Below, piece after piece: positions 1 to 16,383 of a stretch of DNA of 16,383 nucleotides; the stretch's first letter is position 1, and the number at the start of each line of letters is the position of its first letter. Where the stretch lies: the IMG/VR virus record IMGVR_UViG_2630968533_000009, one strand, 5' to 3'. The notes under the pieces were generated by a model. That model ran no database searches. It saw nothing but the letters and a program-made list of their open reading frames with translations, and had not been told where the DNA came from. Source of the stretch: a virus. Its lineage: Duplodnaviria; Heunggongvirae; Uroviricota; Caudoviricetes. The translations under genes were made by a program, and so were the position numbers.

Positions 1-348
1 TTACGAATTACTGCGGCGCTGTTGCTTTTCCGCATGTACGCGTTTCACAATCTTATAAATCCATTGCAGCGTCAGATTATATTTCTTCGCTAATTCGGCG
101 TAGTTGCGCCCATCGCACTCGCTATAGATTTGGTAGTCACGCTCCGATGCTCGTCCGGAGATCCCCTTAGGGAAATAGATGCTTTGTCCGCCCCAGTTAC
201 GCATCATTCGGTCGGCAATGGCAAAACCCACATTTTCTGCCGATGAACTGTCGAGATTGATGCTTTCAATCAGAACTTGCGATGCATGAAAAGCCAGGTC
301 GTTAATGATCTCCGGTGTCCGGGCCATCTCTTTTGATTTTCGTATCAT
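1..348 (-). CDS. Mor/C-family transcriptional activator (phage Mu middle/late activator-like)
   Basis: Complete 115-aa ORF: ATG at 348 with GGAG 7 nt upstream, TAA at 1..3. C-terminal segment (GGQSIYFPKG ... NYAELAKKYNLTLQWIYKIVKR) matches the helix-turn-helix region I recall for Mu Mor/C-type activators. Divergent from the lysis/tail genes. Confidence 0.8.
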   Translation of the reverse strand: MIRKSKEMARTPEIINDLAFHASQVLIESINLDSSSAENVGFAIADRMMRNWGGQSIYFPKGISGRASERDYQIYSECDGRNYAELAKKYNLTLQWIYKIVKRVHAEKQQRRSNS

Positions 349-569
349 TTTTCATCTCCATATATCTTGCATCCTGAATAAGACCCGATGCGTGTAAAAC
401 CACGGATATACGCTAAGCAGTTGTCATTACTGCTACTCAATACATTCAATAAACAAATAAACAATCACCAAAAATATAAACTTTTAATATTAATGAACGT
501 CATAAATTCACGAAATAAATATATTGTTTGGATTATGTTTCTTATCAACAGGAGTATCATTTTACACTA

Positions 570-589
570 TACTGTATACATATACAGTA
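570..589. promoter_or_regulatory. LexA (SOS) box, TACTGTATACATATACAGTA
   Basis: Read directly: CTGT-N8-ACAG with an AT-rich spacer, 19/20 match to the E. coli LexA consensus TACTGTATATATATACAGTA. Lies in the AT-rich region between the activator gene and the lysis operon. Confidence 0.8.
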
Positions 590-829
590 TTATTTTTACC
601 TGTAGAGTAAAAAGATCGTTTCCCTCACAGTCGCTGACTTTCTTAAACAAACTTTAAAAATCAAATAACTATCGACTATTCCTACGATCCACCATCATCT
701 TTCCCCTGCATAATGACGCGCTTATTAGCCTGGTCACCTTTTGCTCTTTAATTGCTGAGTCGATTTATTAGCGGGCTTGTTCATTTATAGAGAATCTATT
801 TTTTAAACTTATTTATTAAAGCTTTTTTC

Positions 830-838
830 ATTCTTCAC
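830..838 (+). promoter_or_regulatory. Candidate late-promoter/activator element ATTCTTCAC, copy 1, 48 nt upstream of the 886 start
   Basis: Same 9-mer, preceded by TTAAAG/TTAAAAG, recurs at 2181..2189 upstream of the tail operon. A chance match is possible (roughly 1 in 10 for regions of this size). Confidence 0.25.
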
Positions 839-885
839 TGGCGGGTTCTGACGACACTAAACGCTCACTTATCAGGAGATATCGT

Positions 886-1173
886 ATGAAAAAAGTCACT
901 TTTCCCCGGCTTTCCGGCTGGCTAGTCGCTTCCGCCGCGCTGTTTGTCGTGATCGGCTGGACCTCTTCCGCACAGATCCCGGTCGTCATTTATAAACTAA
1001 GCCTGGTTTCGCTTTCCGCGGTGCTGGGATACTGGCTCGATCGCAGTTTGTTCCCCTGGGCACGGCCTGACTCTTTTAGCCCCTGGAAGGAACCTCGTTG
1101 CTGCGCGGCGGCAATGATTCGCCGCGCCATCATCGTTGCCGCCGTCTGTCTTTCCGTCGCCTTAGGGCTATAG
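886..1173 (+). CDS. Small membrane protein, putative holin
   Basis: 95 aa with AGGAG 8 nt upstream. Three hydrophobic helix-length segments (WLVASAALFVVIGW, LSLVSLSAVLGYWL, IIVAAVCLSVALGL). Sits immediately upstream of the lysozyme gene. Confidence 0.45.
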   Translation: MKKVTFPRLSGWLVASAALFVVIGWTSSAQIPVVIYKLSLVSLSAVLGYWLDRSLFPWARPDSFSPWKEPRCCAAAMIRRAIIVAAVCLSVALGL

Positions 1174-1175
1174 TG

Positions 1176-1781
1176 ATGTGGCTGAAATATATCGCGTCTA
1201 TGATTATTTTCGTTCTTTTCCCGCTTAACGCCTCTGAACCGCCGCGAGCCTCTCTGGCATGGCGAAACGAACTAATTCGTACAGCTCGAGAAGTCTGGGG
1301 GCTGAATGCTCCAGTGGCCGACTTTGCCGGGCAATTACACCAGGAGTCCGCCTGGCAGCCAATGGTACGTTCCCCCGTTGGCGCACAAGGTATGGCGCAA
1401 TTTATGCCTGCTACAGCGACATGGATAAGCCAGTTGTATCCACAATTGCGTGAAAACAAACCGTATAACCCAACCTGGGCGATTCGCGCGCTGGTGCAAT
1501 ATGACCAGCATTTGTGGAAAAACATCTCTGCGAAAAATGATTGTCAGCGTATGGCGTTTACCCTAAGCGCCTATAACGGCGGTCAGGGGTGGGTTAACCG
1601 GGATAAAAAACTGGCTGCATCCAAAGGGTTAGATGCCACTAGCTGGTTTGGTCATGTTGAGCAAGTCAACGCCGGGCGCAGCGCCACGAACTGGCGAGAA
1701 AATCGTCGCTATCCAAAGATGATCCTCTATCAACATGCCGCCCGCTATTTACTCTGGGGACAGGCAAGCTGTCTTCATTAA
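1176..1781 (+). CDS. Lytic transglycosylase (SLT-domain) endolysin with N-terminal signal or signal-anchor segment
   Basis: Motifs QESAW (catalytic Glu-Ser), GMAQFMP and AYNGGQG match the SLT family signature. N-terminal MWLKYIASMIIFVLFPLNA is hydrophobic. Start set at ATG 1176 just after the holin stop (1171..1173) rather than the track's 1098, which would overlap the holin. Confidence 0.85.
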   Translation: MWLKYIASMIIFVLFPLNASEPPRASLAWRNELIRTAREVWGLNAPVADFAGQLHQESAWQPMVRSPVGAQGMAQFMPATATWISQLYPQLRENKPYNPTWAIRALVQYDQHLWKNISAKNDCQRMAFTLSAYNGGQGWVNRDKKLAASKGLDATSWFGHVEQVNAGRSATNWRENRRYPKMILYQHAARYLLWGQASCLH

Positions 1782-1793
1782 TCAGAGGGGCCG

Positions 1794-2108
1794 ATGAAAC
1801 TCAGTATCGATTTTTGGGAAGTGATCTCCCTTATGCTTTCCTTCGTTGGATTAATGTTTGCTGCCGGAAAACTGCTGTTAGCACAAATTGAAAAACGACT
1901 TAATGAGCGTTTTGAGTCTCTGGAAAATGCCCGCAGGGAATCAGAAACAAGTTGGTCGAAACTGGAAAGAGAATTTCTCGAATTTCGTGCCGAGCTTCCG
2001 CTGCATTATGTCCGCAGAGAAGATTATCTTCGTGGGCAAGCAGTATTAGAAGCGAAGCTGGATGCCTTATATAGCAAAATCGAGCTGTTACAACGTGGCA
2101 GTTATTGA
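1794..2108 (+). CDS. Membrane-anchored coiled-coil protein, lysis accessory (possible i-spanin-like)
   Basis: 104 aa with GAGGGG RBS. One N-terminal transmembrane segment (ISLMLSFVGLMFAAGKLLL) followed by a charged helical region. Last gene of the lysis cassette; no partner lipoprotein ORF found. Confidence 0.35.
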   Translation: MKLSIDFWEVISLMLSFVGLMFAAGKLLLAQIEKRLNERFESLENARRESETSWSKLEREFLEFRAELPLHYVRREDYLRGQAVLEAKLDALYSKIELLQRGSY

Positions 2109-2110
2109 AA

Positions 2111-2145
2111 AATCCCCACCCTTATGTAAGGGTGGGGATTTTTTT
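2111..2145 (+). terminator. Rho-independent terminator after the lysis cassette
   Basis: Perfect 14-bp stem AATCCCCACCCTTA / TAAGGGTGGGGATT with a 3-nt loop, followed by seven T residues (2139..2145), directly after the 2108 stop. Confidence 0.8.
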
Positions 2146-2180
2146 AACCATTCAATTTTTTCTCTAAATCACATTAAAAG

Positions 2181-2189
2181 ATTCTTCAC
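2181..2189 (+). promoter_or_regulatory. Candidate late-promoter/activator element ATTCTTCAC, copy 2, 64 nt upstream of the 2253 start
   Basis: Identical 9-mer to 830..838 with the same AAAG-type upstream context, located between the terminator and the first tail gene. Confidence 0.25.
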
Positions 2190-2252
2190 CTTCGCTGCTT
2201 CAGAATACATTTCAACGATAACGAAGTGAGCGGTAATTAAGGTACAGCCTAT

Positions 2253-2708
2253 ATGGAAATTTTATCTGTAATGAATTCTGTTGTGACCAGATTACGTGAA
2301 CACAACTCCGAAATGGATATATTTATTTCATCTAAGGATGCCCAGAAATATATTCCACAGACACAACGAGTTGCAGTGATTATTAATTATAGCGGTTCTG
2401 TCTTTGCTACGCCCGAAAGCAGTAATGCCATCGTGCAACAGCAAATACTCCGCTTAACCGCCACCGTTATTGTTGGCAAAAATTGTGATGCATTAAACGC
2501 ACTTGATCACATACGCAGCGCATTGGGTGGCCTTCCGCTTCCTGATTGTGATCGTCTGCTTTGGCTTGAAAAAGAAATTAATACGGGTGAGAGCGGCGGT
2601 TTCTGCCGCTACATCCTGGAAATGGCGACCAGCTCGCTGTTTATCGCTGAACAGGAAAGCACGGATCTTCCCCTGCTTACGGAAGTTAACTACGAGGAAA
2701 CTGAATGA
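2253..2708 (+). CDS. Phage tail protein, Mu gp37-like (tail completion/terminator candidate)
   Basis: 151-aa ORF, first gene of the tail operon, stop overlaps the next start (ATGA). Assignment rests mainly on position two genes upstream of the sheath, as in Mu-like tails. Confidence 0.4.
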   Translation: MEILSVMNSVVTRLREHNSEMDIFISSKDAQKYIPQTQRVAVIINYSGSVFATPESSNAIVQQQILRLTATVIVGKNCDALNALDHIRSALGGLPLPDCDRLLWLEKEINTGESGGFCRYILEMATSSLFIAEQESTDLPLLTEVNYEETE

Positions 2709-2902
2709 AATACATCTACAACGGCCCAGCAAGCGGCGTCACCCTTGCCGATGGACAAGAAATCTTATTGTGGCCGAACAGTGAAATTGATCTGCCAGAA
2801 GACAACGAGTGGGTCATGACCATGATTGCCCGCAATCATCTGACTCCTGTCATCACTCAGGAAGAACAAAATAACGTAGAGGAAATTGTACATGGCAGCT
2901 AA
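2705..2902 (+). CDS. Small tail-associated protein preceding the sheath (DUF2635-like)
   Basis: 65-aa ORF translationally coupled on both sides. A small conserved gene in this position is typical of Mu-like tail clusters. Confidence 0.4.
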   Translation: MKYIYNGPASGVTLADGQEILLWPNSEIDLPEDNEWVMTMIARNHLTPVITQEEQNNVEEIVHGS

Positions 2903-4316
2903 TTATCTGCACGGTGTAGAAACTATTGAAATTGAAACCGGCCCGCGTCCGGTTAAAGCGGTAAAATCCGCCGTCATCGCTTTAATCGGTACATCCCCCT
3001 GCGGTCCGGTAAATAAACCAACATTATGCCTTTCTGAAAGCGATGCTGCGCAGTTTGGCTCGACTCAGGCTAACTTTACGATCCCACAGGCACTGAAGGC
3101 AATTTATGACCACGGTGCCGGTACGGTGGTGGTGATTAACGTGCTGGATCCGGCAAAACATGGCTCCAACATCAGCAATGAGAGTATCACTTTTGATGCT
3201 AACAACCAGGCGAAGCTCGCTCACCGCAATGTGCGTAACGTGGTACTAAAGCCCTCTTCATCAAATTCATCAACCTTTAACACCGCAGCATTTAGCGTAG
3301 ATGAACAAACAGGCATAATTACCCGTAAAGGAGCCGACATTCCTCCTGGTGCGAAAGTTTGTGCCTATTATTCCTGGTGCGACCCTACAAAGGTCACCGC
3401 AGCCGATATTATCGGTACCGTAAATACCGCAGGCGACCGCACGGGGATGAAACTCCTTCAGGACACCTATAACCTGTACGGTTTCTACGCCAAAATCCTG
3501 CTTGCTCCTGTGTTTTGTACGCAAAAATCGGTGACTACTGAGCTGATTGCACAAGCGGAAAAACTCGGTGCGATTACCTACATTGATGCCCCGATTGGGA
3601 CAACATTCCAGCAGGTATTGGCTGGACGCGGTTCGCAAGGGGCTATCAACTTCAATACCAGCTCTGATCGTGCGCGTTTATGTTACCCACATGTCAAAGT
3701 TTACGATGGCATCACTAACCAGGAAATTCTTGAGCCTCTCTCTTCGCGTGCTGCCGGGCTGCGTGCCAAAGTAGACCTCGAAAAAGGTTTCTGGTGGAGC
3801 AACTCAAACCAGGAAATTCAGGGTATTACCGGTATTGAACGTTCGCTTTCCGCAATGATTGATGATCCACAAAGCGAAGTGAATCAGCTCAACGAAAACG
3901 GCATTACCACTATTTTCAATAGTTACGGCTCTGGTCTGCGCTTGTGGGGTAACCGCACAGCGGCATGGCCTACCGTGACCCATATGCGTAACTTTGAAAA
4001 CGTCCGCCGGACAGGCGATGTAATCAATGAGTCAATCCGTTATTTCAGTCAGCAGTATATTGATATGCCGATTAATCAGGCACTTATTGACGCGCTGACC
4101 GAATCGGTAAATACCTGGGGCCGAAAACTGATTGCCGACGGCGCACTGCTTGGCTTTGAGTGCTGGTACGATCCGGCACGAAATTCACCGGCTGAACTCA
4201 GCGCCGGGCATTTATTGCTGAGCTATAAATTCACCCCGCCACCGCCGCTGGAACGTCTGACGTTTGAAACTGAAATTACTTCTGAATATTTAGTCTCTCT
4301 GGAGAGCAATAGCTAA
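2892..4316 (+). CDS. Contractile tail sheath protein
   Basis: About 474 aa. N-terminus MAANYLHGVETIEIETGPRP resembles the P2 FI / Mu L sheath N-terminus. ATG 2892 with GAGGAA RBS preferred over the track's TTG at 2886. Confidence 0.9.
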   Translation: MAANYLHGVETIEIETGPRPVKAVKSAVIALIGTSPCGPVNKPTLCLSESDAAQFGSTQANFTIPQALKAIYDHGAGTVVVINVLDPAKHGSNISNESITFDANNQAKLAHRNVRNVVLKPSSSNSSTFNTAAFSVDEQTGIITRKGADIPPGAKVCAYYSWCDPTKVTAADIIGTVNTAGDRTGMKLLQDTYNLYGFYAKILLAPVFCTQKSVTTELIAQAEKLGAITYIDAPIGTTFQQVLAGRGSQGAINFNTSSDRARLCYPHVKVYDGITNQEILEPLSSRAAGLRAKVDLEKGFWWSNSNQEIQGITGIERSLSAMIDDPQSEVNQLNENGITTIFNSYGSGLRLWGNRTAAWPTVTHMRNFENVRRTGDVINESIRYFSQQYIDMPINQALIDALTESVNTWGRKLIADGALLGFECWYDPARNSPAELSAGHLLLSYKFTPPPPLERLTFETEITSEYLVSLESNS

Positions 4317-4840
4317 TGGCTGGAAAAATTCAAATTAACCGTATTACCAACGCCAATATTTATCTCGATGGTAATAACCTTTTAGGTCGTGCAACAGAAA
4401 TTAAATTGCCGGATGTAAGTTTAATTATGCAGGAGCATAAAGCACTGGGCATGGTGGGTAAAATCGAACTCCCGGCAGGTTTCGATAAACTGGAGGGCGA
4501 AATTAAATGGAACTCCTTCTATCAGGACGTAATGCGTAAAACGGCAAACCCGTGGCAGGCGGTTGCATTACAGTGCCGCTCCAGTATTGATTGCTATAAC
4601 TCCCAGGGGAAAGCGAATCAATTAGCGCTAGTGACACATTTAACCGTGATGTTTAAAAAGAATCCACTGGGCACATTTAAACAGAATGAAAACCCGGAAT
4701 TCAGCAGCGCCTTTGGTTGCACTTATATTAAACAAGTAGTTGATGGTGAAACGCTGCTTGAACTTGATTATATGGCCAATATTTTCCGGGTTAATGGTGT
4801 GGATCAATTAAGTACCTATCGCAATAACATCGGTGGCTAA
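4316..4840 (+). CDS. Tail tube protein
   Basis: 174-aa ORF immediately after the sheath, start overlapping the sheath stop (TAATG). Size and position match P2 FII / Mu M-type tube proteins. Confidence 0.8.
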   Translation: MAGKIQINRITNANIYLDGNNLLGRATEIKLPDVSLIMQEHKALGMVGKIELPAGFDKLEGEIKWNSFYQDVMRKTANPWQAVALQCRSSIDCYNSQGKANQLALVTHLTVMFKKNPLGTFKQNENPEFSSAFGCTYIKQVVDGETLLELDYMANIFRVNGVDQLSTYRNNIGG

Positions 4841-4844
4841 GTTA

Positions 4845-4864
4845 TTCGGGGCTACGGCCCCGAA
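4845..4864 (+). other. RNA hairpin after the tube gene (8-bp GC-rich stem, 4-nt loop)
   Basis: TTCGGGGC-tacg-GCCCCGAA is a perfect inverted repeat 5 nt after the tube stop, with no long T tract. Likely an mRNA-stabilising or partial-termination element. Confidence 0.5.
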
Positions 4865-4890
4865 CTTTGCAAAATAAATAAGGACACAAA

Positions 4891-5208
4891 ATGAAAGAAC
4901 ATTATATCTTGCAGTTTCCATTTACGTCGGCAGCAGGAAATAATATCGACACGCTGCAATTACGTCGCCTGAAAGTAAAAGATATGCGCAACGCCCGCCG
5001 GATCAGCGAAAAGCCAGAAGAGTGGGATGAACCGCTGATGGCGGCGATGACCGGACTGGTGCCAGAAGATTTAGCCGAAATGGATTTGCTGGATTACCAG
5101 GCATTGCAGAAACGATTTCAATCCATGCTTACCGTGGTTACAGAATCCTCCCCTGCTATGGCAGGCAATGGCGCTACTGGCGAGATGGTTTCGCTTTCCG
5201 CCCAGTGA
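4891..5208 (+). CDS. Tail assembly chaperone (gpE/gpG-like)
   Basis: 105-aa acidic ORF between tube and tape measure, the conserved chaperone position. AAGGA RBS. Confidence 0.5.
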   Translation: MKEHYILQFPFTSAAGNNIDTLQLRRLKVKDMRNARRISEKPEEWDEPLMAAMTGLVPEDLAEMDLLDYQALQKRFQSMLTVVTESSPAMAGNGATGEMVSLSAQ

Positions 5209-5282
5209 GATAGACGCCCTTACCGTCGATGACTTTAGCAACTGGCTGGATGAAGCCAGCGCCCAAATAAAAATCGAATATG

Positions 5283-5307
5283 ACTCGCAGACCTGATGTC
5301 TGCGAGT
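5283..5307 (+). other. Hairpin in the chaperone-tape measure spacer (10-bp stem, 5-nt loop)
   Basis: ACTCGCAGAC-ctgat-GTCTGCGAGT is a perfect inverted repeat. It covers the stop of the +1-frame extension of the chaperone. Confidence 0.5.
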
Positions 5308-5397
5308 TTCCCAAGCCCGTCAGGTTTATTTCTTCCCTGCCCCTTTTTTTAGAAAAATAACCAGCGGGCCATTATCAATATTTAAAGAGAAACAATT

Positions 5398-7773
5398 TTG
5401 GCCAACGATATTATTACCCAGCTTCAGGCGCGTAATGAGACGTTGACGCAGGCAATAGCCCGTTACGGCTCACTCAACGCCAGAACATTGTTAACTCTCT
5501 CTACTCAGCAGGCGACAGTTATCAAACTAACGCAGCAGCTTGCCGATTCCGCTCTCCGCCTGGAGGAAAATAGCCGCAGCCGCGCTAATCTGATGGAGAA
5601 AACCCAAACATTTGCCGGGCAATTTAGCAAAGTATTCAATGTTGAAGCCCCCGACTGGAAGTTGCCGTATGAGTTTCAGGACAACATGGTCAATATGGCG
5701 ACCAAAGGTGGGATGAATGCTACAACCCGCGAGACGCTCAGCCTTAATCTGCGCGACTGGAGCATGGATTTTAACCAGCAGCAGACCACCTTACAGAACG
5801 CAGCCCAAACGCTGATCGAAGGCAATTTGTCGTCGATGCAGGATCTCAACCGTTATATGCCGGAGATCGCCAAAGCTGCCACCGCCACGCGCGAAAGTGC
5901 TGAAACGTGGGCGAATGCCGCGCTCGCGACTCATGATCGACTGAATATTGCCCCGGAAAATTTCCACGCCGCGCAAAACATGATGTACGGCATTAGCAAA
6001 AGCGGTGGGCCTGCCATTGCTGAACAAACGCAGTGGATAGAGAAATTTGCAGGTAAAACCGGCGCTCAGGGTCTGGAAGGTATGGCTGAACTGACTGCCG
6101 CCATGCAGATCGCAATGAAAAATGGGGCCAGCGCCAGTGCGGCGGCGGAGAATTTTGACCACTTTCTGCAAACCACCTTTTCGAAAAAAACCGATAGCTG
6201 GTTCGCCAGCCAGGGCGTCGATCTGCAAGGCTCTCTGCTTGAACATCAGCAAAACGGTATGGGTGTTAGCGAAGCCATGACTCATATCGTACAAATGCAG
6301 CTTGAGAAGATGAACCCGGCGATCCTCGACACCTTCAAACGTACTATGCAGATTGAAGATTTATCTGCTCGCAGCAATGCGCTGCAATCGATGGTGTCGC
6401 AATTTAATCTGGGCGAAATGTTCGGCGATGTGCAAACGGTGGAATTCCTGGCACCTATGCTGGCGAATATGGAGGAATATCGCCAGTTAAAAGCCTCTGC
6501 CATGCAAGCCACCAGCAAGAATCTGATTAACGCTGACTTTTCTGCGCAAATGGCCTCGCCCATTGAACAGACTAAAGCGTTACAGCTGGCATTAAATGAT
6601 TTATGGCTCAGCATTGGTTTGCAGCTTATGCCGGCGATTGGCGAGCTGGCACAAAGCCTTACGACGGTTATTCGCCAGTTCAGCGCCTGGCTACGCGAAC
6701 ATCCGGCGCTGGTGCAAAACATTGCGAAAATCGTCGGGGCGGTTTGGCTGTTTAACGGCGCGCTGAATGTTTTAAAGCTGGGCGCGAACCTCATCACCTC
6801 GCCGTTTATTCGTCTGGTCGATATCTTCCTGAAAGTCAAGGCAAGTCTGGCGCTCACAGGCGGGGCAAGTAAGATGCTATCAGCGGTTAAGTCATTGGGT
6901 GGCGGCGCAAAATGGCTAATGCAACTGCTTGGTCGTGGCCTGATTGGCGCACTGAAACAGGTAGGTCAGACCGTCTTCTGGTTGGGTAGGGTTTTATTGA
7001 TGAATCCCATTGGTCTGGTCATCACTGCGATTGCGGGCGCTGCTTATCTGATTTGTCGCAACTGGGAGCCTATCTCCAGGTTCTTTTCGACCATCTGGCA
7101 ACGTATCACCACGGCCTTTGACGGCGGCATTGCAGGAATTTGTCGGTTGATTCTCGACTGGTCACCGCTGGAGTTGTTCTATAGCGCCTTTTCCAGTGTG
7201 ATGAATTGGTTTGGTGTCGAGATGCCTGCAAGTTTTAGCGAGTTCGGCAGCAATCTTCTGGGCAGTCTGGTTGACGGCATAATGAATGCCTTCCCCGCTC
7301 TGAAAGGCATTATTGATCAGGTAAAAAACGCCATCCCAGACTGGCTAAAAACCACGATGGGTATTAGTACAGAAGGATCGGCTACAGCTATTACAAGCAC
7401 GACTAATACCGCATCCGTCTCCCCCGCGACCGTTGTTCCAGGCGTTGCCGGTGCGATTTTAACACCGCCGGTGGGCAAACAACTCGCGCCATCCGGCAAA
7501 ACGGCTACGCCGTCATCGGCGCCAGCGGCAAAAAATACAGCCGCCAAACCCGTATCTGCCTCTTTACCTGGTAAATCCGTAACCAAACCGGCGACGCTAC
7601 CCTCCCGTTCCTCAGGAAAAGTCCAGGTAAATTTTTCGCCACAAATTACCGTGCAGGGTAACGGACAAAACACCACTAAAGAGATTCAGAACGTGTTGAC
7701 GATGAGTAAACGCGAACTGGAAAGAATGATTAACGATGTAATGGCGCAGCAGCAGCGCCGGGGGTATGCCTGA
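5398..7773 (+). CDS. Tail tape measure protein
   Basis: 791 aa: helical N-terminal region, long central hydrophobic/Gly-rich section, Ser/Thr/Pro/Ala-rich C-terminal segment. Start appears to be TTG at 5398 (no in-frame ATG before an upstream TAA), so the start is less certain than the call. Confidence 0.85.
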   Translation: MANDIITQLQARNETLTQAIARYGSLNARTLLTLSTQQATVIKLTQQLADSALRLEENSRSRANLMEKTQTFAGQFSKVFNVEAPDWKLPYEFQDNMVNMATKGGMNATTRETLSLNLRDWSMDFNQQQTTLQNAAQTLIEGNLSSMQDLNRYMPEIAKAATATRESAETWANAALATHDRLNIAPENFHAAQNMMYGISKSGGPAIAEQTQWIEKFAGKTGAQGLEGMAELTAAMQIAMKNGASASAAAENFDHFLQTTFSKKTDSWFASQGVDLQGSLLEHQQNGMGVSEAMTHIVQMQLEKMNPAILDTFKRTMQIEDLSARSNALQSMVSQFNLGEMFGDVQTVEFLAPMLANMEEYRQLKASAMQATSKNLINADFSAQMASPIEQTKALQLALNDLWLSIGLQLMPAIGELAQSLTTVIRQFSAWLREHPALVQNIAKIVGAVWLFNGALNVLKLGANLITSPFIRLVDIFLKVKASLALTGGASKMLSAVKSLGGGAKWLMQLLGRGLIGALKQVGQTVFWLGRVLLMNPIGLVITAIAGAAYLICRNWEPISRFFSTIWQRITTAFDGGIAGICRLILDWSPLELFYSAFSSVMNWFGVEMPASFSEFGSNLLGSLVDGIMNAFPALKGIIDQVKNAIPDWLKTTMGISTEGSATAITSTTNTASVSPATVVPGVAGAILTPPVGKQLAPSGKTATPSSAPAAKNTAAKPVSASLPGKSVTKPATLPSRSSGKVQVNFSPQITVQGNGQNTTKEIQNVLTMSKRELERMINDVMAQQQRRGYA

Positions 7774-8726
7774 TGTATGCCGTTTTAGGAGAGATTGAAT
7801 TTAAGGTTGTCACATTCTGGGACGGCTTTAAAAGCACAATGGGCGTGGATTACGCCACACATGCCCGTATAGAAGGCAAACCCGGCGTGCAGTTTATTGG
7901 CGATAAGCTGGATATGCTGGCGCTGGAATTTTCCCTGCACAGCCAGTTTTGCCAGCCCACAACAGAGCTGAACCGACTGCGTGAAGCCATGCTTGCTCAC
8001 AAGGCGATGGCACTGGTATTTGGCAATGGCGATTATCGCGGCTGGTTTGTGATTACGGAGCTAACCGCCACCCACCAGCACACCGATCCCTGGGGCAATG
8101 TGATTGCCCAAAACGGAACGATGTCGCTCCAGGAGTACACCGGCGATCCTAAAAATCCACTTTTACCTCCGGCGATTACCACCCAGGAGCCCAACATCGA
8201 GGAAAAGGCGAGCGATTTTCCCGACAAGGTGGAGTCCTGGTTTGATCAGATATTAAACGCCATCGAAGAAGGTATGCGTAAGGCCAAAGAGATGCTGGAT
8301 GAACTGACACAAGCCATTGAAGATATTAAAAAAACGGTGGCAAAAGTGAAAGCAATGATTAAAGAGGCCAAAGCGTTAAAAGAAAAGTGTGAAAAGATAA
8401 TTACGTCATTGAAAAAGACAATCGACGCCATCGAAACCCTGTTTAAACAGCCAATGGATCTGCAAACGCTGGCAGGACTCCCAAAAGCGTTGTCGGCGCA
8501 GATTAAAACTTTACTGGGTAACATGCCAGGTATCCGGGACTGCGCCAATGACGCCAGTACACTGGTTGACCATGCTCAGGCGCTTTTCGACGACATTACC
8601 AGCGACATCGCCGAAGCGACGTTTGATAAAGCCGCAACGTTGGTTGATCAGGCACGAACAACGGTACAACAAACCACTCCCACAGTGAGCCAGCTTGCTG
8701 CCGCGACCATTACGAGGATCTGGTGA
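7773..8726 (+). CDS. gpU-like tail protein with a long C-terminal coiled-coil extension
   Basis: N-terminal ~130 aa (MYAVLGEIEFKV ... DY ... FIG ... LALEF ... GWFVITE) follows the pattern I recall for P2 gpU. The C-terminal ~185 aa are Lys/Glu/Ala-rich and heptad-like. Start overlaps the tape measure stop (ATGA). Confidence 0.6.
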   Translation: MYAVLGEIEFKVVTFWDGFKSTMGVDYATHARIEGKPGVQFIGDKLDMLALEFSLHSQFCQPTTELNRLREAMLAHKAMALVFGNGDYRGWFVITELTATHQHTDPWGNVIAQNGTMSLQEYTGDPKNPLLPPAITTQEPNIEEKASDFPDKVESWFDQILNAIEEGMRKAKEMLDELTQAIEDIKKTVAKVKAMIKEAKALKEKCEKIITSLKKTIDAIETLFKQPMDLQTLAGLPKALSAQIKTLLGNMPGIRDCANDASTLVDHAQALFDDITSDIAEATFDKAATLVDQARTTVQQTTPTVSQLAAATITRIW

Positions 8727-8935
8727 TGCGATACCTTGAACATATCACCACCGACGGCGAACGCTGGGATAATCTGGCATGGCATTACTACGGTGATGCG
8801 CTGGCTTATGAACGCATAATCGCCGCCAATCCACATGTAGCCATTTACCCGGTACTGCCTTCCGGTATTCAGCTCATTATTCCGGTCATTTCCGTCAATA
8901 AAACCTTATCGGAGATCCCACCATGGCTGAGATAA
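8726..8935 (+). CDS. Tail protein X (gpX-like)
   Basis: About 70 aa with GD/ER-WD ... YYGD ... ANP ... LPSG pattern resembling P2 gpX. ATG 8726 overlaps the upstream TGA; GTG 8723 is an alternative start. Confidence 0.7.
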   Translation: MRYLEHITTDGERWDNLAWHYYGDALAYERIIAANPHVAIYPVLPSGIQLIIPVISVNKTLSEIPPWLR

Positions 8936-9963
8936 GCGTAACTGGTGGCGTCTTTGCCACACTCACGCCCATTTTTACCCTCTGGTATGGGCATAAAGAT
9001 ATCACTTATGACATCACACCCTATGTCACCAGCATCAGTTACCACGACAGCATCAAAAACGAGTCGGATACCATCGCAATTACACTGGATGACACAGATG
9101 GACGCTGGATAAAAGAGTGGTATCCCGGCAAAGGCGATACGCTGGCGCTGCATATGGGTTATCAGGGAGAGAAGCTGCTCGATTGTGGTCAGTATATTAT
9201 TGATAAAATTGATATTTCAGCGCCACCTTCTACGGTAAATATTGATGGCATCGCCACTTCCGTCAATCAGGCGCTGCGCACCCGTAACAGCCAGGGTTTT
9301 GAAGAAACGACGCTTTCGGCTATCGCCAGCCGTATCGCACAAACTCACGGCCTAAAGCTGGTGGGCAAAATCGAGCCTCTGACAATTGACCGGGTGACAC
9401 AGTACGGCGAAACCGATGTTGGATTTCTCAAACGTCTGGCCAGTGAATATGGTTATGCCGTAAAAGTGACGACGAAAGAGCTGATTTTTTCACATTTACC
9501 CACGCTGCGCTGCCTGGCACCTGTGAAAAAGATCGACCGCAAAGACGTTTCGCATTTCACCTTCAAAGATACCATTAACCGTATCTACAAAAACGCCACC
9601 GTACAGCATCAAAATAGTAAGAAAAAAGAACTGGTTATCTACACTCACAACAGCCAGCAAAAACCGTCTGCCCGTGGAGTCGGCACCAGTGCCGACACGC
9701 TAAAACTGAACAGTCGGGCGACGGACGTTGGCGCAGCACAGGCAAAAGCCAACGCTGCACTCGACAGCCACAACGAATATCAGCAAACCGGAACGCTCAC
9801 AATGATGGGCTGCCCGGAACTGACGGCGGGCAATAAAATCGAGCTAACCGATTTTGGCGTGCTTTCCGGTCAATGGCTAATTGATAAATCGACTCACAGT
9901 TTTGTGCGCAGCGGCTATACCACTGAAATCGACGTGTCGCGCGGGCCAGCGACCAGCCAGTAA
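8923..9963 (+). CDS. gpD-like tail/baseplate hub protein
   Basis: 346 aa with DDTDG, TTLSAIASRIAQTHGLKL and ETDVGFLKRLA motifs matching the P2 gpD / Mu P family as I recall it. Confidence 0.85.
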   Translation: MAEISVTGGVFATLTPIFTLWYGHKDITYDITPYVTSISYHDSIKNESDTIAITLDDTDGRWIKEWYPGKGDTLALHMGYQGEKLLDCGQYIIDKIDISAPPSTVNIDGIATSVNQALRTRNSQGFEETTLSAIASRIAQTHGLKLVGKIEPLTIDRVTQYGETDVGFLKRLASEYGYAVKVTTKELIFSHLPTLRCLAPVKKIDRKDVSHFTFKDTINRIYKNATVQHQNSKKKELVIYTHNSQQKPSARGVGTSADTLKLNSRATDVGAAQAKANAALDSHNEYQQTGTLTMMGCPELTAGNKIELTDFGVLSGQWLIDKSTHSFVRSGYTTEIDVSRGPATSQ

Positions 9964-9972
9964 GGAGGAAAT

Positions 9973-10674
9973 ATGAAAGGAGTAACCCGTCAAACGGGGA
10001 TTATCAGCGATATTGACGAAACCAGCGTTCGGGTGCGGGTCACGCTCCCGGAGTGTGACAATCTGAAGAGCAACTGGCTTGCGGTACTTCAACGCAATTC
10101 CCAGGACAATAAAGACTACTGGCTACCGGATATGGGCGAGCAAGTGGAAGTTCTGCTGGACAATAACGGTGAAGATGGCGTGGTGCTGGGCGCAGTTTAT
10201 TCTACGGTTGACACCGCGCCTGTAGCCTCGCGCGACAAACGTTACGTCCAGTTTTCTGATGGCGCAGCGTTTGAATATGACCGCAGCACGCACCAGCTGA
10301 CGATCAACGGCGGTATCGAGAAAATCGTGATTGAGGTTATCAACGGTACCTGCCTGACATCGCCCAACGTTGAGATTAAAGCCCAACAGGTCACCGTGAC
10401 TTCCGATACCGTCGATGTTAAAGCGACCGATGTCAGCATCGACGCCACTAAGGTCGAGGTTAAAGCAGCAGCAGTGACGGTAGATGCGCCCATGAGCACC
10501 TTTACTGGCAACGTCACGGTAATGAAAAAACTCACCTGGCTTGGCGGGATGGCAGGAAGTGGAGGCATCGGTAACGCAGCCACGATAACCGGCAATGTCA
10601 ACGTGATCGGCAACGTTCAGGCCAGCGGCGCATTGCAGGACAGCGGTGGCAACTCCAACCACCATTCACACTGA
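9973..10674 (+). CDS. Baseplate central spike (gpV-like)
   Basis: 233 aa with a strong RBS (AAGGAGG). N-terminal domain followed by a Val/Thr/Ala-rich beta-helix-like repeat region and a His-rich C-terminus (NHHSH). Confidence 0.8.
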   Translation: MKGVTRQTGIISDIDETSVRVRVTLPECDNLKSNWLAVLQRNSQDNKDYWLPDMGEQVEVLLDNNGEDGVVLGAVYSTVDTAPVASRDKRYVQFSDGAAFEYDRSTHQLTINGGIEKIVIEVINGTCLTSPNVEIKAQQVTVTSDTVDVKATDVSIDATKVEVKAAAVTVDAPMSTFTGNVTVMKKLTWLGGMAGSGGIGNAATITGNVNVIGNVQASGALQDSGGNSNHHSH

Positions 10675-10679
10675 CGTTT

Positions 10680-10708
10680 AACCCGCCTGATGGCGGGTTT
10701 TCTCTTTT
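10680..10708 (+). terminator. Terminator-like hairpin between gpV and gpW genes
   Basis: AACCCGCC-tgat-GGCGGGTT (8-bp stem) followed by T-rich TTCTCTTTTT, inside the 98-nt gap between the two genes. Confidence 0.5.
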
Positions 10709-10772
10709 TAATCAATCAGTTTTCTAAATCGCTTTAATATCTCCACAGCCCGTTCAGGGCGAAAATACCCTC

Positions 10773-11132
10773 ATGAACACAAAAACACGCCCCTCAACGC
10801 TGCACTGGCAACCGGCCTTGCTGCGGCCTGAAGAATACGTCTGCGGACTGGATGATATTCACCAGGCAATACACATCATTCTGCGTACACCGCGCGGCAG
10901 TGATCCCCACAGACCGCTGTTTGGCAGCAACTTGTGGCACTACATCGATTACCCCATCGAGCGGGCTATCCCGCATGTGGTACGGGAGTCGGTGGAAGCC
11001 ATCCGCCAGTGGGAACCGCGCTGTCGGTTGCTGAAGGTGACACCAGTAATCGACGGCGAACATCTGACGTTACGTGTGCAATGGCGCGCCGCTGACGGCG
11101 TTATCAACTCAACGGAGGTGTTATGGCGATAG
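10773..11132 (+). CDS. Baseplate wedge protein (gpW/gp25-like)
   Basis: 119 aa with IHIILRTPRGS ... FGSNL ... WEPR pattern matching the gpW/gp25 family. Confidence 0.8.
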   Translation: MNTKTRPSTLHWQPALLRPEEYVCGLDDIHQAIHIILRTPRGSDPHRPLFGSNLWHYIDYPIERAIPHVVRESVEAIRQWEPRCRLLKVTPVIDGEHLTLRVQWRAADGVINSTEVLWR

Positions 11133-12100
11133 CCGAACCCAATTTTATTGACCGCGATCCTGCGCAAATTACCAGTGAGATGATTGCGCAATACGAAGAT
11201 GCCAGTGGTAAAAAACTCTATCCGGCACAGGCTGAGCGGTTGCTCATCGACCTGTTTGCCTATCGTGAAAACCTTGTACGCATCGCCATTCAGGAAGCGG
11301 CGAAACAAAACCTGGTCGCGTATTCCCGCGCGCCAATGCTGGATTATTTAGGAGAGCTGGTGGGCGTTCACCGTTTGCCTGCGCAGCCAGCAAAAACGAC
11401 GTTGCAGTTTTCGGTCGTCAGTGCGTATACCAGCAATATCCTGATTCCCCAGGGGACGCGGGCCAGTGCCTCTGATAGCGTGATGTTCGCCACCGATGAA
11501 GATGTTCTGCTTCCGGCCTGGAGTTTGCATATCGCCGTTCCTGCCACCAGCCTCGCAGCAGGTGAACAGGGTAACGGCTGGCAGCCTGCACAAATTAGCG
11601 CTCTGGTCGACAGGATTGGTCATTATGACATCAACGTAACCAACCTGACTGCGTCAACGGGCGGCTGCGGTGAAGAGAGCGATGACGCATTGCGCCAGCG
11701 TATCCAACTGGCACCAGAAAGCTTTAGTAATGCGGGCAGCTATGGCGCATACCGCTTTCATACGCTTTCTGTTAGCCAGTCGATTATTGACGTTGCAGTA
11801 CTGGGGCCGGACGAGGGATTGCCAGAAGGCTGCGTGGAGATCTACCCGCTAACGCTGTTTACCACCGCCGATCAGGAGACAACGCTGGCTGCGGCGCGTA
11901 AAGCGATTAGCCTCTGGACGCAACAGCGGCAGAAACATCTGGGGCAAGACATTGTGCCAAACCAGATAATCAAAGTGTTACAGGTCGATGGCGTCTATGA
12001 CGTTGCGCTGAACTTGCCTACAAAACGTATTTTGCAGGCGCATGAATGGGCGGAATGCACTGCAATAGACGTCACGATCGCCGGAGTTAGCGATGGATAA
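11123..12100 (+). CDS. Baseplate J-like protein
   Basis: 325 aa immediately after the gpW-like gene with overlapping start. Size and order match P2 gpJ / Mu baseplate J. Confidence 0.85.
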   Translation: MAIAEPNFIDRDPAQITSEMIAQYEDASGKKLYPAQAERLLIDLFAYRENLVRIAIQEAAKQNLVAYSRAPMLDYLGELVGVHRLPAQPAKTTLQFSVVSAYTSNILIPQGTRASASDSVMFATDEDVLLPAWSLHIAVPATSLAAGEQGNGWQPAQISALVDRIGHYDINVTNLTASTGGCGEESDDALRQRIQLAPESFSNAGSYGAYRFHTLSVSQSIIDVAVLGPDEGLPEGCVEIYPLTLFTTADQETTLAAARKAISLWTQQRQKHLGQDIVPNQIIKVLQVDGVYDVALNLPTKRILQAHEWAECTAIDVTIAGVSDG

Positions 12101-12809
12101 ATTGCTACCACCGCCGCCGCTTGCCAGCGATGAGCGTTTTTCGATTCTGGCAAATATCGCCGCCGAGCGTTTTGCCCAACTCGATCTGACGGCGTTGATG
12201 GTTTATCTGGTCGACCTGGTTGATGCTTCGGCATTACCAGCCCTTGCAGAACAATTTCACGTTCAGGGGTTGGAAGGTTGGTTATTTACCACCGATGAGC
12301 GGGAGAAACGCGAGTTAATTAAACAAGCCATTGAACTGCATAAATATAAAGGAACAATTTGGGCGGTGCGGCGGGTGCTGGAAATACTCTCCTTACCCGG
12401 AACTATTTCAGAATGGTTTGAATATGGGGGAAGGGCTTACTTTTTTAAGGTTGATATTACACTAGAGGAAAAAGGATTAAATGAAGATGAATTCAATGCA
12501 CTTATCACATTAATTCATGAATATAAAAATGTCCGTTCAAAGCTGGAAAGCATTGTTATTTGGCTTATTAATCGAAGCCCAATACCAGTTATTGGCAGTG
12601 CCATGCAAGGAGGGGAAGTCATTACAGTATTGCCTCCTGTTGCAGAAAGCCTCAGCCAGTCATCTGGAATATTTTTAGCGACAGGTTATTGTGTGGAGGA
12701 ATATATTCAACTACTACCTTATCAACCCGATCGACTAACACAATCCCAACCGATGAAGGTCGGCACAGGATACTGGAGCACCGAAATTATGTCTGTATAT
12801 CCGGAGTAA
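12093..12809 (+). CDS. gpI-like baseplate protein with extended low-GC C-terminal region
   Basis: N-terminus [16 protein letters not shown] is typical of the P2 gpI family. At 238 aa it is longer than P2 gpI, and the C-terminal part (about 12420..12720) is visibly AT-rich. Confidence 0.7.
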
Positions 12810-12812
12810 TAA

Positions 12813-14422
12813 TGGCAAGTGAATTTTTTACAATATTAACTGCTGCAGGCAAAGCCAAAATTGCCTCAGCACTGGCCGAGCAAAAACAGATCCGTCTGCA
12901 AACTATGGTAGTTGGCGACGGTAATGGTAAATATATCGAACCGACAGAAAGTCAGACCAAAGTAGTCCATGAGGTCTGGCGTGGTCAGCTCAATACATTA
13001 AAAATTGCGCCAGATAATCCGGCCTGGGTTATCGCAGAAGCGATTATTCCCGAACAAGTCGGAGGCTGGTATGTACGCGAAGTTGGGTTACTGGATACCG
13101 ACGGCACGATGGTCGCTATTGGTAAATTCCCGGAAACCTATAAGCCACGATTACCTGCGGGGGCCAGTAAGCAAATCGTTATACGCGCGGTCATGGAAGT
13201 CACCAATGCAGATGCGGTGACGCTTTTGATCGACCCTTCAGTCGTTGTGGCAACCAGGGAATATGTCGATGACGCGTTGAAAACACATCAGCAATCACGA
13301 AATCATCCTGATGCGACGCTGACACAAAAAGGTTTTACGCAGCTGAGTAATGCGACTAATAGCGATGATGAAACCAAAGCGGCCACGCCAAAAGCGGTAA
13401 AAACGGCATATGACCTGGCAAATAGCAAAGCTGCCACCAGTCATAATCATGCCTGGAATCAGATTACTGGTATCCCTGATGGTACACTGACGCAGAAAGG
13501 AGTCGTTAAGCTTAACAATACAACAAATAGCACCAGTACGACGGAAGCTGCAACACCAAGTGCGGTTAAGGCAGCGATGGATAAGGCTATTGCTGCGGCA
13601 CCGTCCAGCCATACCCATGCCTGGGGGCAAATAACAGGTATCCCCGACGGTACGCTGACGCAAAAAGGGGTCGTGAAACTTAATAATGCGACCAACAGCA
13701 CCAGTACGACGGAAGCTGCAACGCCGAACGCTGTTAAGGCAGCGATGGATAAGGCTATTGCTGCGGAAAGCTGTCCTGTTGGGATGCCTATTCCCTGGCC
13801 ATCTGATTCTGTACCTTCAGGCTACGCTCTGATGACAGGTCAGACATTTAATAAAACCTCCTATCCCAAACTGGCAATTGCATATCCATCTGGTGTTATT
13901 CCTGATATGCGCGGATGGATAATTAAAGGAAAACCATCCAGTGGGCGCGCTATATTATCTACTGAACTGGATGGAGTTAAATCACATAACCATACGGGCA
14001 GTATTTCGAGTACGGACTTAGGGACGAAATCTGTATCATCAATAGATCTAGGAACAAAGAACACTCAGTCATTTAATCATGGGATAAAAACAACAAATAC
14101 AGCAGGCGCGCATAGCCATGATAGTGGTTCTGGCGAAAGTAGTGAGGGGGGAAAACCTCGGTATGGTACTCGTGATAACACAACAAATAATTTTGGTTCT
14201 GGTGAATCAGATCATGACAATTACAAATTTAACACATCCACGGATGGAGAGCATGCACATTCAGTTAATGTTGGCTCACACTCTCACTCTGTTATTTTAG
14301 GGTCACATAATCATTCAATTGCCCTTGGTTCCCATAATCACTCCCTAACCATTAATAATACCGGCAACACCGAAAACACCGTCAAAAATATCGCATTCAA
14401 CTATATTGTGAGGCTAGCATGA
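12813..14422 (+). CDS. Tail fiber protein
   Basis: Conserved Mu S / P2 H-type N-terminal domain, three internal fiber repeats, collar-like segment ([11 protein letters not shown] ... [12 protein letters not shown]) and HxH-rich tip. Start set at ATG 12813 after the gpI stop; the track's 12689 start is an upstream in-frame extension. Confidence 0.85.
13306..13766 (+). repeat. Tandem tail-fiber repeats (about 56 aa / 168 nt period, three copies)
   Basis: Copies 2 and 3 (13469..13598 and 13637..13766) are near-identical in nucleotide sequence, differing mostly at synonymous positions. Copy 1 (from about 13306) is more diverged. Protein motif TLTQKG-x-LNNxTNS ... EAATP-x-AVK-x-A-x-D. Confidence 0.7.
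14264..14344 (+). repeat. Three tandem 27-nt repeats encoding x-x-x-G-S-H-x-H-S
   Basis: GTTAATGTTGGCTCACACTCTCACTCT / GTTATTTTAGGGTCACATAATCATTCA / ATTGCCCTTGGTTCCCATAATCACTCC, in frame within the fiber C-terminus. Confidence 0.7.
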
Positions 14423-15126
14423 ATACTTTTACCTTTTCCGATGAAGCTCAAATACTAACTGTATATAATTTTTCACAAGACTCCCAAGAATATATCGGTG
14501 AGTCTGATGCATACATTGCACCTAATACAGGCTTGCCAAATTATTGCACATTAATTTCACCTCCCGAAAAGGTTCCTGGTTTTACTCCAGTGTGGGAGAA
14601 TGAAACATGGAGACTTATTGAAGATCATCGAGGCCAAACTGTTTATAACAAAGTTGATGGTAGCCAGCTTATTATTCAAGAATTGGGCCAATTACCTGAA
14701 AATGTAACAGTCATTTCCCCGACAGGTTCTTTTGAACGTTGGGATGGTGAAAAATGGCAACCATCTATAACCGATGCTAAAGAGGCGAAATACTCTGCAA
14801 TCAAAAATCAACGCGATGCCATCACAACCGATTACATCATCATCAACAACCATCACTTCCACAGTGATACAAATAGCCGTATCCAACAGCTTTCACTCAC
14901 AAAAATGGGAGCGGAGAAAAAAATTCCGCCAGGTTTAATGTGGAAAACTAAAAATAATGGTCTGATTGAGTTAACCAACGAAATCGCTGCCCAGTTTGAA
15001 TCGGTCACCATGGATCACGATATGCGCTTGTTCGCAAACGCCCAGCGTCATATCGCGGCGGTGGAAGCACTGGACGATATTCAGGCGGTGCTCGACTACG
15101 ATTATTCAACAGGCTGGCAACCATGA
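14419..15126 (+). CDS. Tail fiber assembly chaperone (Tfa-like)
   Basis: 235-aa ORF directly after the fiber with ATGA start/stop overlap. AT-rich N-terminal two-thirds and a normal-GC C-terminal about 45 aa ending [10 protein letters not shown]. Confidence 0.6.
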
Positions 15127-15578
15127 GTAAAACCACTGTCTGGCTCGCTTGTTATAAGGGCCGAACAGAGCACCGTGGTATTGCCCGACTGGCTGACTGG
15201 CTTACCCGTAAAATCACACGCGGTCATTATTCCCACTGTGAATTAGCCGTTAAGCATGGTGAAAAGAGATACCTTTGTTACTCTGCATCACTGCGCGATC
15301 GCGGTGTACGCGGAAAGATAATGCCATTGCCAGCGGATAAGTGGGATATGCTGCCGCTCCAGGCTAGCCTTCAGGATGTGGAAACTTTTTTCCGTAAACA
15401 TGATGGCAAAAAATATGACTGGCGCGGAGCATTAGGAATTATTACCGGTAATAAAGAACAGCGCGATCGCCTGTTTTGCAGTGAATTTTGTGCTGAATTT
15501 CTGCAACTGAAGGAAAGCTGGCGCTATTCTCCAAACCACTTGTACGCTTTAGTCAGCAGCTGGCAATACCAGCAATAA
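15123..15578 (+). CDS. Hypothetical protein, possible LRAT / permuted NlpC-P60-like thiol hydrolase (accessory gene)
   Basis: 151-aa ORF translationally coupled to the fiber assembly gene (ATGA). Motifs YSHCELAV ... KHG and LFCSEFCAEF resemble the His ... His ... Cys order of that fold, from memory only. No signal peptide. Confidence 0.3.
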   Translation: MSKTTVWLACYKGRTEHRGIARLADWLTRKITRGHYSHCELAVKHGEKRYLCYSASLRDRGVRGKIMPLPADKWDMLPLQASLQDVETFFRKHDGKKYDWRGALGIITGNKEQRDRLFCSEFCAEFLQLKESWRYSPNHLYALVSSWQYQQ

Positions 15579-15583
15579 ATCAC

Positions 15584-15602
15584 GCCGGGCTTTATGCCCG
15601 GC
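15584..15602. terminator. GC-rich hairpin between convergent genes (possible bidirectional terminator)
   Basis: GCCGGGC-tttat-GCCCGGC, 7-bp all-GC stem, 6 nt after the 15578 stop and overlapping the stop of the minus-strand gene. Confidence 0.5.
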
Positions 15603-16383
15603 ACATTACCGTTTGATACAGCAAATTATCTAGCTCCCGAACATCTCCATCTCGACTGTCCGGTAAAATCGGTGGAATTTCCCCGCGCGCCAGTTCCGCG
15701 CGAATAAACGCATGCAATAAAGGACGGCGCAGTCCATATTCCGCTTCACTCGCACGCTGTTTACGCTCCAGCAATTCATCTATTTCTGCGCGTAAGGCCG
15801 CATCCAACTCACTTCCCGCCAGTAACTCGGCAAAGCGCATTGGCGGCACGCCTTTTCCCGCTTCAACCCAGCGTACGGCCAGCAGCGGGCGCAGCACGTA
15901 AAAGTATTTTTTCAGTCGAACTTCGTCGCCCTGTAAATAACCGCGAAAGTTTTTCTGCGCCATCGAATAGTAATGCCAACGCGCGCGCAACGAAGAAAAC
16001 CACATTGGGACCATTGCCTTAAGCGCCGTTATCGTTTCTTCATCTTGTTGATAGACCACCGGAGAATCCAGCCATTCTATCAGCGTCGGATTCGCGCCTT
16101 TCAATAATCCCAGCGCCTTACGCCACTCCCAACCGGAAACATCTAACTCGTCGTCGATAGGCAGTTCGATAACATCGCGCGGTGACTCTACACGCAGATA
16201 CCATTCTAGCGGATGGACATACAAAAACCGTACATCGTAGTCGCTATCGGGCGAGGCAAATCCCCAGCCGCGGCTGCCTGATTCACAGGCGTACAGCACT
16301 TTCACGCCATAGCGACGTTCTATTTCTTTTAACTGCTGCGATACCCGTTCGCGCATCGCAGCACTGACTCCATTTAATGGCAT
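15592..16383 (-). CDS. Nucleotidyltransferase (Pol-beta superfamily), probably outside the tail locus
   Basis: N-terminal ESGSRGWGFASPDSDYDVRF matches the GS-x(n)-D-x-D nucleotidyltransferase signature. ATG lies exactly at the window end (16381..16383), so the true start may be upstream. Convergent with the tail operon. Confidence 0.6.
   Translation of the reverse strand: MPLNGVSAAMRERVSQQLKEIERRYGVKVLYACESGSRGWGFASPDSDYDVRFLYVHPLEWYLRVESPRDVIELPIDDELDVSGWEWRKALGLLKGANPTLIEWLDSPVVYQQDEETITALKAMVPMWFSSLRARWHYYSMAQKNFRGYLQGDEVRLKKYFYVLRPLLAVRWVEAGKGVPPMRFAELLAGSELDAALRAEIDELLERKQRASEAEYGLRRPLLHAFIRAELARGEIPPILPDSRDGDVRELDNLLYQTVMCRA

Follow-up and report, generated by a model that had tools for sequence, protein, structure and literature searches.

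Closest described systems

In Pectobacterium, carotovoricin Er (Ctv) is described as an R-type, Mu-type tailocin from a defective prophage that is inducible by DNA damage, and its gene cluster lies at the tolC_2/ybiB site. In Pseudomonas aeruginosa, the R-type pyocins, compared here by description only, pair a lysis cassette with a contractile tail of P2 type that has no head; the fibre sets specificity, and DNA-damage control is two-tiered and runs through a dedicated activator. The pyocin repressor is PrtR and the activator is PrtN, while Ctv is under RecA control via RdgA/RdgB, with RdgB being Mor-like. BcepMu, from Burkholderia, and PhiKM are complete transposable phages. In Salmonella enterica, STM4198-STM4219 adjoins lysC; the "Salmonella typhi prophage" that Yamada et al. 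(2006) name in their title is this locus.

The locus considered here is an island of 15.6 kb in a window of 16,383 nucleotides (the whole stretch of DNA analysed), which is E. coli chromosome. The island is probably a headless, domesticated tail module derived from a transposable phage of the BcepMu type, which would place it among the R-type (contractile) phage tail-like bacteriocin loci, in the carotovoricin lineage. Because it combines a complete contractile tail, lysis genes, and a DNA-damage switch without a head, it is most likely an uncharacterised carotovoricin relative.

Position and gene content

The island has the core gene lysC on one side and an accessory RlaP/slipin gene pair on the other. 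On the left, similarity to E. coli without the tail cluster runs as far as the stop codon of lysC, which lies 54 bp ahead of position 1; the right border is exact at 15578, with similarity to strains lacking the cluster returning at 15577. The flanking 16 kb hold malEFG, psiE, yjbEFGH, pgi, and lysC on the left and RlaP, slipin, yjbD, rluF, and sorbose PTS genes on the right. The earlier note called the convergent gene at 15592 host-like; it is convergent and encodes the RlaP nucleotidyltransferase, but belongs to a separate accessory island and not to the core genome.

All BcepMu proteins were compared by tblastn with 48 kb from strain DFL.5, made up of the window and 16 kb on each side. Only gp01, 21, 22, 25, and 37-51 have matches, in colinear order, while gp02-20 (early, transposition, repressor), gp23/24 (Rz/Rz1), and gp26-36 (packaging, head) have none in the 48 kb. 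No genes for heads, packaging, transposition, integration, or replication are found within 16 kb on either side of the window, which bears out the claim that head and DNA-handling genes are absent; directly left of the Mor gene, where head genes were to be looked for, are the core genes lysC and pgi. By these matches the island is, gene for gene, a BcepMu-type genome, that of a Mu-like transposable phage with a P2-type tail. Gene calls rest on Pfam and PHROG profile matches across the window, and all of the genes previously named are present at essentially the same coordinates, including the full contractile tail set that follows the lysis genes from the tail terminator (2253) through the fibre assembly protein (15126).

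The tail genes are all on the plus strand. The first one kept is the tail terminator of the BcepMu gp37 family (2253..2708; Pfam Gp37, 4e-32), which matches PDB 2GJV (E=3.5e-54), a hexameric S. Typhimurium protein identical to STM4215 and counted in the literature among the crystal structures of tail terminators. It is followed by a gp38-like protein of 65 aa (2705..2902; 46% identity to BcepMu gp38; PHROG 895), positioned as in Mu gp38, and by the tail sheath (2892..4316; Pfam Phage_sheath_1 and 1C). The sheath has 71% identity to BcepMu gp39, 74% to that of the E. coli Bcepmuvirus PhiKM, and 75-76% to those of headless Pectobacterium loci, with no BLAST-detectable similarity to the sheath of phage Mu. 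The "Mu-like tail lineage" proposed earlier is apt only in a loose sense: it suits the Mor-family regulator and the Mu-like transposable BcepMu-type parent, but the tail itself is P2-type. The tail tube (4316..4840; Pfam Phage_tube, 4e-56; 69% identity to BcepMu gp40) precedes tail assembly chaperone E (4891..5208; Pfam Phage_TAC_7, 2e-19) and an open GpE-like extension in the +1 frame (5075..5296). Chaperone E and its extension (4891..5296; PHROG 8286, 2e-20; a weak Pfam GpE match; 39% identity to BcepMu gp42) are probably a programmed-frameshift product, although frame analysis did not find a slip site for E'.

Next are the tape measure protein (5398..7773; Pfam PhageMin_Tail; BcepMu gp44, E=1e-57), a gpU-like tail protein (7773..8726; Pfam Phage_P2_GpU, 6e-34; PHROG 788) with a coiled-coil C-terminal half, tail protein X (8726..8935; Pfam Phage_tail_X, 2e-23), a gpD-like baseplate hub protein (8923..9963; Pfam Phage_GPD; 44% identity to BcepMu gp47), and a gpV-like spike or baseplate assembly protein (9973..10674; Pfam Phage_base_V; BcepMu gp48). 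The baseplate is continued by a gpW/gp25-like wedge protein (10773..11132; Pfam GPW_gp25; 61% identity to BcepMu gp49), a gpJ-like wedge protein with an in-frame deletion (11123..12100; Pfam Baseplate_J), and a gpI-like protein (12093..12809; Pfam Tail_P2_I, 3e-33). The tail fibre is of the P2 gpH type (12812..14422; Pfam Phage_tail_fib, Phage_fiber_2, and Collar), has 47-52% identity to peduovirus fibres, and is the likely specificity determinant. Among carriers the fibre region is a mosaic, against a background of conserved structural genes; the allele of the window is in 100 of 196 carriers, and strain 4314 has a different one. The fibre assembly chaperone (14419..15126; Pfam Caudo_TAP and DUF4376; PHROG 1807 and 105) is followed by the last gene of the island, which encodes a YiiX-like cysteine hydrolase of 151 aa with a permuted papain fold (15123..15578; NlpC/P60 superfamily).

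The lysis genes, also on the plus strand, encode a holin of 95 aa with several transmembrane domains (886..1173; Pfam Holin_2-3, 1e-26; PHROG holin; 50% identity to BcepMu gp21), a lytic transglycosylase (SLT) endolysin with a hydrophobic, signal or SAR-like N-terminus (1176..1781; Pfam SLT, 1e-14; 53% identity to BcepMu gp22), and a membrane protein of 104 aa (1794..2108). The last has an N-terminal transmembrane domain and a coiled coil, a dN/dS of 0.05, and 46% identity to BcepMu gp25 (E=2e-35), but no similarity to Mu gp25. It is not Rz/Rz1, and the lysis region has no lipobox (lipoprotein) ORF. The lysis cassette described earlier (886..2108) stands for the holin, endolysin, and membrane protein, but not for a spanin pair, since Rz/Rz1 homologues were not found. 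Release of particles may accordingly be inefficient or proceed by another route.

Regulatory sequences

The Mor-family transcription activator (1..348, minus strand; 115 aa; Pfam Mor, 7e-38, full length) is convergent with lysC. The protein has 49% identity to BcepMu gp01, 34% to Mu C, and 27% to Mu Mor, and the dN of its gene relative to Salmonella is 0.071. Conservation and a promoter scan delimit a promoter-like element at 559..589 with a predicted LexA (SOS) box, TACTGTATACATATACAGTA, at 570-589. The box has one mismatch to the consensus, was matched in 0 of 200 shuffled sequences, and is kept in all six aligned loci from E. coli, Salmonella, two species of Superficieibacter, and Phytobacter. 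The direction of the promoter it would control is ambiguous, as rightward and leftward readings both fit: CATTTTAC (558-565), invariant among the aligned loci, holds the -35 TTTACA (561-566) of a putative rightward promoter with -10 TACAGT (583-588), and reads on the opposite strand as the -10 TAAAAT of a putative leftward Mor promoter. The ORF at 388-657, put forward earlier, is not conserved across loci and is probably not a gene.

Three late-promoter motifs with the core TYTAAA-N5-TTAWWA are in the window, all on the coding strand and each just upstream of an operon start; the motif was built from these sites, so the count of three is not an independent statistic. The motif also recurs, at corresponding positions, in dozens of BcepMu-like loci outside the derivation set. 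Motif 1, TTTTTTAAACTTATTTATTAAAG (799..821, plus strand; core 802-818), lies 87 bp upstream of the holin start, is nearly invariant in the four genera, and is proposed to be a Mor-dependent promoter for the lysis operon; it was not found in Pectobacterium loci. The other two follow terminator hairpins on the plus strand. At 2108..2179, a perfect inverted repeat of 17 bp (2108-2143) precedes motif 2, TCTAAATCACATTAAAA (2163-2179), ahead of gp37; this motif is aligned and kept across genera, and its homologue in complete BcepMu-like prophages is the promoter that lies before the head protease gene. At 10680..10739, a hairpin with an 8-bp stem, six GC pairs, and a T-run (10680-10699) precedes motif 3, TCTAAATCGCTTTAATA (10723-10739), ahead of W; it is kept across genera, in phage PhiKM, in Pectobacterium, and in Photorhabdus prophages. 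The conserved LexA box and three late motifs suggest SOS induction, then Mor, then the lysis and tail operons.

Relatives, age, and selection

Orthologous headless loci adjoin pgi-lysC in Salmonella, two Superficieibacter species, and Phytobacter, and all of their genes are full length. The Salmonella locus (STM4198-4219) shares its gene order, LexA box, and late motifs with that of E. coli; nucleotide identity between the two is 77%, and protein identity is 60-96%. It differs in having a gtrABC O-antigen glucosylation operon between V and W, other fibre alleles, an intact J, and other right-hand neighbours. Between E. coli and Salmonella, dN/dS is 0.098 over 11.5 kb, and strong purifying selection (dN/dS about 0.10) is seen on every gene, including lysis and regulator genes. 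The dS of the locus (1.37) is similar to the values for the core genes beside it, lysC (1.20) and pgi (0.71), which suggests that the locus has been beside lysC since about the split of Escherichia and Salmonella.

Headless loci are present in every Pectobacterium species sampled, and their order, starting with holin and lytic transglycosylase, fits the published carotovoricin cluster, which opens the same way. Ctv and the E. coli locus are both headless, with these lysis genes followed by gp37, gp38, sheath, tube, and onward to the fibre, and the late motif is upstream of gp37 and W in Pectobacterium as well. In both, the structural genes are conserved and the fibre locus varies, going by published Ctv diversity and the mosaic observed in E. 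coli. The chromosomal sites differ (tolC_2/ybiB and lysC), and homologues of Rz and gp26, lost from the E. coli locus, are retained in the Pectobacterium loci. No Mor gene is found within 10 kb upstream of the Pectobacterium loci, whereas the E. coli locus has one with its own LexA box. DNA-damage induction is reported for Ctv and predicted from the LexA box for the E. coli locus; likewise killing has been demonstrated for Ctv and is proposed for the E. coli locus.

Colinear homologues of the Mor, holin, SLT, gp25, and gp37-gp51 genes of BcepMu and PhiKM are in the E. coli locus, and the late-promoter motif is common to it, PhiKM, and complete BcepMu-like prophages. Unlike these phages, it has no transposase, repressor, terminase, portal, protease, capsid, adaptor, or Rz/Rz1, its chromosomal position is fixed, and its inheritance is vertical; its fibre is P2 gpH-like rather than gp52-like as in BcepMu. 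The R-type pyocins differ in having baseplate and fibre genes first, in a separate origin from a P2/phiCTX-like phage, and in PrtR as repressor, where LexA is predicted to act directly at the E. coli locus.

Proposed function and alternatives

In an undamaged cell, predicted binding of LexA to the operator at 570-589 would shut the overlapping promoter, in whichever direction this reads. After DNA damage, LexA would be cleaved and the Mor-family activator made, which by analogy to Mu Mor/C would turn on the three late promoters: one for the holin, endolysin, and gp25-like genes, one for the genes from tail terminator to spike, and one for those from baseplate wedge to fibre. The genes present would supply the terminator, sheath, tube, tape measure, and baseplate for the assembly of DNA-free contractile particles bearing P2-type fibres, and the holin and SLT endolysin, with no spanin encoded, would lyse some producer cells and release these particles. 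As in R-pyocin and carotovoricin biology, from which the killing step is taken, particles might bind surface receptors of related strains via the variable fibre, contract, puncture the envelope, and kill. The locus probably arose from a prophage that lost its early/transposition block and its packaging/head block, so that the late promoter of the head operon came to lie directly before the tail terminator gene, as a fusion.

The copy in the window has a 138-bp (46-aa) in-frame deletion in J, which by alignment with intact alleles has its junction at about 11848-11853, with 6-bp microhomology (GCTAAC). The deletion is inside the conserved domain, with Baseplate_J positions 1-169 of 255 matched here and 1-254 of 255 in intact alleles, and this copy may be inactive as a result. 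An otherwise identical locus exists with a J of 371 aa, and the segment is intact in 188 of the 195 carriers among 5426 complete E. coli genomes (deleted in seven). The locus is missing from the other 96%, which indicates that it is dispensable and frequently lost. It might thus be an inert remnant of an old BcepMu-like prophage, functionless at least in this strain and being lost, as would also fit the frameshifted tape measure gene and fragmented fibre gene of another carrier, strain Q5, the lack of a spanin, and a literature search that found no experiment showing particles or killing for the lysC locus in E. coli or Salmonella. This is nevertheless unlikely: a neutral remnant as old as the flanking core genes would be full of stops, whereas the ORFs are all intact in four genera, every gene is under purifying selection, and conservation extends to the operator and the promoter motifs. 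The earlier note left tailocin and prophage remnant side by side. For the locus as a family, the bacteriocin reading is favoured by the headless flanks, the shared lysC site, the low dN/dS, the conserved SOS box and late promoters, and kinship to carotovoricin-like Pectobacterium loci; a remnant may fit the window copy, given its shortened J.

It is improbable that the tail module does another job, either as an injection device for eukaryotic or other cells or as a tail donor to head-only or tail-defective phages or satellites sharing the cell. ST131 genomes do have a second BcepMu-like element with head genes elsewhere, the fibre region matches a second place in most carrier genomes, and the YiiX-like hydrolase could in principle be cargo or an effector. 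The scanned proteins, however, include no eCIS hallmark, AAA+ ATPase, Afp-type gene, or toxin cargo, the hydrolase has no signal peptide or evidence of tail association, and the lysis cassette with an SOS box is the tailocin pattern. The head-tail adaptor gene gp36 is deleted, and the Salmonella, Superficieibacter, and Phytobacter loci are conserved whether or not a BcepMu-like phage is resident. A complete prophage with head and packaging genes just outside the window is a formal possibility because the window begins at the Mor gene stop codon; the adjoining 16 kb on both sides, however, consist of core or accessory chromosomal genes and include no homologue of BcepMu head or transposase genes, and with no supporting point left after checking, its probability is negligible.

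Tantoso et al. (2022; PMC9205054) have named an "ST131-specific tailocin" from the E. coli lineage that also has the lysC locus. Identity of the lysC locus with it was considered and rejected: none of the lysC-locus protein accessions searched for are in the supplements of that paper, and its s1-ST131 and s2-ST131 are different elements with head or capsid genes. The former, at another chromosomal site, is the remnant of a BcepMu-like prophage and includes head genes, and the latter is a P2-like prophage with capsid genes, scored intact by its authors.

Gene content of the locus

The ORF listing, with Pfam and PHROG searches, gives a gene order that starts with a Mor activator (1-348, minus strand), a holin, an SLT lytic transglycosylase, and a 104-amino acid membrane protein. 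These are followed by a Gp37-family protein, a 65-amino acid protein, sheath, tube, tail assembly chaperone, tape measure, gpU-, X-, D-, V-, W-, J-, and I-like proteins, a P2-type fiber, a fiber assembly protein, and a 151-amino acid protein (orf151; 15123-15578, plus strand). The contractile-tail set is complete, with terminator, sheath, tube, chaperone, tape measure, hub, spike, wedge, fiber, and fiber chaperone, the J protein of the window copy having a 46-amino acid internal deletion. When every protein of BcepMu, a transposable phage of Burkholderia, was compared by tblastn with the window and 16 kb on each side, only gp01, gp21, gp22, gp25, and gp37-gp51 were matched, in the same order. 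The same search of window and flanks gave no match for gp02-20 (early, transposition, and repressor genes), gp23/24 (Rz/Rz1), gp26-36 (terminase, portal, MuF, MuG, protease, capsid, and adaptor), or gp52. By annotation and tblastn together, no capsid, packaging, replication, transposition, or integration genes are present in the cluster or within 16 kb on either side. The earlier note had described a headless locus with a regulator, lysis genes, and a full tail, and both the domain scans and the BcepMu comparison bear this out; to the left of the activator, where head genes would have contradicted it, strain DFL.5 has malEFG, psiE, yjbEFGH, pgi, and lysC instead.

Chromosomal site and borders

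The chromosomes of several E. coli isolates, including ECONIH1, DFL.5, E17, and MS14385, are 100% identical to the window over all 16,383 bases, and the identical sequence is present in several human clinical isolates. In DFL.5, the window lies between lysC and an accessory pair encoding an RlaP-family nucleotidyltransferase and a slipin, beyond which are yjbD and rluF; in K-12, lysC directly adjoins yjbD. The lysC-yjbD gap of ETEC4088 holds a zeta-toxin-family gene and the RlaP/slipin pair, with the zeta-toxin gene where the tail island would be, and the gap is a variable hotspot. Pairwise comparison places the left border of the island 54 bp before window position 1, at the stop codon of lysC, and the right border at window 15577, right after the stop codon of the last island gene; the island is therefore approximately 15.6 kb, and the right-hand coordinate first read from the sequence proved exact. 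No terminal repeats, att sites, or Mu-type ends were found at the island borders, and no tRNA or Rfam RNA was found in the window. The RlaP gene (window 15592-16383) and the slipin/SPFH gene (32389-33516 of locus L001) occur at approximately 90% identity in approximately 1450 further E. coli genomes without the tail cluster. This occurrence, together with the absence of a PADLOC match, rules out the pair as part of the element or as a known defense system.

Ancestry of the island

The BcepMu genome is arranged as Mor, early genes, holin-SLT-Rz/Rz1-gp25-gp26, packaging and head genes, and then gp37-gp38-sheath through to the fiber. Judged by gene content and order, the island is a BcepMu-type genome from which two blocks and the spanin genes have been lost. 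The tail gene that comes first among those retained matches PDB 2GJV (E=3.5e-54), which is a hexameric protein from S. Typhimurium and is among the listed tail terminator crystal structures; the deletion thus ends precisely at the boundary of the head-tail adaptor and tail terminator genes. The sheath is 71% identical to BcepMu gp39 and 74% identical to that of PhiKM, an E. coli Bcepmuvirus, and gave no significant BLASTP alignment with the phage Mu sheath, Mu L (E=2). The tail Pfam families are P2-type (FII tube, GpU, X, GPD, V, W, J, and I), which together with the Mu L result rules out a Muvirus-type tail of the Mu L/M lineage. Only the Mor regulator is Mu-family, with 27% identity to Mu Mor and 34% to Mu C. 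The locus had been assigned to a Mu-like tail lineage; since a P2-type tail is combined with a Mu-family regulator, “Mu-like” is right for the lifestyle and regulator of the parent phage, but not for the tail itself, which is P2-type as in BcepMu-like phages. The fiber shares 47-52% identity with peduovirus fibers and belongs to the P2 gpH kind, not to the BcepMu gp52 kind.

Putative regulatory elements

In the Mor-holin intergenic region, TACTGTATACATATACAGTA at 570-589 differs from the LexA consensus at a single position; no other site in the window comes within three mismatches, and none of 200 shuffles matched. In six aligned loci from four genera, the LexA-like box and the adjacent CATTTTAC show little or no variation, while their surroundings vary. 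Read rightward, the conserved element is TTTACA-N16-TACAGT; read leftward, in the direction of Mor, it offers a TAAAAT -10, and it is compatible with use in either or both directions. An ORF at 388-657 was considered as a regulator gene and ruled out for lack of a family match and of conservation in other genera, and because it extends across the AT-rich operator region. The leader that separates the LexA box from the first late promoter contains a block at approximately 618-650, AAAAAGATCG..TCAC, with a GATC (Dam) site; this AAAAAGATCG block is kept in E. coli, Salmonella, and Phytobacter and is absent in Superficieibacter.

Another conserved block, 87 bp ahead of the start of the holin gene, has the core TYTAAA-N5-TTAWWA, which occurs exactly three times in the window. 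All three copies are on the coding strand and lie ahead of the holin (802-818), gp37 (2163-2179), and W (10723-10739), the last two each preceded by a strong terminator hairpin. The pattern was derived from these three window sites, so their count is not independent evidence. Independent evidence for the putative late motif comes from loci outside the pattern definition, where it recurs on the same strand at equivalent positions: Pectobacterium loci have it ahead of gp37 and W, and complete BcepMu-like prophages and PhiKM have it ahead of the head protease, chaperone, and W genes. In Pectobacterium, Lonsdalea, and Brenneria, no match to the 23-bp holin-proximal block was found upstream of the holin. 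The promoter and leader next to gp37 in headless loci can be aligned with those next to the protease gene in complete phages, and in Brenneria alni the head-protease promoter/leader is joined to gp37 exactly at the start codon, so the head genes appear to have been excised in such a way that the late promoter once in front of them was left in place and now serves the tail genes. The comparison shows how a transposable phage can be turned into a weapon, by two deletions and reuse of the head-operon late promoter for the tail genes.

In phage Mu, Mor and C activate promoters via sites centered near -43. By analogy with Mu, we propose that LexA would control Mor and that Mor would activate the three operons. 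Control of carotovoricin, the R-type tailocin of Pectobacterium, is through RdgA/RdgB, of which RdgB is Mor-like. Carotovoricin has been reported to be induced by DNA damage. For the E. coli locus, the LexA box, the Mor activator, and the three late motifs suggest SOS-inducible expression through a dedicated regulator. A word-based homologue search with Mor returned close relatives only.

Related loci and repeated head loss

Relatives were collected by a scan with a sheath alignment, using one genome per species, and the 80 resulting loci were classified by tblastn; complete BcepMu-like prophages are present in many genomes of the scan. The Mor, holin, SLT, gp25-like, gp37, gp38, sheath layout is also found in two Superficieibacter species and Phytobacter, all beside pgi-lysC, and the Salmonella counterpart (STM4198-STM4219) is likewise beside lysC. 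Every sampled Pectobacterium species, as well as Samsonia, has a headless locus arranged as holin-SLT-Rz-gp25-gp26-gp37-gp38-sheath, with a sheath 75-76% identical to that of the window, the Pectobacterium loci retaining Rz and gp26 without an adjacent Mor gene. By gene content, these loci fit carotovoricin, the published cluster of which opens with holin and lytic transglycosylase genes. According to published descriptions, carotovoricin is a Mu-type tailocin that arose from a defective prophage, a relative of the Mu-like prophage ECA41, and the title of Yamada et al. (2006) states that it has a common ancestor with a Salmonella Typhi prophage; the kinship of the Salmonella orthologue to carotovoricin was already recognized in 2006. 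The E. coli locus is colinear with these carotovoricin-like Pectobacterium loci in lysis and tail genes and has the late motif in common with them. However, carotovoricin is located between tolC_2 and ybiB, the E. coli locus is at lysC, and the deletion end-points differ. Given the differences in site and in Rz, gp26, and Mor, the two are related, but they probably do not descend from one head-loss event.

At least five headless configurations were distinguished by tblastn classification of the 80 loci, which indicates repeated head loss in the BcepMu-like lineage, so that conversion from phage to weapon would have taken place several independent times. Brenneria alni, B. izbisi, Lonsdalea, and Lelliottia have retained transposase genes and lost the heads; loci keeping transposase A/B are L013 and L016 (Brenneria), L036, L038, and L041 (Lonsdalea), L009 (Lelliottia), and L067 (a Paraburkholderia MAG). 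Some of the elements with transposase but no head also retain Mor and the repressor, and as a group they look like intermediate stages of tailocin domestication. Loci from Chromobacterium spp. (L061-L065, L068, L073, L078, and L085) are headless with Mor directly upstream of gp37-gp38-sheath and no lysis genes between, which is a further independent configuration of the same tail lineage.

Selection, distribution, and interpretation

Full-length copies of all genes of the locus are present in E. coli, Salmonella, Superficieibacter, and Phytobacter. The comparison of E. coli with Salmonella gives a dN/dS of 0.098 over 11.5 kb, with single genes ranging from 0.04 to 0.24, lysis genes included, and dS is 1.37 for the island versus 1.20 for lysC and 0.71 for pgi. 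These values fit presence of the island at lysC since about the Escherichia-Salmonella split, while replacement by recombination through the conserved flanks is also possible. Among 5426 complete E. coli genomes, 195 carry the locus, always on the chromosome and in single copy, and the homologue searches returned many Escherichia albertii proteins.

Several other identities for the locus were weighed. A functional Bcepmuvirus transposable prophage is ruled out, as transposase A/B, repressor, terminase, portal, and major capsid protein are all without a tblastn match in the window and its flanks. An extracellular contractile injection system of the Afp/PVC type is also not supported, as the Pfam and PHROG scans revealed no AAA+ ATPase, Afp-type, or toxin-cargo domain in any ORF and a lysis cassette is present. 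The low dN/dS, the core-like dS, and the intact genes argue against a neutral remnant; instead of decaying as a prophage, the locus appears to be held by selection at a fixed chromosomal site, lysC, in four genera. Neither is it the published “ST131 tailocin,” for which the paper describes a capsid-encoding P2-like prophage and a BcepMu-like remnant that still has head genes, both at other sites (Tantoso et al. 2022, PMC9205054). A tailocin is the best supported reading: from its sequence, the locus is predicted to be an uncharacterized R-type tailocin of the BcepMu/carotovoricin lineage, and particles and killing are predicted as well. Within the searchable literature, no paper describing or testing the E. 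coli lysC locus as a tailocin and no report of DNA-free killing particles was found.

Research on R-type tailocins addresses both their use as precision antibacterials and their part in driving competition between strains; among native tailocins, those of Pseudomonas, Pectobacterium, Burkholderia, and Xenorhabdus are the best known. A broader proposal, which we regard as a real possibility falling slightly short of probable, is that Escherichia, Salmonella, and their relatives Superficieibacter and Phytobacter share an ancient, vertically inherited, still functional, and uncharacterized R-type bacteriocin that is LexA-wired via a single Mor-type activator and released without spanins, with the variable fiber and the Salmonella gtr operon (possibly for self-protection) shaping gut strain competition, including that of ST131. 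If so, E. coli and Salmonella, the two best genetic models, would gain their own native, chromosomally fixed tailocin, one that is SOS-controlled with swappable P2-type fibers and that could help explain competition among clinical lineages. The contractile-tail tailocin is already known as a kind, and interest in this locus would rise with demonstrated particles and killing.

Lysis genes, last gene, and gtr insertion

The holin and SLT endolysin are present, conserved, and under purifying selection, and the endolysin has a hydrophobic N-terminus, for which a signal or signal-anchor-release sequence is possible. The third gene of the lysis region encodes a BcepMu gp25 homologue (46% identical) with an N-terminal transmembrane segment and a coiled coil, and comparison with Mu gp25 revealed no sequence similarity; identification of this product (1794-2108) as an Rz-type spanin or Mu gp25 homologue is therefore not supported. 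Neither Rz/Rz1 nor a lipobox-bearing ORF was found in the lysis region, the ORFs at 1888-2049 and 2062-2229 being without a lipobox. Of the steps in the proposed model, spanin-free release has the weakest support.

The last gene product, orf151, has His38 and Cys119 invariant in 54 homologues and a confident predicted model (pLDDT 85), and is predicted to be a permuted papain-fold hydrolase; it is conserved in Salmonella as STM4198. The Salmonella orthologue of the locus has a gtrABC O-antigen glucosylation operon between V and W (16227-19062 of L087, the Salmonella Infantis locus; STM4204-4206 in LT2), and at this point E. coli has only the terminator and the third late promoter. The gtrABC products could modify the LPS of the producer, possibly protecting it from its own particles.

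Variation in the baseplate and fiber genes

Compared with otherwise identical loci encoding a 371-amino acid J, the window J gene (11123-12100) has a 138-bp (46-amino acid) in-frame deletion with its junction at 11848-11853, where there is a 6-bp microhomology, GCTAAC. The deletion drops profile positions 170-254 of Baseplate_J from the Pfam match. It is limited to 7 of the 195 E. coli carriers, so the window copy in particular may be crippled and inactive. In strain Q5, the tape measure gene is frameshifted and the fiber gene fragmented (6240-8614 and 13749-14987 of L092), which could be real decay or assembly error; the loci of EC10 and 4314 are intact.

Relative to the chaperone ORF, its GpE-like extension (5075-5296) occupies the +1 frame, as in BcepMu gp41/gp42, whereas the P2 E/E' frameshift is to the -1 frame. 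No canonical -1 slippery heptamer or other slip site was found for the chaperone frameshift, and a hairpin is located at approximately 5289-5307, after the extension.

The fiber gene, its chaperone gene, and the adjacent part of the gpI gene are mosaic, with the window allele in 100 of 196 carriers and the others matching the 3' part only. This mosaicism resembles the diversity described for the tail-fiber locus of carotovoricin, and the use of STM4200, the Salmonella fiber gene, as a PCR marker for serovar Typhimurium fits fiber variability. Most carrier genomes have a second place matching the fiber region, and ST131 genomes also have a BcepMu-like prophage remnant with head genes (s1-ST131; Tantoso et al., PMC9205054). 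Fiber exchange, or cross-activation by a second Mor/C-type protein, is possible. Within the window fiber gene, 13437-13766 is a tandem duplication of approximately 165 nt with copies 84% identical.

Follow-up and report, generated by a model that had tools for sequence, protein, structure and literature searches.

A predicted high-affinity LexA operator most likely gates the Mor-type activator of a cryptic enterobacterial tailocin cluster

The window, by which we mean the whole 16,383-nucleotide stretch of DNA analysed here, opens with a minus-strand gene for a Mor/C-family transcription activator, followed after an intergenic region by a plus-strand lysis cassette and two plus-strand units of tail genes:

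1..348, minus strand: mor, coding for a Mor/C-family transcription activator of 115 residues (Pfam PF08765, 7e-38, 129 bits; Mor family in RefSeq)
886..2108, plus strand: lysis cassette (Pfam, RefSeq), made up of the next three genes
886-1173, plus strand: holin (Pfam Holin_2-3, 1e-26)
1176-1781, plus strand: SLT-domain lytic transglycosylase (Pfam SLT, 9e-15)
1794-2108, plus strand: membrane protein of the lysis cassette (RefSeq)
2253..10674, plus strand: Gp37, sheath, tube, assembly chaperone, tape measure, gpU, gpX, gpD and gpV (Pfam, RefSeq)
10773..15578, plus strand: baseplate proteins W, J and I, tail fibre, fibre-assembly protein (DUF4376) and a 151-residue protein (RefSeq)

In Escherichia coli strain CFSAN061771 the order is pgi, lysC, mor (minus strand), holin, SLT transglycosylase, membrane protein and tail genes, with mor directly abutting lysC. 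The first tail unit of this strain comprises Gp37, sheath, tube, chaperone, tape measure, gpU, gpX, gpD and gpV, and the second gpW, gpJ, gpI, the tail fibre, the fibre-assembly protein and a hypothetical protein; the cluster ends with two minus-strand cargo genes, after which comes yjbD. The cargo genes, at 15592-16383 (minus strand) and beyond, code for an RlaP-family nucleotidyltransferase (Pfam, 4e-96) and a slipin-family protein, and may be defence or accessory genes outside the tail module.

The contractile-tail set is complete, with sheath, tube, tape measure, baseplate and fibre all recognised by Pfam or RefSeq. Between lysC and yjbD, the RefSeq annotation contains no head, packaging, replication, integrase or repressor genes, and a gene for an S24-type autocleavable repressor beside mor is likewise absent from this interval. 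Because these gene classes are missing, the gene content points to a headless contractile-tail locus with its own lysis cassette, and thus to a candidate R-type tailocin. The best explanation for the cluster is that it is a domesticated, BcepMu/P2-like element. Our search of the literature on the cluster, its regulation and enterobacterial tailocins found no description of it.

Of 5426 complete E. coli genomes, 197 contain a match to the first 2.3 kb of the window, in every case on the chromosome and 95-100% identical. The orthologous cluster of Salmonella LT2, STM4198-STM4219, occupies the identical chromosomal site, and when one genome was scanned for each species, the pgi-lysC-mor-holin-SLT-gp37-sheath arrangement was also seen in Dryocola, Phytobacter and two Superficieibacter species. 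We refer below to a six-genus comparison, the named members of which are E. coli, Salmonella, Dryocola, Phytobacter and the two Superficieibacter species. Across these genera, protein identities are 70-90% for Mor, holin, SLT transglycosylase, membrane protein and sheath and 37-60% for Gp37, as compared with 87-94% for LysC. The shared arrangement, together with the 70-90% identities set against those of LysC, suggests that the element is old and stably placed. In the Salmonella Infantis sequence, a gtrABC operon for O-antigen glucosylation, with its own mapped start, lies between gpV and gpW (28735-31990 of that sequence).

Four features of the region between mor and the holin gene are needed for what follows:

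483..497, no strand: AT-rich palindrome TTTAATATTAATGAA, which aligns with the Salmonella segment holding two back-to-back basal promoters
558..566, readable on both strands: conserved flank CA(T/C)TTTACA, from the six-genus alignment
570..589, no strand: LexA operator (predicted SOS box) TACTGTATACATATACAGTA, assessed for sequence, uniqueness, score and conservation
611..668, plus strand: conserved "mid block" AAAAAGATCG..CCCTCAC-N14-TTAAAC..ACTTTAAAAATCAA, present in E. coli, Salmonella and Phytobacter and in part in Dryocola

The original prediction was of an SOS box matching the consensus at 19 of 20 positions, with the mismatch in the spacer, and flanked by a Mor-family activator gene on one side and a lysis/tail cluster on the other. 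Pfam and RefSeq bear out the location, and the comparison of TACTGTATACATATACAGTA with TACTG(TA)5CAGTA gave the same count, the sole mismatch being at position 10, in the spacer. The CTGT-N8-ACAG core is exact and has no second copy in the 16.4-kb window (0.17 expected); moreover, 570-589 is the single site in the window with three or fewer mismatches to the consensus, where none would be expected (200 shuffles). Weight-matrix scoring, which had been proposed as a check, gave 27.5 bits, with the heterology index at about 2.3, on an approximate, symmetrised LexA matrix derived from 26 known E. coli operators; these same operators scored between 11.8 and 28.0 bits on it, with a median of 20.5. 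The runner-up in the window, at 12334, scored 12.8 bits and was taken as a chance match because it lies within a coding region. The match at 570-589 is far beyond chance, and we estimate that, under uniform base composition, one this close would be expected about 5e-4 times per 5-Mb genome. The box is 221 nt upstream of the mor start codon and 296 nt upstream of that of the holin gene (ATG at 886).

A LexA box was found 220-310 bp upstream of mor in all six genera, although only 22% of the intergenic positions are invariant in the six-genus alignment. The most conserved non-coding 20-mers, jointly, are 558-577, which consists of the CA(T/C)TTTACA flank and the left half of the box, and the block at 798-823, upstream of the holin gene; each has 16 of 20 positions invariant. 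Within the flank, positions 558, 559 and 561-566 are invariant and position 560 is C in Dryocola. The box itself was read as the following alleles:

E. coli: TACTGTATACATATACAGTA, TACTGTATGCACATACAGTA and TACTGTATACACATACAGTA
Salmonella (serovar Infantis and one other genome): TACTGTATATATATACAGTT and TACTGTATGTATATACAGTT
Dryocola: TACTGTATAAATAAACAGTA
Phytobacter: TACTGTATGCATATACAGTA
Superficieibacter: TACTGTATGCATATACAGTC

Variation among these eight alleles is confined to spacer positions 9-12, to position 14 and to position 20, and the half-site letters CTGTAT and ACAG are constant throughout. That the half-sites are kept while the spacer varies is the pattern expected if the site were under selection for LexA binding. 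Among 70 more distant mor homologues, from Pectobacterium, Burkholderia, Pseudomonas, Pasteurellaceae and others, no LexA box was found between 1.5 kb upstream of the gene and 0.4 kb into it, and the box is therefore specific to the enterobacterial, lysC-linked clade. In Salmonella lineages without the tail genes the box has been deleted as well, and mor and its proximal basal promoter remain beside lysC; of four Salmonella genomes found by exact protein match, three have lost both the tail cluster and the box and one has an intact box. The deletion joint falls directly after the sequence ending in ATTATAAATTAAAAGAATG. We conclude that 570-589 is a real and conserved LexA operator, with a high affinity predicted from its sequence.

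Two conserved candidate promoters, one per strand, overlap the box. The minus-strand candidate, which reads toward mor, has a -10-like TAAAAT at 564..559 (TAAAGT in Dryocola) and, in all orthologues, an A-rich tract at about -38 to -46. With TAAAAT as the -10 element, the box would cover about -37 to -18; the -35 element is poor, being either CTGTAT or TGTATA within the box. It had been proposed earlier that TTGATA (548..543) could be the -35 partner of TAAAAT, but the geometry is wrong: on the minus strand TTGATA lies downstream of that -10, and the pairing was rejected. A minus-strand match returned by the promoter scan, ATGATA-17-CATAAT, was also rejected, as it is not conserved in Salmonella. 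The plus-strand candidate, found in a consensus promoter scan, consists of TTTACA (561-566) and TACAGT (583-588) with a spacing of 16, so that the box lies over its -10 element. We favour the mor promoter, with some confidence, as the one that is occluded, since in the Salmonella RNA-seq data described below mor was induced and no other gene of STM14_5050-5072 was; a plus-strand or dual arrangement is possible, if rather unlikely.

In Salmonella 14028, the expression of STM14_5073 rose from 49.0 to 204.5, or 4.08-fold, with nalidixic acid (RNA-seq with cut-offs of FDR<=0.001 and log2FC>=1; Merida-Floriano et al. 2021, PMC8072944, Dataset S1). By its length (348 bp) and its location 11 kb from malE, we identified STM14_5073 as STM4219/mor. 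Among the genes listed in that dataset, all but the 167 most down-regulated, no other gene of STM14_5050-5072 was differentially expressed (PMC8072944), and we infer that the lysis and tail genes of Salmonella fall in this range. The SOS induction originally predicted for the locus is thus borne out by the mor orthologue but not by any gene of STM14_5050-5072, a result that favours mor over the holin operon as the direct target. Possibly, the gtrABC insertion, which splits the Salmonella tail genes, is responsible for the apparent silence of the late genes there. The published Salmonella SOS regulon of 48 genes does not include STM14_5073, nor do the earlier lists gathered alongside it (PMC8072944, Table 1), and that study does not give the gene as box-associated, although its orthologues carry a near-consensus box about 230 bp upstream.

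Transcription start sites have been mapped by dRNA-seq in undamaged, late-stationary SL1344 (PMC3963941, supplement 13). The primary start of STM4219, at 4459159, has a 120-nt leader and a TATAAT -10 element, and STM4218 was assigned a divergent primary start at 4459135, with a leader of 432 nt (PMC3963941, supplement 13). We placed these starts on the Infantis sequence, at about 18458 and 18482, and from there onto the window by alignment. In Infantis, the box is about 107-126 bp upstream of the basal mor start and about 83-102 bp downstream of the rightward start. Neither of the two starts mapped in these undamaged cells overlaps the box, as is predicted for a LexA-repressed promoter. The mapping shows that mor of Salmonella has a LexA-independent basal promoter, which is not occluded because its start is some 107-126 bp from the box, and which fits the non-zero basal expression of the gene. 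By alignment, the basal starts of E. coli would lie in the region of the palindrome at 483..497. No further start-site or SOS data on these genes were found in PMC4643027, PMC3293720 and PMC8262899.

Each of the three transcription units of the cluster is preceded by an AT-rich block and a -10-like hexamer, the spacing of the first differing from that of the other two, and the second and third units are in addition preceded by a terminator-like hairpin and a T run:

798..822, plus strand: putatively Mor-dependent late-promoter block ATTTTTTAAACTTATTTATTAAAGC, before the holin gene; conserved in six genera and unique in the window
853-858, plus strand: -10-like GACACT, before the holin gene
2110..2146, plus strand: terminator-like hairpin and T run after the lysis cassette, aaatccccaccc-ttatgtaa-gggtggggattttttt, read by eye
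2156..2208, plus strand: second late-promoter-like block, TTTTCTCTAAATCACATTAAAAG, followed after about 23 nt by GAATAC (2203-2208), before the gp37/sheath operon
10680-10709, plus strand: terminator-like hairpin with a T-rich tail after gpV, read by eye
10720..10768, plus strand: third late-promoter-like block, TTTTCTAAATCGCTTTAATATCTCCAC (10720-10746), with AAATAC (10763-10768), before gpW

The hairpin at 2110-2146 is conserved in position in the orthologues aligned. In the second block CTAA, ATTAAAAG and AATAC show no variation across six genera. The third block, which is conserved between E. coli and Salmonella, is also found upstream of the Salmonella gpW homologue. The mid block at 611-668 resembles the late blocks in layout and might represent an additional Mor site or promoter. 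Paired GATC (Dam) sites occur within it in Salmonella and Phytobacter. The mid block showed neither a conserved RNA structure nor a terminator: its consensus fold was empty and single-sequence z-scores ranged from 0.6 to -1.6. We also considered a small gene or a small RNA in the intergenic region and rejected both: the ORFs present (20-89 codons) are not conserved, and there was no Rfam match at E<=1.

The intergenic region is broken in 11 of the 197 E. coli copies. In NZ_OW967966.1, ISKox3 is inserted at the exact centre of the box, giving TACTGT-ATACATAT-IS-ATACATAT-ACAGTA. In NZ_OZ546911.1, ISEc53, inserted the other way round, has split another allele at the identical register, giving TACTGT-ATGCACAT-IS-ATGCACAT-ACAGTA. 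Copies of ISKox3, ISEc53 and ISCfr12 (the last 85% identical) were sampled from E. coli, Klebsiella, Enterobacter and Providencia, on both chromosomes and plasmids. Of 15 distinct sites, 13 were between the CTGT and the ACAG of a LexA box, with duplication of the 8-bp spacer, and the tailocin box (spacer 576-583) had been hit twice independently. The other boxes hit were those of sbmC, of several plasmid umuD genes, of dinI-like genes and of an S24-peptidase gene; the two exceptions were an ISEc53 copy in fimB, at the half-box-like GTGTATATATAT, and one degenerate copy. The IS elements thus act as an independent biological reader that recognises 570-589 as the sequence of a LexA box. ISKox3-like sequence was present in 1644 of the 5426 E. 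coli genomes and on 1676 plasmids.

The transposase of these elements is an ordinary ISL3 DDE enzyme, and their targeting could depend on DNA-bound LexA. Beside the gene for its transposase, ISEc53 carries a passenger gene of the ClbS/DfsB family (DUF1706; 1209-1727 of the extracted stretch). Proteins of the ClbS type give protection from the genotoxin colibactin, and it is suggestive that a passenger related to DNA damage should be found on an IS with SOS operators as its targets. After insertion the half-sites are 1.3-1.9 kb apart; therefore, binding of a LexA dimer should be abolished and the SOS genes rewired. The searchable literature yielded no report linking ISKox3, ISEc53, ISCfr12 or ISL3 with LexA. 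We put even odds on a double role for the box, as the SOS fuse of an enterobacterial tailocin that is ancient and vertically retained and as the landing pad of a LexA-operator-homing clade of ISL3 elements.

The model that best accommodates these observations, and that we regard as likely, is that LexA occludes a damage-inducible mor promoter and that Mor, once made, drives the three late promoters, leading to lysis and to the production of tails. Its elements, that is, the occupancy of the box by LexA, the identity of the occluded promoter, the action of Mor at the late promoters and the production of particles, are inferred. In undamaged cells, LexA at 570-589 would block the overlapping promoter, most likely the mor promoter with TAAAAT (564..559) as its -10 element, and a separate, weaker basal mor promoter nearer the gene would escape LexA. 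Heavy DNA damage would lead to RecA-stimulated cleavage of LexA, the promoter would be freed and Mor would accumulate. Mor would then activate the late promoters before the holin gene (about 798-858), the gp37/sheath operon (about 2156-2208) and gpW (about 10720-10768), which in turn would bring about lysis and the formation of tails. An operator this near to consensus is expected to give late, threshold-like induction, as would suit a suicidal function. Since the late genes were not induced in Salmonella, it is the first step of the model, the damage induction of mor, that has published support there.

A LexA box over the -10 element is a classical arrangement, and it is what the plus-strand candidate offers. 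LexA could accordingly repress TTTACA-16-TACAGT, with a start near 595 and transcription toward the holin gene, so that lysis and tail genes, or else a leader transcript, would be under direct SOS control and mor under some other; in a variant, the one box would gate both of the overlapping divergent promoters. The scan scored this promoter at 9 of 12, its TTTACA is invariant in six genera and its TACAGT is found in five (AACAGT in Dryocola), and the conserved mid block is just downstream of the box. We nevertheless consider this improbable. It implies a leader of about 290 nt that has neither a conserved structure nor a conserved ORF, the holin gene has a strongly conserved promoter-like block of its own, and in Salmonella it was mor alone that responded to nalidixic acid, with no gene of STM14_5050-5072 differentially expressed.

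It is very improbable that bound LexA acts as a roadblock to a basal rightward transcript, starting about 83 bp upstream of the box, and so shields the lysis genes. LexA is not known to be an efficient block to elongation, and this reading leaves the induction of mor and the conserved TTTACA/TAAAAT flank unexplained; nor were STM14_5050-5072 induced by nalidixic acid. In its favour, the transcript from the primary start of STM4218 in SL1344, with its 432-nt leader, must cross the box (PMC3963941). Finally, the idea that the palindrome does not serve LexA here, being instead a relic, the operator of another protein or a mere insertion hot spot, could appeal to the ISL3 elements that target it and to the lack of another evident role for a site that is 220-300 bp away from either start codon, but it is hardly credible given that CTGT and ACAG are kept in six genera while the spacer varies, a signature of LexA specificity, that the cluster has no repressor gene, that the mor orthologue of Salmonella is damage-inducible, and that in Salmonella lineages the box was lost together with the tail genes while mor and its basal promoter stayed.

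The reading that we prefer, in which the box most likely gates the Mor-type activator of a cryptic enterobacterial tailocin and the cluster is turned on upon DNA damage, identifies a likely trigger, and the wiring behind it, for a tailocin-like cluster found in some 4% of complete E. coli genomes, with many clinical ones among them, as well as in Salmonella and at least three other genera sampled. If the model is true, SOS-inducing antibiotics such as quinolones would induce mor and possibly lysis and the release of particles. The box also adds a strong predicted operator that the published lists of the Salmonella SOS regulon have missed, and the IS-split alleles represent natural operator knock-outs. 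If confirmed, the homing of IS elements to LexA operators would be a new principle of target selection, one that would affect the evolution of SOS genes on plasmids (umuD, dinI) and on chromosomes (sbmC); the insertions would, if this is true, rewire SOS genes, including this tailocin in clinical E. coli.

SOS control of this type is already familiar, and the box of this cluster is a new example of it. In phage Mu, four C-dependent late promoters have poor -35 regions and an upstream activator site. As in the Mor/C cascade of Mu, a Mor/C-family protein is expected here to activate several late promoters, with three blocks in place of the four promoters of Mu. Unlike Mu, the present cluster has no transposition or head genes and a single Mor/C-family gene, which diverges from its own SOS-gated region and lies outside any early operon. 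BceTMilo was set aside as a comparison, being of the P2/Ogr/CI type and not comparable.

In Pectobacterium, RdgA/RdgB controls pectin lyase and carotovoricin, according to the passage of PMC13566846 that cites Liu, Chatterjee and Chatterjee (1994). There too a Mor-family activator, 50% identical to Mor, is the DNA-damage-responsive switch of a Mu-type tailocin. At the one P. carotovorum locus examined, however, a repressor gene with HTH_3 and Peptidase_S24 domains lies upstream of the mor homologue on the same strand (2729-4330 of the extracted stretch), which corresponds to the RdgA/RdgB layout, and at 13 Pectobacterium mor loci no LexA box was found from 1.5 kb upstream to 0.4 kb into the gene. 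Thus, a LexA box of the host appears to take the place of a dedicated repressor gene, which would be a different wiring of a known two-tier logic.

The dedicated repressor PrtR of Pseudomonas is LexA-like, and the activator PrtN has no relationship to Mor. The R- and F-pyocins controlled by these two proteins share with the present cluster a damage-sensitive repressor that governs an activator, which in turn governs lysis and tail genes (PMC5411513). Here, the proposed repressor is the host's own LexA and the activator belongs to the Mor family. Direct repression of a phage-derived regulatory gene by host LexA, which ties a prophage-type element to SOS without a cleavable phage repressor, has a precedent in tum of coliphage 186 and Salmonella Fels-2 and in the dinI-like antirepressors of the Gifsy phages (PMC8072944). 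Those antirepressors act on a CI-type repressor, whereas the regulator here is a positive activator of late genes and there is no immunity repressor.

Colicin genes carry tandem LexA boxes, whereas the present cluster has a single one. With the strong SOS operators of E. coli (sulA, umuDC, sbmC and the colicins), the box shares the same 20-bp palindrome and a very low heterology index; it differs from them in being 221 nt from the nearest start codon and, as we read the locus, in controlling an activator rather than the effectors. In common with the operators of colicins, it belongs to a function that would be lethal to the producing cell, so that a tight and late derepression makes sense.

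Follow-up and report, generated by a model that had tools for sequence, protein, structure and literature searches.

The window, by which we mean the whole stretch of 16,383 nucleotides that was analyzed, is, as known here from its genes, a chromosomal tail-only element of the Mu type, a tailocin-like cluster of E. coli. Its bases 1-2700 matched 196 of 5,426 complete E. coli genomes at 90 to 100% identity, always on the chromosome, and in strain CFSAN061771 the RefSeq annotation places the island between lysC and yjbD. According to RefSeq and Pfam, the island encodes a Mor-family regulator, a holin, an SLT transglycosylase, a small membrane protein, and a complete contractile-tail set (Gp37, sheath, tube, tape measure, baseplate, and fiber). 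Within the window, Pfam matched the sheath, the tube, Gp37, the holin (Holin_2-3, 1e-26), and the transglycosylase (SLT, 9e-15). The RefSeq annotation has no capsid, packaging, replication, or integrase genes across the whole lysC-yjbD island, which points to a tail-only, tailocin-like element, and the gene set is that of an R-type (contractile) tailocin, namely, tail and lysis genes without genes for a phage head, replication, or integration. The same element occupies the same place in Salmonella (STM4219-STM4195) and also in Dryocola, Phytobacter, Superficieibacter, and Enterobacter hormaechei. A literature search returned no study on the regulation of this locus and no experimental report on it, and an Rfam search of positions 300-2300 gave subthreshold matches to a terminator hairpin only.

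In the window, the baseplate J gene (11123-12100) carries an in-frame deletion of 138 bp (46 amino acids) relative to E. coli CFSAN061771. The junction lies near 11848-11857, where the two BLAST pieces overlap by 10 bp, which suggests a deletion between short direct repeats. The baseplate J orthologues of Salmonella (locus L070) and of loci L071 to L075 are longer (367 to 374 amino acids), and the tail may be defective in the window's strain, given the deletion. In another E. coli genome (NZ_OW967966.1, 4692023-4696046), the first 2.7 kb of the locus carry an insertion of an ISL3-like ISKox3 transposase. Contig L069 (Logan ERR11042163) has kept the Mor gene and the holin/SLT/membrane-protein cassette, and RlaP and RtcB genes replace the tail genes; this gene content marks the contig as either a remnant with lysis genes only or a locus that has been rearranged.

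The activator matched the Pfam Mor family (PF08765) with an E value of 7e-38 over residues 10-112, and BLASTP found significant identity over the C-terminal half of the protein, 27% to Mu Mor and 34% to Mu C. RefSeq labels it a Mor family protein, and an NCBIfam search returned no named family for it. A Mor/C-family activator is thus encoded within the element itself, and its gene was kept at this locus in all seven genera examined. A perfect LexA (SOS) box lies between mor, which is divergently oriented, and the holin gene (Table 1). Together with the adjacent CATTTTACAC, it was intact in six of eight distinct loci (seven genera plus contig L069): it was kept in E. coli, Salmonella, Dryocola, Phytobacter, and Superficieibacter and was degenerate in L069 and in E. 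hormaechei. The degenerate box of E. hormaechei (L064) reads CATTTTATAATAAACACT.

The conserved block at 559-566 can be read in two ways. On the minus strand, if the block is indeed read in that direction, TAAAAT would serve well as the -10 element of mor, and the LexA box would then span -35 to -20. Alternatively, a promoter scan found TTTACA (561-566) as the -35 element of a rightward promoter, TTTACA-16-TACAGT, on the plus strand. The perfect and conserved CTGT-N8-ACAG box of this candidate LexA regulon member overlaps both the candidate mor promoter and the candidate rightward promoter, and one box may serve divergent promoters, leftward for mor and rightward toward the lysis genes. Conserved in several genera are also a block, AAAAAGATCGnTT..CCTCAC (607-626), between the LexA box and the holin promoter and a perfect inverted repeat, TTAAA-caaac-TTTAA (643-657 or 642-657), neither of which fits the geometry of a Mor promoter. 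The dyad at 642-657 was considered as a fourth Mor-type promoter and rejected, as there is no -10 at N22 on either strand.

Table 1. Features of the lysis and tail gene cluster, with their positions in the window
Feature	Position	Strand	Basis or remark
Mor/C-family transcription activator gene, 115 aa	1..348	-	Pfam Mor PF08765, RefSeq
Candidate mor -10, conserved ATTTTA (TAAAAT on the minus strand)	559..564	-	Block CATTTTACAC conserved in 6/8 loci
LexA (SOS) box CTGTATACATATACAG, TA flanking each side	572..587	.	Read from the letters; perfect
A/T-rich block 5' of holin operator, UP-element-like, candidate alpha-CTD site	798..814	+	Conservation
Holin promoter operator candidate, ATTAA-agcttt-TTTCA (5-N6-5)	815..830	+	Conservation, geometry
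9-mer ATTCTTCAC, copy 1	830..838	+	Overlaps last base of right arm and -35 slot of holin promoter
Holin promoter -10 hexamer, GACACT	853..858	+	Conservation
Lysis operon	886..2108	+	Holin 886-1173, SLT transglycosylase 1176-1781, membrane protein 1794-2108; Pfam, RefSeq
Intrinsic terminator past lysis operon	2107..2146	+	17-bp stem, -26.9 kcal/mol, z = -6.0, U run
Tail promoter operator candidate, TCTAA-atcaca-TTAAA (5-N6-5)	2163..2178	+	Conservation, pattern search
9-mer ATTCTTCAC, copy 2	2181..2189	+	In nonconserved spacer of tail promoter
Tail promoter -10 hexamer, CAGAAT	2201..2206	+	Conservation, partly chosen by geometry
Intrinsic terminator past baseplate gene V	10680..10709	+	8-bp GC-rich stem, -15.3 kcal/mol, z = -4.8, U-rich tail
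Third operator candidate (baseplate/fiber operon), TCTAA-atcgct-TTAAT	10723..10738	+	Pattern search, conservation
Third promoter -10 hexamer, GAAAAT	10761..10766	+	Geometry, conservation

We aligned four E. coli alleles with seven other loci from six other genera and scored the identity to E. coli at each position. The layout conserved at the holin and tail promoters was a 16-bp 5-N6-5 element followed by 22 bp and then a -10 hexamer, without a -35 element. At the holin promoter, the consensus across loci was ATTAA-N6-TTyCr, with an identity of 0.97 in the left arm and 0.80 in the right arm and with a variable middle of the spacer; the -10 scored 0.76, and the rest of the N22 stretch scored 0.27. 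The A/T-rich block 5' of this dyad (mean identity of 0.81 across the seven other loci) would be a UP-like site by analogy to the proximal UP subsite of Mu Pm, which lies at -57 to -52 (PMC4390567). At the tail promoter, the consensus was yyTAA-N6-TTAAA, with identities across the six other genera of 0.87 and 0.97 in the arms and 0.53 in the 6-bp spacer, and YYTAA-N6-TTAAA matches the window exactly at the tail operator and nowhere else. In E. hormaechei, the two promoters have an identical left (distal) arm, ACTAA, which falls in this register in both.

The -10 hexamer at the holin promoters of the eight loci was GATACT, CATACT, or GACACT, in which positions -11 (A), -9 (A), and -7 (T) never varied, and the tail promoters had CAGAAT, CAAAAT, AAAAAT, GATAAT, or AATAAT, with A at -11 and T at -7 invariant. 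Conserved nAnA(A/C)T hexamers thus provide a recognizable -10 with no usable -35: a consensus scan found no sigma-70-type -35/-10 pair at these two promoters or at a third one described below, which agrees with the initial annotation, where no convincing -35 had been seen at the first two. The -35 slots read TTCTTC (site 1, holin), AGATTC (site 2, tail), and ATCTCC (site 3). With positions relative to +1 reckoned from the -10 hexamers, each 16-bp dyad lies near -43.5, about 22 bp before the -10, fully so at sites 2 and 3 and with a weak proximal arm at site 1. There, the proximal arm is poor (TTTCA compared with TTAAw), so the symmetry of the holin dyad is weak.

Other assignments of these elements were also considered. 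An alternative pairing, TTTAA-N9-TTAAA, is present near the holin operator at 802-820. TTAAA (816-820) was rejected as the proximal arm of site 1, because the dyad would lie 10 bp too far from the -10 and its distal arm, AAACT, would be mismatched. TTCACT/TTCACC was rejected as a -35, since the spacer to any -10 would be merely 10 to 13 bp. At the tail promoter, a conserved AATAC (2204-2208) overlaps the -10, and taking AATACA as the -10 would bring both copies of the 9-mer discussed below into register. AATAC (2204-2208 and 10764-10768) was rejected as a -10 core because it would leave no conserved T at -7 and does not hold in L071 to L075; the hexamer 22 bp past the dyad (CAGAAT, GAAAAT, or GATACT) is consistent in every locus.

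The third site, which the initial annotation had overlooked, lies in the intergenic stretch that separates baseplate gene V from gpW. It was kept with identical spacing in six further loci: Salmonella, three metagenomic or read-assembly contigs (L071, L072, and L074), Xenorhabdus ehlersii (L073), and a Mu-like prophage of Pectobacterium polaris (L075). The common form is nnTAA-N6-TTAAT, N22, GA(A/T)A(A/C)T, N6, ATG. The -10 was GAAAAT or GATACT in all seven loci, and in each of them the ATG of gpW (10773 in the window) came exactly 6 nt past it. No Shine-Dalgarno sequence precedes gpW in the window, L070, or L071 to L075; together with the position of the ATG, this leads us to predict that the gpW mRNA is conserved as a leaderless transcript. 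The -10 of site 3 is bracketed by an inverted repeat (e.g., GGGGGC...GCCCCC), which shows compensatory changes between loci. In Salmonella (AFYI01000007.1; L070, 4086-6921), genes for a GtrA-like protein, a group 2 glycosyltransferase, and a membrane protein (STM4206-4204) are inserted between baseplate V and the gpW promoter, and the promoter module is intact.

A composite of the three sites, TAA-N6-TT-N25-nAnAMT, occurs only at these three places on both strands of the 16.4 kb, each time on the coding strand and 5' of an operon. Its expected number was 0.39, and three occurrences were reached in 2 of 200 shuffles, figures that do not amount to an independent test because the pattern was derived post hoc. 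Strong intrinsic terminators stand before sites 2 and 3 (Table 1), so each of the operons that follow needs its own promoter. Three promoters, with terminators before the second and the third, indicate three transcription units.

The same layout is known from phage Mu. The Mu Mor site consists of two 5-bp inverted repeats with a G/C-rich hexanucleotide spacer; this 16-bp element spans -51 to -36, is centered at -43.5, and takes the place of the missing -35, and the alpha-CTD contacts A/T-rich DNA just 5' of it (PMC4390567, PMC4287176). The Mu late promoters have an equivalent element, to which Mu C binds, and the bases immediately 3' of the dyad are also required, both at Pm and at the Mu late promoters (PMC2582627). 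Taken from the Mu genome and numbered by the mutant table of PMC4390567, Pm reads AGTAA-agccgg-TTAAT, N22, TATCCT. The three sites of the window align with it base for base (16-bp 5-N6-5 dyad, N22, and -10), and the half-sites nnTAA and TTAAT of Pm recur, as in TCTAA-atcgct-TTAAT at site 3. Both systems have a small activator of the Mor/C family and a recognizable -10 without a -35, with A/T-rich DNA just 5' of the dyad, and the operator lies directly past a terminator at Pm as it does at sites 2 and 3. In contrast to Mu, however, both the lysis and the tail operons appear to be under the direct control of one activator, which shares only 27 to 34% identity with Mor and with C, and no middle step seems to intervene. 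The gene of this activator is preceded by a LexA box and is not part of a transposable phage's early operon. The holin operator also differs in its divergent proximal arm, and the operators of the window are candidates recognized from sequence.

More distant relatives carried similar elements. In relatives from the Hydrogenophilales and Gallionellaceae, a canonical dyad, TTTAA-agcggt-TTAAA, comes directly past mor and before a homologous holin gene; in two beta-proteobacterial relatives, it is followed by N22, TAGCAT or TAGTAT, and then the holin homologue. In a locus of Haemophilus quentini, such a dyad stands before a Mor/C-family paralogue, an arrangement like that of Pm and C in Mu (coordinates of the distant dyads: L040, 4357-4400; L042, 4345-4388; L058, 3780-3823). 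Across 53 distant Mor-homologue loci, the strict dyad-plus-10 pattern was found 6 times against 3.0 expected, a weak enrichment (P = 0.085), and four of the six matches lay immediately 3' of mor or immediately 5' of a gene for a holin or a Mor/C paralogue.

Next, we looked into the element that had been singled out in the initial annotation, a 9-mer, ATTCTTCAC, upstream of both the lysis and the tail operons, which was proposed there as the target of a Mor/C-like activator with the caveat that the match could be a coincidence. Both copies are exact, and they are the only exact ones on the plus strand of the window. Their distances were as described, 48 nt before the holin start (ATG at 886; 886 - 838 = 48) and 64 nt before the first tail gene (Gp37 ATG at 2253; 2253 - 2189 = 64). 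As that caveat allowed, the match does not exceed chance. In dinucleotide-preserving shuffles, a word of at least 9 nt common to both intergenic regions (537 and 144 nt) arose in 42% of cases (P = 0.42) and one common to the final 100 nt before each start codon arose in 9% (P = 0.09). With one mismatch allowed, ATTCTTCAC was found 6 times in the window against 3.7 expected, showing no enrichment. The AAAG motif that was said to lie just upstream does precede both copies, but its spacing differs, being 8 nt at site 1 (818-821) and 0 nt at site 2 (2177-2180). This motif, mentioned there only in passing, belongs to the conserved element (ATTAAAG, ATTAAAAG).

The alignment allowed us to follow the 9-mer in homologous loci, a check that the initial annotation had suggested. 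All four E. coli alleles kept both copies, which is uninformative because these sequences are too similar (95.7 to 100% identity). Across the six other genera, the mean identity to E. coli of the 9-mer slot at the tail promoter was 0.39, compared with 0.35 for the remaining spacer. The slot reads ACGCCTGAT in Salmonella, ATATTTACC in Dryocola, CATTCACCG in Phytobacter, AATTCACTT and AATCCCCGG in two species of Superficieibacter, and AAATCTAAT in E. hormaechei, and just past the dyad AGA (2179-2181) alone is conserved. At the holin promoter, positions 831-836 were moderately conserved (about 0.76) and positions 837-838 were not (0.07), the conserved portion being the 5' part, rTTCTTC. No other genus of the alignment has a comparable word common to both promoters at the 9-mer position. 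E. hormaechei (L064) has a 10-mer, TTTTACTAAA, common to both its promoters. The 9-mer is absent from the third promoter, where ATCTCCACA occupies the slot.

The register of the two copies differs as well. Copy 1 starts with the proximal arm's final base (830) and copy 2 starts 3 bp past the arm (2181), leaving 14 and 11 nt, respectively, to the -10 in the operator register; the copies are 3 bp out of phase with the dyad and the -10, and their positions are therefore not equivalent. Both fall in the region of the -35 slot and spacer, where Mu Pm has a nonoptimal -35, and outside the stretch bound by Mor/C proteins (-51 to -36; PMC4287176, PMC4390567). The orthologues thus do not keep the same word at both promoters in equivalent positions: it is not conserved at the tail promoter, and its 5' TTCTTC alone is kept at the holin promoter. 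The identity of the two 9-mers is probably an E. coli-specific coincidence between a moderately constrained T/C-rich tract of the holin promoter and an unconstrained spacer of the tail promoter, as the alignment suggests.

Given the moderate conservation of positions 831-836, part of the 9-mer may matter at the holin promoter. By analogy to the Mu promoters, where bases just 3' of the dyad matter, the TTCTTC tract may have a minor functional role there. A broader version, which we consider unlikely, is that TTCTTC is a secondary promoter-proximal determinant, tuning contacts of sigma region 4 or of the proximal activator subunit or the distortion of the spacer, and that E. coli gained the tract at the tail promoter independently. 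The contrast between 0.76 at these positions and 0.27 in the remaining spacer would fit such a role, as would the requirement for the bases directly 3' of the dyad at Mu Pm and the Mu late promoters (PMC2582627) and a cryo-EM model in which sigma70 R4 and the activator lie side by side there (bioRxiv 10.1101/2025.05.02.651988). However, the tract of the tail promoter is 3 bp further from the dyad, where AGA alone is conserved, the slot at site 3 reads ATCTCC, and similar tracts at both promoters occur in no other genus of the alignment. It is rather improbable, in our judgment, that TTCTTC(AC) is a genuine second determinant of Mor-type promoters, convergently installed in the lysis and tail promoters of E. 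coli; were it so, the identity of the 9-mers would be functional though lineage specific, co-tuning promoter strength or timing.

We give similarly little credence to late promoters that work without an activator. The A/T-rich blocks would then be UP elements or sites for H-NS, IHF, or Fis, and transcription would read through from the LexA-controlled rightward promoter (TTTACA at 561-566 and TACAGT at 583-588). A conserved -35-like TTTACA, situated to the left of the LexA box, would suit such a promoter, the blocks are very A/T rich, and the conserved dyad at 643-657 misfits the Mor geometry. Yet strong intrinsic terminators stand before sites 2 and 3, and the Mor gene is retained at the locus in every one of the seven genera. 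Moreover, conserved arms with a variable spacer and a fixed N22 to the -10 make up a Mor-specific layout, which recurs at site 3 in seven loci. Finally, recognition of ATTCTTCAC itself by the Mor-like activator at both late promoters is highly improbable: although the match is exact at both promoters and found nowhere else on the plus strand, both copies precede a hexamer rAyACw (GACACT and AATACA) by 14 nt, and the holin promoter shows moderate conservation of rTTCTTC, the match is compatible with chance (P = 0.09 to 0.42), it is conserved at the tail promoter in none of the six other genera and missing from the third promoter, its two copies differ by 3 bp in their placement relative to the conserved dyad and the -10, and it is an asymmetric 9-bp word at about -35 to -27, whereas Mor and C bind dyads at -51 to -36 (PMC4287176, PMC2582627).

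The reading that we consider likely is one in which a LexA box, a Mor-type activator, and dyads serving as operators at three late promoters form one circuit, and the 9-mer is not the recognition element. DNA damage would relieve LexA repression of mor. The activator would most likely bind the 16-bp imperfect dyads, nnTAA-N6-TTAAw, whose promoter-proximal arm is reduced to the weaker TTyCr at the holin promoter. With its end 22 bp 5' of the -10 and its center at about -43.5, each dyad would replace the missing -35, as Mor does at Pm and C does at the Mu late promoters. RNA polymerase would be recruited by the activator, which would contact both the alpha-CTD and sigma region 4 in the manner of the activation complexes of Mu Mor and Mu C (bioRxiv 10.1101/2025.05.02.651988). 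Three units would then be transcribed, comprising the lysis genes (886-2108), gp37 to baseplate V (2253-10674), and gpW through the fiber genes (10773-15578); the third is predicted to start at the AUG of gpW and thus to be leaderless. From this layout we infer that the activator binds, that the late promoters depend on it, where transcription starts, and that LexA controls mor. The weaker proximal arm of the holin operator could, speculatively, delay lysis relative to tail synthesis.

Comparative sequence evidence supports the general idea of the initial annotation, namely, that a Mor homologue under SOS control activates the late promoters. Of the cascade that it had outlined, from LexA to an activator to the late promoters, the PF08765 activator, the LexA box, and the -35-less promoters with a conserved -10 stand, and the proposed target does not. 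Conservation of the LexA box and of the adjacent promoter block makes this cascade plausible, with LexA control toward mor as its putative direction.

Two tailocin control systems invite comparison. RdgB resembles Mu Mor. In Pectobacterium carotovorum, RecA-RdgA-RdgB governs lysis as well as pectin lyase and carotovoricin (Liu, Chatterjee and Chatterjee 1994, PMID 7715460), and carotovoricin is described as a Mu-type tailocin (PMC13566846). The circuit proposed here would likewise be a two-step DNA damage cascade, in which an SOS-sensitive repressor step frees a small activator that turns on tailocin and lysis genes. In contrast to that system, host LexA would act directly on the activator gene without a dedicated RdgA-type repressor, and the activator gene belongs to the tail cluster; the likeness drawn here is one of circuit logic. 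In Pseudomonas, the R and F pyocins are under PrtR-PrtN control through P-box promoters: DNA damage lifts the repression of the activator gene, and the activator binds repeated boxes 5' of the lysis and tail cluster. The logic is the same, but PrtN is not known to belong to the Mor/C family, the repressor is PrtR and not LexA, and the P box is unrelated in sequence and geometry. The regulation of Pseudomonas R-tailocins is treated in PMC12066065.

These results indicate that an exact word common to two A/T-rich promoters is weak evidence; it was the orthologous loci that revealed the neighboring dyad as the constrained element. The operator model predicts that a leaderless gpW transcript is conserved across Mu-type tails, and it specifies the exact sites to mutate. 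If the model is true, the tail cluster of E. coli and Salmonella (STM4195-4219) would be a compact and predictable SOS circuit, leading from LexA through one Mor-type activator to three promoters, and the cluster would be easy to induce, silence, and reengineer.

Follow-up and report, generated by a model that had tools for sequence, protein, structure and literature searches.

A probable +1 ribosomal frameshift site, CGA_UUU_C, in the gene for the tail assembly chaperone of a head-less prophage remnant or tailocin of Escherichia coli

The chaperone gene and its second reading frame

Since -1, -2 and +1 frameshifts are all on record in tail chaperone genes (PMC5009743), +1 frameshifting in such a gene is not in itself new. 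The question raised by the present locus was whether the frame that lies open in +1 at the 3' end of its chaperone gene belongs to a second, longer chaperone and, if so, at which codon ribosomes would leave frame 0. The whole stretch of DNA that was analysed, called the window here, is 16,383 nt long (IMG/VR record IMGVR_UViG_2630968533_000009), and it contains, on its plus strand, a myovirus tail module with the gene order sheath, tube, PF10109 chaperone and tape measure. The sheath gene (2886-4316) is followed by a tail tube gene of the P2 FII type (4316-4840; Pfam PF04985, E=3.7e-56; 'phage major tail tube protein' in RefSeq), which lies directly 5' of chaperone gene E. Gene E occupies 4891-5208 in frame 0 and encodes 105 aa up to the stop TGA 5206-5208. 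Residues 6-80 matched PF10109 (Phage_TAC_7) with E=1.9e-19 and 69.9 bits against a Pfam cut-off of 25, and RefSeq names this 318-nt gene 'phage tail assembly protein'. The 105-aa E is presumably the short and abundant product. The downstream neighbour, and the client of the chaperone, is the tape measure gene (5398-7773; PF10145, E=4e-11), whose RefSeq start equals window position 5398. A position between tube and tape measure is that of the frameshift pairs of known tail assembly chaperones, lambda G/GT and P2 E/E+E'. Homologues of gpU, X, D, V, W, J and I were found 3' of the tape measure gene, followed by tail fibre and fibre assembly genes.

Upstream of the tail module, a Mor activator gene, lysis genes and a Gp37-family gene were present. 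Of 5426 complete E. coli genomes, 199 carried the same DNA, in every case on the chromosome. In an annotated E. coli example the element adjoins lysC and is without head genes; it is a head-less prophage remnant or tailocin. For this example only the 105-aa protein is listed in RefSeq, with nothing called in the +1 frame.

The chaperone gene has no usable -1 frame, because a TAG at 5211-5213 closes that frame one codon after the E stop, as a preliminary description of this DNA had stated. No heptamer for canonical -1 programmed ribosomal frameshifting (PRF) of the form X_XXY_YYZ was detected in 5075-5208. The same description had reported the +1 frame as open from 5075 to the TGA at 5294-5296, which was confirmed, the translation reading ...ARWFRFPPSEIDALTVDDFSNWLDEASAQIKIEYDSQT*. 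There was no ATG, GTG or TTG in frame +1 between 5075 and 5168. By our own estimate, an open +1 frame of 74 codons would occur by chance with a probability of roughly (61/64)^74 = 0.03 and is only mildly unusual; we take this frame to be real because its protein sequence has been kept at over 100 loci. The extension had also been described as about 29 residues added after the stop. Instead, the +1 frame would replace the last 29 residues of E by 58. The E' coding segment, as delimited by translation, pN/pS and an alignment of 41 representatives, extends over 5120-5296 and consists of 58 codons plus the TGA at 5294-5296 (peptide NPCLPWLQNPPLLWQAMALLARWFRFPPSEIDALTVDDFSNWLDEASAQIKIEYDSQT).

The +1 peptide MALLARWFRFPPSEIDALTVDDFSNWLDEASAQIK matched Pfam PF06528 (Phage_P2_GpE), though its score of 19.5 bits does not reach the cut-off of 23; this GpE-like (P2 E') domain covers 5168-5272 (E=6.7e-4, profile positions 1-35 of 37). 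PF06528 was matched by 8 of 16 diverse homologous +1 peptides, the best of them with E=4.8e-10. When a profile of the +1 peptides was compared with the P2 E' peptide using hhalign, the probability was 93.9% and the E-value 1.6e-7. The consensus of the +1 frame was x-x-x-L-x-W-(L/I/V)-x-x-P-x-x-L-W-Q-A-x-A-L-L-A-R-W-F-R-F-x-P-S-E-I-D. Judged from these sequence comparisons, the +1 frame is real coding sequence and a homologue of the E' part of phage P2 E+E'. It overlaps E as a second frame and carries an E'-type domain for which no separate start is conserved.

Conservation of the frame arrangement and of CGA_UUU_C

Related loci were collected through an alignment of chaperone homologues, 24 from one-genome-per-species contigs and 79 from viral contigs, so that 104 loci were available including the window. 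The frame of E' relative to the chaperone was determined with a small HMM built from E' peptides. Conservation of the +1 frame across homologous loci had been proposed earlier as a check on recoding, and the E' domain was located in frame +1 of the chaperone in 102 of the 104 loci, counts that are not independent events as related sequences share phylogeny. The +1-type loci came from Escherichia, Salmonella-like, Enterobacter-like, Superficieibacter, Phytobacter, Lelliottia, Pectobacterium, Samsonia, Symbiopectobacterium, Arsenophonus and Conchiformibius. The same arrangement was found in phages, namely BcepMu, E. coli PhiKM, Ralstonia YO107_2, Pseudomonas Komp_PAO1_1 and Bise, and Burkholderia vB_HM795. 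One of the two exceptions was a degraded copy from Erwinia tracheiphila (L019) with the frames fused by an indel; the other was a distant relative with 33% identity (L106), in which the domain is in frame -1 and the sequence is the P2-like GGT_TTT_TTG. Pasteurella AFS-2018a and P2 are -1 types. Apparent natural E-E' fusions (P0001-P0004 and P0040), which are single-member clusters with indel-like junctions, were left out as evidence. The preliminary description had left a choice between +1 recoding, an unrelated overlapping ORF and nothing at all, and the comparative evidence strongly supports +1 recoding.

The only shifty motif common to the +1-type loci was an in-frame TTT followed by C at the Phe76 codon. 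In the window it belongs to the proposed +1 shift site CGA_UUU_C (5113-5119), which comprises Arg75 CGA, Phe76 UUU (5116-5118) and C5119 and was located by codon conservation, stop bracketing and a switch in selection. All 102 +1-type loci from the first set had TTT plus C at the homologous codon, as did a further 4 phages (106/106). Codon usage was compared in 41 representatives that were less than 95% identical to each other. The Phe76 codon was TTT in 41/41, while the other five conserved Phe columns had TTT/TTC counts of 14/14, 17/10, 31/9, 29/4 and 24/13. The Arg codon before Phe76 was CGA in 37/38, whereas in two further Arg columns conserved in E the count of CGA was 0/26 and 2/41. The base after TTT was always C, though the 0-frame residue there varies between Gln, Arg and Leu; the 0-frame A-site codon is CAA in the window and CAA/CAG, CGC/CGG/CGA or CUG/CUU in relatives, with only the first base C constant. 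Positions 5116-5119 have the make-up of a UUU_Y +1 site: the UUU stands in frame 0, a pyrimidine comes next, and conserved coding sequence goes on in the +1 frame.

The stop codons found in relatives leave room for the shift site only from -8 to +21 nt around the UUU. On the upstream side, the +1 frame opens just 8 nt before the TTT in 7 loci, and on the downstream side a 0-frame stop follows the TTT after 21 nt in L105, 27 nt in L055/56/102 and 30 nt in L112. No slippery sequence was found within the 8 nt available upstream of the UUU. In principle, CGA and UUU could have been frozen by dual coding, with the shift taking place a few codons upstream. Against this, the residue that precedes Phe in frame +1 is not constant (D, C, P, R, H), and the 8 nt lack a slippery sequence.

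Purifying selection passes from frame 0 to frame +1 at 5119. In the body of E (4891-5118), pN/pS was 0.42 in frame 0 and 1.06 in frame +1. The values for 5120-5167 were 1.18 in frame 0 and 0.60 in frame +1, and those for 5168-5206 were 1.62 and 0.35, respectively. For the last part of the E' segment, pN/pS was 0.34 in frame +1 and 1.4 in frame 0. When 8-codon blocks were taken from 5095 onwards, frame 0 gave 0.35, 0.95, 1.4 and 2.45, and frame +1 gave 0.62, 0.65, 0.56 and 0.29. An invariant Trp codon of the +1 frame (TGG, 5135-5137), with T, G and G each present in 40/40, lies upstream of any start codon in that frame. The 0-frame residues that overlap this codon vary, being V/M/L and then V/A/G/D.

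Proposed mechanism and alternative explanations

At the level of sequence, these comparisons make programmed +1 ribosomal frameshifting at CGA_UUU_C (5113-5119) the most likely origin of the longer chaperone E+E'. The majority of ribosomes would remain in frame 0 as far as TGA 5206 and release the 105-aa E. A minority, with peptidyl-tRNA-Phe on UUU (5116-5118), would re-pair one base forward on UUC (5117-5119), after which decoding would resume at AAU (5120) and run to TGA 5294. The product would be a 134-aa E+E' with 76 residues shared with E and 58 new ones (NPCLPWLQNPPLLWQAMALLARWFRFPPSEIDALTVDDFSNWLDEASAQIKIEYDSQT), and its predicted tryptic E/E' junction peptide is FNPCLPWLQNPPLLWQAMALLAR. 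Slippage in the P site would be the most economical reading, with the anticodon GAA exchanging a G:U wobble on UUU for a G:C pair on UUC. Alternatively, Phe-tRNA might bind UUC out of frame in the A site while CGA is in the P site, which would give the same product. CGA is a rare codon decoded through I:A wobble. Such a weak wobble codon would weaken the E-site or P-site interaction and might in this way favour the shift. Comparison of the loci showed how the frames are arranged, that E' is a homologue of that of P2, that CGA_UUU_C is conserved at the nucleotide level and that selection switches at this point; from these we infer that ribosomes shift at the site, how efficiently they do so, what CGA contributes and what E' does.

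If lambda gpG/gpGT and P2 E/E+E' are a guide, the tape measure would be coated by the part that E and E+E' have in common, and the tube protein would be recruited by the E' domain (PMC5009743; PMC3091744). The GpE-like domain, if it acts as in lambda gpGT and P2 E+E', would link the chaperone-coated tape measure to tube polymerisation.

The surroundings of the site were searched for stimulators of frameshifting. No Shine-Dalgarno-like run was found upstream of the site, where the third positions vary freely, and neither a stop nor a rare codon stands directly 3' of the UUU, the codon in the window being CAA. Folding of 5095-5215 gave no significant stimulatory RNA structure (z = -0.77), and there was no Rfam match in 4850-5450. 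As no stimulator of the usual kinds was found, the efficiency of the shift may be low.

Several other explanations of the second frame were weighed against frameshifting at CGA_UUU_C. E' might be a separate small gene, its product being a 42-aa 'GpE family' peptide started at ATG 5168 and acting in trans, with no recoding. An ATG-started ORF does exist at 5168-5296 and alone matches PF06528, and in the BcepMu record the annotators made the +1 ORF a gene of its own, gp42, and placed the slippage further downstream. However, ATG 5168 is present in only about 20 of the 41 representatives, with CAG in Pectobacterium and GAG or AAA in others, and no alternative start is conserved. The AGG upstream of this ATG is only 2-4 nt away, which is poor spacing for a ribosome binding site, and purifying selection acts on the +1 frame from 5120, upstream of the ATG, including the invariant Trp. 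In P2, moreover, the homologous domain is made only as the E+E' fusion (PMC3091744), and on this balance we regard a separate gene as improbable. A shift elsewhere in the overlap, by +1 at CUU_U (5194-5197) or by a -2 slip of tRNA-Pro from CCU (5152-5154) to CCC (5150-5152), is very unlikely. The CTT-T put forward in the preliminary description exists in frame at 5194-5197, as does the C-run UCC_CCU (5149-5154). Nevertheless, about 25 conserved +1-frame codons precede 5194, among them the Trp codon at 5135-5137 and those that open the GpE-like domain at 5168, and the motif falls inside the conserved +1-frame coding of 'RWFRFPPSE'. It is not itself conserved, several relatives having GUU at 5194 (GTT in L098, L101 and L109), and CUU_U was rejected as the shift site. 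The -2 slip on the C-run was suggested by the -2 shift of Mu, and P0001 and P0002, two single-member proteins from the database, are fusions joined around the run, yet the fusions P0001-P0004 look like indels in single assemblies. This candidate was likewise rejected: the run is limited to the window lineage, with GCA_GCA_GCU in most relatives where the window has UCC_CCU and with CUU in the variant P0011, and several relatives stop frame 0 earlier. A 0-frame stop lies upstream of both motifs in L055/56/102, L105 and L112; it precedes 5194, near or at the position of the C-run, in L020-25, and it precedes 5194 also in L026 and L062. Selection already favours frame +1 from 5120, which also speaks against a shift at either place.

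We give almost no credence to the explanation that there is no second product, with the +1 ORF being a decaying remnant of a -1-type E', or that the frame is changed by transcriptional slippage. Decay would suit a head-less prophage remnant or tailocin whose +1 frame is without RefSeq annotation, but the +1 ORF is intact, its pN/pS is about 0.35, and it occurs in many genera and in plaque-forming phages. The exceptions are limited to the degraded, indel-fused L019 and the distant, -1-type L106. Known transcriptional slippage requires long homopolymers, and the T3 run at the site is far too short for it.

Relation to known systems and the downstream hairpin

Frameshifting at CGA_UUU_C was compared with known recoding systems, of which P2 E/E+E' shares the position between tube and tape measure and the chaperone family (PF10109) and has a homologous extension (PF06528; hhalign 93.9%). 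The P2 sequence GGT_TTT_TTG ('GFL') and the window sequence CGA_TTT_CAA ('RFQ') apparently contain the same Phe, as judged by eye with no formal alignment. L106 has GGT_TTT_TTG and distant +1 types have CGA_TTT_CTG, and here too the codon match to the window was judged by eye. The 'F.WPPSE' motif follows the shift at a similar distance in P2 and the window, after 25 versus 23 residues. In contrast, P2 shifts by -1 at T_TTT_TTG (FETUD operon), whereas the shift in the window would be +1, with the -1 frame closed and no heptamer. The E' of P2 overlaps the tape measure gene, whereas that of the window ends 101 nt before it. Unlike in P2, E of the window has a long 0-frame tail of 29 aa past the proposed site, and this tail is unconstrained.

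The site itself is of the UUU_Y kind, for which E. coli UUU_Ynn, the proposed YopN-TyeA site of Yersinia and influenza A PA-X, which uses UCC_UUU_CGU, serve as examples. The likeness would consist in a P-site tRNA-Phe moving from UUU to UUC, which calls for neither a stop codon nor a strong stimulator. In PA-X, efficiency is affected by the codon 5' of UUU; a slowly decoded 0-frame A-site codon, such as CGU in PA-X, is according to the literature not required in bacteria. BcepMu (UCC_UUU_CGC) and vB_HM795 (UCC_UUU_CGA) carry exactly the UCC_UUU_CGN of PA-X. The window differs in its 5' codon CGA and its 3' codon CAA and in having a tail chaperone as the product, and its shift is deduced by comparison only.

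Mu gp41 is also a tail chaperone with an extension in a frame reached by +1 or -2, and Mor and Gp37 are Mu-like neighbours in the cluster of the window. It differs in having a G-run site, CGG_GGG_CGA, with the shift at the very end of a 144-aa protein, and its extension, compared by eye, had no resemblance to a GpE-type peptide. No G-run of the Mu type was present in the overlap in the window. Lambda gpG/gpGT is alike in its logic, in which two proteins with the same N-terminus occur at a set ratio and are encoded between the major tail and tape measure genes (PMC5009743); it differs in showing no detectable sequence similarity and in shifting by -1 at G_GGA_AAG. The pattern of prfB-type +1 PRF, CUU_UGA with an SD-like element 3 nt upstream, was absent: after CUU 5194 comes UCC, an SD-like run is lacking, and relatives do not conserve the motif. 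The authors of the genome of the Mu-like phage KS10, which is outside the loci compared here, reported no frameshift site (PMC2628397). In the literature searched, the coverage of which was incomplete, we found no published account of a UUU_C +1 site in chaperones of the P2/BcepMu type.

It is conceivable, and we put it forward only tentatively, that CGA_UUU_C is an unrecognised, stimulator-poor +1 PRF signal in E. coli itself. It would be conserved across a large clade of BcepMu/carotovoricin-type tail modules and apparently placed on the Phe codon of the -1 site of P2-type modules (GGU_UUU_UUG), with CGA, or UCC in Burkholderia phages as in PA-X, acting as a 5' enhancer. If this is true, evolution would have reversed an essential recoding event, from one direction to the other, without moving it. 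In the locus, a genetically tractable host would offer a bacterial +1 site that is natural and conserved and has neither a stop codon nor an obvious stimulator, and the P2 -1 site on apparently the same codon would provide a built-in comparison. The role proposed for the 5' codon (CGA or UCC) is directly testable by synonymous mutation. There would also be a systematic annotation gap, in which missing E+E' proteins could be recovered by the rule of a PF10109 gene, an in-frame UUU_C and PF06528 in frame +1. For tailocin or phage engineering, synonymous recoding of the chaperone gene would silently destroy the second chaperone.

The stop of the E' segment is covered by a perfect 10-bp stem-loop at 5283-5307, with the TGA held in the loop CTGAT. 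This hairpin had been noted earlier and was found as described, ACTCGCAGAC (5283-5292) pairing with GTCTGCGAGT (5298-5307). By our own estimate, about 0.09 perfect 10-bp hairpins with a loop of 3-8 nt are expected per 16 kb. We regard the hairpin as real because it is conserved, with 98.8% of positions paired in 16 diverged sequences; the covariation among these consisted of one compensatory G:C to A:U pair and several G:C/G:U changes. It is kept in the Escherichia/Salmonella/Enterobacter/Superficieibacter/Phytobacter group only. An equivalent stem was absent from Pectobacterium, Lelliottia, Symbiopectobacterium and BcepMu-like loci, some of which have unrelated stems after the E' stop.

As a frameshift stimulator the hairpin was rejected: the shift site is about 165 nt 5' of it and most +1-type relatives do not have it, and for these reasons it is not considered part of the recoding signal. 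It was likewise rejected as a rho-independent terminator, as the stem is present with no U-tract, the tail being TTTCCCAAG, and a scan of 4800-5500 gave 0 terminator-like sites. We regard it as a lineage-specific intercistronic stem-loop, which may, with low confidence, serve to protect the mRNA segment for sheath, tube and chaperone at its 3' end or to lower in part the read-through into the tape measure gene.

The 0-frame tail of E and in-frame fusions

Downstream of the proposed +1 frameshift site (CGA_UUU_C, 5113-5119), the 0-frame tail of E, the gene for the tail assembly chaperone (4891-5208), ranged from 6 to about 30 codons among the related loci (L020-L025, L026, L055/56/102, L062, L105 and L112). 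This tail showed no purifying selection of its own, with pN/pS at or above 1. Since its length varies and such selection is absent, the C-terminal 29 residues of the window E protein seem, from sequence comparison, to be dispensable.

E and the GpE-like +1-frame extension E' (5120-5296) were joined in frame through small indels in five rare, single-member database proteins (P0001-P0004 and P0040) and in one Erwinia tracheiphila locus (L019). In P0001, for example, one C is missing from the CCCC run corresponding to window 5150-5153. These were rejected as natural fused genes, the small indels being attributed to sequencing errors or inactivating mutations.

Annotation of the corresponding locus in BcepMu

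In phage BcepMu (L107; NC_005882, 1510-2271), frame +1 of gp41 holds the GpE-like domain, which follows UCC_UUU_CGC. In the record the +1 ORF stands as a separate gene, gp42, with slippage proposed between gp42 and gp43; the +1 ORF was probably mis-assigned in the published annotation.

The tape measure region and gpU homologue

Between the stop of E' and the start codon (TTG) of the tape measure gene lie 101 nt of non-coding DNA, whereas in P2, a phage with a -1 frameshift type chaperone pair, E' overlaps the downstream T gene. Window 5308-5397, within this gap, contains a second, weak stem at about 5320-5334 and a C4T7 run at 5341-5351. The tape measure region of the annotated E. coli locus L001 (7083-10622) corresponds to the window from about position 5398 on. 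ISEcp1 with blaCTX-M-15 truncates the tape measure gene in E. coli FDAARGOS_497, and IS903B is present in the same region of strain LR-62-2.

The gpU homologue (7773-8726) has 317 aa, with the GpU domain at residues 6-123. The other approximately 190 residues gave many weak Pfam matches of coiled-coil type, and this extension is unusually long for a tail terminator protein.

Nature of the element

The cluster in window 1-16383 encodes a Mor activator, holin/lysis genes, Gp37, sheath, tube, chaperone, tape measure, baseplate, fibre and fibre assembly proteins. Related viral contigs, many of them from Pectobacterium, were only about 14-17 kb in size. The element has the appearance of a defective prophage or tailocin, not of a full phage. 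The tail cluster, without head genes, adjoins lysC (window; L001, NZ_CP033850.1). Outside the tail module, the window's right end carries an ORF of 263 aa on the opposite strand (15592-16383, minus strand).

What the first reader, a model, noticed from the sequence alone, without database searches (positions are those of the whole stretch)
7773..8726. gpU-like protein carries a C-terminal coiled-coil extension of about 185 residues
The N-terminal third follows the gpU pattern, but the protein is roughly twice the length of P2 gpU (about 160 aa as I recall). The extra region is strongly Lys/Glu/Ala-rich with heptad-like periodicity. This could be an added domain at the tube-baseplate junction or a fusion with a second tail protein; I do not recall such an architecture being characterised.
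Basis: partly seen in the sequence, partly recalled or inferred. Interest (0 to 1): 0.45.

Follow-up and report, generated by a model that had tools for sequence, protein, structure and literature searches.

The report
Long gpU tube initiator, helical-bundle tail
This is an ordinary phage-tail "tube initiator": a gpU-type domain with a helical-bundle domain added at its C-terminal end, an arrangement that is standard for BcepMu-like tail clusters and already seen in solved Mu-type baseplates.

Summary
The ORF at 7773..8726 (317 aa) is real. Residues 6-123 match Pfam Phage_P2_GpU, and residues ~136-317 are an all-helical extension.

The architecture is not unusual:
- One PHROG profile (phrog_788, "tail protein") covers the whole protein (E 8e-131).
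- BcepMu gp45, phiE255 gp19, Klebsiella KP12_258 and over 100 enterobacterial homologue clusters are 288-327 aa, always in the order tape measure – U – X(LysM) – D(hub).
- Of the 150 nearest cluster representatives, 73 are 260-330 aa.

AlphaFold models the extension confidently as an antiparallel helical bundle, not a long coiled coil. The best viral fold match, over the whole length, is a Mu N-type "DNA circulation" protein (E 2.7e-5). Cryo-EM papers show that Mu gp43 and Milano gp25 (tube – helical – LysM) and pyocin PA0626 ("ripcord") use such a helical domain to lock the wedges around the hub.

The likely role is therefore tube initiator / baseplate centerpiece, with the LysM part split off as gpX.

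Two modest points of interest:
- The domain order is reversed relative to the pyocin ripcord.
- The extension is by far the fastest-evolving part of the baseplate module.

Interest is low.

The parts
7773..8726 (+). Long gpU-family gene (317 aa): tube initiator / baseplate centerpiece
   Evidence: ORF. RefSeq WP_022646413.1. phrog_788 covers aa 1-316, E 7.6e-131. Present full length and single copy in 194 of 5426 complete E. coli genomes.
7773..8177 (+). aa 1-135: gpU (tube-like) domain plus the conserved linker GDPKNPLxPPAI
   Evidence: PF06995 at aa 6-123, E 6e-34. 50-67% identical to BcepMu and KP12. 47 invariant columns lie in aa 1-134 of A1. Foldseek matches tube-initiator-type chains 6u5b_g, 7b5h_AK, 6j0n_b and 9g8s_S at prob 0.97-0.99, all with weak E-values of 0.06-0.21.
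8178..8723 (+). aa 136-317: helical-bundle extension (about 6 helices)
8208..8462 (+). aa 146-230: Lys/Glu/Ala/Ile-rich amphipathic helical hairpin; local GC dip to 0.42-0.44
   Evidence: Composition and 3.5-residue periodicity. GC profile. This composition is specific to the 317-aa E. coli / Salmonella / Enterobacter clade.
8682..8720 (+). aa 304-316: the only conserved motif of the extension, SPxLSxLAAxIxTR (S306, A310, R315)
   Evidence: Alignments A1 and A4. It lies directly before the gpX start.
8726..8935 (+). gpX (69 aa as annotated from ATG 8726; 70 aa from the GTG at 8723), LysM-type 'glue' / BW4 protein, translationally coupled to U
   Evidence: PF05489 Phage_tail_X, E 1.7e-23. TGATG overlap. 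Rare in-frame U+X fusions P0079, P0083 and P0101 exist. Orthologue of pyocin PA0627 and T4 gp53 according to PMC10811340.
8923..9963 (+). gpD-type baseplate hub (346 aa)
   Evidence: PF05954, E 1.9e-11. phrog_52, E 1e-132.
5398..7773 (+). Tape measure protein (791 aa), immediately upstream and overlapping the U start
   Evidence: PF10145. RefSeq annotation. 24-28% identity to KP12 and BcepMu, so it is the other fast-evolving protein of the module.
9973..12809 (+). Spike gpV, sheath initiator gpW and wedge proteins gpJ and gpI. gpJ and gpI are the presumed binding partners of the helical domain.
   Evidence: PF04717, PF04965 and PF04865. RefSeq names. The partner role is inferred from Mu, Milano and the pyocin.

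Best explanation
The gene encodes the tube initiator (baseplate centerpiece) of a BcepMu-like contractile tail.

Shown here:
- Residues 1-135 are a gpU-family domain.
- The gene sits between the tape measure gene and the gpX (LysM) and gpD (hub) genes.
- Residues 136-317 form a confidently predicted intramolecular helical bundle.
- This architecture is the norm in its family.

Inferred from solved Mu, Milano, P2 and R2-pyocin baseplates:
- Six copies of the gpU domain form a tube-like ring on the trimeric gpD hub and seed tube polymerisation.
- The flexible Pro-rich linker lets the six helical bundles hang down and outward into the grooves between neighbouring gpJ/gpI wedges. Together with gpX they fill the hub-wedge gap and lock the extended, pre-firing baseplate.
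- When the fibres trigger the wedges to splay, the protein leaves the baseplate with the moving tube.

Functionally, U plus X (317 + 69 aa) corresponds to the single-chain tube – helical – LysM proteins Mu gp43 and Milano gp25 (398 aa for Milano).
For: - PF06995 matches aa 6-123, and phrog_788 matches full length.
- The synteny tape measure – U(long) – X – D – V – W – J – I holds in the window, E. coli CFSAN061771, phiE255, BcepMu, KP12, Komp_PAO1_1 and three genomic or metagenomic loci.
- 73 of the 150 nearest 50%-identity cluster representatives are 260-330 aa, and the gpU domain starts at residue 1-6 in most of them, including every one of the 73 long proteins.
- The top BFVD Foldseek hit is a 407-aa 'DNA circulation, N-terminal' (Mu N-type) protein: E 2.7e-5, prob 0.99, 314 aligned columns. 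Further whole-length hits are 'LysM domain' phage proteins of 424-560 aa.
- PDB Foldseek aligns 319 columns to a 398-aa chain of the phage 7-7-1 baseplate (E 0.018). That is the same length as Milano gp25, 'Baseplate Centerpiece'.
- Literature: P2 gpU is a hexameric tube initiator on gpD. Mu gp43 is a tube-like domain plus a helix-rich domain embedded between wedges. Milano gp25 and pyocin PA0626 have helical domains with a wedge-joining 'glue' role and are extruded on contraction.
- TGATG coupling to gpX and natural U+X fusions were found.
Against: - No solved structure of a member of this subfamily was found.
- No significant sequence or profile similarity links the extension to Mu gp43 or to the pyocin ripcord helical domain.
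- A four-helix bundle is a generic fold, so fold matches cannot prove common origin. TM-scores of the whole-length matches are low (0.17-0.20) because the two domains are oriented differently.
- The placement between wedges is by analogy only. No complex was modelled.
- The extension is far less conserved than its supposed partners gpJ, gpI, gpD and gpX, which is unexpected for a tight interface.
Confidence: 0.75

Rival explanations
1. The helical domain, alone or in addition to a structural role, acts after ejection like Mu N. It would travel with the tube tip into the target cell and bind and protect the ends of the injected linear DNA of BcepMu-like transposable phages. In this headless E. 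coli element that role would be vestigial.
For: The gene occupies the position of Mu N (gp43) between tape measure and hub. The family is rooted in BcepMu-like phages, and the island keeps a Mor activator. The best viral fold match is a 'DNA circulation' protein. Mu gp43 is described as both tube initiator and DNA circularisation protein.
Against: There is no PF07157 match and no profile similarity to Mu gp43. The extension is retained full length in all 194 E. coli copies of a cluster without head genes, which argues for a DNA-independent role. It is not established which part of Mu gp43 binds DNA.
Confidence: 0.1
2. The extension is an intermolecular coiled coil that runs inside or along the tube together with the tape measure protein, for example as a tape-measure anchor or length-determination partner.
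For: aa 146-230 show strong 3.5-residue periodicity. Several tape-measure PHROGs give sub-threshold matches. The gene is adjacent and translationally coupled to the tape measure gene. The tape measure protein and this extension are the two fastest-diverging parts of the module.
Against: AF2 gives a confident intramolecular antiparallel bundle in two divergent clades. In all solved analogues the helical domain lies outside the tube. The tape-measure PHROG hits are weak (E about 1e-3) and typical of compositional similarity. U length does not track tape measure length: 317/791, 305/895, 305/821, 299/632, 294/821 and 296/846 aa.
Confidence: 0.07
3. It is a recent fusion of gpU with an unrelated protein, such as a chemoreceptor-like or membrane-active helical protein. 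NCBI names such as 'chemotaxis protein' and 'methyl-accepting chemotaxis protein' suggest this.
Against: No MCP Pfam family appears among the matches listed at E ≤ 0.01, and all helical matches that are listed are below their cut-offs. The top PDB profile hits are de novo designed coiled coils, which points to composition or fold rather than homology. The architecture is ancient and syntenic across Burkholderia, Pseudomonas and Enterobacterales tails.
Confidence: 0.02

Closest known systems
BcepMu gp45 / phiE255 gp19 / PHROG phrog_788 'tail protein' (long gpU)
   Same: Full-length homology: 34% identity over 99% of the query to phiE255 gp19, and a whole-length phrog_788 match at E 7.6e-131. 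Same domain order, same size (294-317 aa), and same gene order tape measure – U – X – D – V – W – J – I.
   Different: The helical extension is almost unrecognisable at sequence level (22% identity, E 0.17). The Lys/Glu-rich composition and about 21 extra residues are specific to the E. coli / Salmonella / Enterobacter clade. This copy sits in a headless chromosomal cluster.
Mu gp43 (N, 'DNA circularization protein'; PDB 9ki1) and Milano gp25 / 7-7-1 baseplate centerpiece (PDB 8fqc, 9rku)
   Same: Same position after the tape measure gene and before the hub gene. Same order: tube-like domain, flexible linker, helical domain. Whole-length fold-level matches to a Mu N-type protein (BFVD, E 2.7e-5) and to a 398-aa 7-7-1 baseplate chain. 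U + X (317 + 69 aa) is about the size of the single-chain proteins (398-407 aa).
   Different: The N-domain belongs to a different Pfam family (PF06995, not PF07157). There is no profile similarity. The LysM module is a separate gene (gpX) rather than the C-terminal domain. About 6 predicted helices against 8. DNA circularisation is not known for this family.
R2 pyocin PA0626 'ripcord' (PDB 6u5b)
   Same: Same Pfam gpU domain, similar total size (289-290 aa), an extra domain of about 125-155 aa described as a helical bundle, and the same gene order tape measure – PA0626 – PA0627 (LysM) – PA0628 (hub). Its role is described as wedge-joining glue that leaves with the tube.
   Different: The domain order is reversed. 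PF06995 is at 158-284 of the 289-aa orthologue, with the extra domain N-terminal. Here gpU is at 6-123 and the extra domain is C-terminal. The helical domains show no significant similarity (hhalign E 0.023, prob 2%).
P2 gpU (159 aa)
   Same: Same Pfam family. Same role as tube initiator on gpD.
   Different: P2 gpU has only a single C-terminal helix, modelled to about residue 150, that touches the wedge. In P2, gpX is encoded elsewhere in the genome.

Membership tests
Pfam PF06995 Phage_P2_GpU (tube initiator) | HMM match above the gathering score | tested here: met
   116.7 bits against a cut-off of 27.5, aa 6-123 covering profile positions 1-119 of 120.
Pfam PF06995 Phage_P2_GpU (tube initiator) | Gene lies between the tape measure and gpD hub genes of a contractile tail cluster | tested here: met
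   Window gene order and RefSeq annotation.
Pfam PF06995 Phage_P2_GpU (tube initiator) | Forms a hexameric tube-like ring on the hub | not testable with these tools
   Only monomer prediction is available. The role is known from the P2 cryo-EM preprint.
Long gpU of BcepMu-like tails (phrog_788) | Full-length profile match, N-terminal gpU domain plus a C-terminal extension of about 160-190 aa | tested here: met
   phrog_788 positions 1-296 of 297 match aa 1-316, E 7.6e-131. Homologues of 288-327 aa cover 99% of the query. Conserved C-terminal motif.
Long gpU of BcepMu-like tails (phrog_788) | Followed by gpX (PF05489) and gpD (PF05954) | tested here: met
R2 pyocin ripcord (PA0626) | gpU domain plus an additional helical domain in one chain | tested here: met
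R2 pyocin ripcord (PA0626) | Domain order: helical domain N-terminal, gpU domain C-terminal | tested here: not met
   PF06995 is at 158-284 of 289 aa in the PA0626 orthologue, against 6-123 of 317 aa here.
R2 pyocin ripcord (PA0626) | Sequence homology of the helical domain | tested here: not met
   hhalign of A4 against A5 gives E 0.023, probability 2%. The single-sequence test gives E 0.046.
Mu N / gp43 family (PF07157 DNA_circ_N) | Pfam DNA_circ_N match | tested here: not met
   Absent from the window protein and present in Mu gp43. hhalign of A1 against Mu gp43 gives prob 0.6%.
Mu N / gp43 family (PF07157 DNA_circ_N) | Tube-like domain followed by a helix-rich domain (fold-level architecture) | tested here: met
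   The top BFVD hit 'DNA circulation, N-terminal' aligns over 314 columns, E 2.7e-5. AF2 model.
Mu N / gp43 family (PF07157 DNA_circ_N) | LysM module in the same chain | tested here: not met
   LysM-type gpX is a separate, overlapping downstream gene. It is fused only in the rare variants P0079, P0083 and P0101.
Mu N / gp43 family (PF07157 DNA_circ_N) | Binds and circularises injected DNA | not testable with these tools
   This needs biochemistry.
Canonical (parallel, intermolecular) coiled coil | Long uninterrupted heptad register that forms an intermolecular rod | tested here: inconclusive
   Periodicity is present in aa 148-231, but AF2 predicts helices of at most about 34 residues folded back into an intramolecular bundle. 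No oligomer modelling was possible.
Methyl-accepting chemotaxis protein (name given by some sources) | MCP signalling-domain Pfam match | tested here: not met
   No MCP family is listed in the Pfam scan at E ≤ 0.01. Only sub-threshold helical families match.

The most novel reading that the evidence does not exclude
In BcepMu-like transposable phages, the C-terminal helical domain of long gpU may be the functional counterpart of Mu N. It would be a baseplate 'glue' that, once expelled with the tube tip, also protects or circularises the ends of the injected DNA. A related evolutionary reading concerns gpU-family tube initiators in general. They may have gained wedge-locking helical domains independently at opposite ends: N-terminal in the R2 pyocin and C-terminal here. 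Either way, the extension is the fastest-diverging part of the baseplate module.
Probability: 0.15. Interest if true: 0.45.

Novelty: new member of a known kind. Interest (0 to 1): 0.15.

Why it matters
The finding matters little for discovery. It assigns a correct role (tube initiator / baseplate centerpiece with a wedge-locking helical domain) to a widespread protein that databases call only 'phage tail protein' or, wrongly, 'chemotaxis protein'.

For tailocin or phage-tail engineering, the U – X – D trio is the core that holds the baseplate in its primed state, so knowing the domain boundaries (linker at aa 124-135) is useful.

The reversed domain order relative to the pyocin ripcord, and the extreme divergence of the helical domain, are small evolutionary curiosities that a comparative structural study could use.

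Tried and rejected
- **Sequence searches of the PDB.** I searched with the protein, the family profile, an N-domain profile and two Pseudomonas phage homologues. Only coiled-coil noise or nothing came back. The link to the pyocin ripcord appeared only through P2 gpU.
- **hhalign against Mu gp43.** No similarity.
- **hhalign of the extension against the ripcord N-domain.** Tested with a single sequence and with a 10-sequence family profile. Neither was significant, so I dropped the idea of a circular permutation of one ancestral domain as undemonstrable.
- **AF2 model of the natural U+X fusion P0083.** This was meant to dock LysM on the bundle. Mean pLDDT was 54 and the X part was below 35, so the model was not used for fold search.
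- **'Short' 185-194-aa homologues as evidence that the extension is dispensable.** They are frameshifted reads or U-D deletion fusions.
- **Idea that a longer U compensates for a shorter gpD.** The U/D lengths are 317/346, 305/366, 305/384, 299/349, 294/389, 296/401 and 289/364 aa. The trend is not clean.
- **Papers not held.** The original R2 pyocin baseplate paper (PMC7513463) and the Mu baseplate assembly paper (PMC5018775) were unavailable. The ripcord mechanism is therefore cited second-hand.
- **Tandem repeats.** There is no meaningful tandem repeat in the gene.
Full report
**Observation**

The window carries a complete contractile-tail module on the + strand:
- sheath (2892..4316), tube (4316..4840), chaperone (4891..5208) and tape measure (5398..7773);
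- the gene in question (7773..8726);
- gpX (8726..8935), gpD hub (8923..9963), gpV spike, gpW, gpJ, gpI, fibre and fibre-assembly genes.

It encodes 317 aa and starts at an ATG that overlaps the tape-measure stop (TGATG). Its stop overlaps the gpX start in the same way. RefSeq annotates the identical gene as 'phage tail protein'.

Pfam Phage_P2_GpU matches aa 6-123 (E 6e-34). The remaining ~182 residues hit only sub-threshold helical families. P2 gpU is 159 aa.

The Lys/Glu/Ala-rich segment with strong 3.5-residue periodicity is aa 146-230. The last 87 residues are Ala/Thr/Leu/Asp/Gln-rich.

**Is the architecture unusual? No.**

- PHROG phrog_788 ('tail protein', 297 positions) covers aa 1-316 with E 7.6e-131.
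- tblastn against phage genomes finds full-length relatives in Burkholderia phages, for example phiE255 gp19 (296 aa). BcepMu gp45 (296 aa), Klebsiella KP12_258 (294 aa) and Escherichia phage PhiKM match over the N-terminal ~60%.
- The large protein database returns over 100 clusters of 288-327 aa with 99-100% coverage. They come from Salmonella, Enterobacter, Pectobacterium, Yersinia, Klebsiella, Erwinia, Xenorhabdus, Photorhabdus, Brenneria and Serratia.
- An exhaustive HMMER search with the N-domain alone finds 981 cluster representatives. Of the best 150, 73 are 260-330 aa and 40 are 150-199 aa. The gpU domain starts at residue 1-6 in most, including every one of the 73 long proteins; only six start beyond residue 20.
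- The apparent short close relatives (185-194 aa) are frameshifted reads or deletion fusions, not a real short form.
- In every locus examined the order is tape measure – U(long) – X – D – V – W – J – I.

**Anatomy of the extension**

Across the family, the N-domain and the Pro-rich linker GDPKNPLxPPAI are strongly conserved. The extension is nearly unalignable, except for a C-terminal motif SPxLSxLAAxIxTR (S306, A310, R315).

Between the window and KP12 or BcepMu:
- sheath, tube, X, D, V, W, J and I are 37-77% identical;
- the U N-domain is 67% (KP12) and 50% (BcepMu) identical;
- the U extension gives no BLAST hit to KP12 and 22% identity (E 0.17) to BcepMu;
- only the tape measure protein is comparably divergent, at 24-28%.

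The Lys/Glu-rich composition is peculiar to the 317-aa E. coli / Salmonella / Enterobacter clade and coincides with a local GC dip to 0.42.

**What it corresponds to**

- A recent P2 cryo-EM preprint places six gpU copies as the tube initiator on the trimeric gpD hub. [quoted passage not shown]
- The Mu virion structure shows gp43 (N) as a tube-like domain plus a helix-rich domain, which includes LysM, embedded between wedges.
- The Milano paper describes gp25 as Tube (1-127) – Helical (141-345) – LysM (346-396). It describes pyocin PA0626 as a tube domain plus a helical bundle. That bundle has a wedge-joining 'glue' function, is extruded with the tube on contraction, and has a linker that must stay intact.

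Tested here:
- The best match of the model in the viral structure library is a 407-aa 'DNA circulation, N-terminal' (Mu N-type) protein aligned over 314 columns (E 2.7e-5, prob 0.99). 'LysM domain' phage proteins of 424-560 aa follow.
- In the PDB, a 398-aa chain of the phage 7-7-1 baseplate aligns over 319 columns (E 0.018). Tube-initiator-type chains of the pyocin, PVC, Anabaena CIS and phiCD508 match the N-domain.
- Milano gp25 ('Baseplate Centerpiece') is also 398 aa.
- U + X (317 + 69 aa) is thus about the size of the single-chain centerpieces. Rare natural in-frame U+X fusions exist.

**A difference worth recording**

P2 gpU hits only one PDB sequence, 'Ripcord PA0626' (290 aa), and it aligns to residues 159-286.

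I fetched the orthologue from P. paraeruginosa (289 aa). It sits between the tape measure gene and the PA0627/PA0628 homologues. Pfam places PF06995 at residues 158-284.

So the pyocin's extra domain is N-terminal, whereas in the window family it is C-terminal. This also conflicts with the wording in the Milano paper.

Profile-profile comparison of the two helical domains is not significant (E 0.023, prob 2%). The only aligned stretch is the last helix of each. Homology is therefore undemonstrated. Independent acquisition and an ancient rearrangement both remain possible.

There is also no sequence-level similarity to Mu gp43.

**Most likely mechanism**

The following is inferred by analogy, not shown here:
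1. Six gpU domains form the first tube-like ring on the gpD trimer.
2. The flexible linker drops the six helical bundles into the grooves between gpJ/gpI wedges.
3. There, with gpX, they lock the primed baseplate.
4. On triggering, the wedges splay and the protein leaves with the tube.

I give this reading a confidence of 0.75.

Alternatives:
- a Mu N-like DNA-end function, which is plausible for the phage members but not needed in this headless cluster;
- a lumenal coiled coil paired with the tape measure protein, which the confident intramolecular bundle and all solved analogues argue against;
- a chemoreceptor fusion, which is rejected.

**Context and verdict**

The window is an E. coli chromosomal island between lysC and yjbD. 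It has a Mor activator, lysis genes and a full tail, but no head genes. It is present in 194 of 5426 complete genomes.

The finding is a correct observation of an ordinary feature. It is a new member of a known kind, with low interest. Two minor evolutionary notes remain: the domain order is reversed relative to the pyocin ripcord, and the helical domain diverges extremely fast.

Noticed in passing
window 1..16383 (= NZ_CP042896.1 about 4473726..4490246; L001): The whole window is a headless tail cluster in the E. coli chromosome between lysC and yjbD. It has a Mor-family activator, a holin, an SLT transglycosylase and a membrane protein, then sheath through tail fibre and fibre assembly. There are no capsid, portal, terminase or transposase genes. 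This is a tailocin-like element or a BcepMu-like prophage remnant, found in 194 of 5426 complete E. coli genomes. It may be the 's1-ST131' incomplete prophage of PMC9205054, but I did not verify this.
   Followed up: partly
window 11123..12100 (gpJ): This copy of baseplate protein J is 325 aa. It lacks 46 residues (NGLPGIELLAQ...RAQLTL) that are present in the otherwise identical 371-aa J of strain CFSAN061771 and in KP12 and BcepMu J. The loss is in frame, between 'LTL' repeats. 188 of the 194 genomes with the cluster carry the 138-bp segment, so this window holds a rare and possibly defective allele.
   Followed up: yes
L009:3527-4393 (PA0626 orthologue) and PDB 6u5b_h: In the R2 pyocin ripcord, the gpU Pfam domain is C-terminal (residues 158-284 of 289) and the extra domain is N-terminal. 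PMC10811340 describes the helical domain as fused to the C-terminus of the tube domain, which does not fit these coordinates.
   Followed up: yes
window 8150..8600: GC drops to 0.42-0.44, against 0.51-0.56 in the flanks, and AT skew rises to 0.33 over the Lys/Glu-rich part of the extension. This may reflect amino-acid composition or a recombinational replacement of this segment.
   Followed up: no
window 7771..7775 and 8724..8728; proteins P0079, P0083, P0101, P0021, P0116: Both the tape measure/U and U/X junctions are TGATG overlaps. Databases hold rare in-frame U+X fusions (364 aa), which recreate the Mu/Milano tube – helical – LysM chain. They also hold U-D deletion fusions (488 and 194 aa). 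Whether these are real or sequencing errors is unknown.
   Followed up: partly
homologues P0004, P0010, P0011, P0034; L004:5001-5885 (KP12_258): Several sources name members of this family 'chemotaxis protein' or 'methyl-accepting chemotaxis protein'. This looks like a mis-annotation driven by helical-bundle and compositional similarity.
   Followed up: yes
alignment A1, columns about 140-290 (P0028, P0039 against the window protein): The helical domain tolerates large in-frame indels. P0028 lacks 29 residues of the first helix region. P0039 has a 22-residue insertion made of repeated 'VLxPLExxLDxV'-like units.
   Followed up: no
window 9973..10674 (gpV) and 12093..12809 (gpI): The spike gpV (233 aa) aligns to KP12 V (170 aa) only over residues 1-142. 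gpI (238 aa) aligns to KP12 I only over residues 7-97. The C-terminal parts of the spike and of the fibre-docking protein are therefore swapped relative to close relatives, as expected for host-range modules.
   Followed up: no

Follow-up and report, generated by a model that had tools for sequence, protein, structure and literature searches.

Tail fibres of P2, Mu, P1, lambda and T4 have exchanged their 3' ends, so that a conserved N-terminal part is combined with an exchangeable C-terminal part and its assembly gene (Haggard-Ljungquist et al. 1992, PMC206541), and in T-even gp37 recombination occurs at His boxes (Tetart et al. 1998). The T4/lambda family of receptor-binding proteins, which includes T4, TuIa/b, Ur-lambda Stf and PhiNP ORF6, is defined by the last ~215 residues of the fibre and a gp38/Tfa chaperone, and has a divergent specificity segment (Magaziner & Salmond 2022, PMC9659904). 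Tfa proteins are composed of a variable fibre-binding N-domain and a conserved trimerising C-domain (PMC9608196). Finally, R-type tailocins, e.g., the R-pyocin subtypes and the kosakonicin TF locus (PMC6629978), are head-less clusters in which sheath, tube and baseplate are conserved while the locus of fibre and chaperone varies among close relatives.

The window analysed here, a stretch of 16,383 nucleotides, resembles the latter: it is a tail-only island of the E. coli chromosome, located between lysC and yjbD. The island encodes a complete contractile tail with a lysis cassette: a holin, a transglycosylase, a lipoprotein, sheath, tube, chaperone, tape-measure protein, U, X, D, V, W, J, I, the fibre and Tfa. 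The whole interval between lysC and yjbD contains only Mor, lysis genes, tail genes, orf151, RlaP and slipin, and lacks capsid, terminase, integrase and replication genes. We found it in about 195 of 5,426 complete E. coli genomes (~3.6%), and the chromosomal site was the same in all loci examined; 52 of these ~195 genomes keep only the last ~190 nt of the cassette used as query. The backbone is distant from P2, the sheath being 33% identical to a P2-like sheath. Unlike in the R-type tailocins, the tips belong to the gp37 or Gly-rich types and the activator to the Mor type. The region of interest has the following organisation.

12438..12809, plus strand: C-terminal half of the baseplate protein gpI (Tail_P2_I), the left part of the allelic block
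12812..13768, plus strand: N-terminal baseplate-attachment domain of the fibre (Phage_tail_fib) and three Phage_fiber_2 repeats, from Pfam
13769..14422, plus strand: T4 gp37-type receptor-binding tip, fibre residues 320-536 (collar, needle with GxHxH His boxes, distal head), from homology
14014..14311, plus strand: hypervariable, putative receptor-contact head inside the tip, residues ~402-500, from allele replacement
14419..14766, plus strand: N-terminal beta-rich domain of Tfa (Caudo_TAP, lambda Tfa or T4 gp38 type), residues 1-116, from Pfam and the AF2 model
14767..15126, plus strand: C-terminal DUF4376 domain of Tfa (PF14301 on residues 119-227)
15123..15578, plus strand: orf151, which accompanies the tip/Tfa pair and matches PHROG 1128

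The two parts of the fibre have different relatives. The N-terminal part matches PF12571 (residues 1-149) and, three times, PF03406, and contains direct repeats with a period of 168 nt (13307-13766). Full-length relatives of this part and of the baseplate were found only in an orthologous tail cluster of Salmonella; elsewhere, in P2-like and other phages, the matches were to the short repeat motif. The tip is instead related to the C-terminal ends of T4 gp37, lambdoid Stf and P2-like H fibres. Over its full length (~217 residues) it aligns with residues 809/812-1026 of T4 gp37 (55% identity, E=9e-66, blastp), and residues 317-536 match residues 25-242 of the gp37 tip structure (PDB 2XGF_A, E=3.1e-66, phmmer against PDB). 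A tblastn search matched the tip in 404 phage records, including the fibres of T4, lambdoid and P2-like phages and PhiNP, at 55-62% amino acid identity. In an alignment of seven tips, residues 320-416 and 497-536 are conserved, the centre is divergent, and five HxH pairs are invariant (H392/H394, H481/H483, H490/H492, H499/H501 and H508/H510). This is the pattern of T4 gp37 and the T4/lambda family, with a conserved collar, C-terminal HxH boxes, a divergent centre of 30-90 residues and a gp38/Tfa-type gene directly downstream. Unlike in T4, the fibre that carries the tip is here a short one (536 residues) of the P2/Mu style, which begins with a Phage_tail_fib domain and is encoded by a chromosomal tail island that lacks a head.

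The assembly protein is likewise made of two parts. Its gene (tfa, 14419-15126) lies directly 3' of the fibre gene and overlaps its stop codon (ATGA at 14419-14422); it shares this overlap and a Caudo_TAP match with lambda Tfa, P2 gpG, Mu U/TfaMu and T4 gp38. The match to PF02413 (E=3e-7) scores 30.9 bits against a curated cut-off of 22.1, PF28596 (Caudo_TAP_N) is also present in the precomputed annotation, and the N-domain is 44% identical to lambdoid Tfa and 25% to T4 gp38 (E=2e-11). In the AF2 model of the protein (pLDDT 92), a beta domain spans residues 1-115 and a helix starts at residue 117, which places the domain break at 116/117 (~14765). The C-terminal DUF4376 domain matched no solved structure, and many proteins in the databases match this half alone, joined to other N-domains. 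TfaMu and Pam3 gp25 are known to have the same division, with a conserved C-domain joined to an N-domain that varies along with the tip. The DUF4376 domain is an addition with respect to the chaperones of the T4/lambda family: where lambda-type Tfa has a short helical C-terminus, here it has ~119 residues and is alpha/beta in the model. The protein is predicted to be the folding chaperone of the fibre.

We propose that the AT-rich stretch, which encodes the 217 C-terminal residues of the fibre together with the ~116 N-terminal residues of the assembly protein, forms the specificity module of a contractile phage-tail machine, and that its history is separate from that of the backbone. We give this reading a probability of roughly 85%.

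The comparison of alleles at the same locus is most informative on the units of exchange. Other strains carry a backbone that is 95-98% identical, with a non-homologous glycine-rich tip and a different N-domain in the chaperone. In the alleles of strains KK19 and D7, the C-terminus of the fibre matches Gly_rich_2 and has no similarity to the tip of the window, and the N-domain of the assembly protein is unrelated and not of the Caudo_TAP type; the DUF4376 domain is the same. This domain is common to all alleles, with 88-96% conservation. Relative to KK19 and D7, the exchanged block spans 12440-14800, i.e., the C-terminal half of gpI, the whole fibre and the N-domain of Tfa. Its left junction lies inside gpI, where identity drops from ~97% to ~67% at ~12440, and its right junction at the start of DUF4376, where DNA homology returns at 14799-14804 with 93-96% identity. 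Within the family of the window, the exchanged piece is only ~14014-14311. The head was replaced in MRY15-131 (unalignable core 14108-14270), A37 (14059-14311) and E. albertii (14091-14326), between flanks that are 86-99% identical. The sharpest of these junctions are at or adjoin His-box motifs, several of them at or beside GxHxH boxes, as in the recombination described for T-even gp37. The head aligns with residues 932-965 of gp37, which PMC9659904 identifies as the specificity region.

These observations modify the original prediction, which had a host-range cassette swapped in by recombination within conserved flanks. This is borne out by the strains whose 95-98% identical backbone carries an unrelated tip and chaperone N-domain, but the unit of exchange (12440-14800, or 14014-14311) and the flanks differ from those predicted. 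On the right, the anchor is the whole DUF4376 domain, from ~14765-14800, and not the last ~45 codons of the assembly gene. The exchanges resemble those among the fibres of P2, Mu, P1, lambda and T4 in that a conserved part is retained while the C-terminal part changes with its assembly gene; unlike those phage cases, they concern alleles of one chromosomal locus across E. coli strains, and the larger unit includes half of gpI, presumably the part that docks the fibre.

The whole of 12440-14800 may have been acquired in a single piece from a related tail element in which tip and chaperone were AT-rich beforehand; the junction at 13.77 kb would then be an old, inherited fusion of domains. We regard the chances of this as about even. 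The only sharp junctions with KK19 and D7 are those at ~12440 and ~14800, and between them the N-terminal part of the fibre (residues 1-318) is uniformly ~71% identical in nucleotides and 62% in amino acids. All of the ~143 genomes with the window-type N-terminal part have a tip of the window family; we found no case of this N-terminal part with another type of tip among the complete E. coli genomes listed, and in these genomes no exchange maps exactly to the junction at 13.77 kb. In addition, Salmonella SARB27 has the same N-terminal part, a gp37-type tip and a 233-residue Tfa, at an even 64-72% divergence. Since the Salmonella ortholog has the same architecture throughout, the junction at 13.77 kb may be ancient. 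Arrival in one piece does not contradict a specificity module of separate history but agrees with it further back in time: the mosaic of codon usage within the block cannot be explained without at least one earlier junction near 13.77 kb, and the same holds for the presence of the tip on the unrelated fibres of lambdoid phages, P2-like phages and T4.

This mosaic is apparent in the composition of the block. In windows of 300 nt, GC is 0.38-0.42 at 13801-15000, versus 0.48-0.53 at 12901-13950 and 0.47-0.52 after 14851. A maximum-likelihood fit of two breakpoints on 12812-15578 places the AT-rich segment at 13842-14985 (GC 0.396 inside and 0.494 outside, delta lnL 12.9). At third codon positions, where the expected GC3 was conditioned on the encoded amino acids and on the codon usage of the tail backbone, there is a trough from ~13,800-13,870 to 14,781, with GC3 of 0.27-0.28 versus 0.54 expected (z ~ -7). 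The deviation is similar in the fibre tip (13769-14419: 0.313 observed, 0.544 expected, z=-7.1) and in the N-terminal part of Tfa (14419-14778: 0.242 observed, 0.545 expected, z=-7.0), and the difference in GC3 between cassette and backbone is highly significant (p=9e-21, Fisher's test). Codon models give a consistent partition: a T4-like model is better than the backbone model for the tip (+23.7 lnL), the N-domain of Tfa (+26.3) and the C-terminal half of gpI (+12.4), and the backbone model fits the N-terminal part of the fibre, the C-domain of Tfa, the N-terminal half of gpI, orf151 and RlaP. On the left, domain limits and homology set the edge of the block at 13769, GC3 sets it at 13799-13874 and total GC at 13842; on the right, segmentation of GC3 sets it at 14781-14811. 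The inner breaks that bound the trough are only modestly supported, as BIC is nearly the same with two segments (2480.8) and with four (2482.9); the best-supported single break in GC3 in the series from V to orf151 is at ~12219, where it falls from 0.61 to 0.39.

The discontinuity anticipated from inspection of the letters is therefore present on calculation, and for 13769-14778 it exceeds what chance and amino acid composition would give. The stretch had been placed at 13900-14990; it is real, with edges at 13769-13874 on the left and, by GC3, at 14781-14811 on the right. Its flanks had been described as of normal composition, which is accurate for the last 45 codons of the assembly gene (GC 0.54-0.55) and inaccurate on the other side, where GC3 in the N-terminal part of the fibre is intermediate (0.445, z=-4.1) and the C-terminal half of gpI (12381-12806) deviates as much as the cassette does (0.31 versus 0.54 expected, z=-5.8).

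The trough is highly unlikely to have formed in place, by AT-biased mutation and relaxed or diversifying selection without any transfer. The head is hypervariable and the locus is decaying in some strains, by IS insertion or frameshifts, as one would expect in that case. But third positions are AT-rich in the well-conserved collar too (GC3 0.22-0.30 at 13802-13981), the edges of the trough coincide with boundaries of domains and of homology, and the alternative alleles are non-homologous rather than diverged. Moreover, the Salmonella ortholog has the same trough: GC3 in SARB27 is 0.61 in the N-terminal part of the fibre, 0.28 in the tip, 0.31 in the N-terminal part of Tfa and 0.58 in its C-terminal part. 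It is even less probable that low GC is a mere by-product of proteins rich in Asn, Ser, Thr, Lys, His and Ile, or of functional constraint, with no historical signal. Such an effect does account for 14779-14988, where GC (0.395) is close to the 0.418 expected from the amino acids (z=-1.2) and is explained by a protein sequence rich in Lys, Asn and Ile, not by codon usage. GC2 is low in tfa (0.377), and the composition of the DUF4376 domain is normal given its amino acids (z=-0.3). For 13769-14778, however, this account is contradicted by a GC3 that is 7 standard deviations below the backbone expectation given the amino acids. It is also contradicted by a P2-like prophage in which the homologous tip (64% identical), Tfa (63%) and orf151 (58%) have a GC3 of ~0.61, which indicates that AT-richness is not intrinsic to the tip and Tfa proteins. 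The downstream orf151 is 97-99% identical in all E. coli alleles and 78% in Salmonella (STM4198), and has no match in Pfam (E up to 10) or NCBIfam. A programmed switch of host range, through inversion of a segment like Mu G or P1 C or through a diversity-generating retroelement, is scarcely credible: beyond the hypervariable tip nothing suggests it, the region 12000-15700 has neither inverted repeats longer than 19 nt nor a second copy of tip or tfa, and between lysC and yjbD neither an invertase nor a reverse transcriptase appears among the listed ORFs or in the RefSeq annotation. A scan for promoters and terminators within the cassette gave nothing above the expectation from shuffled sequences.

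The specificity module would thus come from a different gene pool, that of the gp37-type tips of T4, lambda and P2, since its codon usage is AT-rich, T-even-like and unlike that of the backbone. Megablast gave no match to the cassette in 50,697 phage records, and among 5.8 billion proteins the nearest tip found outside the lysC-yjbD locus is 70% identical, which is no close donor. The acquisition of the tip is therefore probably old, and we infer it from mosaicism rather than from an event caught in the act. The original prediction that specificity was acquired separately from the tail backbone stands in so far as the tip and the N-terminal part of Tfa differ in history, as told by codon usage, relatives and allele replacement.

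By analogy with the described systems, the HxH boxes would hold metal ions in a trimeric needle, and the distal head would touch the receptor. The sequence of the head is unique, so the receptor cannot be read from the tip. The N-domain of the assembly protein would bind the tip, fold it and make it trimerise. Because the two parts must match, they would be inherited and exchanged together. The homology for recombination would be supplied on the right by the conserved DUF4376 domain. On the left it would come from the N-terminal half of gpI when the whole block is exchanged, and from conserved motifs within the tip, including the His boxes, when only the head is.

A mosaic fibre with a matched chaperone is textbook tail-fibre modularity. 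The carrier might be new, being a tail-only island with several specificity alleles in ~3.6% of the complete E. coli genomes. The literature searched contained no account of the lysC-yjbD island, none that treats STM4198-4203 as a tailocin, and no report of particle production or killing by the island. Judging from the text of PMC9205054, the 'ST131 tailocin' published there seems to be something else, a region of a P2-like prophage. A tentative and somewhat doubtful extension is that the island represents a functional family of R-type tailocins in E. coli, E. albertii and Salmonella, absent from the literature searched. Three nested levels would contribute to the diversity of its target range (the block of gpI C-terminal half, fibre and Tfa N-domain; the class of tip; and the head flanked by His boxes), and its gp37-type tips would keep a T-even-like codon usage. 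In the strain of the window, gpJ has an in-frame deletion of 46 residues, because of which its tail machine may not assemble.

The cassette would define what the tail machine binds, and the positions 13769, 14014, 14311 and ~14765-14800 are the junctions to use for engineering or typing. Given the skewed amino acid composition, plots of total GC misplace the edges of the module, while GC3 and the comparison of alleles agree with the boundaries of domains. If active, the island would be a natural system of strain-specific killing in clinically relevant lineages, and gp37-type tips could readily be drawn from it together with their cognate chaperones. If these loci are indeed a family of functional tailocins, genes would seem to be still passing between virulent T-even phages and bacteriocin loci of the chromosome.

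The window is an island in the E. coli chromosome. Its exact tail-fibre assembly protein (Tfa) occurs on E. coli chromosomes of roughly 5 Mb, and positions 10773-13839 are 100% identical to E. coli WP4-S18-ESBL-09, in which lysC and yjbD flank the island. The early part encodes a Mor-type activator, a holin, a lytic transglycosylase, a lipoprotein and a Gp37-family protein; then come the tail genes (sheath, tube, tail chaperone, tape-measure protein, gpU, X, D, V, W, J and I) and, last, the fibre, the DUF4376 protein (Tfa), a 151-aa ORF (orf151), an RlaP nucleotidyltransferase and a slipin. Genes for a capsid, a terminase, an integrase or replication are absent from the island of WP4-S18-ESBL-09; by gene content it is therefore a tail-only, tailocin-like cluster, with a putative role as a bacteriocin. 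It is carried by about 195 of the 5,426 complete E. coli genomes, chromosomally in every case, and has orthologs in E. albertii (same site) and Salmonella (STM4198-4203). We found no published description of this island in the literature searched.

Features of the window
1-348, - strand: Mor-type activator, divergent from the holin
886-1173: holin
11123-12100: gpJ, 325 aa
12381-12809: C-terminal half of gpI, a second AT-rich patch (GC3 0.31, minimum 0.20)
12812-14422: fibre, 536 aa; Phage_tail_fib N-domain, three Phage_fiber_2 repeats and Collar domain
13307-13766: tandem fibre repeats, three Phage_fiber_2 units of 168 nt
14419-15126, + strand: Tfa, matching Caudo_TAP and DUF4376
15123-15578: orf151, 3' of the Tfa gene
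15592-16383 and beyond, - strand: RlaP-family nucleotidyltransferase

The GC minimum of the window (0.30-0.36, at 301-900), between the divergent activator and holin, includes an 89-aa ORF (388-657) with no PHROG match and is probably the island's regulatory region. At the right end, before yjbD, the RlaP and slipin (Band_7) genes, the latter just beyond the window, look like cargo without relation to the tail; a GC-rich hairpin (15581-15605) lies between orf151 and the RlaP gene. Most copies of gpJ have 371 aa: in the window strain 138 nt are deleted in frame, with a microhomology of 10 bp where the ends meet (11848-11857). Only 6 of 194 island-bearing E. coli genomes have this deletion, which may keep the baseplate from assembling in the lineage. 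The locus is decaying in some strains (L010, 3668-4876; L012, 2255-4193); the fibre tip of TCM3e1 is split by an ISVsa5 (IS4-like) insertion, and in AR_0013 gpI is frameshifted and the fibre fragmented.

The AT-rich stretch is real and highly non-random, as originally predicted. Sliding windows give a GC of 0.38-0.42 over about 13.8-15.0 kb versus roughly 0.5 on both sides, and the best two-breakpoint fit is 13842-14985 (0.396 inside, 0.494 outside). Because codon usage had to be told from protein composition, we compared GC and GC3 in each segment with the values that its own amino acids would give if encoded with the codons of the sheath-to-J backbone. GC3 is 0.313 in the fibre tip (13769-14419; 0.544 expected, z=-7.1) and 0.242 in Tfa codons 1-120 (14419-14778; 0.545 expected, z=-7.0). 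The rest of Tfa (14779-15123) is normal given its amino acids (z=-0.3): the low GC of 14779-14988 (0.395 versus 0.418 expected) arises because the protein is rich in Lys, Asn and Ile. When the GC3 series from V to orf151 is segmented by dynamic programming, the trough spans 13799/13874-14781 (GC3 0.27-0.28) and the largest single break falls upstream, at about 12219; the inner breaks are only modestly supported, as a two-segment model has a BIC of 2480.8 and a four-segment model one of 2482.9. The original prediction, a block at 13900-14990 between normal flanks, therefore lay about 200 nt too far right at its right edge and 30-130 nt too far right at its left; normal composition holds for the Tfa C-part but not for the fibre N-part, which is intermediate (z=-4.1), or for the second half of gpI, which matches the cassette in AT-richness (z=-5.8).

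The fibre tip is a member of the family described by Magaziner and Salmond (PMC9659904), in which homology is limited to the last ~215 aa, a divergent segment of 30-70 aa corresponds to the gp37 specificity region, the gp38/Tfa gene adjoins the fibre gene, and receptors are OmpC, OmpF, LamB or LPS. Fibre residues 317-536 match the whole chain of the T4 gp37 tip structure 2XGF (E=3e-66) and, by tblastn, 404 phage records, all at C-termini and at 55-62% identity, including gp37 of T4 and other T-even phages, lambdoid side tail fibres, P2-like gpH and Citrobacter PhiNP. In an alignment of seven tips, the collar and last ~40 residues are nearly invariant, five HxH pairs are invariant, and the centre is unalignable. 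Identity between the last two fibre repeats is 84%. With one Phage_fiber_2 unit fewer in the Salmonella ortholog and four matches in the KK19-02 and D7 fibres, shaft length varies by repeat number.

The Tfa gene overlaps the fibre stop codon. Its first ~145 aa are 44% identical to a lambdoid Tfa and 25% to T4 gp38 (E=2e-11). In the AlphaFold2 model (pLDDT 92), aa 1-115 form a beta-rich domain and the alpha/beta domain starts at aa 117, which puts the domain boundary at about 14765, where GC3 recovers. An E. coli protein of 213 aa (P0127) matches the first 76% of the window Tfa at 100% identity, and DUF4376 is absent from its precomputed annotation; this may be a variant of the chaperone that is truncated or re-fused. 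The next gene, orf151, also lies 3' of Tfa in Salmonella (STM4198, 78%) and in a P2-like prophage (58%). Neither Pfam nor NCBIfam gave a match for it, and PHROG 1128, which it does match, is labelled an 'enoyl-CoA hydratase-like' moron. The fibre module could have orf151 as its third member.

Five E. coli loci were compared with the window. Up to about 12440, inside the gpI AT-rich patch, the KK19-02 and D7 alleles keep 95-98% identity to the window, which then falls sharply to ~67%; their fibre N-part retains ~71% nucleotide and 62% amino acid identity, no similarity is found from fibre aa ~319 to Tfa aa ~117-128, and homology returns at 14799-14804 (93-96%). Their fibres end in a Gly_rich_2 domain, not a collar/gp37 tip, and their accessory proteins fuse a non-Caudo_TAP N-domain to the same DUF4376. 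Many further database proteins (187-217 aa) have only the DUF4376 half in common with the window Tfa. Hence tip class and chaperone N-domain co-vary, with DUF4376 as the constant partner, in agreement with the reported logic of Tfa, a variable fibre-binding N-domain with a conserved C-domain (PMC9608196). The gpI protein has 238 aa in the window and 210 aa in the KK19-02, D7 and Salmonella alleles; its C-terminal half probably co-varies with the fibre N-terminus that it would dock. Within the window's own allele family (~143 genomes), the head is the only piece replaced, between sequences still 86-99% identical:

14108-14270: replaced head versus MRY15-131
14059-14311: replaced head versus A37
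14091-14326: replaced head versus E. albertii

Several of these junctions lie at or beside GxHxH boxes (aa 432-436, 488-492, 497-501) and recall the conserved-motif recombination in T-even gp37 that Tetart et al. reportedly described in 1998.

The main rival to a swapped cassette as the exchange unit is a possible old age of the 13.77-kb junction, which would then have been inherited as part of the whole 12440-14800 block, in line with the absence of recombination exactly at 13.77 kb from the E. coli genomes listed. No close donor was found by protein search or phage megablast, in which the cassette had no match; the closest tip found outside the lysC-yjbD locus is 70% identical. A programmed host-range switch is absent, as neither inverted repeats longer than 19 nt nor a second tip or tfa copy occur in 12000-15700.

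The codon usage bears on the origin of the cassette. A T4-like model, built from T4 genes without homology to the cassette, outperforms the backbone model for the tip (+23.7 lnL), the Tfa N-domain (+26.3) and the gpI C-half (+12.4), whereas the backbone model is better for the fibre N-part (-52), Tfa C-domain (-25), gpI N-half (-20), orf151 (-8) and RlaP (-60). T4's own GC3 is 0.33 in the gp37 tip and 0.27 in gp38; lambdoid and P2-like homologs are intermediate (0.38-0.41), under their own N-parts. The trough is sharper in the Salmonella ortholog than in the window (fibre N-part 0.61, tip 0.28, Tfa N-part 0.31, Tfa C-part 0.58). In the P2-like prophage, on an E. coli contig, the tip (64% identical to the window's), full-length Tfa (63%) and orf151 all have a GC3 of ~0.61, so these proteins do not require AT-rich codons; its sheath is just 33% identical. 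Backbones unrelated to one another carry the module. A historical reading suits the signature best. Its source would be an AT-rich pool including T-even phages, although any AT-rich donor would give the same result.

The Salmonella fibre gene STM4200 is a Typhimurium-specific PCR marker in the literature, which fits fibre allelic variation between serovars. In Salmonella Infantis SARB27 (L014, STM4198-4204 equivalents), gtr-type O-antigen glucosylation genes lie directly upstream of gpW.

The cassette is a classic host-range module of a known kind, which the original prediction recognised correctly, albeit with imprecise boundaries. The main point is the island that carries it and the nested structure of its alleles.

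Follow-up and report, generated by a model that had tools for sequence, protein, structure and literature searches.

The distal 220 residues of the tail fibre encoded in the DNA analysed here (16,383 nucleotides, hereafter the window) form, with a probability of about 85%, a receptor-binding tip of the phage T4 gp37 type, in which six His-x-His (HxH) motifs per chain would build six metal cages of structural role, receptor specificity being located in a short head at the end of the needle. What carries this reading is homology to gp37, the placing and conservation of the motifs, a variable head and a chaperone gene linked to the fibre gene, and it extends conditionally to the geometry of the trimer, the binding and identity of the metal, and a role in folding. 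An earlier note on this DNA had already suggested that the His-rich tip coordinates metal ions like the interdigitated trimeric fibre tips of T4, and homology supports that interpretation. That gp37-type tips and gpV-type spikes contain HxH cages is well established from structures, and this fibre is a clear homologue: for the tip itself little changes, since it follows an already well-known design that was correctly spotted. The locus context is more interesting, with a headless, selectively maintained cluster carrying allelic tips that could plausibly be a native tailocin.

Organization of the fibre and its chaperone

The fibre (Table 1) begins with an N-terminal baseplate-attachment domain; three repeats form its shaft, and a collar leads on to the needle tip. 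Pfam recognizes Phage_tail_fib at residues 1-149 (2e-59), Phage_fiber_2 three times (1e-51), and the Collar domain PF07484 at residues 324-370 (E=1.2e-10, above the curated cut-off), directly N-terminal of the needle. The T4 counterpart of the collar, domain D10 of gp37, comprises residues 811-881 plus 1010-1026 (PMC6957217). Between its two HxH motifs, the ascending strand carries three 10-11-residue units of the D-L/Y-G-x-K type (32 residues), and the descending strand is made of four tandem 9-residue units (36 residues) with one HxH each. A conserved C-terminal return strand is present over 18 residues, and the last 16 residues of the fibre are identical to the C-terminus of T4 gp37. A G6 homopolymer (14146..14151) lies inside the head segment. 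The value of this map for annotation is that it places the likely receptor-binding head at nt 14120..14251, as the segment to swap or mutate for retargeting fibres or tailocins. The RefSeq label of the gene says merely 'phage tail protein', and PGAP breaks the intact gene into pseudogene fragments in sister strains.

The chaperone gene located directly downstream encodes a protein 25% identical to T4 gp38 (BLASTP, E=2e-12). Its N-terminal half is gp38/Tfa-like and varies with the fibre tip, and its C-terminal DUF4376 half is constant across locus variants: a divergent E. coli lineage (L004) thus carries another tip and another N-terminal half, with the same C-terminal half.

Table 1. Features of the spike, fibre and chaperone genes in the window; motif coordinates run from the first His through the second His
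Feature	Position (nt)	Strand	Residues	Description
Central spike	9973..10674	+	233 aa	gpV-type; C-terminal HxH H231-S232-H233, nt 10663..10671
Tail fibre gene	12812..14422	+	536 aa	gpH-type; RefSeq WP_022646408.1 'phage tail protein'
Two shaft HxH motifs	13442..13618	+	H211/H213, H267/H269	SHNHAW, nt 13442..13450; SHTHAW, nt 13610..13618
Collar domain, N-terminal part	13769..13981	+	320-390	Pfam Collar and 2XGF alignment; equivalent to T4 gp37 domain D10
Needle ascending strand	13982..14119	+	391-436	basal HxH H392/H394, distal HxH H434/H436
HxH, SHNHTG	13985..13993	+	H392/H394	
HxH, AHSHDSG	14111..14119	+	H434/H436	
Hypervariable tip head	14120..14251	+	437-480	44 aa; likely receptor-binding surface
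Needle descending strand	14252..14368	+	481-519	four tandem 9-residue units, one HxH each
HxH, EHAHS	14252..14260	+	H481/H483	
HxH, GSHSHS	14279..14287	+	H490/H492	
HxH, GSHNHS	14306..14314	+	H499/H501	
HxH, GSHNHS (second copy)	14333..14341	+	H508/H510	
C-terminal strand returning to collar	14369..14419	+	520-536	last 17 residues
Tail fibre assembly chaperone	14419..15126	+	235 aa	Pfam Caudo_TAP and DUF4376; PHROG tail fibre assembly family

Number and periodicity of the His-x-His motifs

The C-terminal 220 residues contain 14 His and six HxH motifs, to be compared with an average of about 0.8 in shuffles of the segment, none of which reached at least six in 100,000 trials; for the whole fibre, eight motifs stand against a shuffle mean of 0.78, and 0/100,000 shuffles reach eight. 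The tip is therefore rich in HxH, as had been noticed before, and every motif listed at that time is found in the translation of 12812..14422 (+). The description of the distal part as three tandem units of 27 nt needs revision on two points. The spacing of 27 nt is exact, but the units do not constitute a DNA tandem repeat: they are 56-67% identical at the nucleotide level, and Tandem Repeats Finder reports no repeat over 13500..14600, so that the repeat exists at the protein level only. Moreover, there are four units of nine residues and not three, EHAHSVNVG being the fourth in the same register, with motifs beginning at residues 481, 490, 499 and 508. These 9-residue units are an old periodicity of the protein.

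Two further motifs, absent from the earlier list, occur in the shaft at equivalent positions of successive Phage_fiber_2 repeats, and the variant fibre of L004 has the same HxH-W motif in its own shaft repeats. The sole match in a PDB search with the shaft region is fibre S of phage Mu, which has DRNGA where the shaft HxH stands. The shaft motifs may possibly be extra histidine cages.

Homology to the T4 gp37 tip

A phmmer search of the PDB relates fibre residues 317-536 to the T4 gp37 tip (2XGF) with E=3e-66 for the single sequence and 1.4e-103 for a family profile, the match covering chain residues 24/25-242, i.e. the entire collar-plus-needle region. The pairwise alignment shows 128 identical residues over 206 aligned positions (62%). 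T4 gp37 carries seven HxH motifs (883, 915, 929, 966, 980, 989 and 998); all six tip motifs described here align with T4 counterparts, leaving one ascending T4 site (915 or 929) unmatched, and the four descending units align with H966, H980, H989 and H998. The partner of H434 differs according to the method, H915 being obtained by pairwise alignment and H929 by family alignment and unit counting. H915 was rejected as the sole mapping, as the family alignment and the counting of elements favour H929, the assignment still being ambiguous. Taken together (E value, 62% identity, aligned HxH), the likeness to the T4 long fibre amounts to homology rather than mere resemblance. The parallel drawn with the T4 short fibre holds for the collar, which is shared (9CUY, E=1e-7), but no T4 gp12 chain occurs among the PDB matches, and this comparison consequently rests on the literature.

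Both gp37 and this fibre display a collar followed by an out-and-back needle, a 9-residue descending register and a gp38-type chaperone gene directly downstream. They differ in the number of HxH motifs (six here, seven in T4, which has an HxH unit where this fibre has its third D-L/Y-G-type unit, FNHGIK), in the spacing between the first and second descending motifs (9 residues here, 14 in T4), and in the head, which has 44 residues here and 34 in T4, with unrelated sequences, so that the receptor is probably different. The shaft differs as well, as the tip is grafted on a P2/Mu-type gpH shaft in a protein of 536 residues, to be compared with the 1026 residues of T4 gp37. The likeness to the short-fibre collar family is limited to the collar (PF07484; 9CUY, 'Short tail fiber') with no homology in the needle, and T4 gp12 has a single HxH metal site, seen with zinc (PMC6116203).

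A monomer AlphaFold2 model of the tip, based on an alignment of 44 sequences, reached a mean pLDDT of 57 and a pTM of 0.23. Foldseek places 2XGF first with this model (E=1e-11), but with a TM score of 0.26 (2XGF_A) and an rmsd of 15.8 Å, so that the monomer model says nothing on geometry and the match is one of sequence and local shape only. Such a poor model is expected of an obligate interdigitated trimer.

Proposed architecture of the needle

In the T4 gp37 crystal structure, three chains contribute their HxH motifs to His6 cages that enclose seven buried irons along the needle (PMC6957217, PMC6116203), and this octahedral His6-Fe site is common to gp37, P2 gpV, phi92, PA0616 and the R1/R2 pyocin fibres (PMC6116203). 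By analogy, the collar of the present fibre would be followed by a thin needle of three chains, each running to the tip and back, and at six levels along its axis the HxH motifs of all three chains would face inward, six imidazoles per level surrounding a buried metal octahedrally as a cage (in the T4 crystal structure, the metal is Fe(II)). The cages would replace a hydrophobic core, keep the three chains in register while folding, and stiffen the needle. They would make no contact with the receptor, specificity lying in the 44 hypervariable residues of the head, which separate the second motif from the third; in T4, receptor-contact residues map to the equivalent tip (PMC6957217). Plaque formation by T4 is abolished by the gp37 substitutions H929A or H931A, which Islam et al. 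ascribe to the importance of these residues for folding and structure (PMC6957217). Folding probably depends on the gp38/Tfa-like chaperone, and the spike of the same particle would end in one further HxH cage, comparable to those of P2 gpV and R2-pyocin PA0616.

Conservation and distribution of the tip

Of 95 distinct homologues, 94-95 have His at each of the twelve tip positions, which are invariant or at least 90% conserved in the 44-sequence alignment. H392/H394 are invariant (95/95), H434/H436 are His in 94/95, and the eight descending-strand histidines are invariant or nearly so. Between H436 and G479, the same 44-sequence alignment has no conserved column, and the divergence between allelic tips found at one chromosomal locus is concentrated in and around the head segment. 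The alleles of this locus include those of the window, L006 and L007. Six HxH is a common count, encountered in 82/95 close homologues and 27/118 of a more diverse set of relatives (representatives of 50%-identity clusters). In this diverse set, 113/118 members have as many ascending elements as descending HxH units, as expected from an out-and-back hairpin built in whole rungs. The distal ascending HxH is missing in some alleles (L006, P0005), and not every cage is thus indispensable.

In a tblastn search, 280 phage records match the tip with 44-62% identity and a coverage of 80% or more, and 1345 clusters of the protein database match it with E<=1e-10, the nearest non-identical cluster being about 70% identical. 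The collar-plus-needle module is shuffled among unrelated tails, including the side tail fibres and tail fibres of various coliphages and prophages, lambdoid ones among them (for example PhiR26_1, mEp332, HK629, 2H10, Chlobot). The head sequence is specific to the E. coli locus: a megablast search of phage genomes with the fibre-Tfa region gives no match, and no phage record matches the head at the DNA level. Matches to the whole window in DNA searches are limited to one Salmonella chromosomal contig and short fragments.

What else could the histidines do?

The sequence does not fix which metal binds, and the cages could hold zinc, nickel or any available divalent ion with the same architecture. 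Crystals of T4 gp12 did show zinc at the HxH site, but a zinc salt had been used to refold that protein, whereas the natively folded sites listed in the same source (gp37, gpV, phi92, PA0616 and the R1/R2 pyocin fibres) all contained iron (PMC6116203). Given also that the tip is 62% identical to the iron-bearing gp37, a metal other than iron seems improbable. A direct role of the histidines or of the iron in host recognition has been considered as well, either through docking to siderophore receptors, the 'Ferrojan/Trojan horse' idea published for HxH-bearing fibres (PMC11705849), or through His protonation acting as a pH trigger. Islam et al. do count the tip-most T4 histidines as critical for function, but they put the essentiality of H929/H931 down to folding and structure (PMC6957217), and in published descriptions the irons are buried and have a structural role (PMC6957217, PMC6116203). 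Determinants of specificity would moreover show the reverse of the observed pattern, in which the His columns are invariant and the receptor-facing head is free to vary, making a recognition role highly improbable. Finally, the 27-nt periodicity, in a region rich in Gly, Ser, Thr and His, might evoke a slipped DNA repeat, i.e. a compositional or recent-duplication artefact with no specific role. This can be regarded as already refuted by the conservation of the His columns over the 95 homologues and the 118 cluster representatives; the low DNA identity of the units, the negative Tandem Repeats Finder result and the presence of the same 9-residue register in T4 (980/989/998) point in the same direction.

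A maintained tail cluster at the lysC locus

The fibre gene belongs to a cluster of holin, endolysin, lipoprotein, sheath, tube, assembly chaperone, tape measure, D, V, W, J, I, fibre and Tfa genes, which together make up a complete contractile-tail set plus lysis genes. In E. coli lineages and Salmonella alike, it is bordered by lysC on one side, and by nucleotidyltransferase, slipin and yjbD on the other. BcepMu-like transposable phages have the most similar tail genes (70-74% sheath identity). Could the fibre gene be part of a decaying prophage remnant, with no functional fibre and motifs that are mere relics? The cluster has no capsid/head, packaging, replication or integration genes, the gpJ of the window has suffered a 46-aa in-frame deletion that is absent from carriers such as Ecol_881, where gpJ has its full length, and one strain has frameshifts both in the G6 run within the tip and in its tape-measure gene. 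Set against this, every tail ORF of the window is open, the cluster occupies the same site in E. coli (including extraintestinal lineages) and in Salmonella, dN/dS between the window's cluster and its Salmonella counterpart is 0.04-0.12 over 12 genes, indicating purifying selection, and different strains carry different intact tip alleles, a pattern that fits a maintained tailocin-like function. Decay is thus unlikely, though it retains some weight.

A headless tail-plus-lysis cluster, under purifying selection and with swapped tips, makes a tailocin candidate. We tentatively propose, as a possibility that we would not put at even odds, that the fibre is the targeting device of an undescribed, long-maintained R-type tailocin of E. 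coli and Salmonella, residing at the lysC locus and of BcepMu-like tail origin, with a killing range set by exchangeable gp37-type metal needles that are built in whole rungs and tunable in length, metal number and head. If so, a rung would consist of one ascending 11-residue and one descending 9-residue HxH unit, needles would have 3, 4, 5 or 7 rungs, and metal content could be tuned from 4 to 8 or more ions, along with the rungs and the head sequence. Chimeric receptor-binding proteins could be designed with the help of such a rung-wise rule of needle length.

R-type tailocins (R1/R2 pyocin, carotovoricin, the P2-like ones of Dickeya) likewise possess a headless contractile-tail set with lysis cassette, spike, fibre and chaperone, and share with this cluster the diversification of fibres at a fixed locus; R1/R2 pyocin fibres also bear an HxH-Fe site (PMC6116203). 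They differ in their regulator (PrtN/PrtR, and a Mor/C-type activator here) and in the fibre tip, which has a lectin fold in pyocins and is gp37-type here. The literature searched for a lysC-located tailocin of E. coli or Salmonella, or for STM4198-4219, yielded neither a functional description nor a report of killing particles, and STM4200 is mentioned there solely as a serovar-specific PCR target. A paper on an 'ST131 tailocin' (PMC9205054) was considered as possibly describing the same locus and set aside: its s2 is a P2-like prophage that is complete, capsid genes included, and its s1 a 23-kb remnant. Neither could be linked to the locus described here, and its supplements contain none of five protein accessions taken from the cluster.

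The central spike

The spike encoded upstream of the fibre shares with P2 gpV (3QR7/3QR8) and PA0616 an OB-fold N-domain (PF04717, Phage_base_V, 4.8e-08; 3QR8, E=3.4e-15 over residues 7-163), a beta-helical middle and a C-terminal HxH. Its residues 204-233 align with residues 156-185 of the R2-pyocin spike PA0616 (4S36/4S37), which ends in NSNHHTH, and the ending GGNSNHHSH is kept in the Salmonella orthologue and in L004. The earlier note was right about the NHHSH terminus but gave its range one codon too far downstream (10657..10671 is correct), 10672..10674 being the stop codon. Its suggestion that the spike tip may also bind metal is supported by the homology to gpV (3QR8) and PA0616, both counted among iron-binding HxH spikes (PMC6116203; preprint 10.1101/2023.02.25.529910), and, judging from these homologues, the spike apex would bind Fe. 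The apex cage of P2 gpV is built from H197/H199, and its destruction or deletion has little effect on infection in the laboratory (10.1101/2023.02.25.529910), so that conservation is no proof of an essential role. The HxH is the very last tripeptide both here and in PA0616, while P2 gpV runs 12 residues past H199, and the spike described here has an extra adjacent His (HHSH).

A gp37-type needle tip on the tail fibre

The fibre gene, whose identical copies in E. coli chromosomes are named only 'phage tail protein' in RefSeq, encodes every one of the His-x-His (HxH) motifs quoted for its tip in the earlier note. The C-terminal 220 residues hold 14 histidines and six HxH motifs, against a mean near 0.8 in shuffled sequences (six or more in 0 of 100,000 shuffles), and this clustering is not due to chance. 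No Pfam domain covers the final 165 residues. When the fibre sequence was compared with the Protein Data Bank, residues 317-536 matched 2XGF, the crystallised receptor-binding tip of T4 gp37 (E=3e-66; E=1.4e-103 with the family profile); 128 of the 206 positions in the pairwise alignment are identical, and the last 16 residues are the same in both proteins. The proposal of a metal-binding tip resembling that of the T4 long fibre is thus supported by homology to a solved, metal-containing structure, beyond motif resemblance. The monomer model of the tip is poor (mean pLDDT 57), and its match to 2XGF is local only (TM 0.26).

In such tips, three symmetry-related HxH motifs form an octahedral His6-Fe site, listed for gp37, P2 gpV, the phi92 spike, R2-pyocin PA0616 and the R1/R2 pyocin fibres, while zinc was seen in the HxH site of gp12, a protein refolded beforehand in a zinc salt (Buth et al., PMC6116203). 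Seven iron atoms are coordinated along the gp37 needle, and the H929A and H931A substitutions abolish plaque formation (Islam et al., PMC6957217); destroying the P2 gpV cage, that is, the six histidines surrounding one metal ion, barely changed laboratory infection (preprint 10.1101/2023.02.25.529910). For the fibre tip studied here, we infer both the occupancy by metal and the identity of that metal.

The seven T4 motifs lie at 883, 915, 929, 966, 980, 989 and 998. The four fibre motifs of the descending strand (the returning run of each needle chain) align unambiguously with 966, 980, 989 and 998, and the basal motif (H392) aligns with 883. The T4 partner of H434/H436 is ambiguous, being 915 in the pairwise alignment and 929 in the family alignment; 929 is favoured because of the structural-element counts of both tips, as the basal motif of gp37 is followed by two D-L/Y-G-x-K-type units, an HxH unit and the distal HxH, whereas that of the window fibre is followed by three D-L/Y-G-x-K-type units and the distal HxH. 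Whichever alignment holds, the fibre tip would have six potential cages and T4 seven. The tandem 27-nt units described previously stand in part: their period is exactly 27 nt, but only 56-67% of bases are shared and Tandem Repeats Finder reports nothing. Moreover, EHAHSVNVG precedes the three GSHxHS units in register with them, and the descending strand therefore comprises four 9-residue units, not three.

The HxH motifs of the shaft could form further histidine cages. S-H-x-H-A-W closes each Phage_fiber_2 repeat, and the fibre of the L004 locus variant has four shaft motifs of this type, with W after three; the motif is not found at this position in phage Mu fibre S, the sole solved relative aligning there.

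Coordinates and content of the features discussed (window positions unless a locus is named)
Feature	Location	Strand	Remarks
Fibre gene	12812..14422	+	536 codons; motif-bearing part is the last third
P2 gpH-type N-terminal domain	fibre aa 1-149		Pfam
Phage_fiber_2 shaft repeats, three	fibre		Pfam
Shaft HxH motifs, two	13442..13450, 13610..13618 (aa 211, 267)		in Phage_fiber_2 repeats; absent from the earlier note's list
Collar domain	fibre aa 324-370		Pfam
Tip HxH motifs, six	13985..14341 (start aa 392, 434, 481, 490, 499, 508)
Counterpart of counted needle elements	13982..14368
Variable 44-residue head	14120..14251	+	equivalent to T4 tip subdomain
Tfa chaperone gene	14419..15126		next after fibre; overlaps fibre stop codon
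Spike gene	9973..10674		gpV homologue (3QR8, E=3e-15)
Tail cluster	1..15578		contractile tail and lysis; also in L001, L003, L004, L005
Nucleotidyltransferase gene	15592..16383	-	adjacent to slipin; region extends beyond the window (L001 16093..18017)
Salmonella cluster	L008 6165..24935		Infantis SARB27; gtrABC interrupts between V and W
Intact allelic fibre genes	L006 553..2130; L007 553..2190; L005 ~17450..19030
Window tip			6 HxH
L005/L006 tip			5 HxH; without distal ascending motif; different head
L007 tip			7 HxH; four ascending units, five descending HxH units
Salmonella (L008) tip			7 HxH; four ascending units, five descending HxH units
L004 tip			0 HxH; unrelated, glycine-rich; Tfa N-half replaced, C-half kept

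Conserved histidines, variable head and needle length

Homologues at E<=1e-10 comprise 1345 clusters at 90% identity in the protein database and 846 representatives in the 50%-identity library. Each of the twelve tip histidines is a histidine in 94 or 95 of 95 distinct close homologues and is invariant or at least 90% conserved in an alignment of 44 sequences, in which no column is conserved from H436 to G479. The T4 residues that contact the receptor were mapped to the tip subdomain matching this head (PMC6957217). Invariant buried ligands beside a freely varying loop are what one expects where structural metal sites adjoin a determinant of specificity. Not every cage is obligatory, as natural alleles lack the distal ascending HxH (the homologous protein P0005 and the L006 tip). 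A G6 homopolymer lies within the head (14146..14151); in L003 (FDAARGOS_1285), a frameshift at this run cuts the tip short before the four descending HxH units, possibly a sequencing error since the tape-measure gene of L003 is frameshifted too.

Needle elements were counted in 118 representatives of 50%-identity clusters (proteins P0121-P0267), taking as ascending elements the 11-residue D-L/Y-G units plus the HxH units after the basal HxH, and as descending elements the 9-residue HxH units. Both counts are equal in 113 of the 118 (3:3 in 33, 4:4 in 71, 5:5 in 9); permutation gave a mean of 55 matches and reached 113 in 0 of 10,000 trials, a match count that is not a probability because the tips are related to one another. 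One 7:7 tip occurs among closer homologues. The tips of the representatives have 4 to 8 HxH motifs in total, and one closer homologue has 9. Needle length thus looks modular, and equal counts among these interrelated tips fit a hairpin whose length changes in steps of one whole rung.

Chaperone and spike

The N-terminal half of the tail fibre assembly (Tfa) chaperone shares 25% identity with T4 gp38, the folding chaperone of gp37 (E=2e-12); further matches are Pfam Caudo_TAP and the PHROG families for tail fibre assembly, and the C-terminal half of the protein is DUF4376. Across locus variants, the gp38-like N-half (~125 aa) is replaced along with the tip (14419..15126 compared with L004 20682..21296), and the DUF4376 half is identical or nearly so. 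This pattern points to an N-half that recognises the tip and a C-half that acts on an unchanging partner.

The His-rich C-terminus of the central spike had also been put forward as a metal-binding tip, a view that its homology to gpV (3QR8) and PA0616 supports: the last 30 residues align with PA0616, ending in GNSNHHSH in the spike and GNSNHHTH in PA0616. Since tip and spike are both homologous to solved, metal-containing structures, this strong homology supports both parts of the earlier interpretation, which is correct in substance. Fibre and spike join already well-known kinds: needle tips of gp37 type, stabilised by metal, and the HxH apices of gpV-type spikes.

A headless tail cluster in E. 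coli and Salmonella

More interesting than the tip may be its setting, a conserved, headless and selectively maintained cluster with exchangeable needle tips, which is a candidate for a tailocin native to E. coli and Salmonella. Chromosomal DNA of many E. coli genomes matches the window at 100% identity, and at least 80% of the window is present in about 156 of the 5426 complete E. coli genomes. In the annotated neighbourhood, the 15.5-kb cluster has lysC on one side and a nucleotidyltransferase/slipin pair adjoining yjbD on the other. It starts with genes for a Mor/C-type late activator, holin, endolysin, a lipoprotein and a Mu gp37-family protein, followed by sheath, tube, assembly chaperones, tape measure, D, V, W, J, I, fibre, Tfa and one further ORF; capsid, packaging, replication and integration genes are absent from it. 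Some 1,600 E. coli genomes match the window by the nucleotidyltransferase gene alone (~90% identity), so that this gene is apparently part of the chromosomal backbone or of an island of its own, outside the tail cluster. The slipin gene was seen only in annotated loci with the tail cluster.

In Salmonella enterica, the same headless cluster adjoins lysC (LT2 tags STM4198-STM4219). Comparison of twelve genes with those of the window gave dN/dS of 0.04-0.12 at dS of 0.6-2.7, which indicates long purifying selection. Among complete phages, those with the nearest sheath protein are BcepMu-like (70-74% amino acid identity). The lysC-adjacent cluster thus bears the marks of a domesticated tail cluster and is an R-type tailocin candidate. 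No account of it as a tailocin was found in the searched literature; the 'ST131 tailocin' (PMC9205054) lies at another genomic site and is a complete P2-like prophage.

Intact tips at this one locus vary between strains. PGAP splits the intact fibre genes of L005-L007 into two pseudogene fragments ('incomplete; partial in the middle of a contig'), apparently an artefact of annotating so variable a tip.

An 89-aa ORF between the Mor and holin genes (388..657) is without family match or RefSeq annotation. The 151-aa ORF after Tfa (15123..15578), whose sole match is the PHROG 'enoyl-CoA hydratase/carnithine racemase-like', is kept in the E. coli and Salmonella clusters. Compared with J of L003 and L004, the window gpJ (11123..12100) has a 138 bp (46 aa) in-frame deletion at 11847..11854, flanked by short GCTAAC direct repeats; in this group of strains, the baseplate might be inactivated or changed by the deletion.
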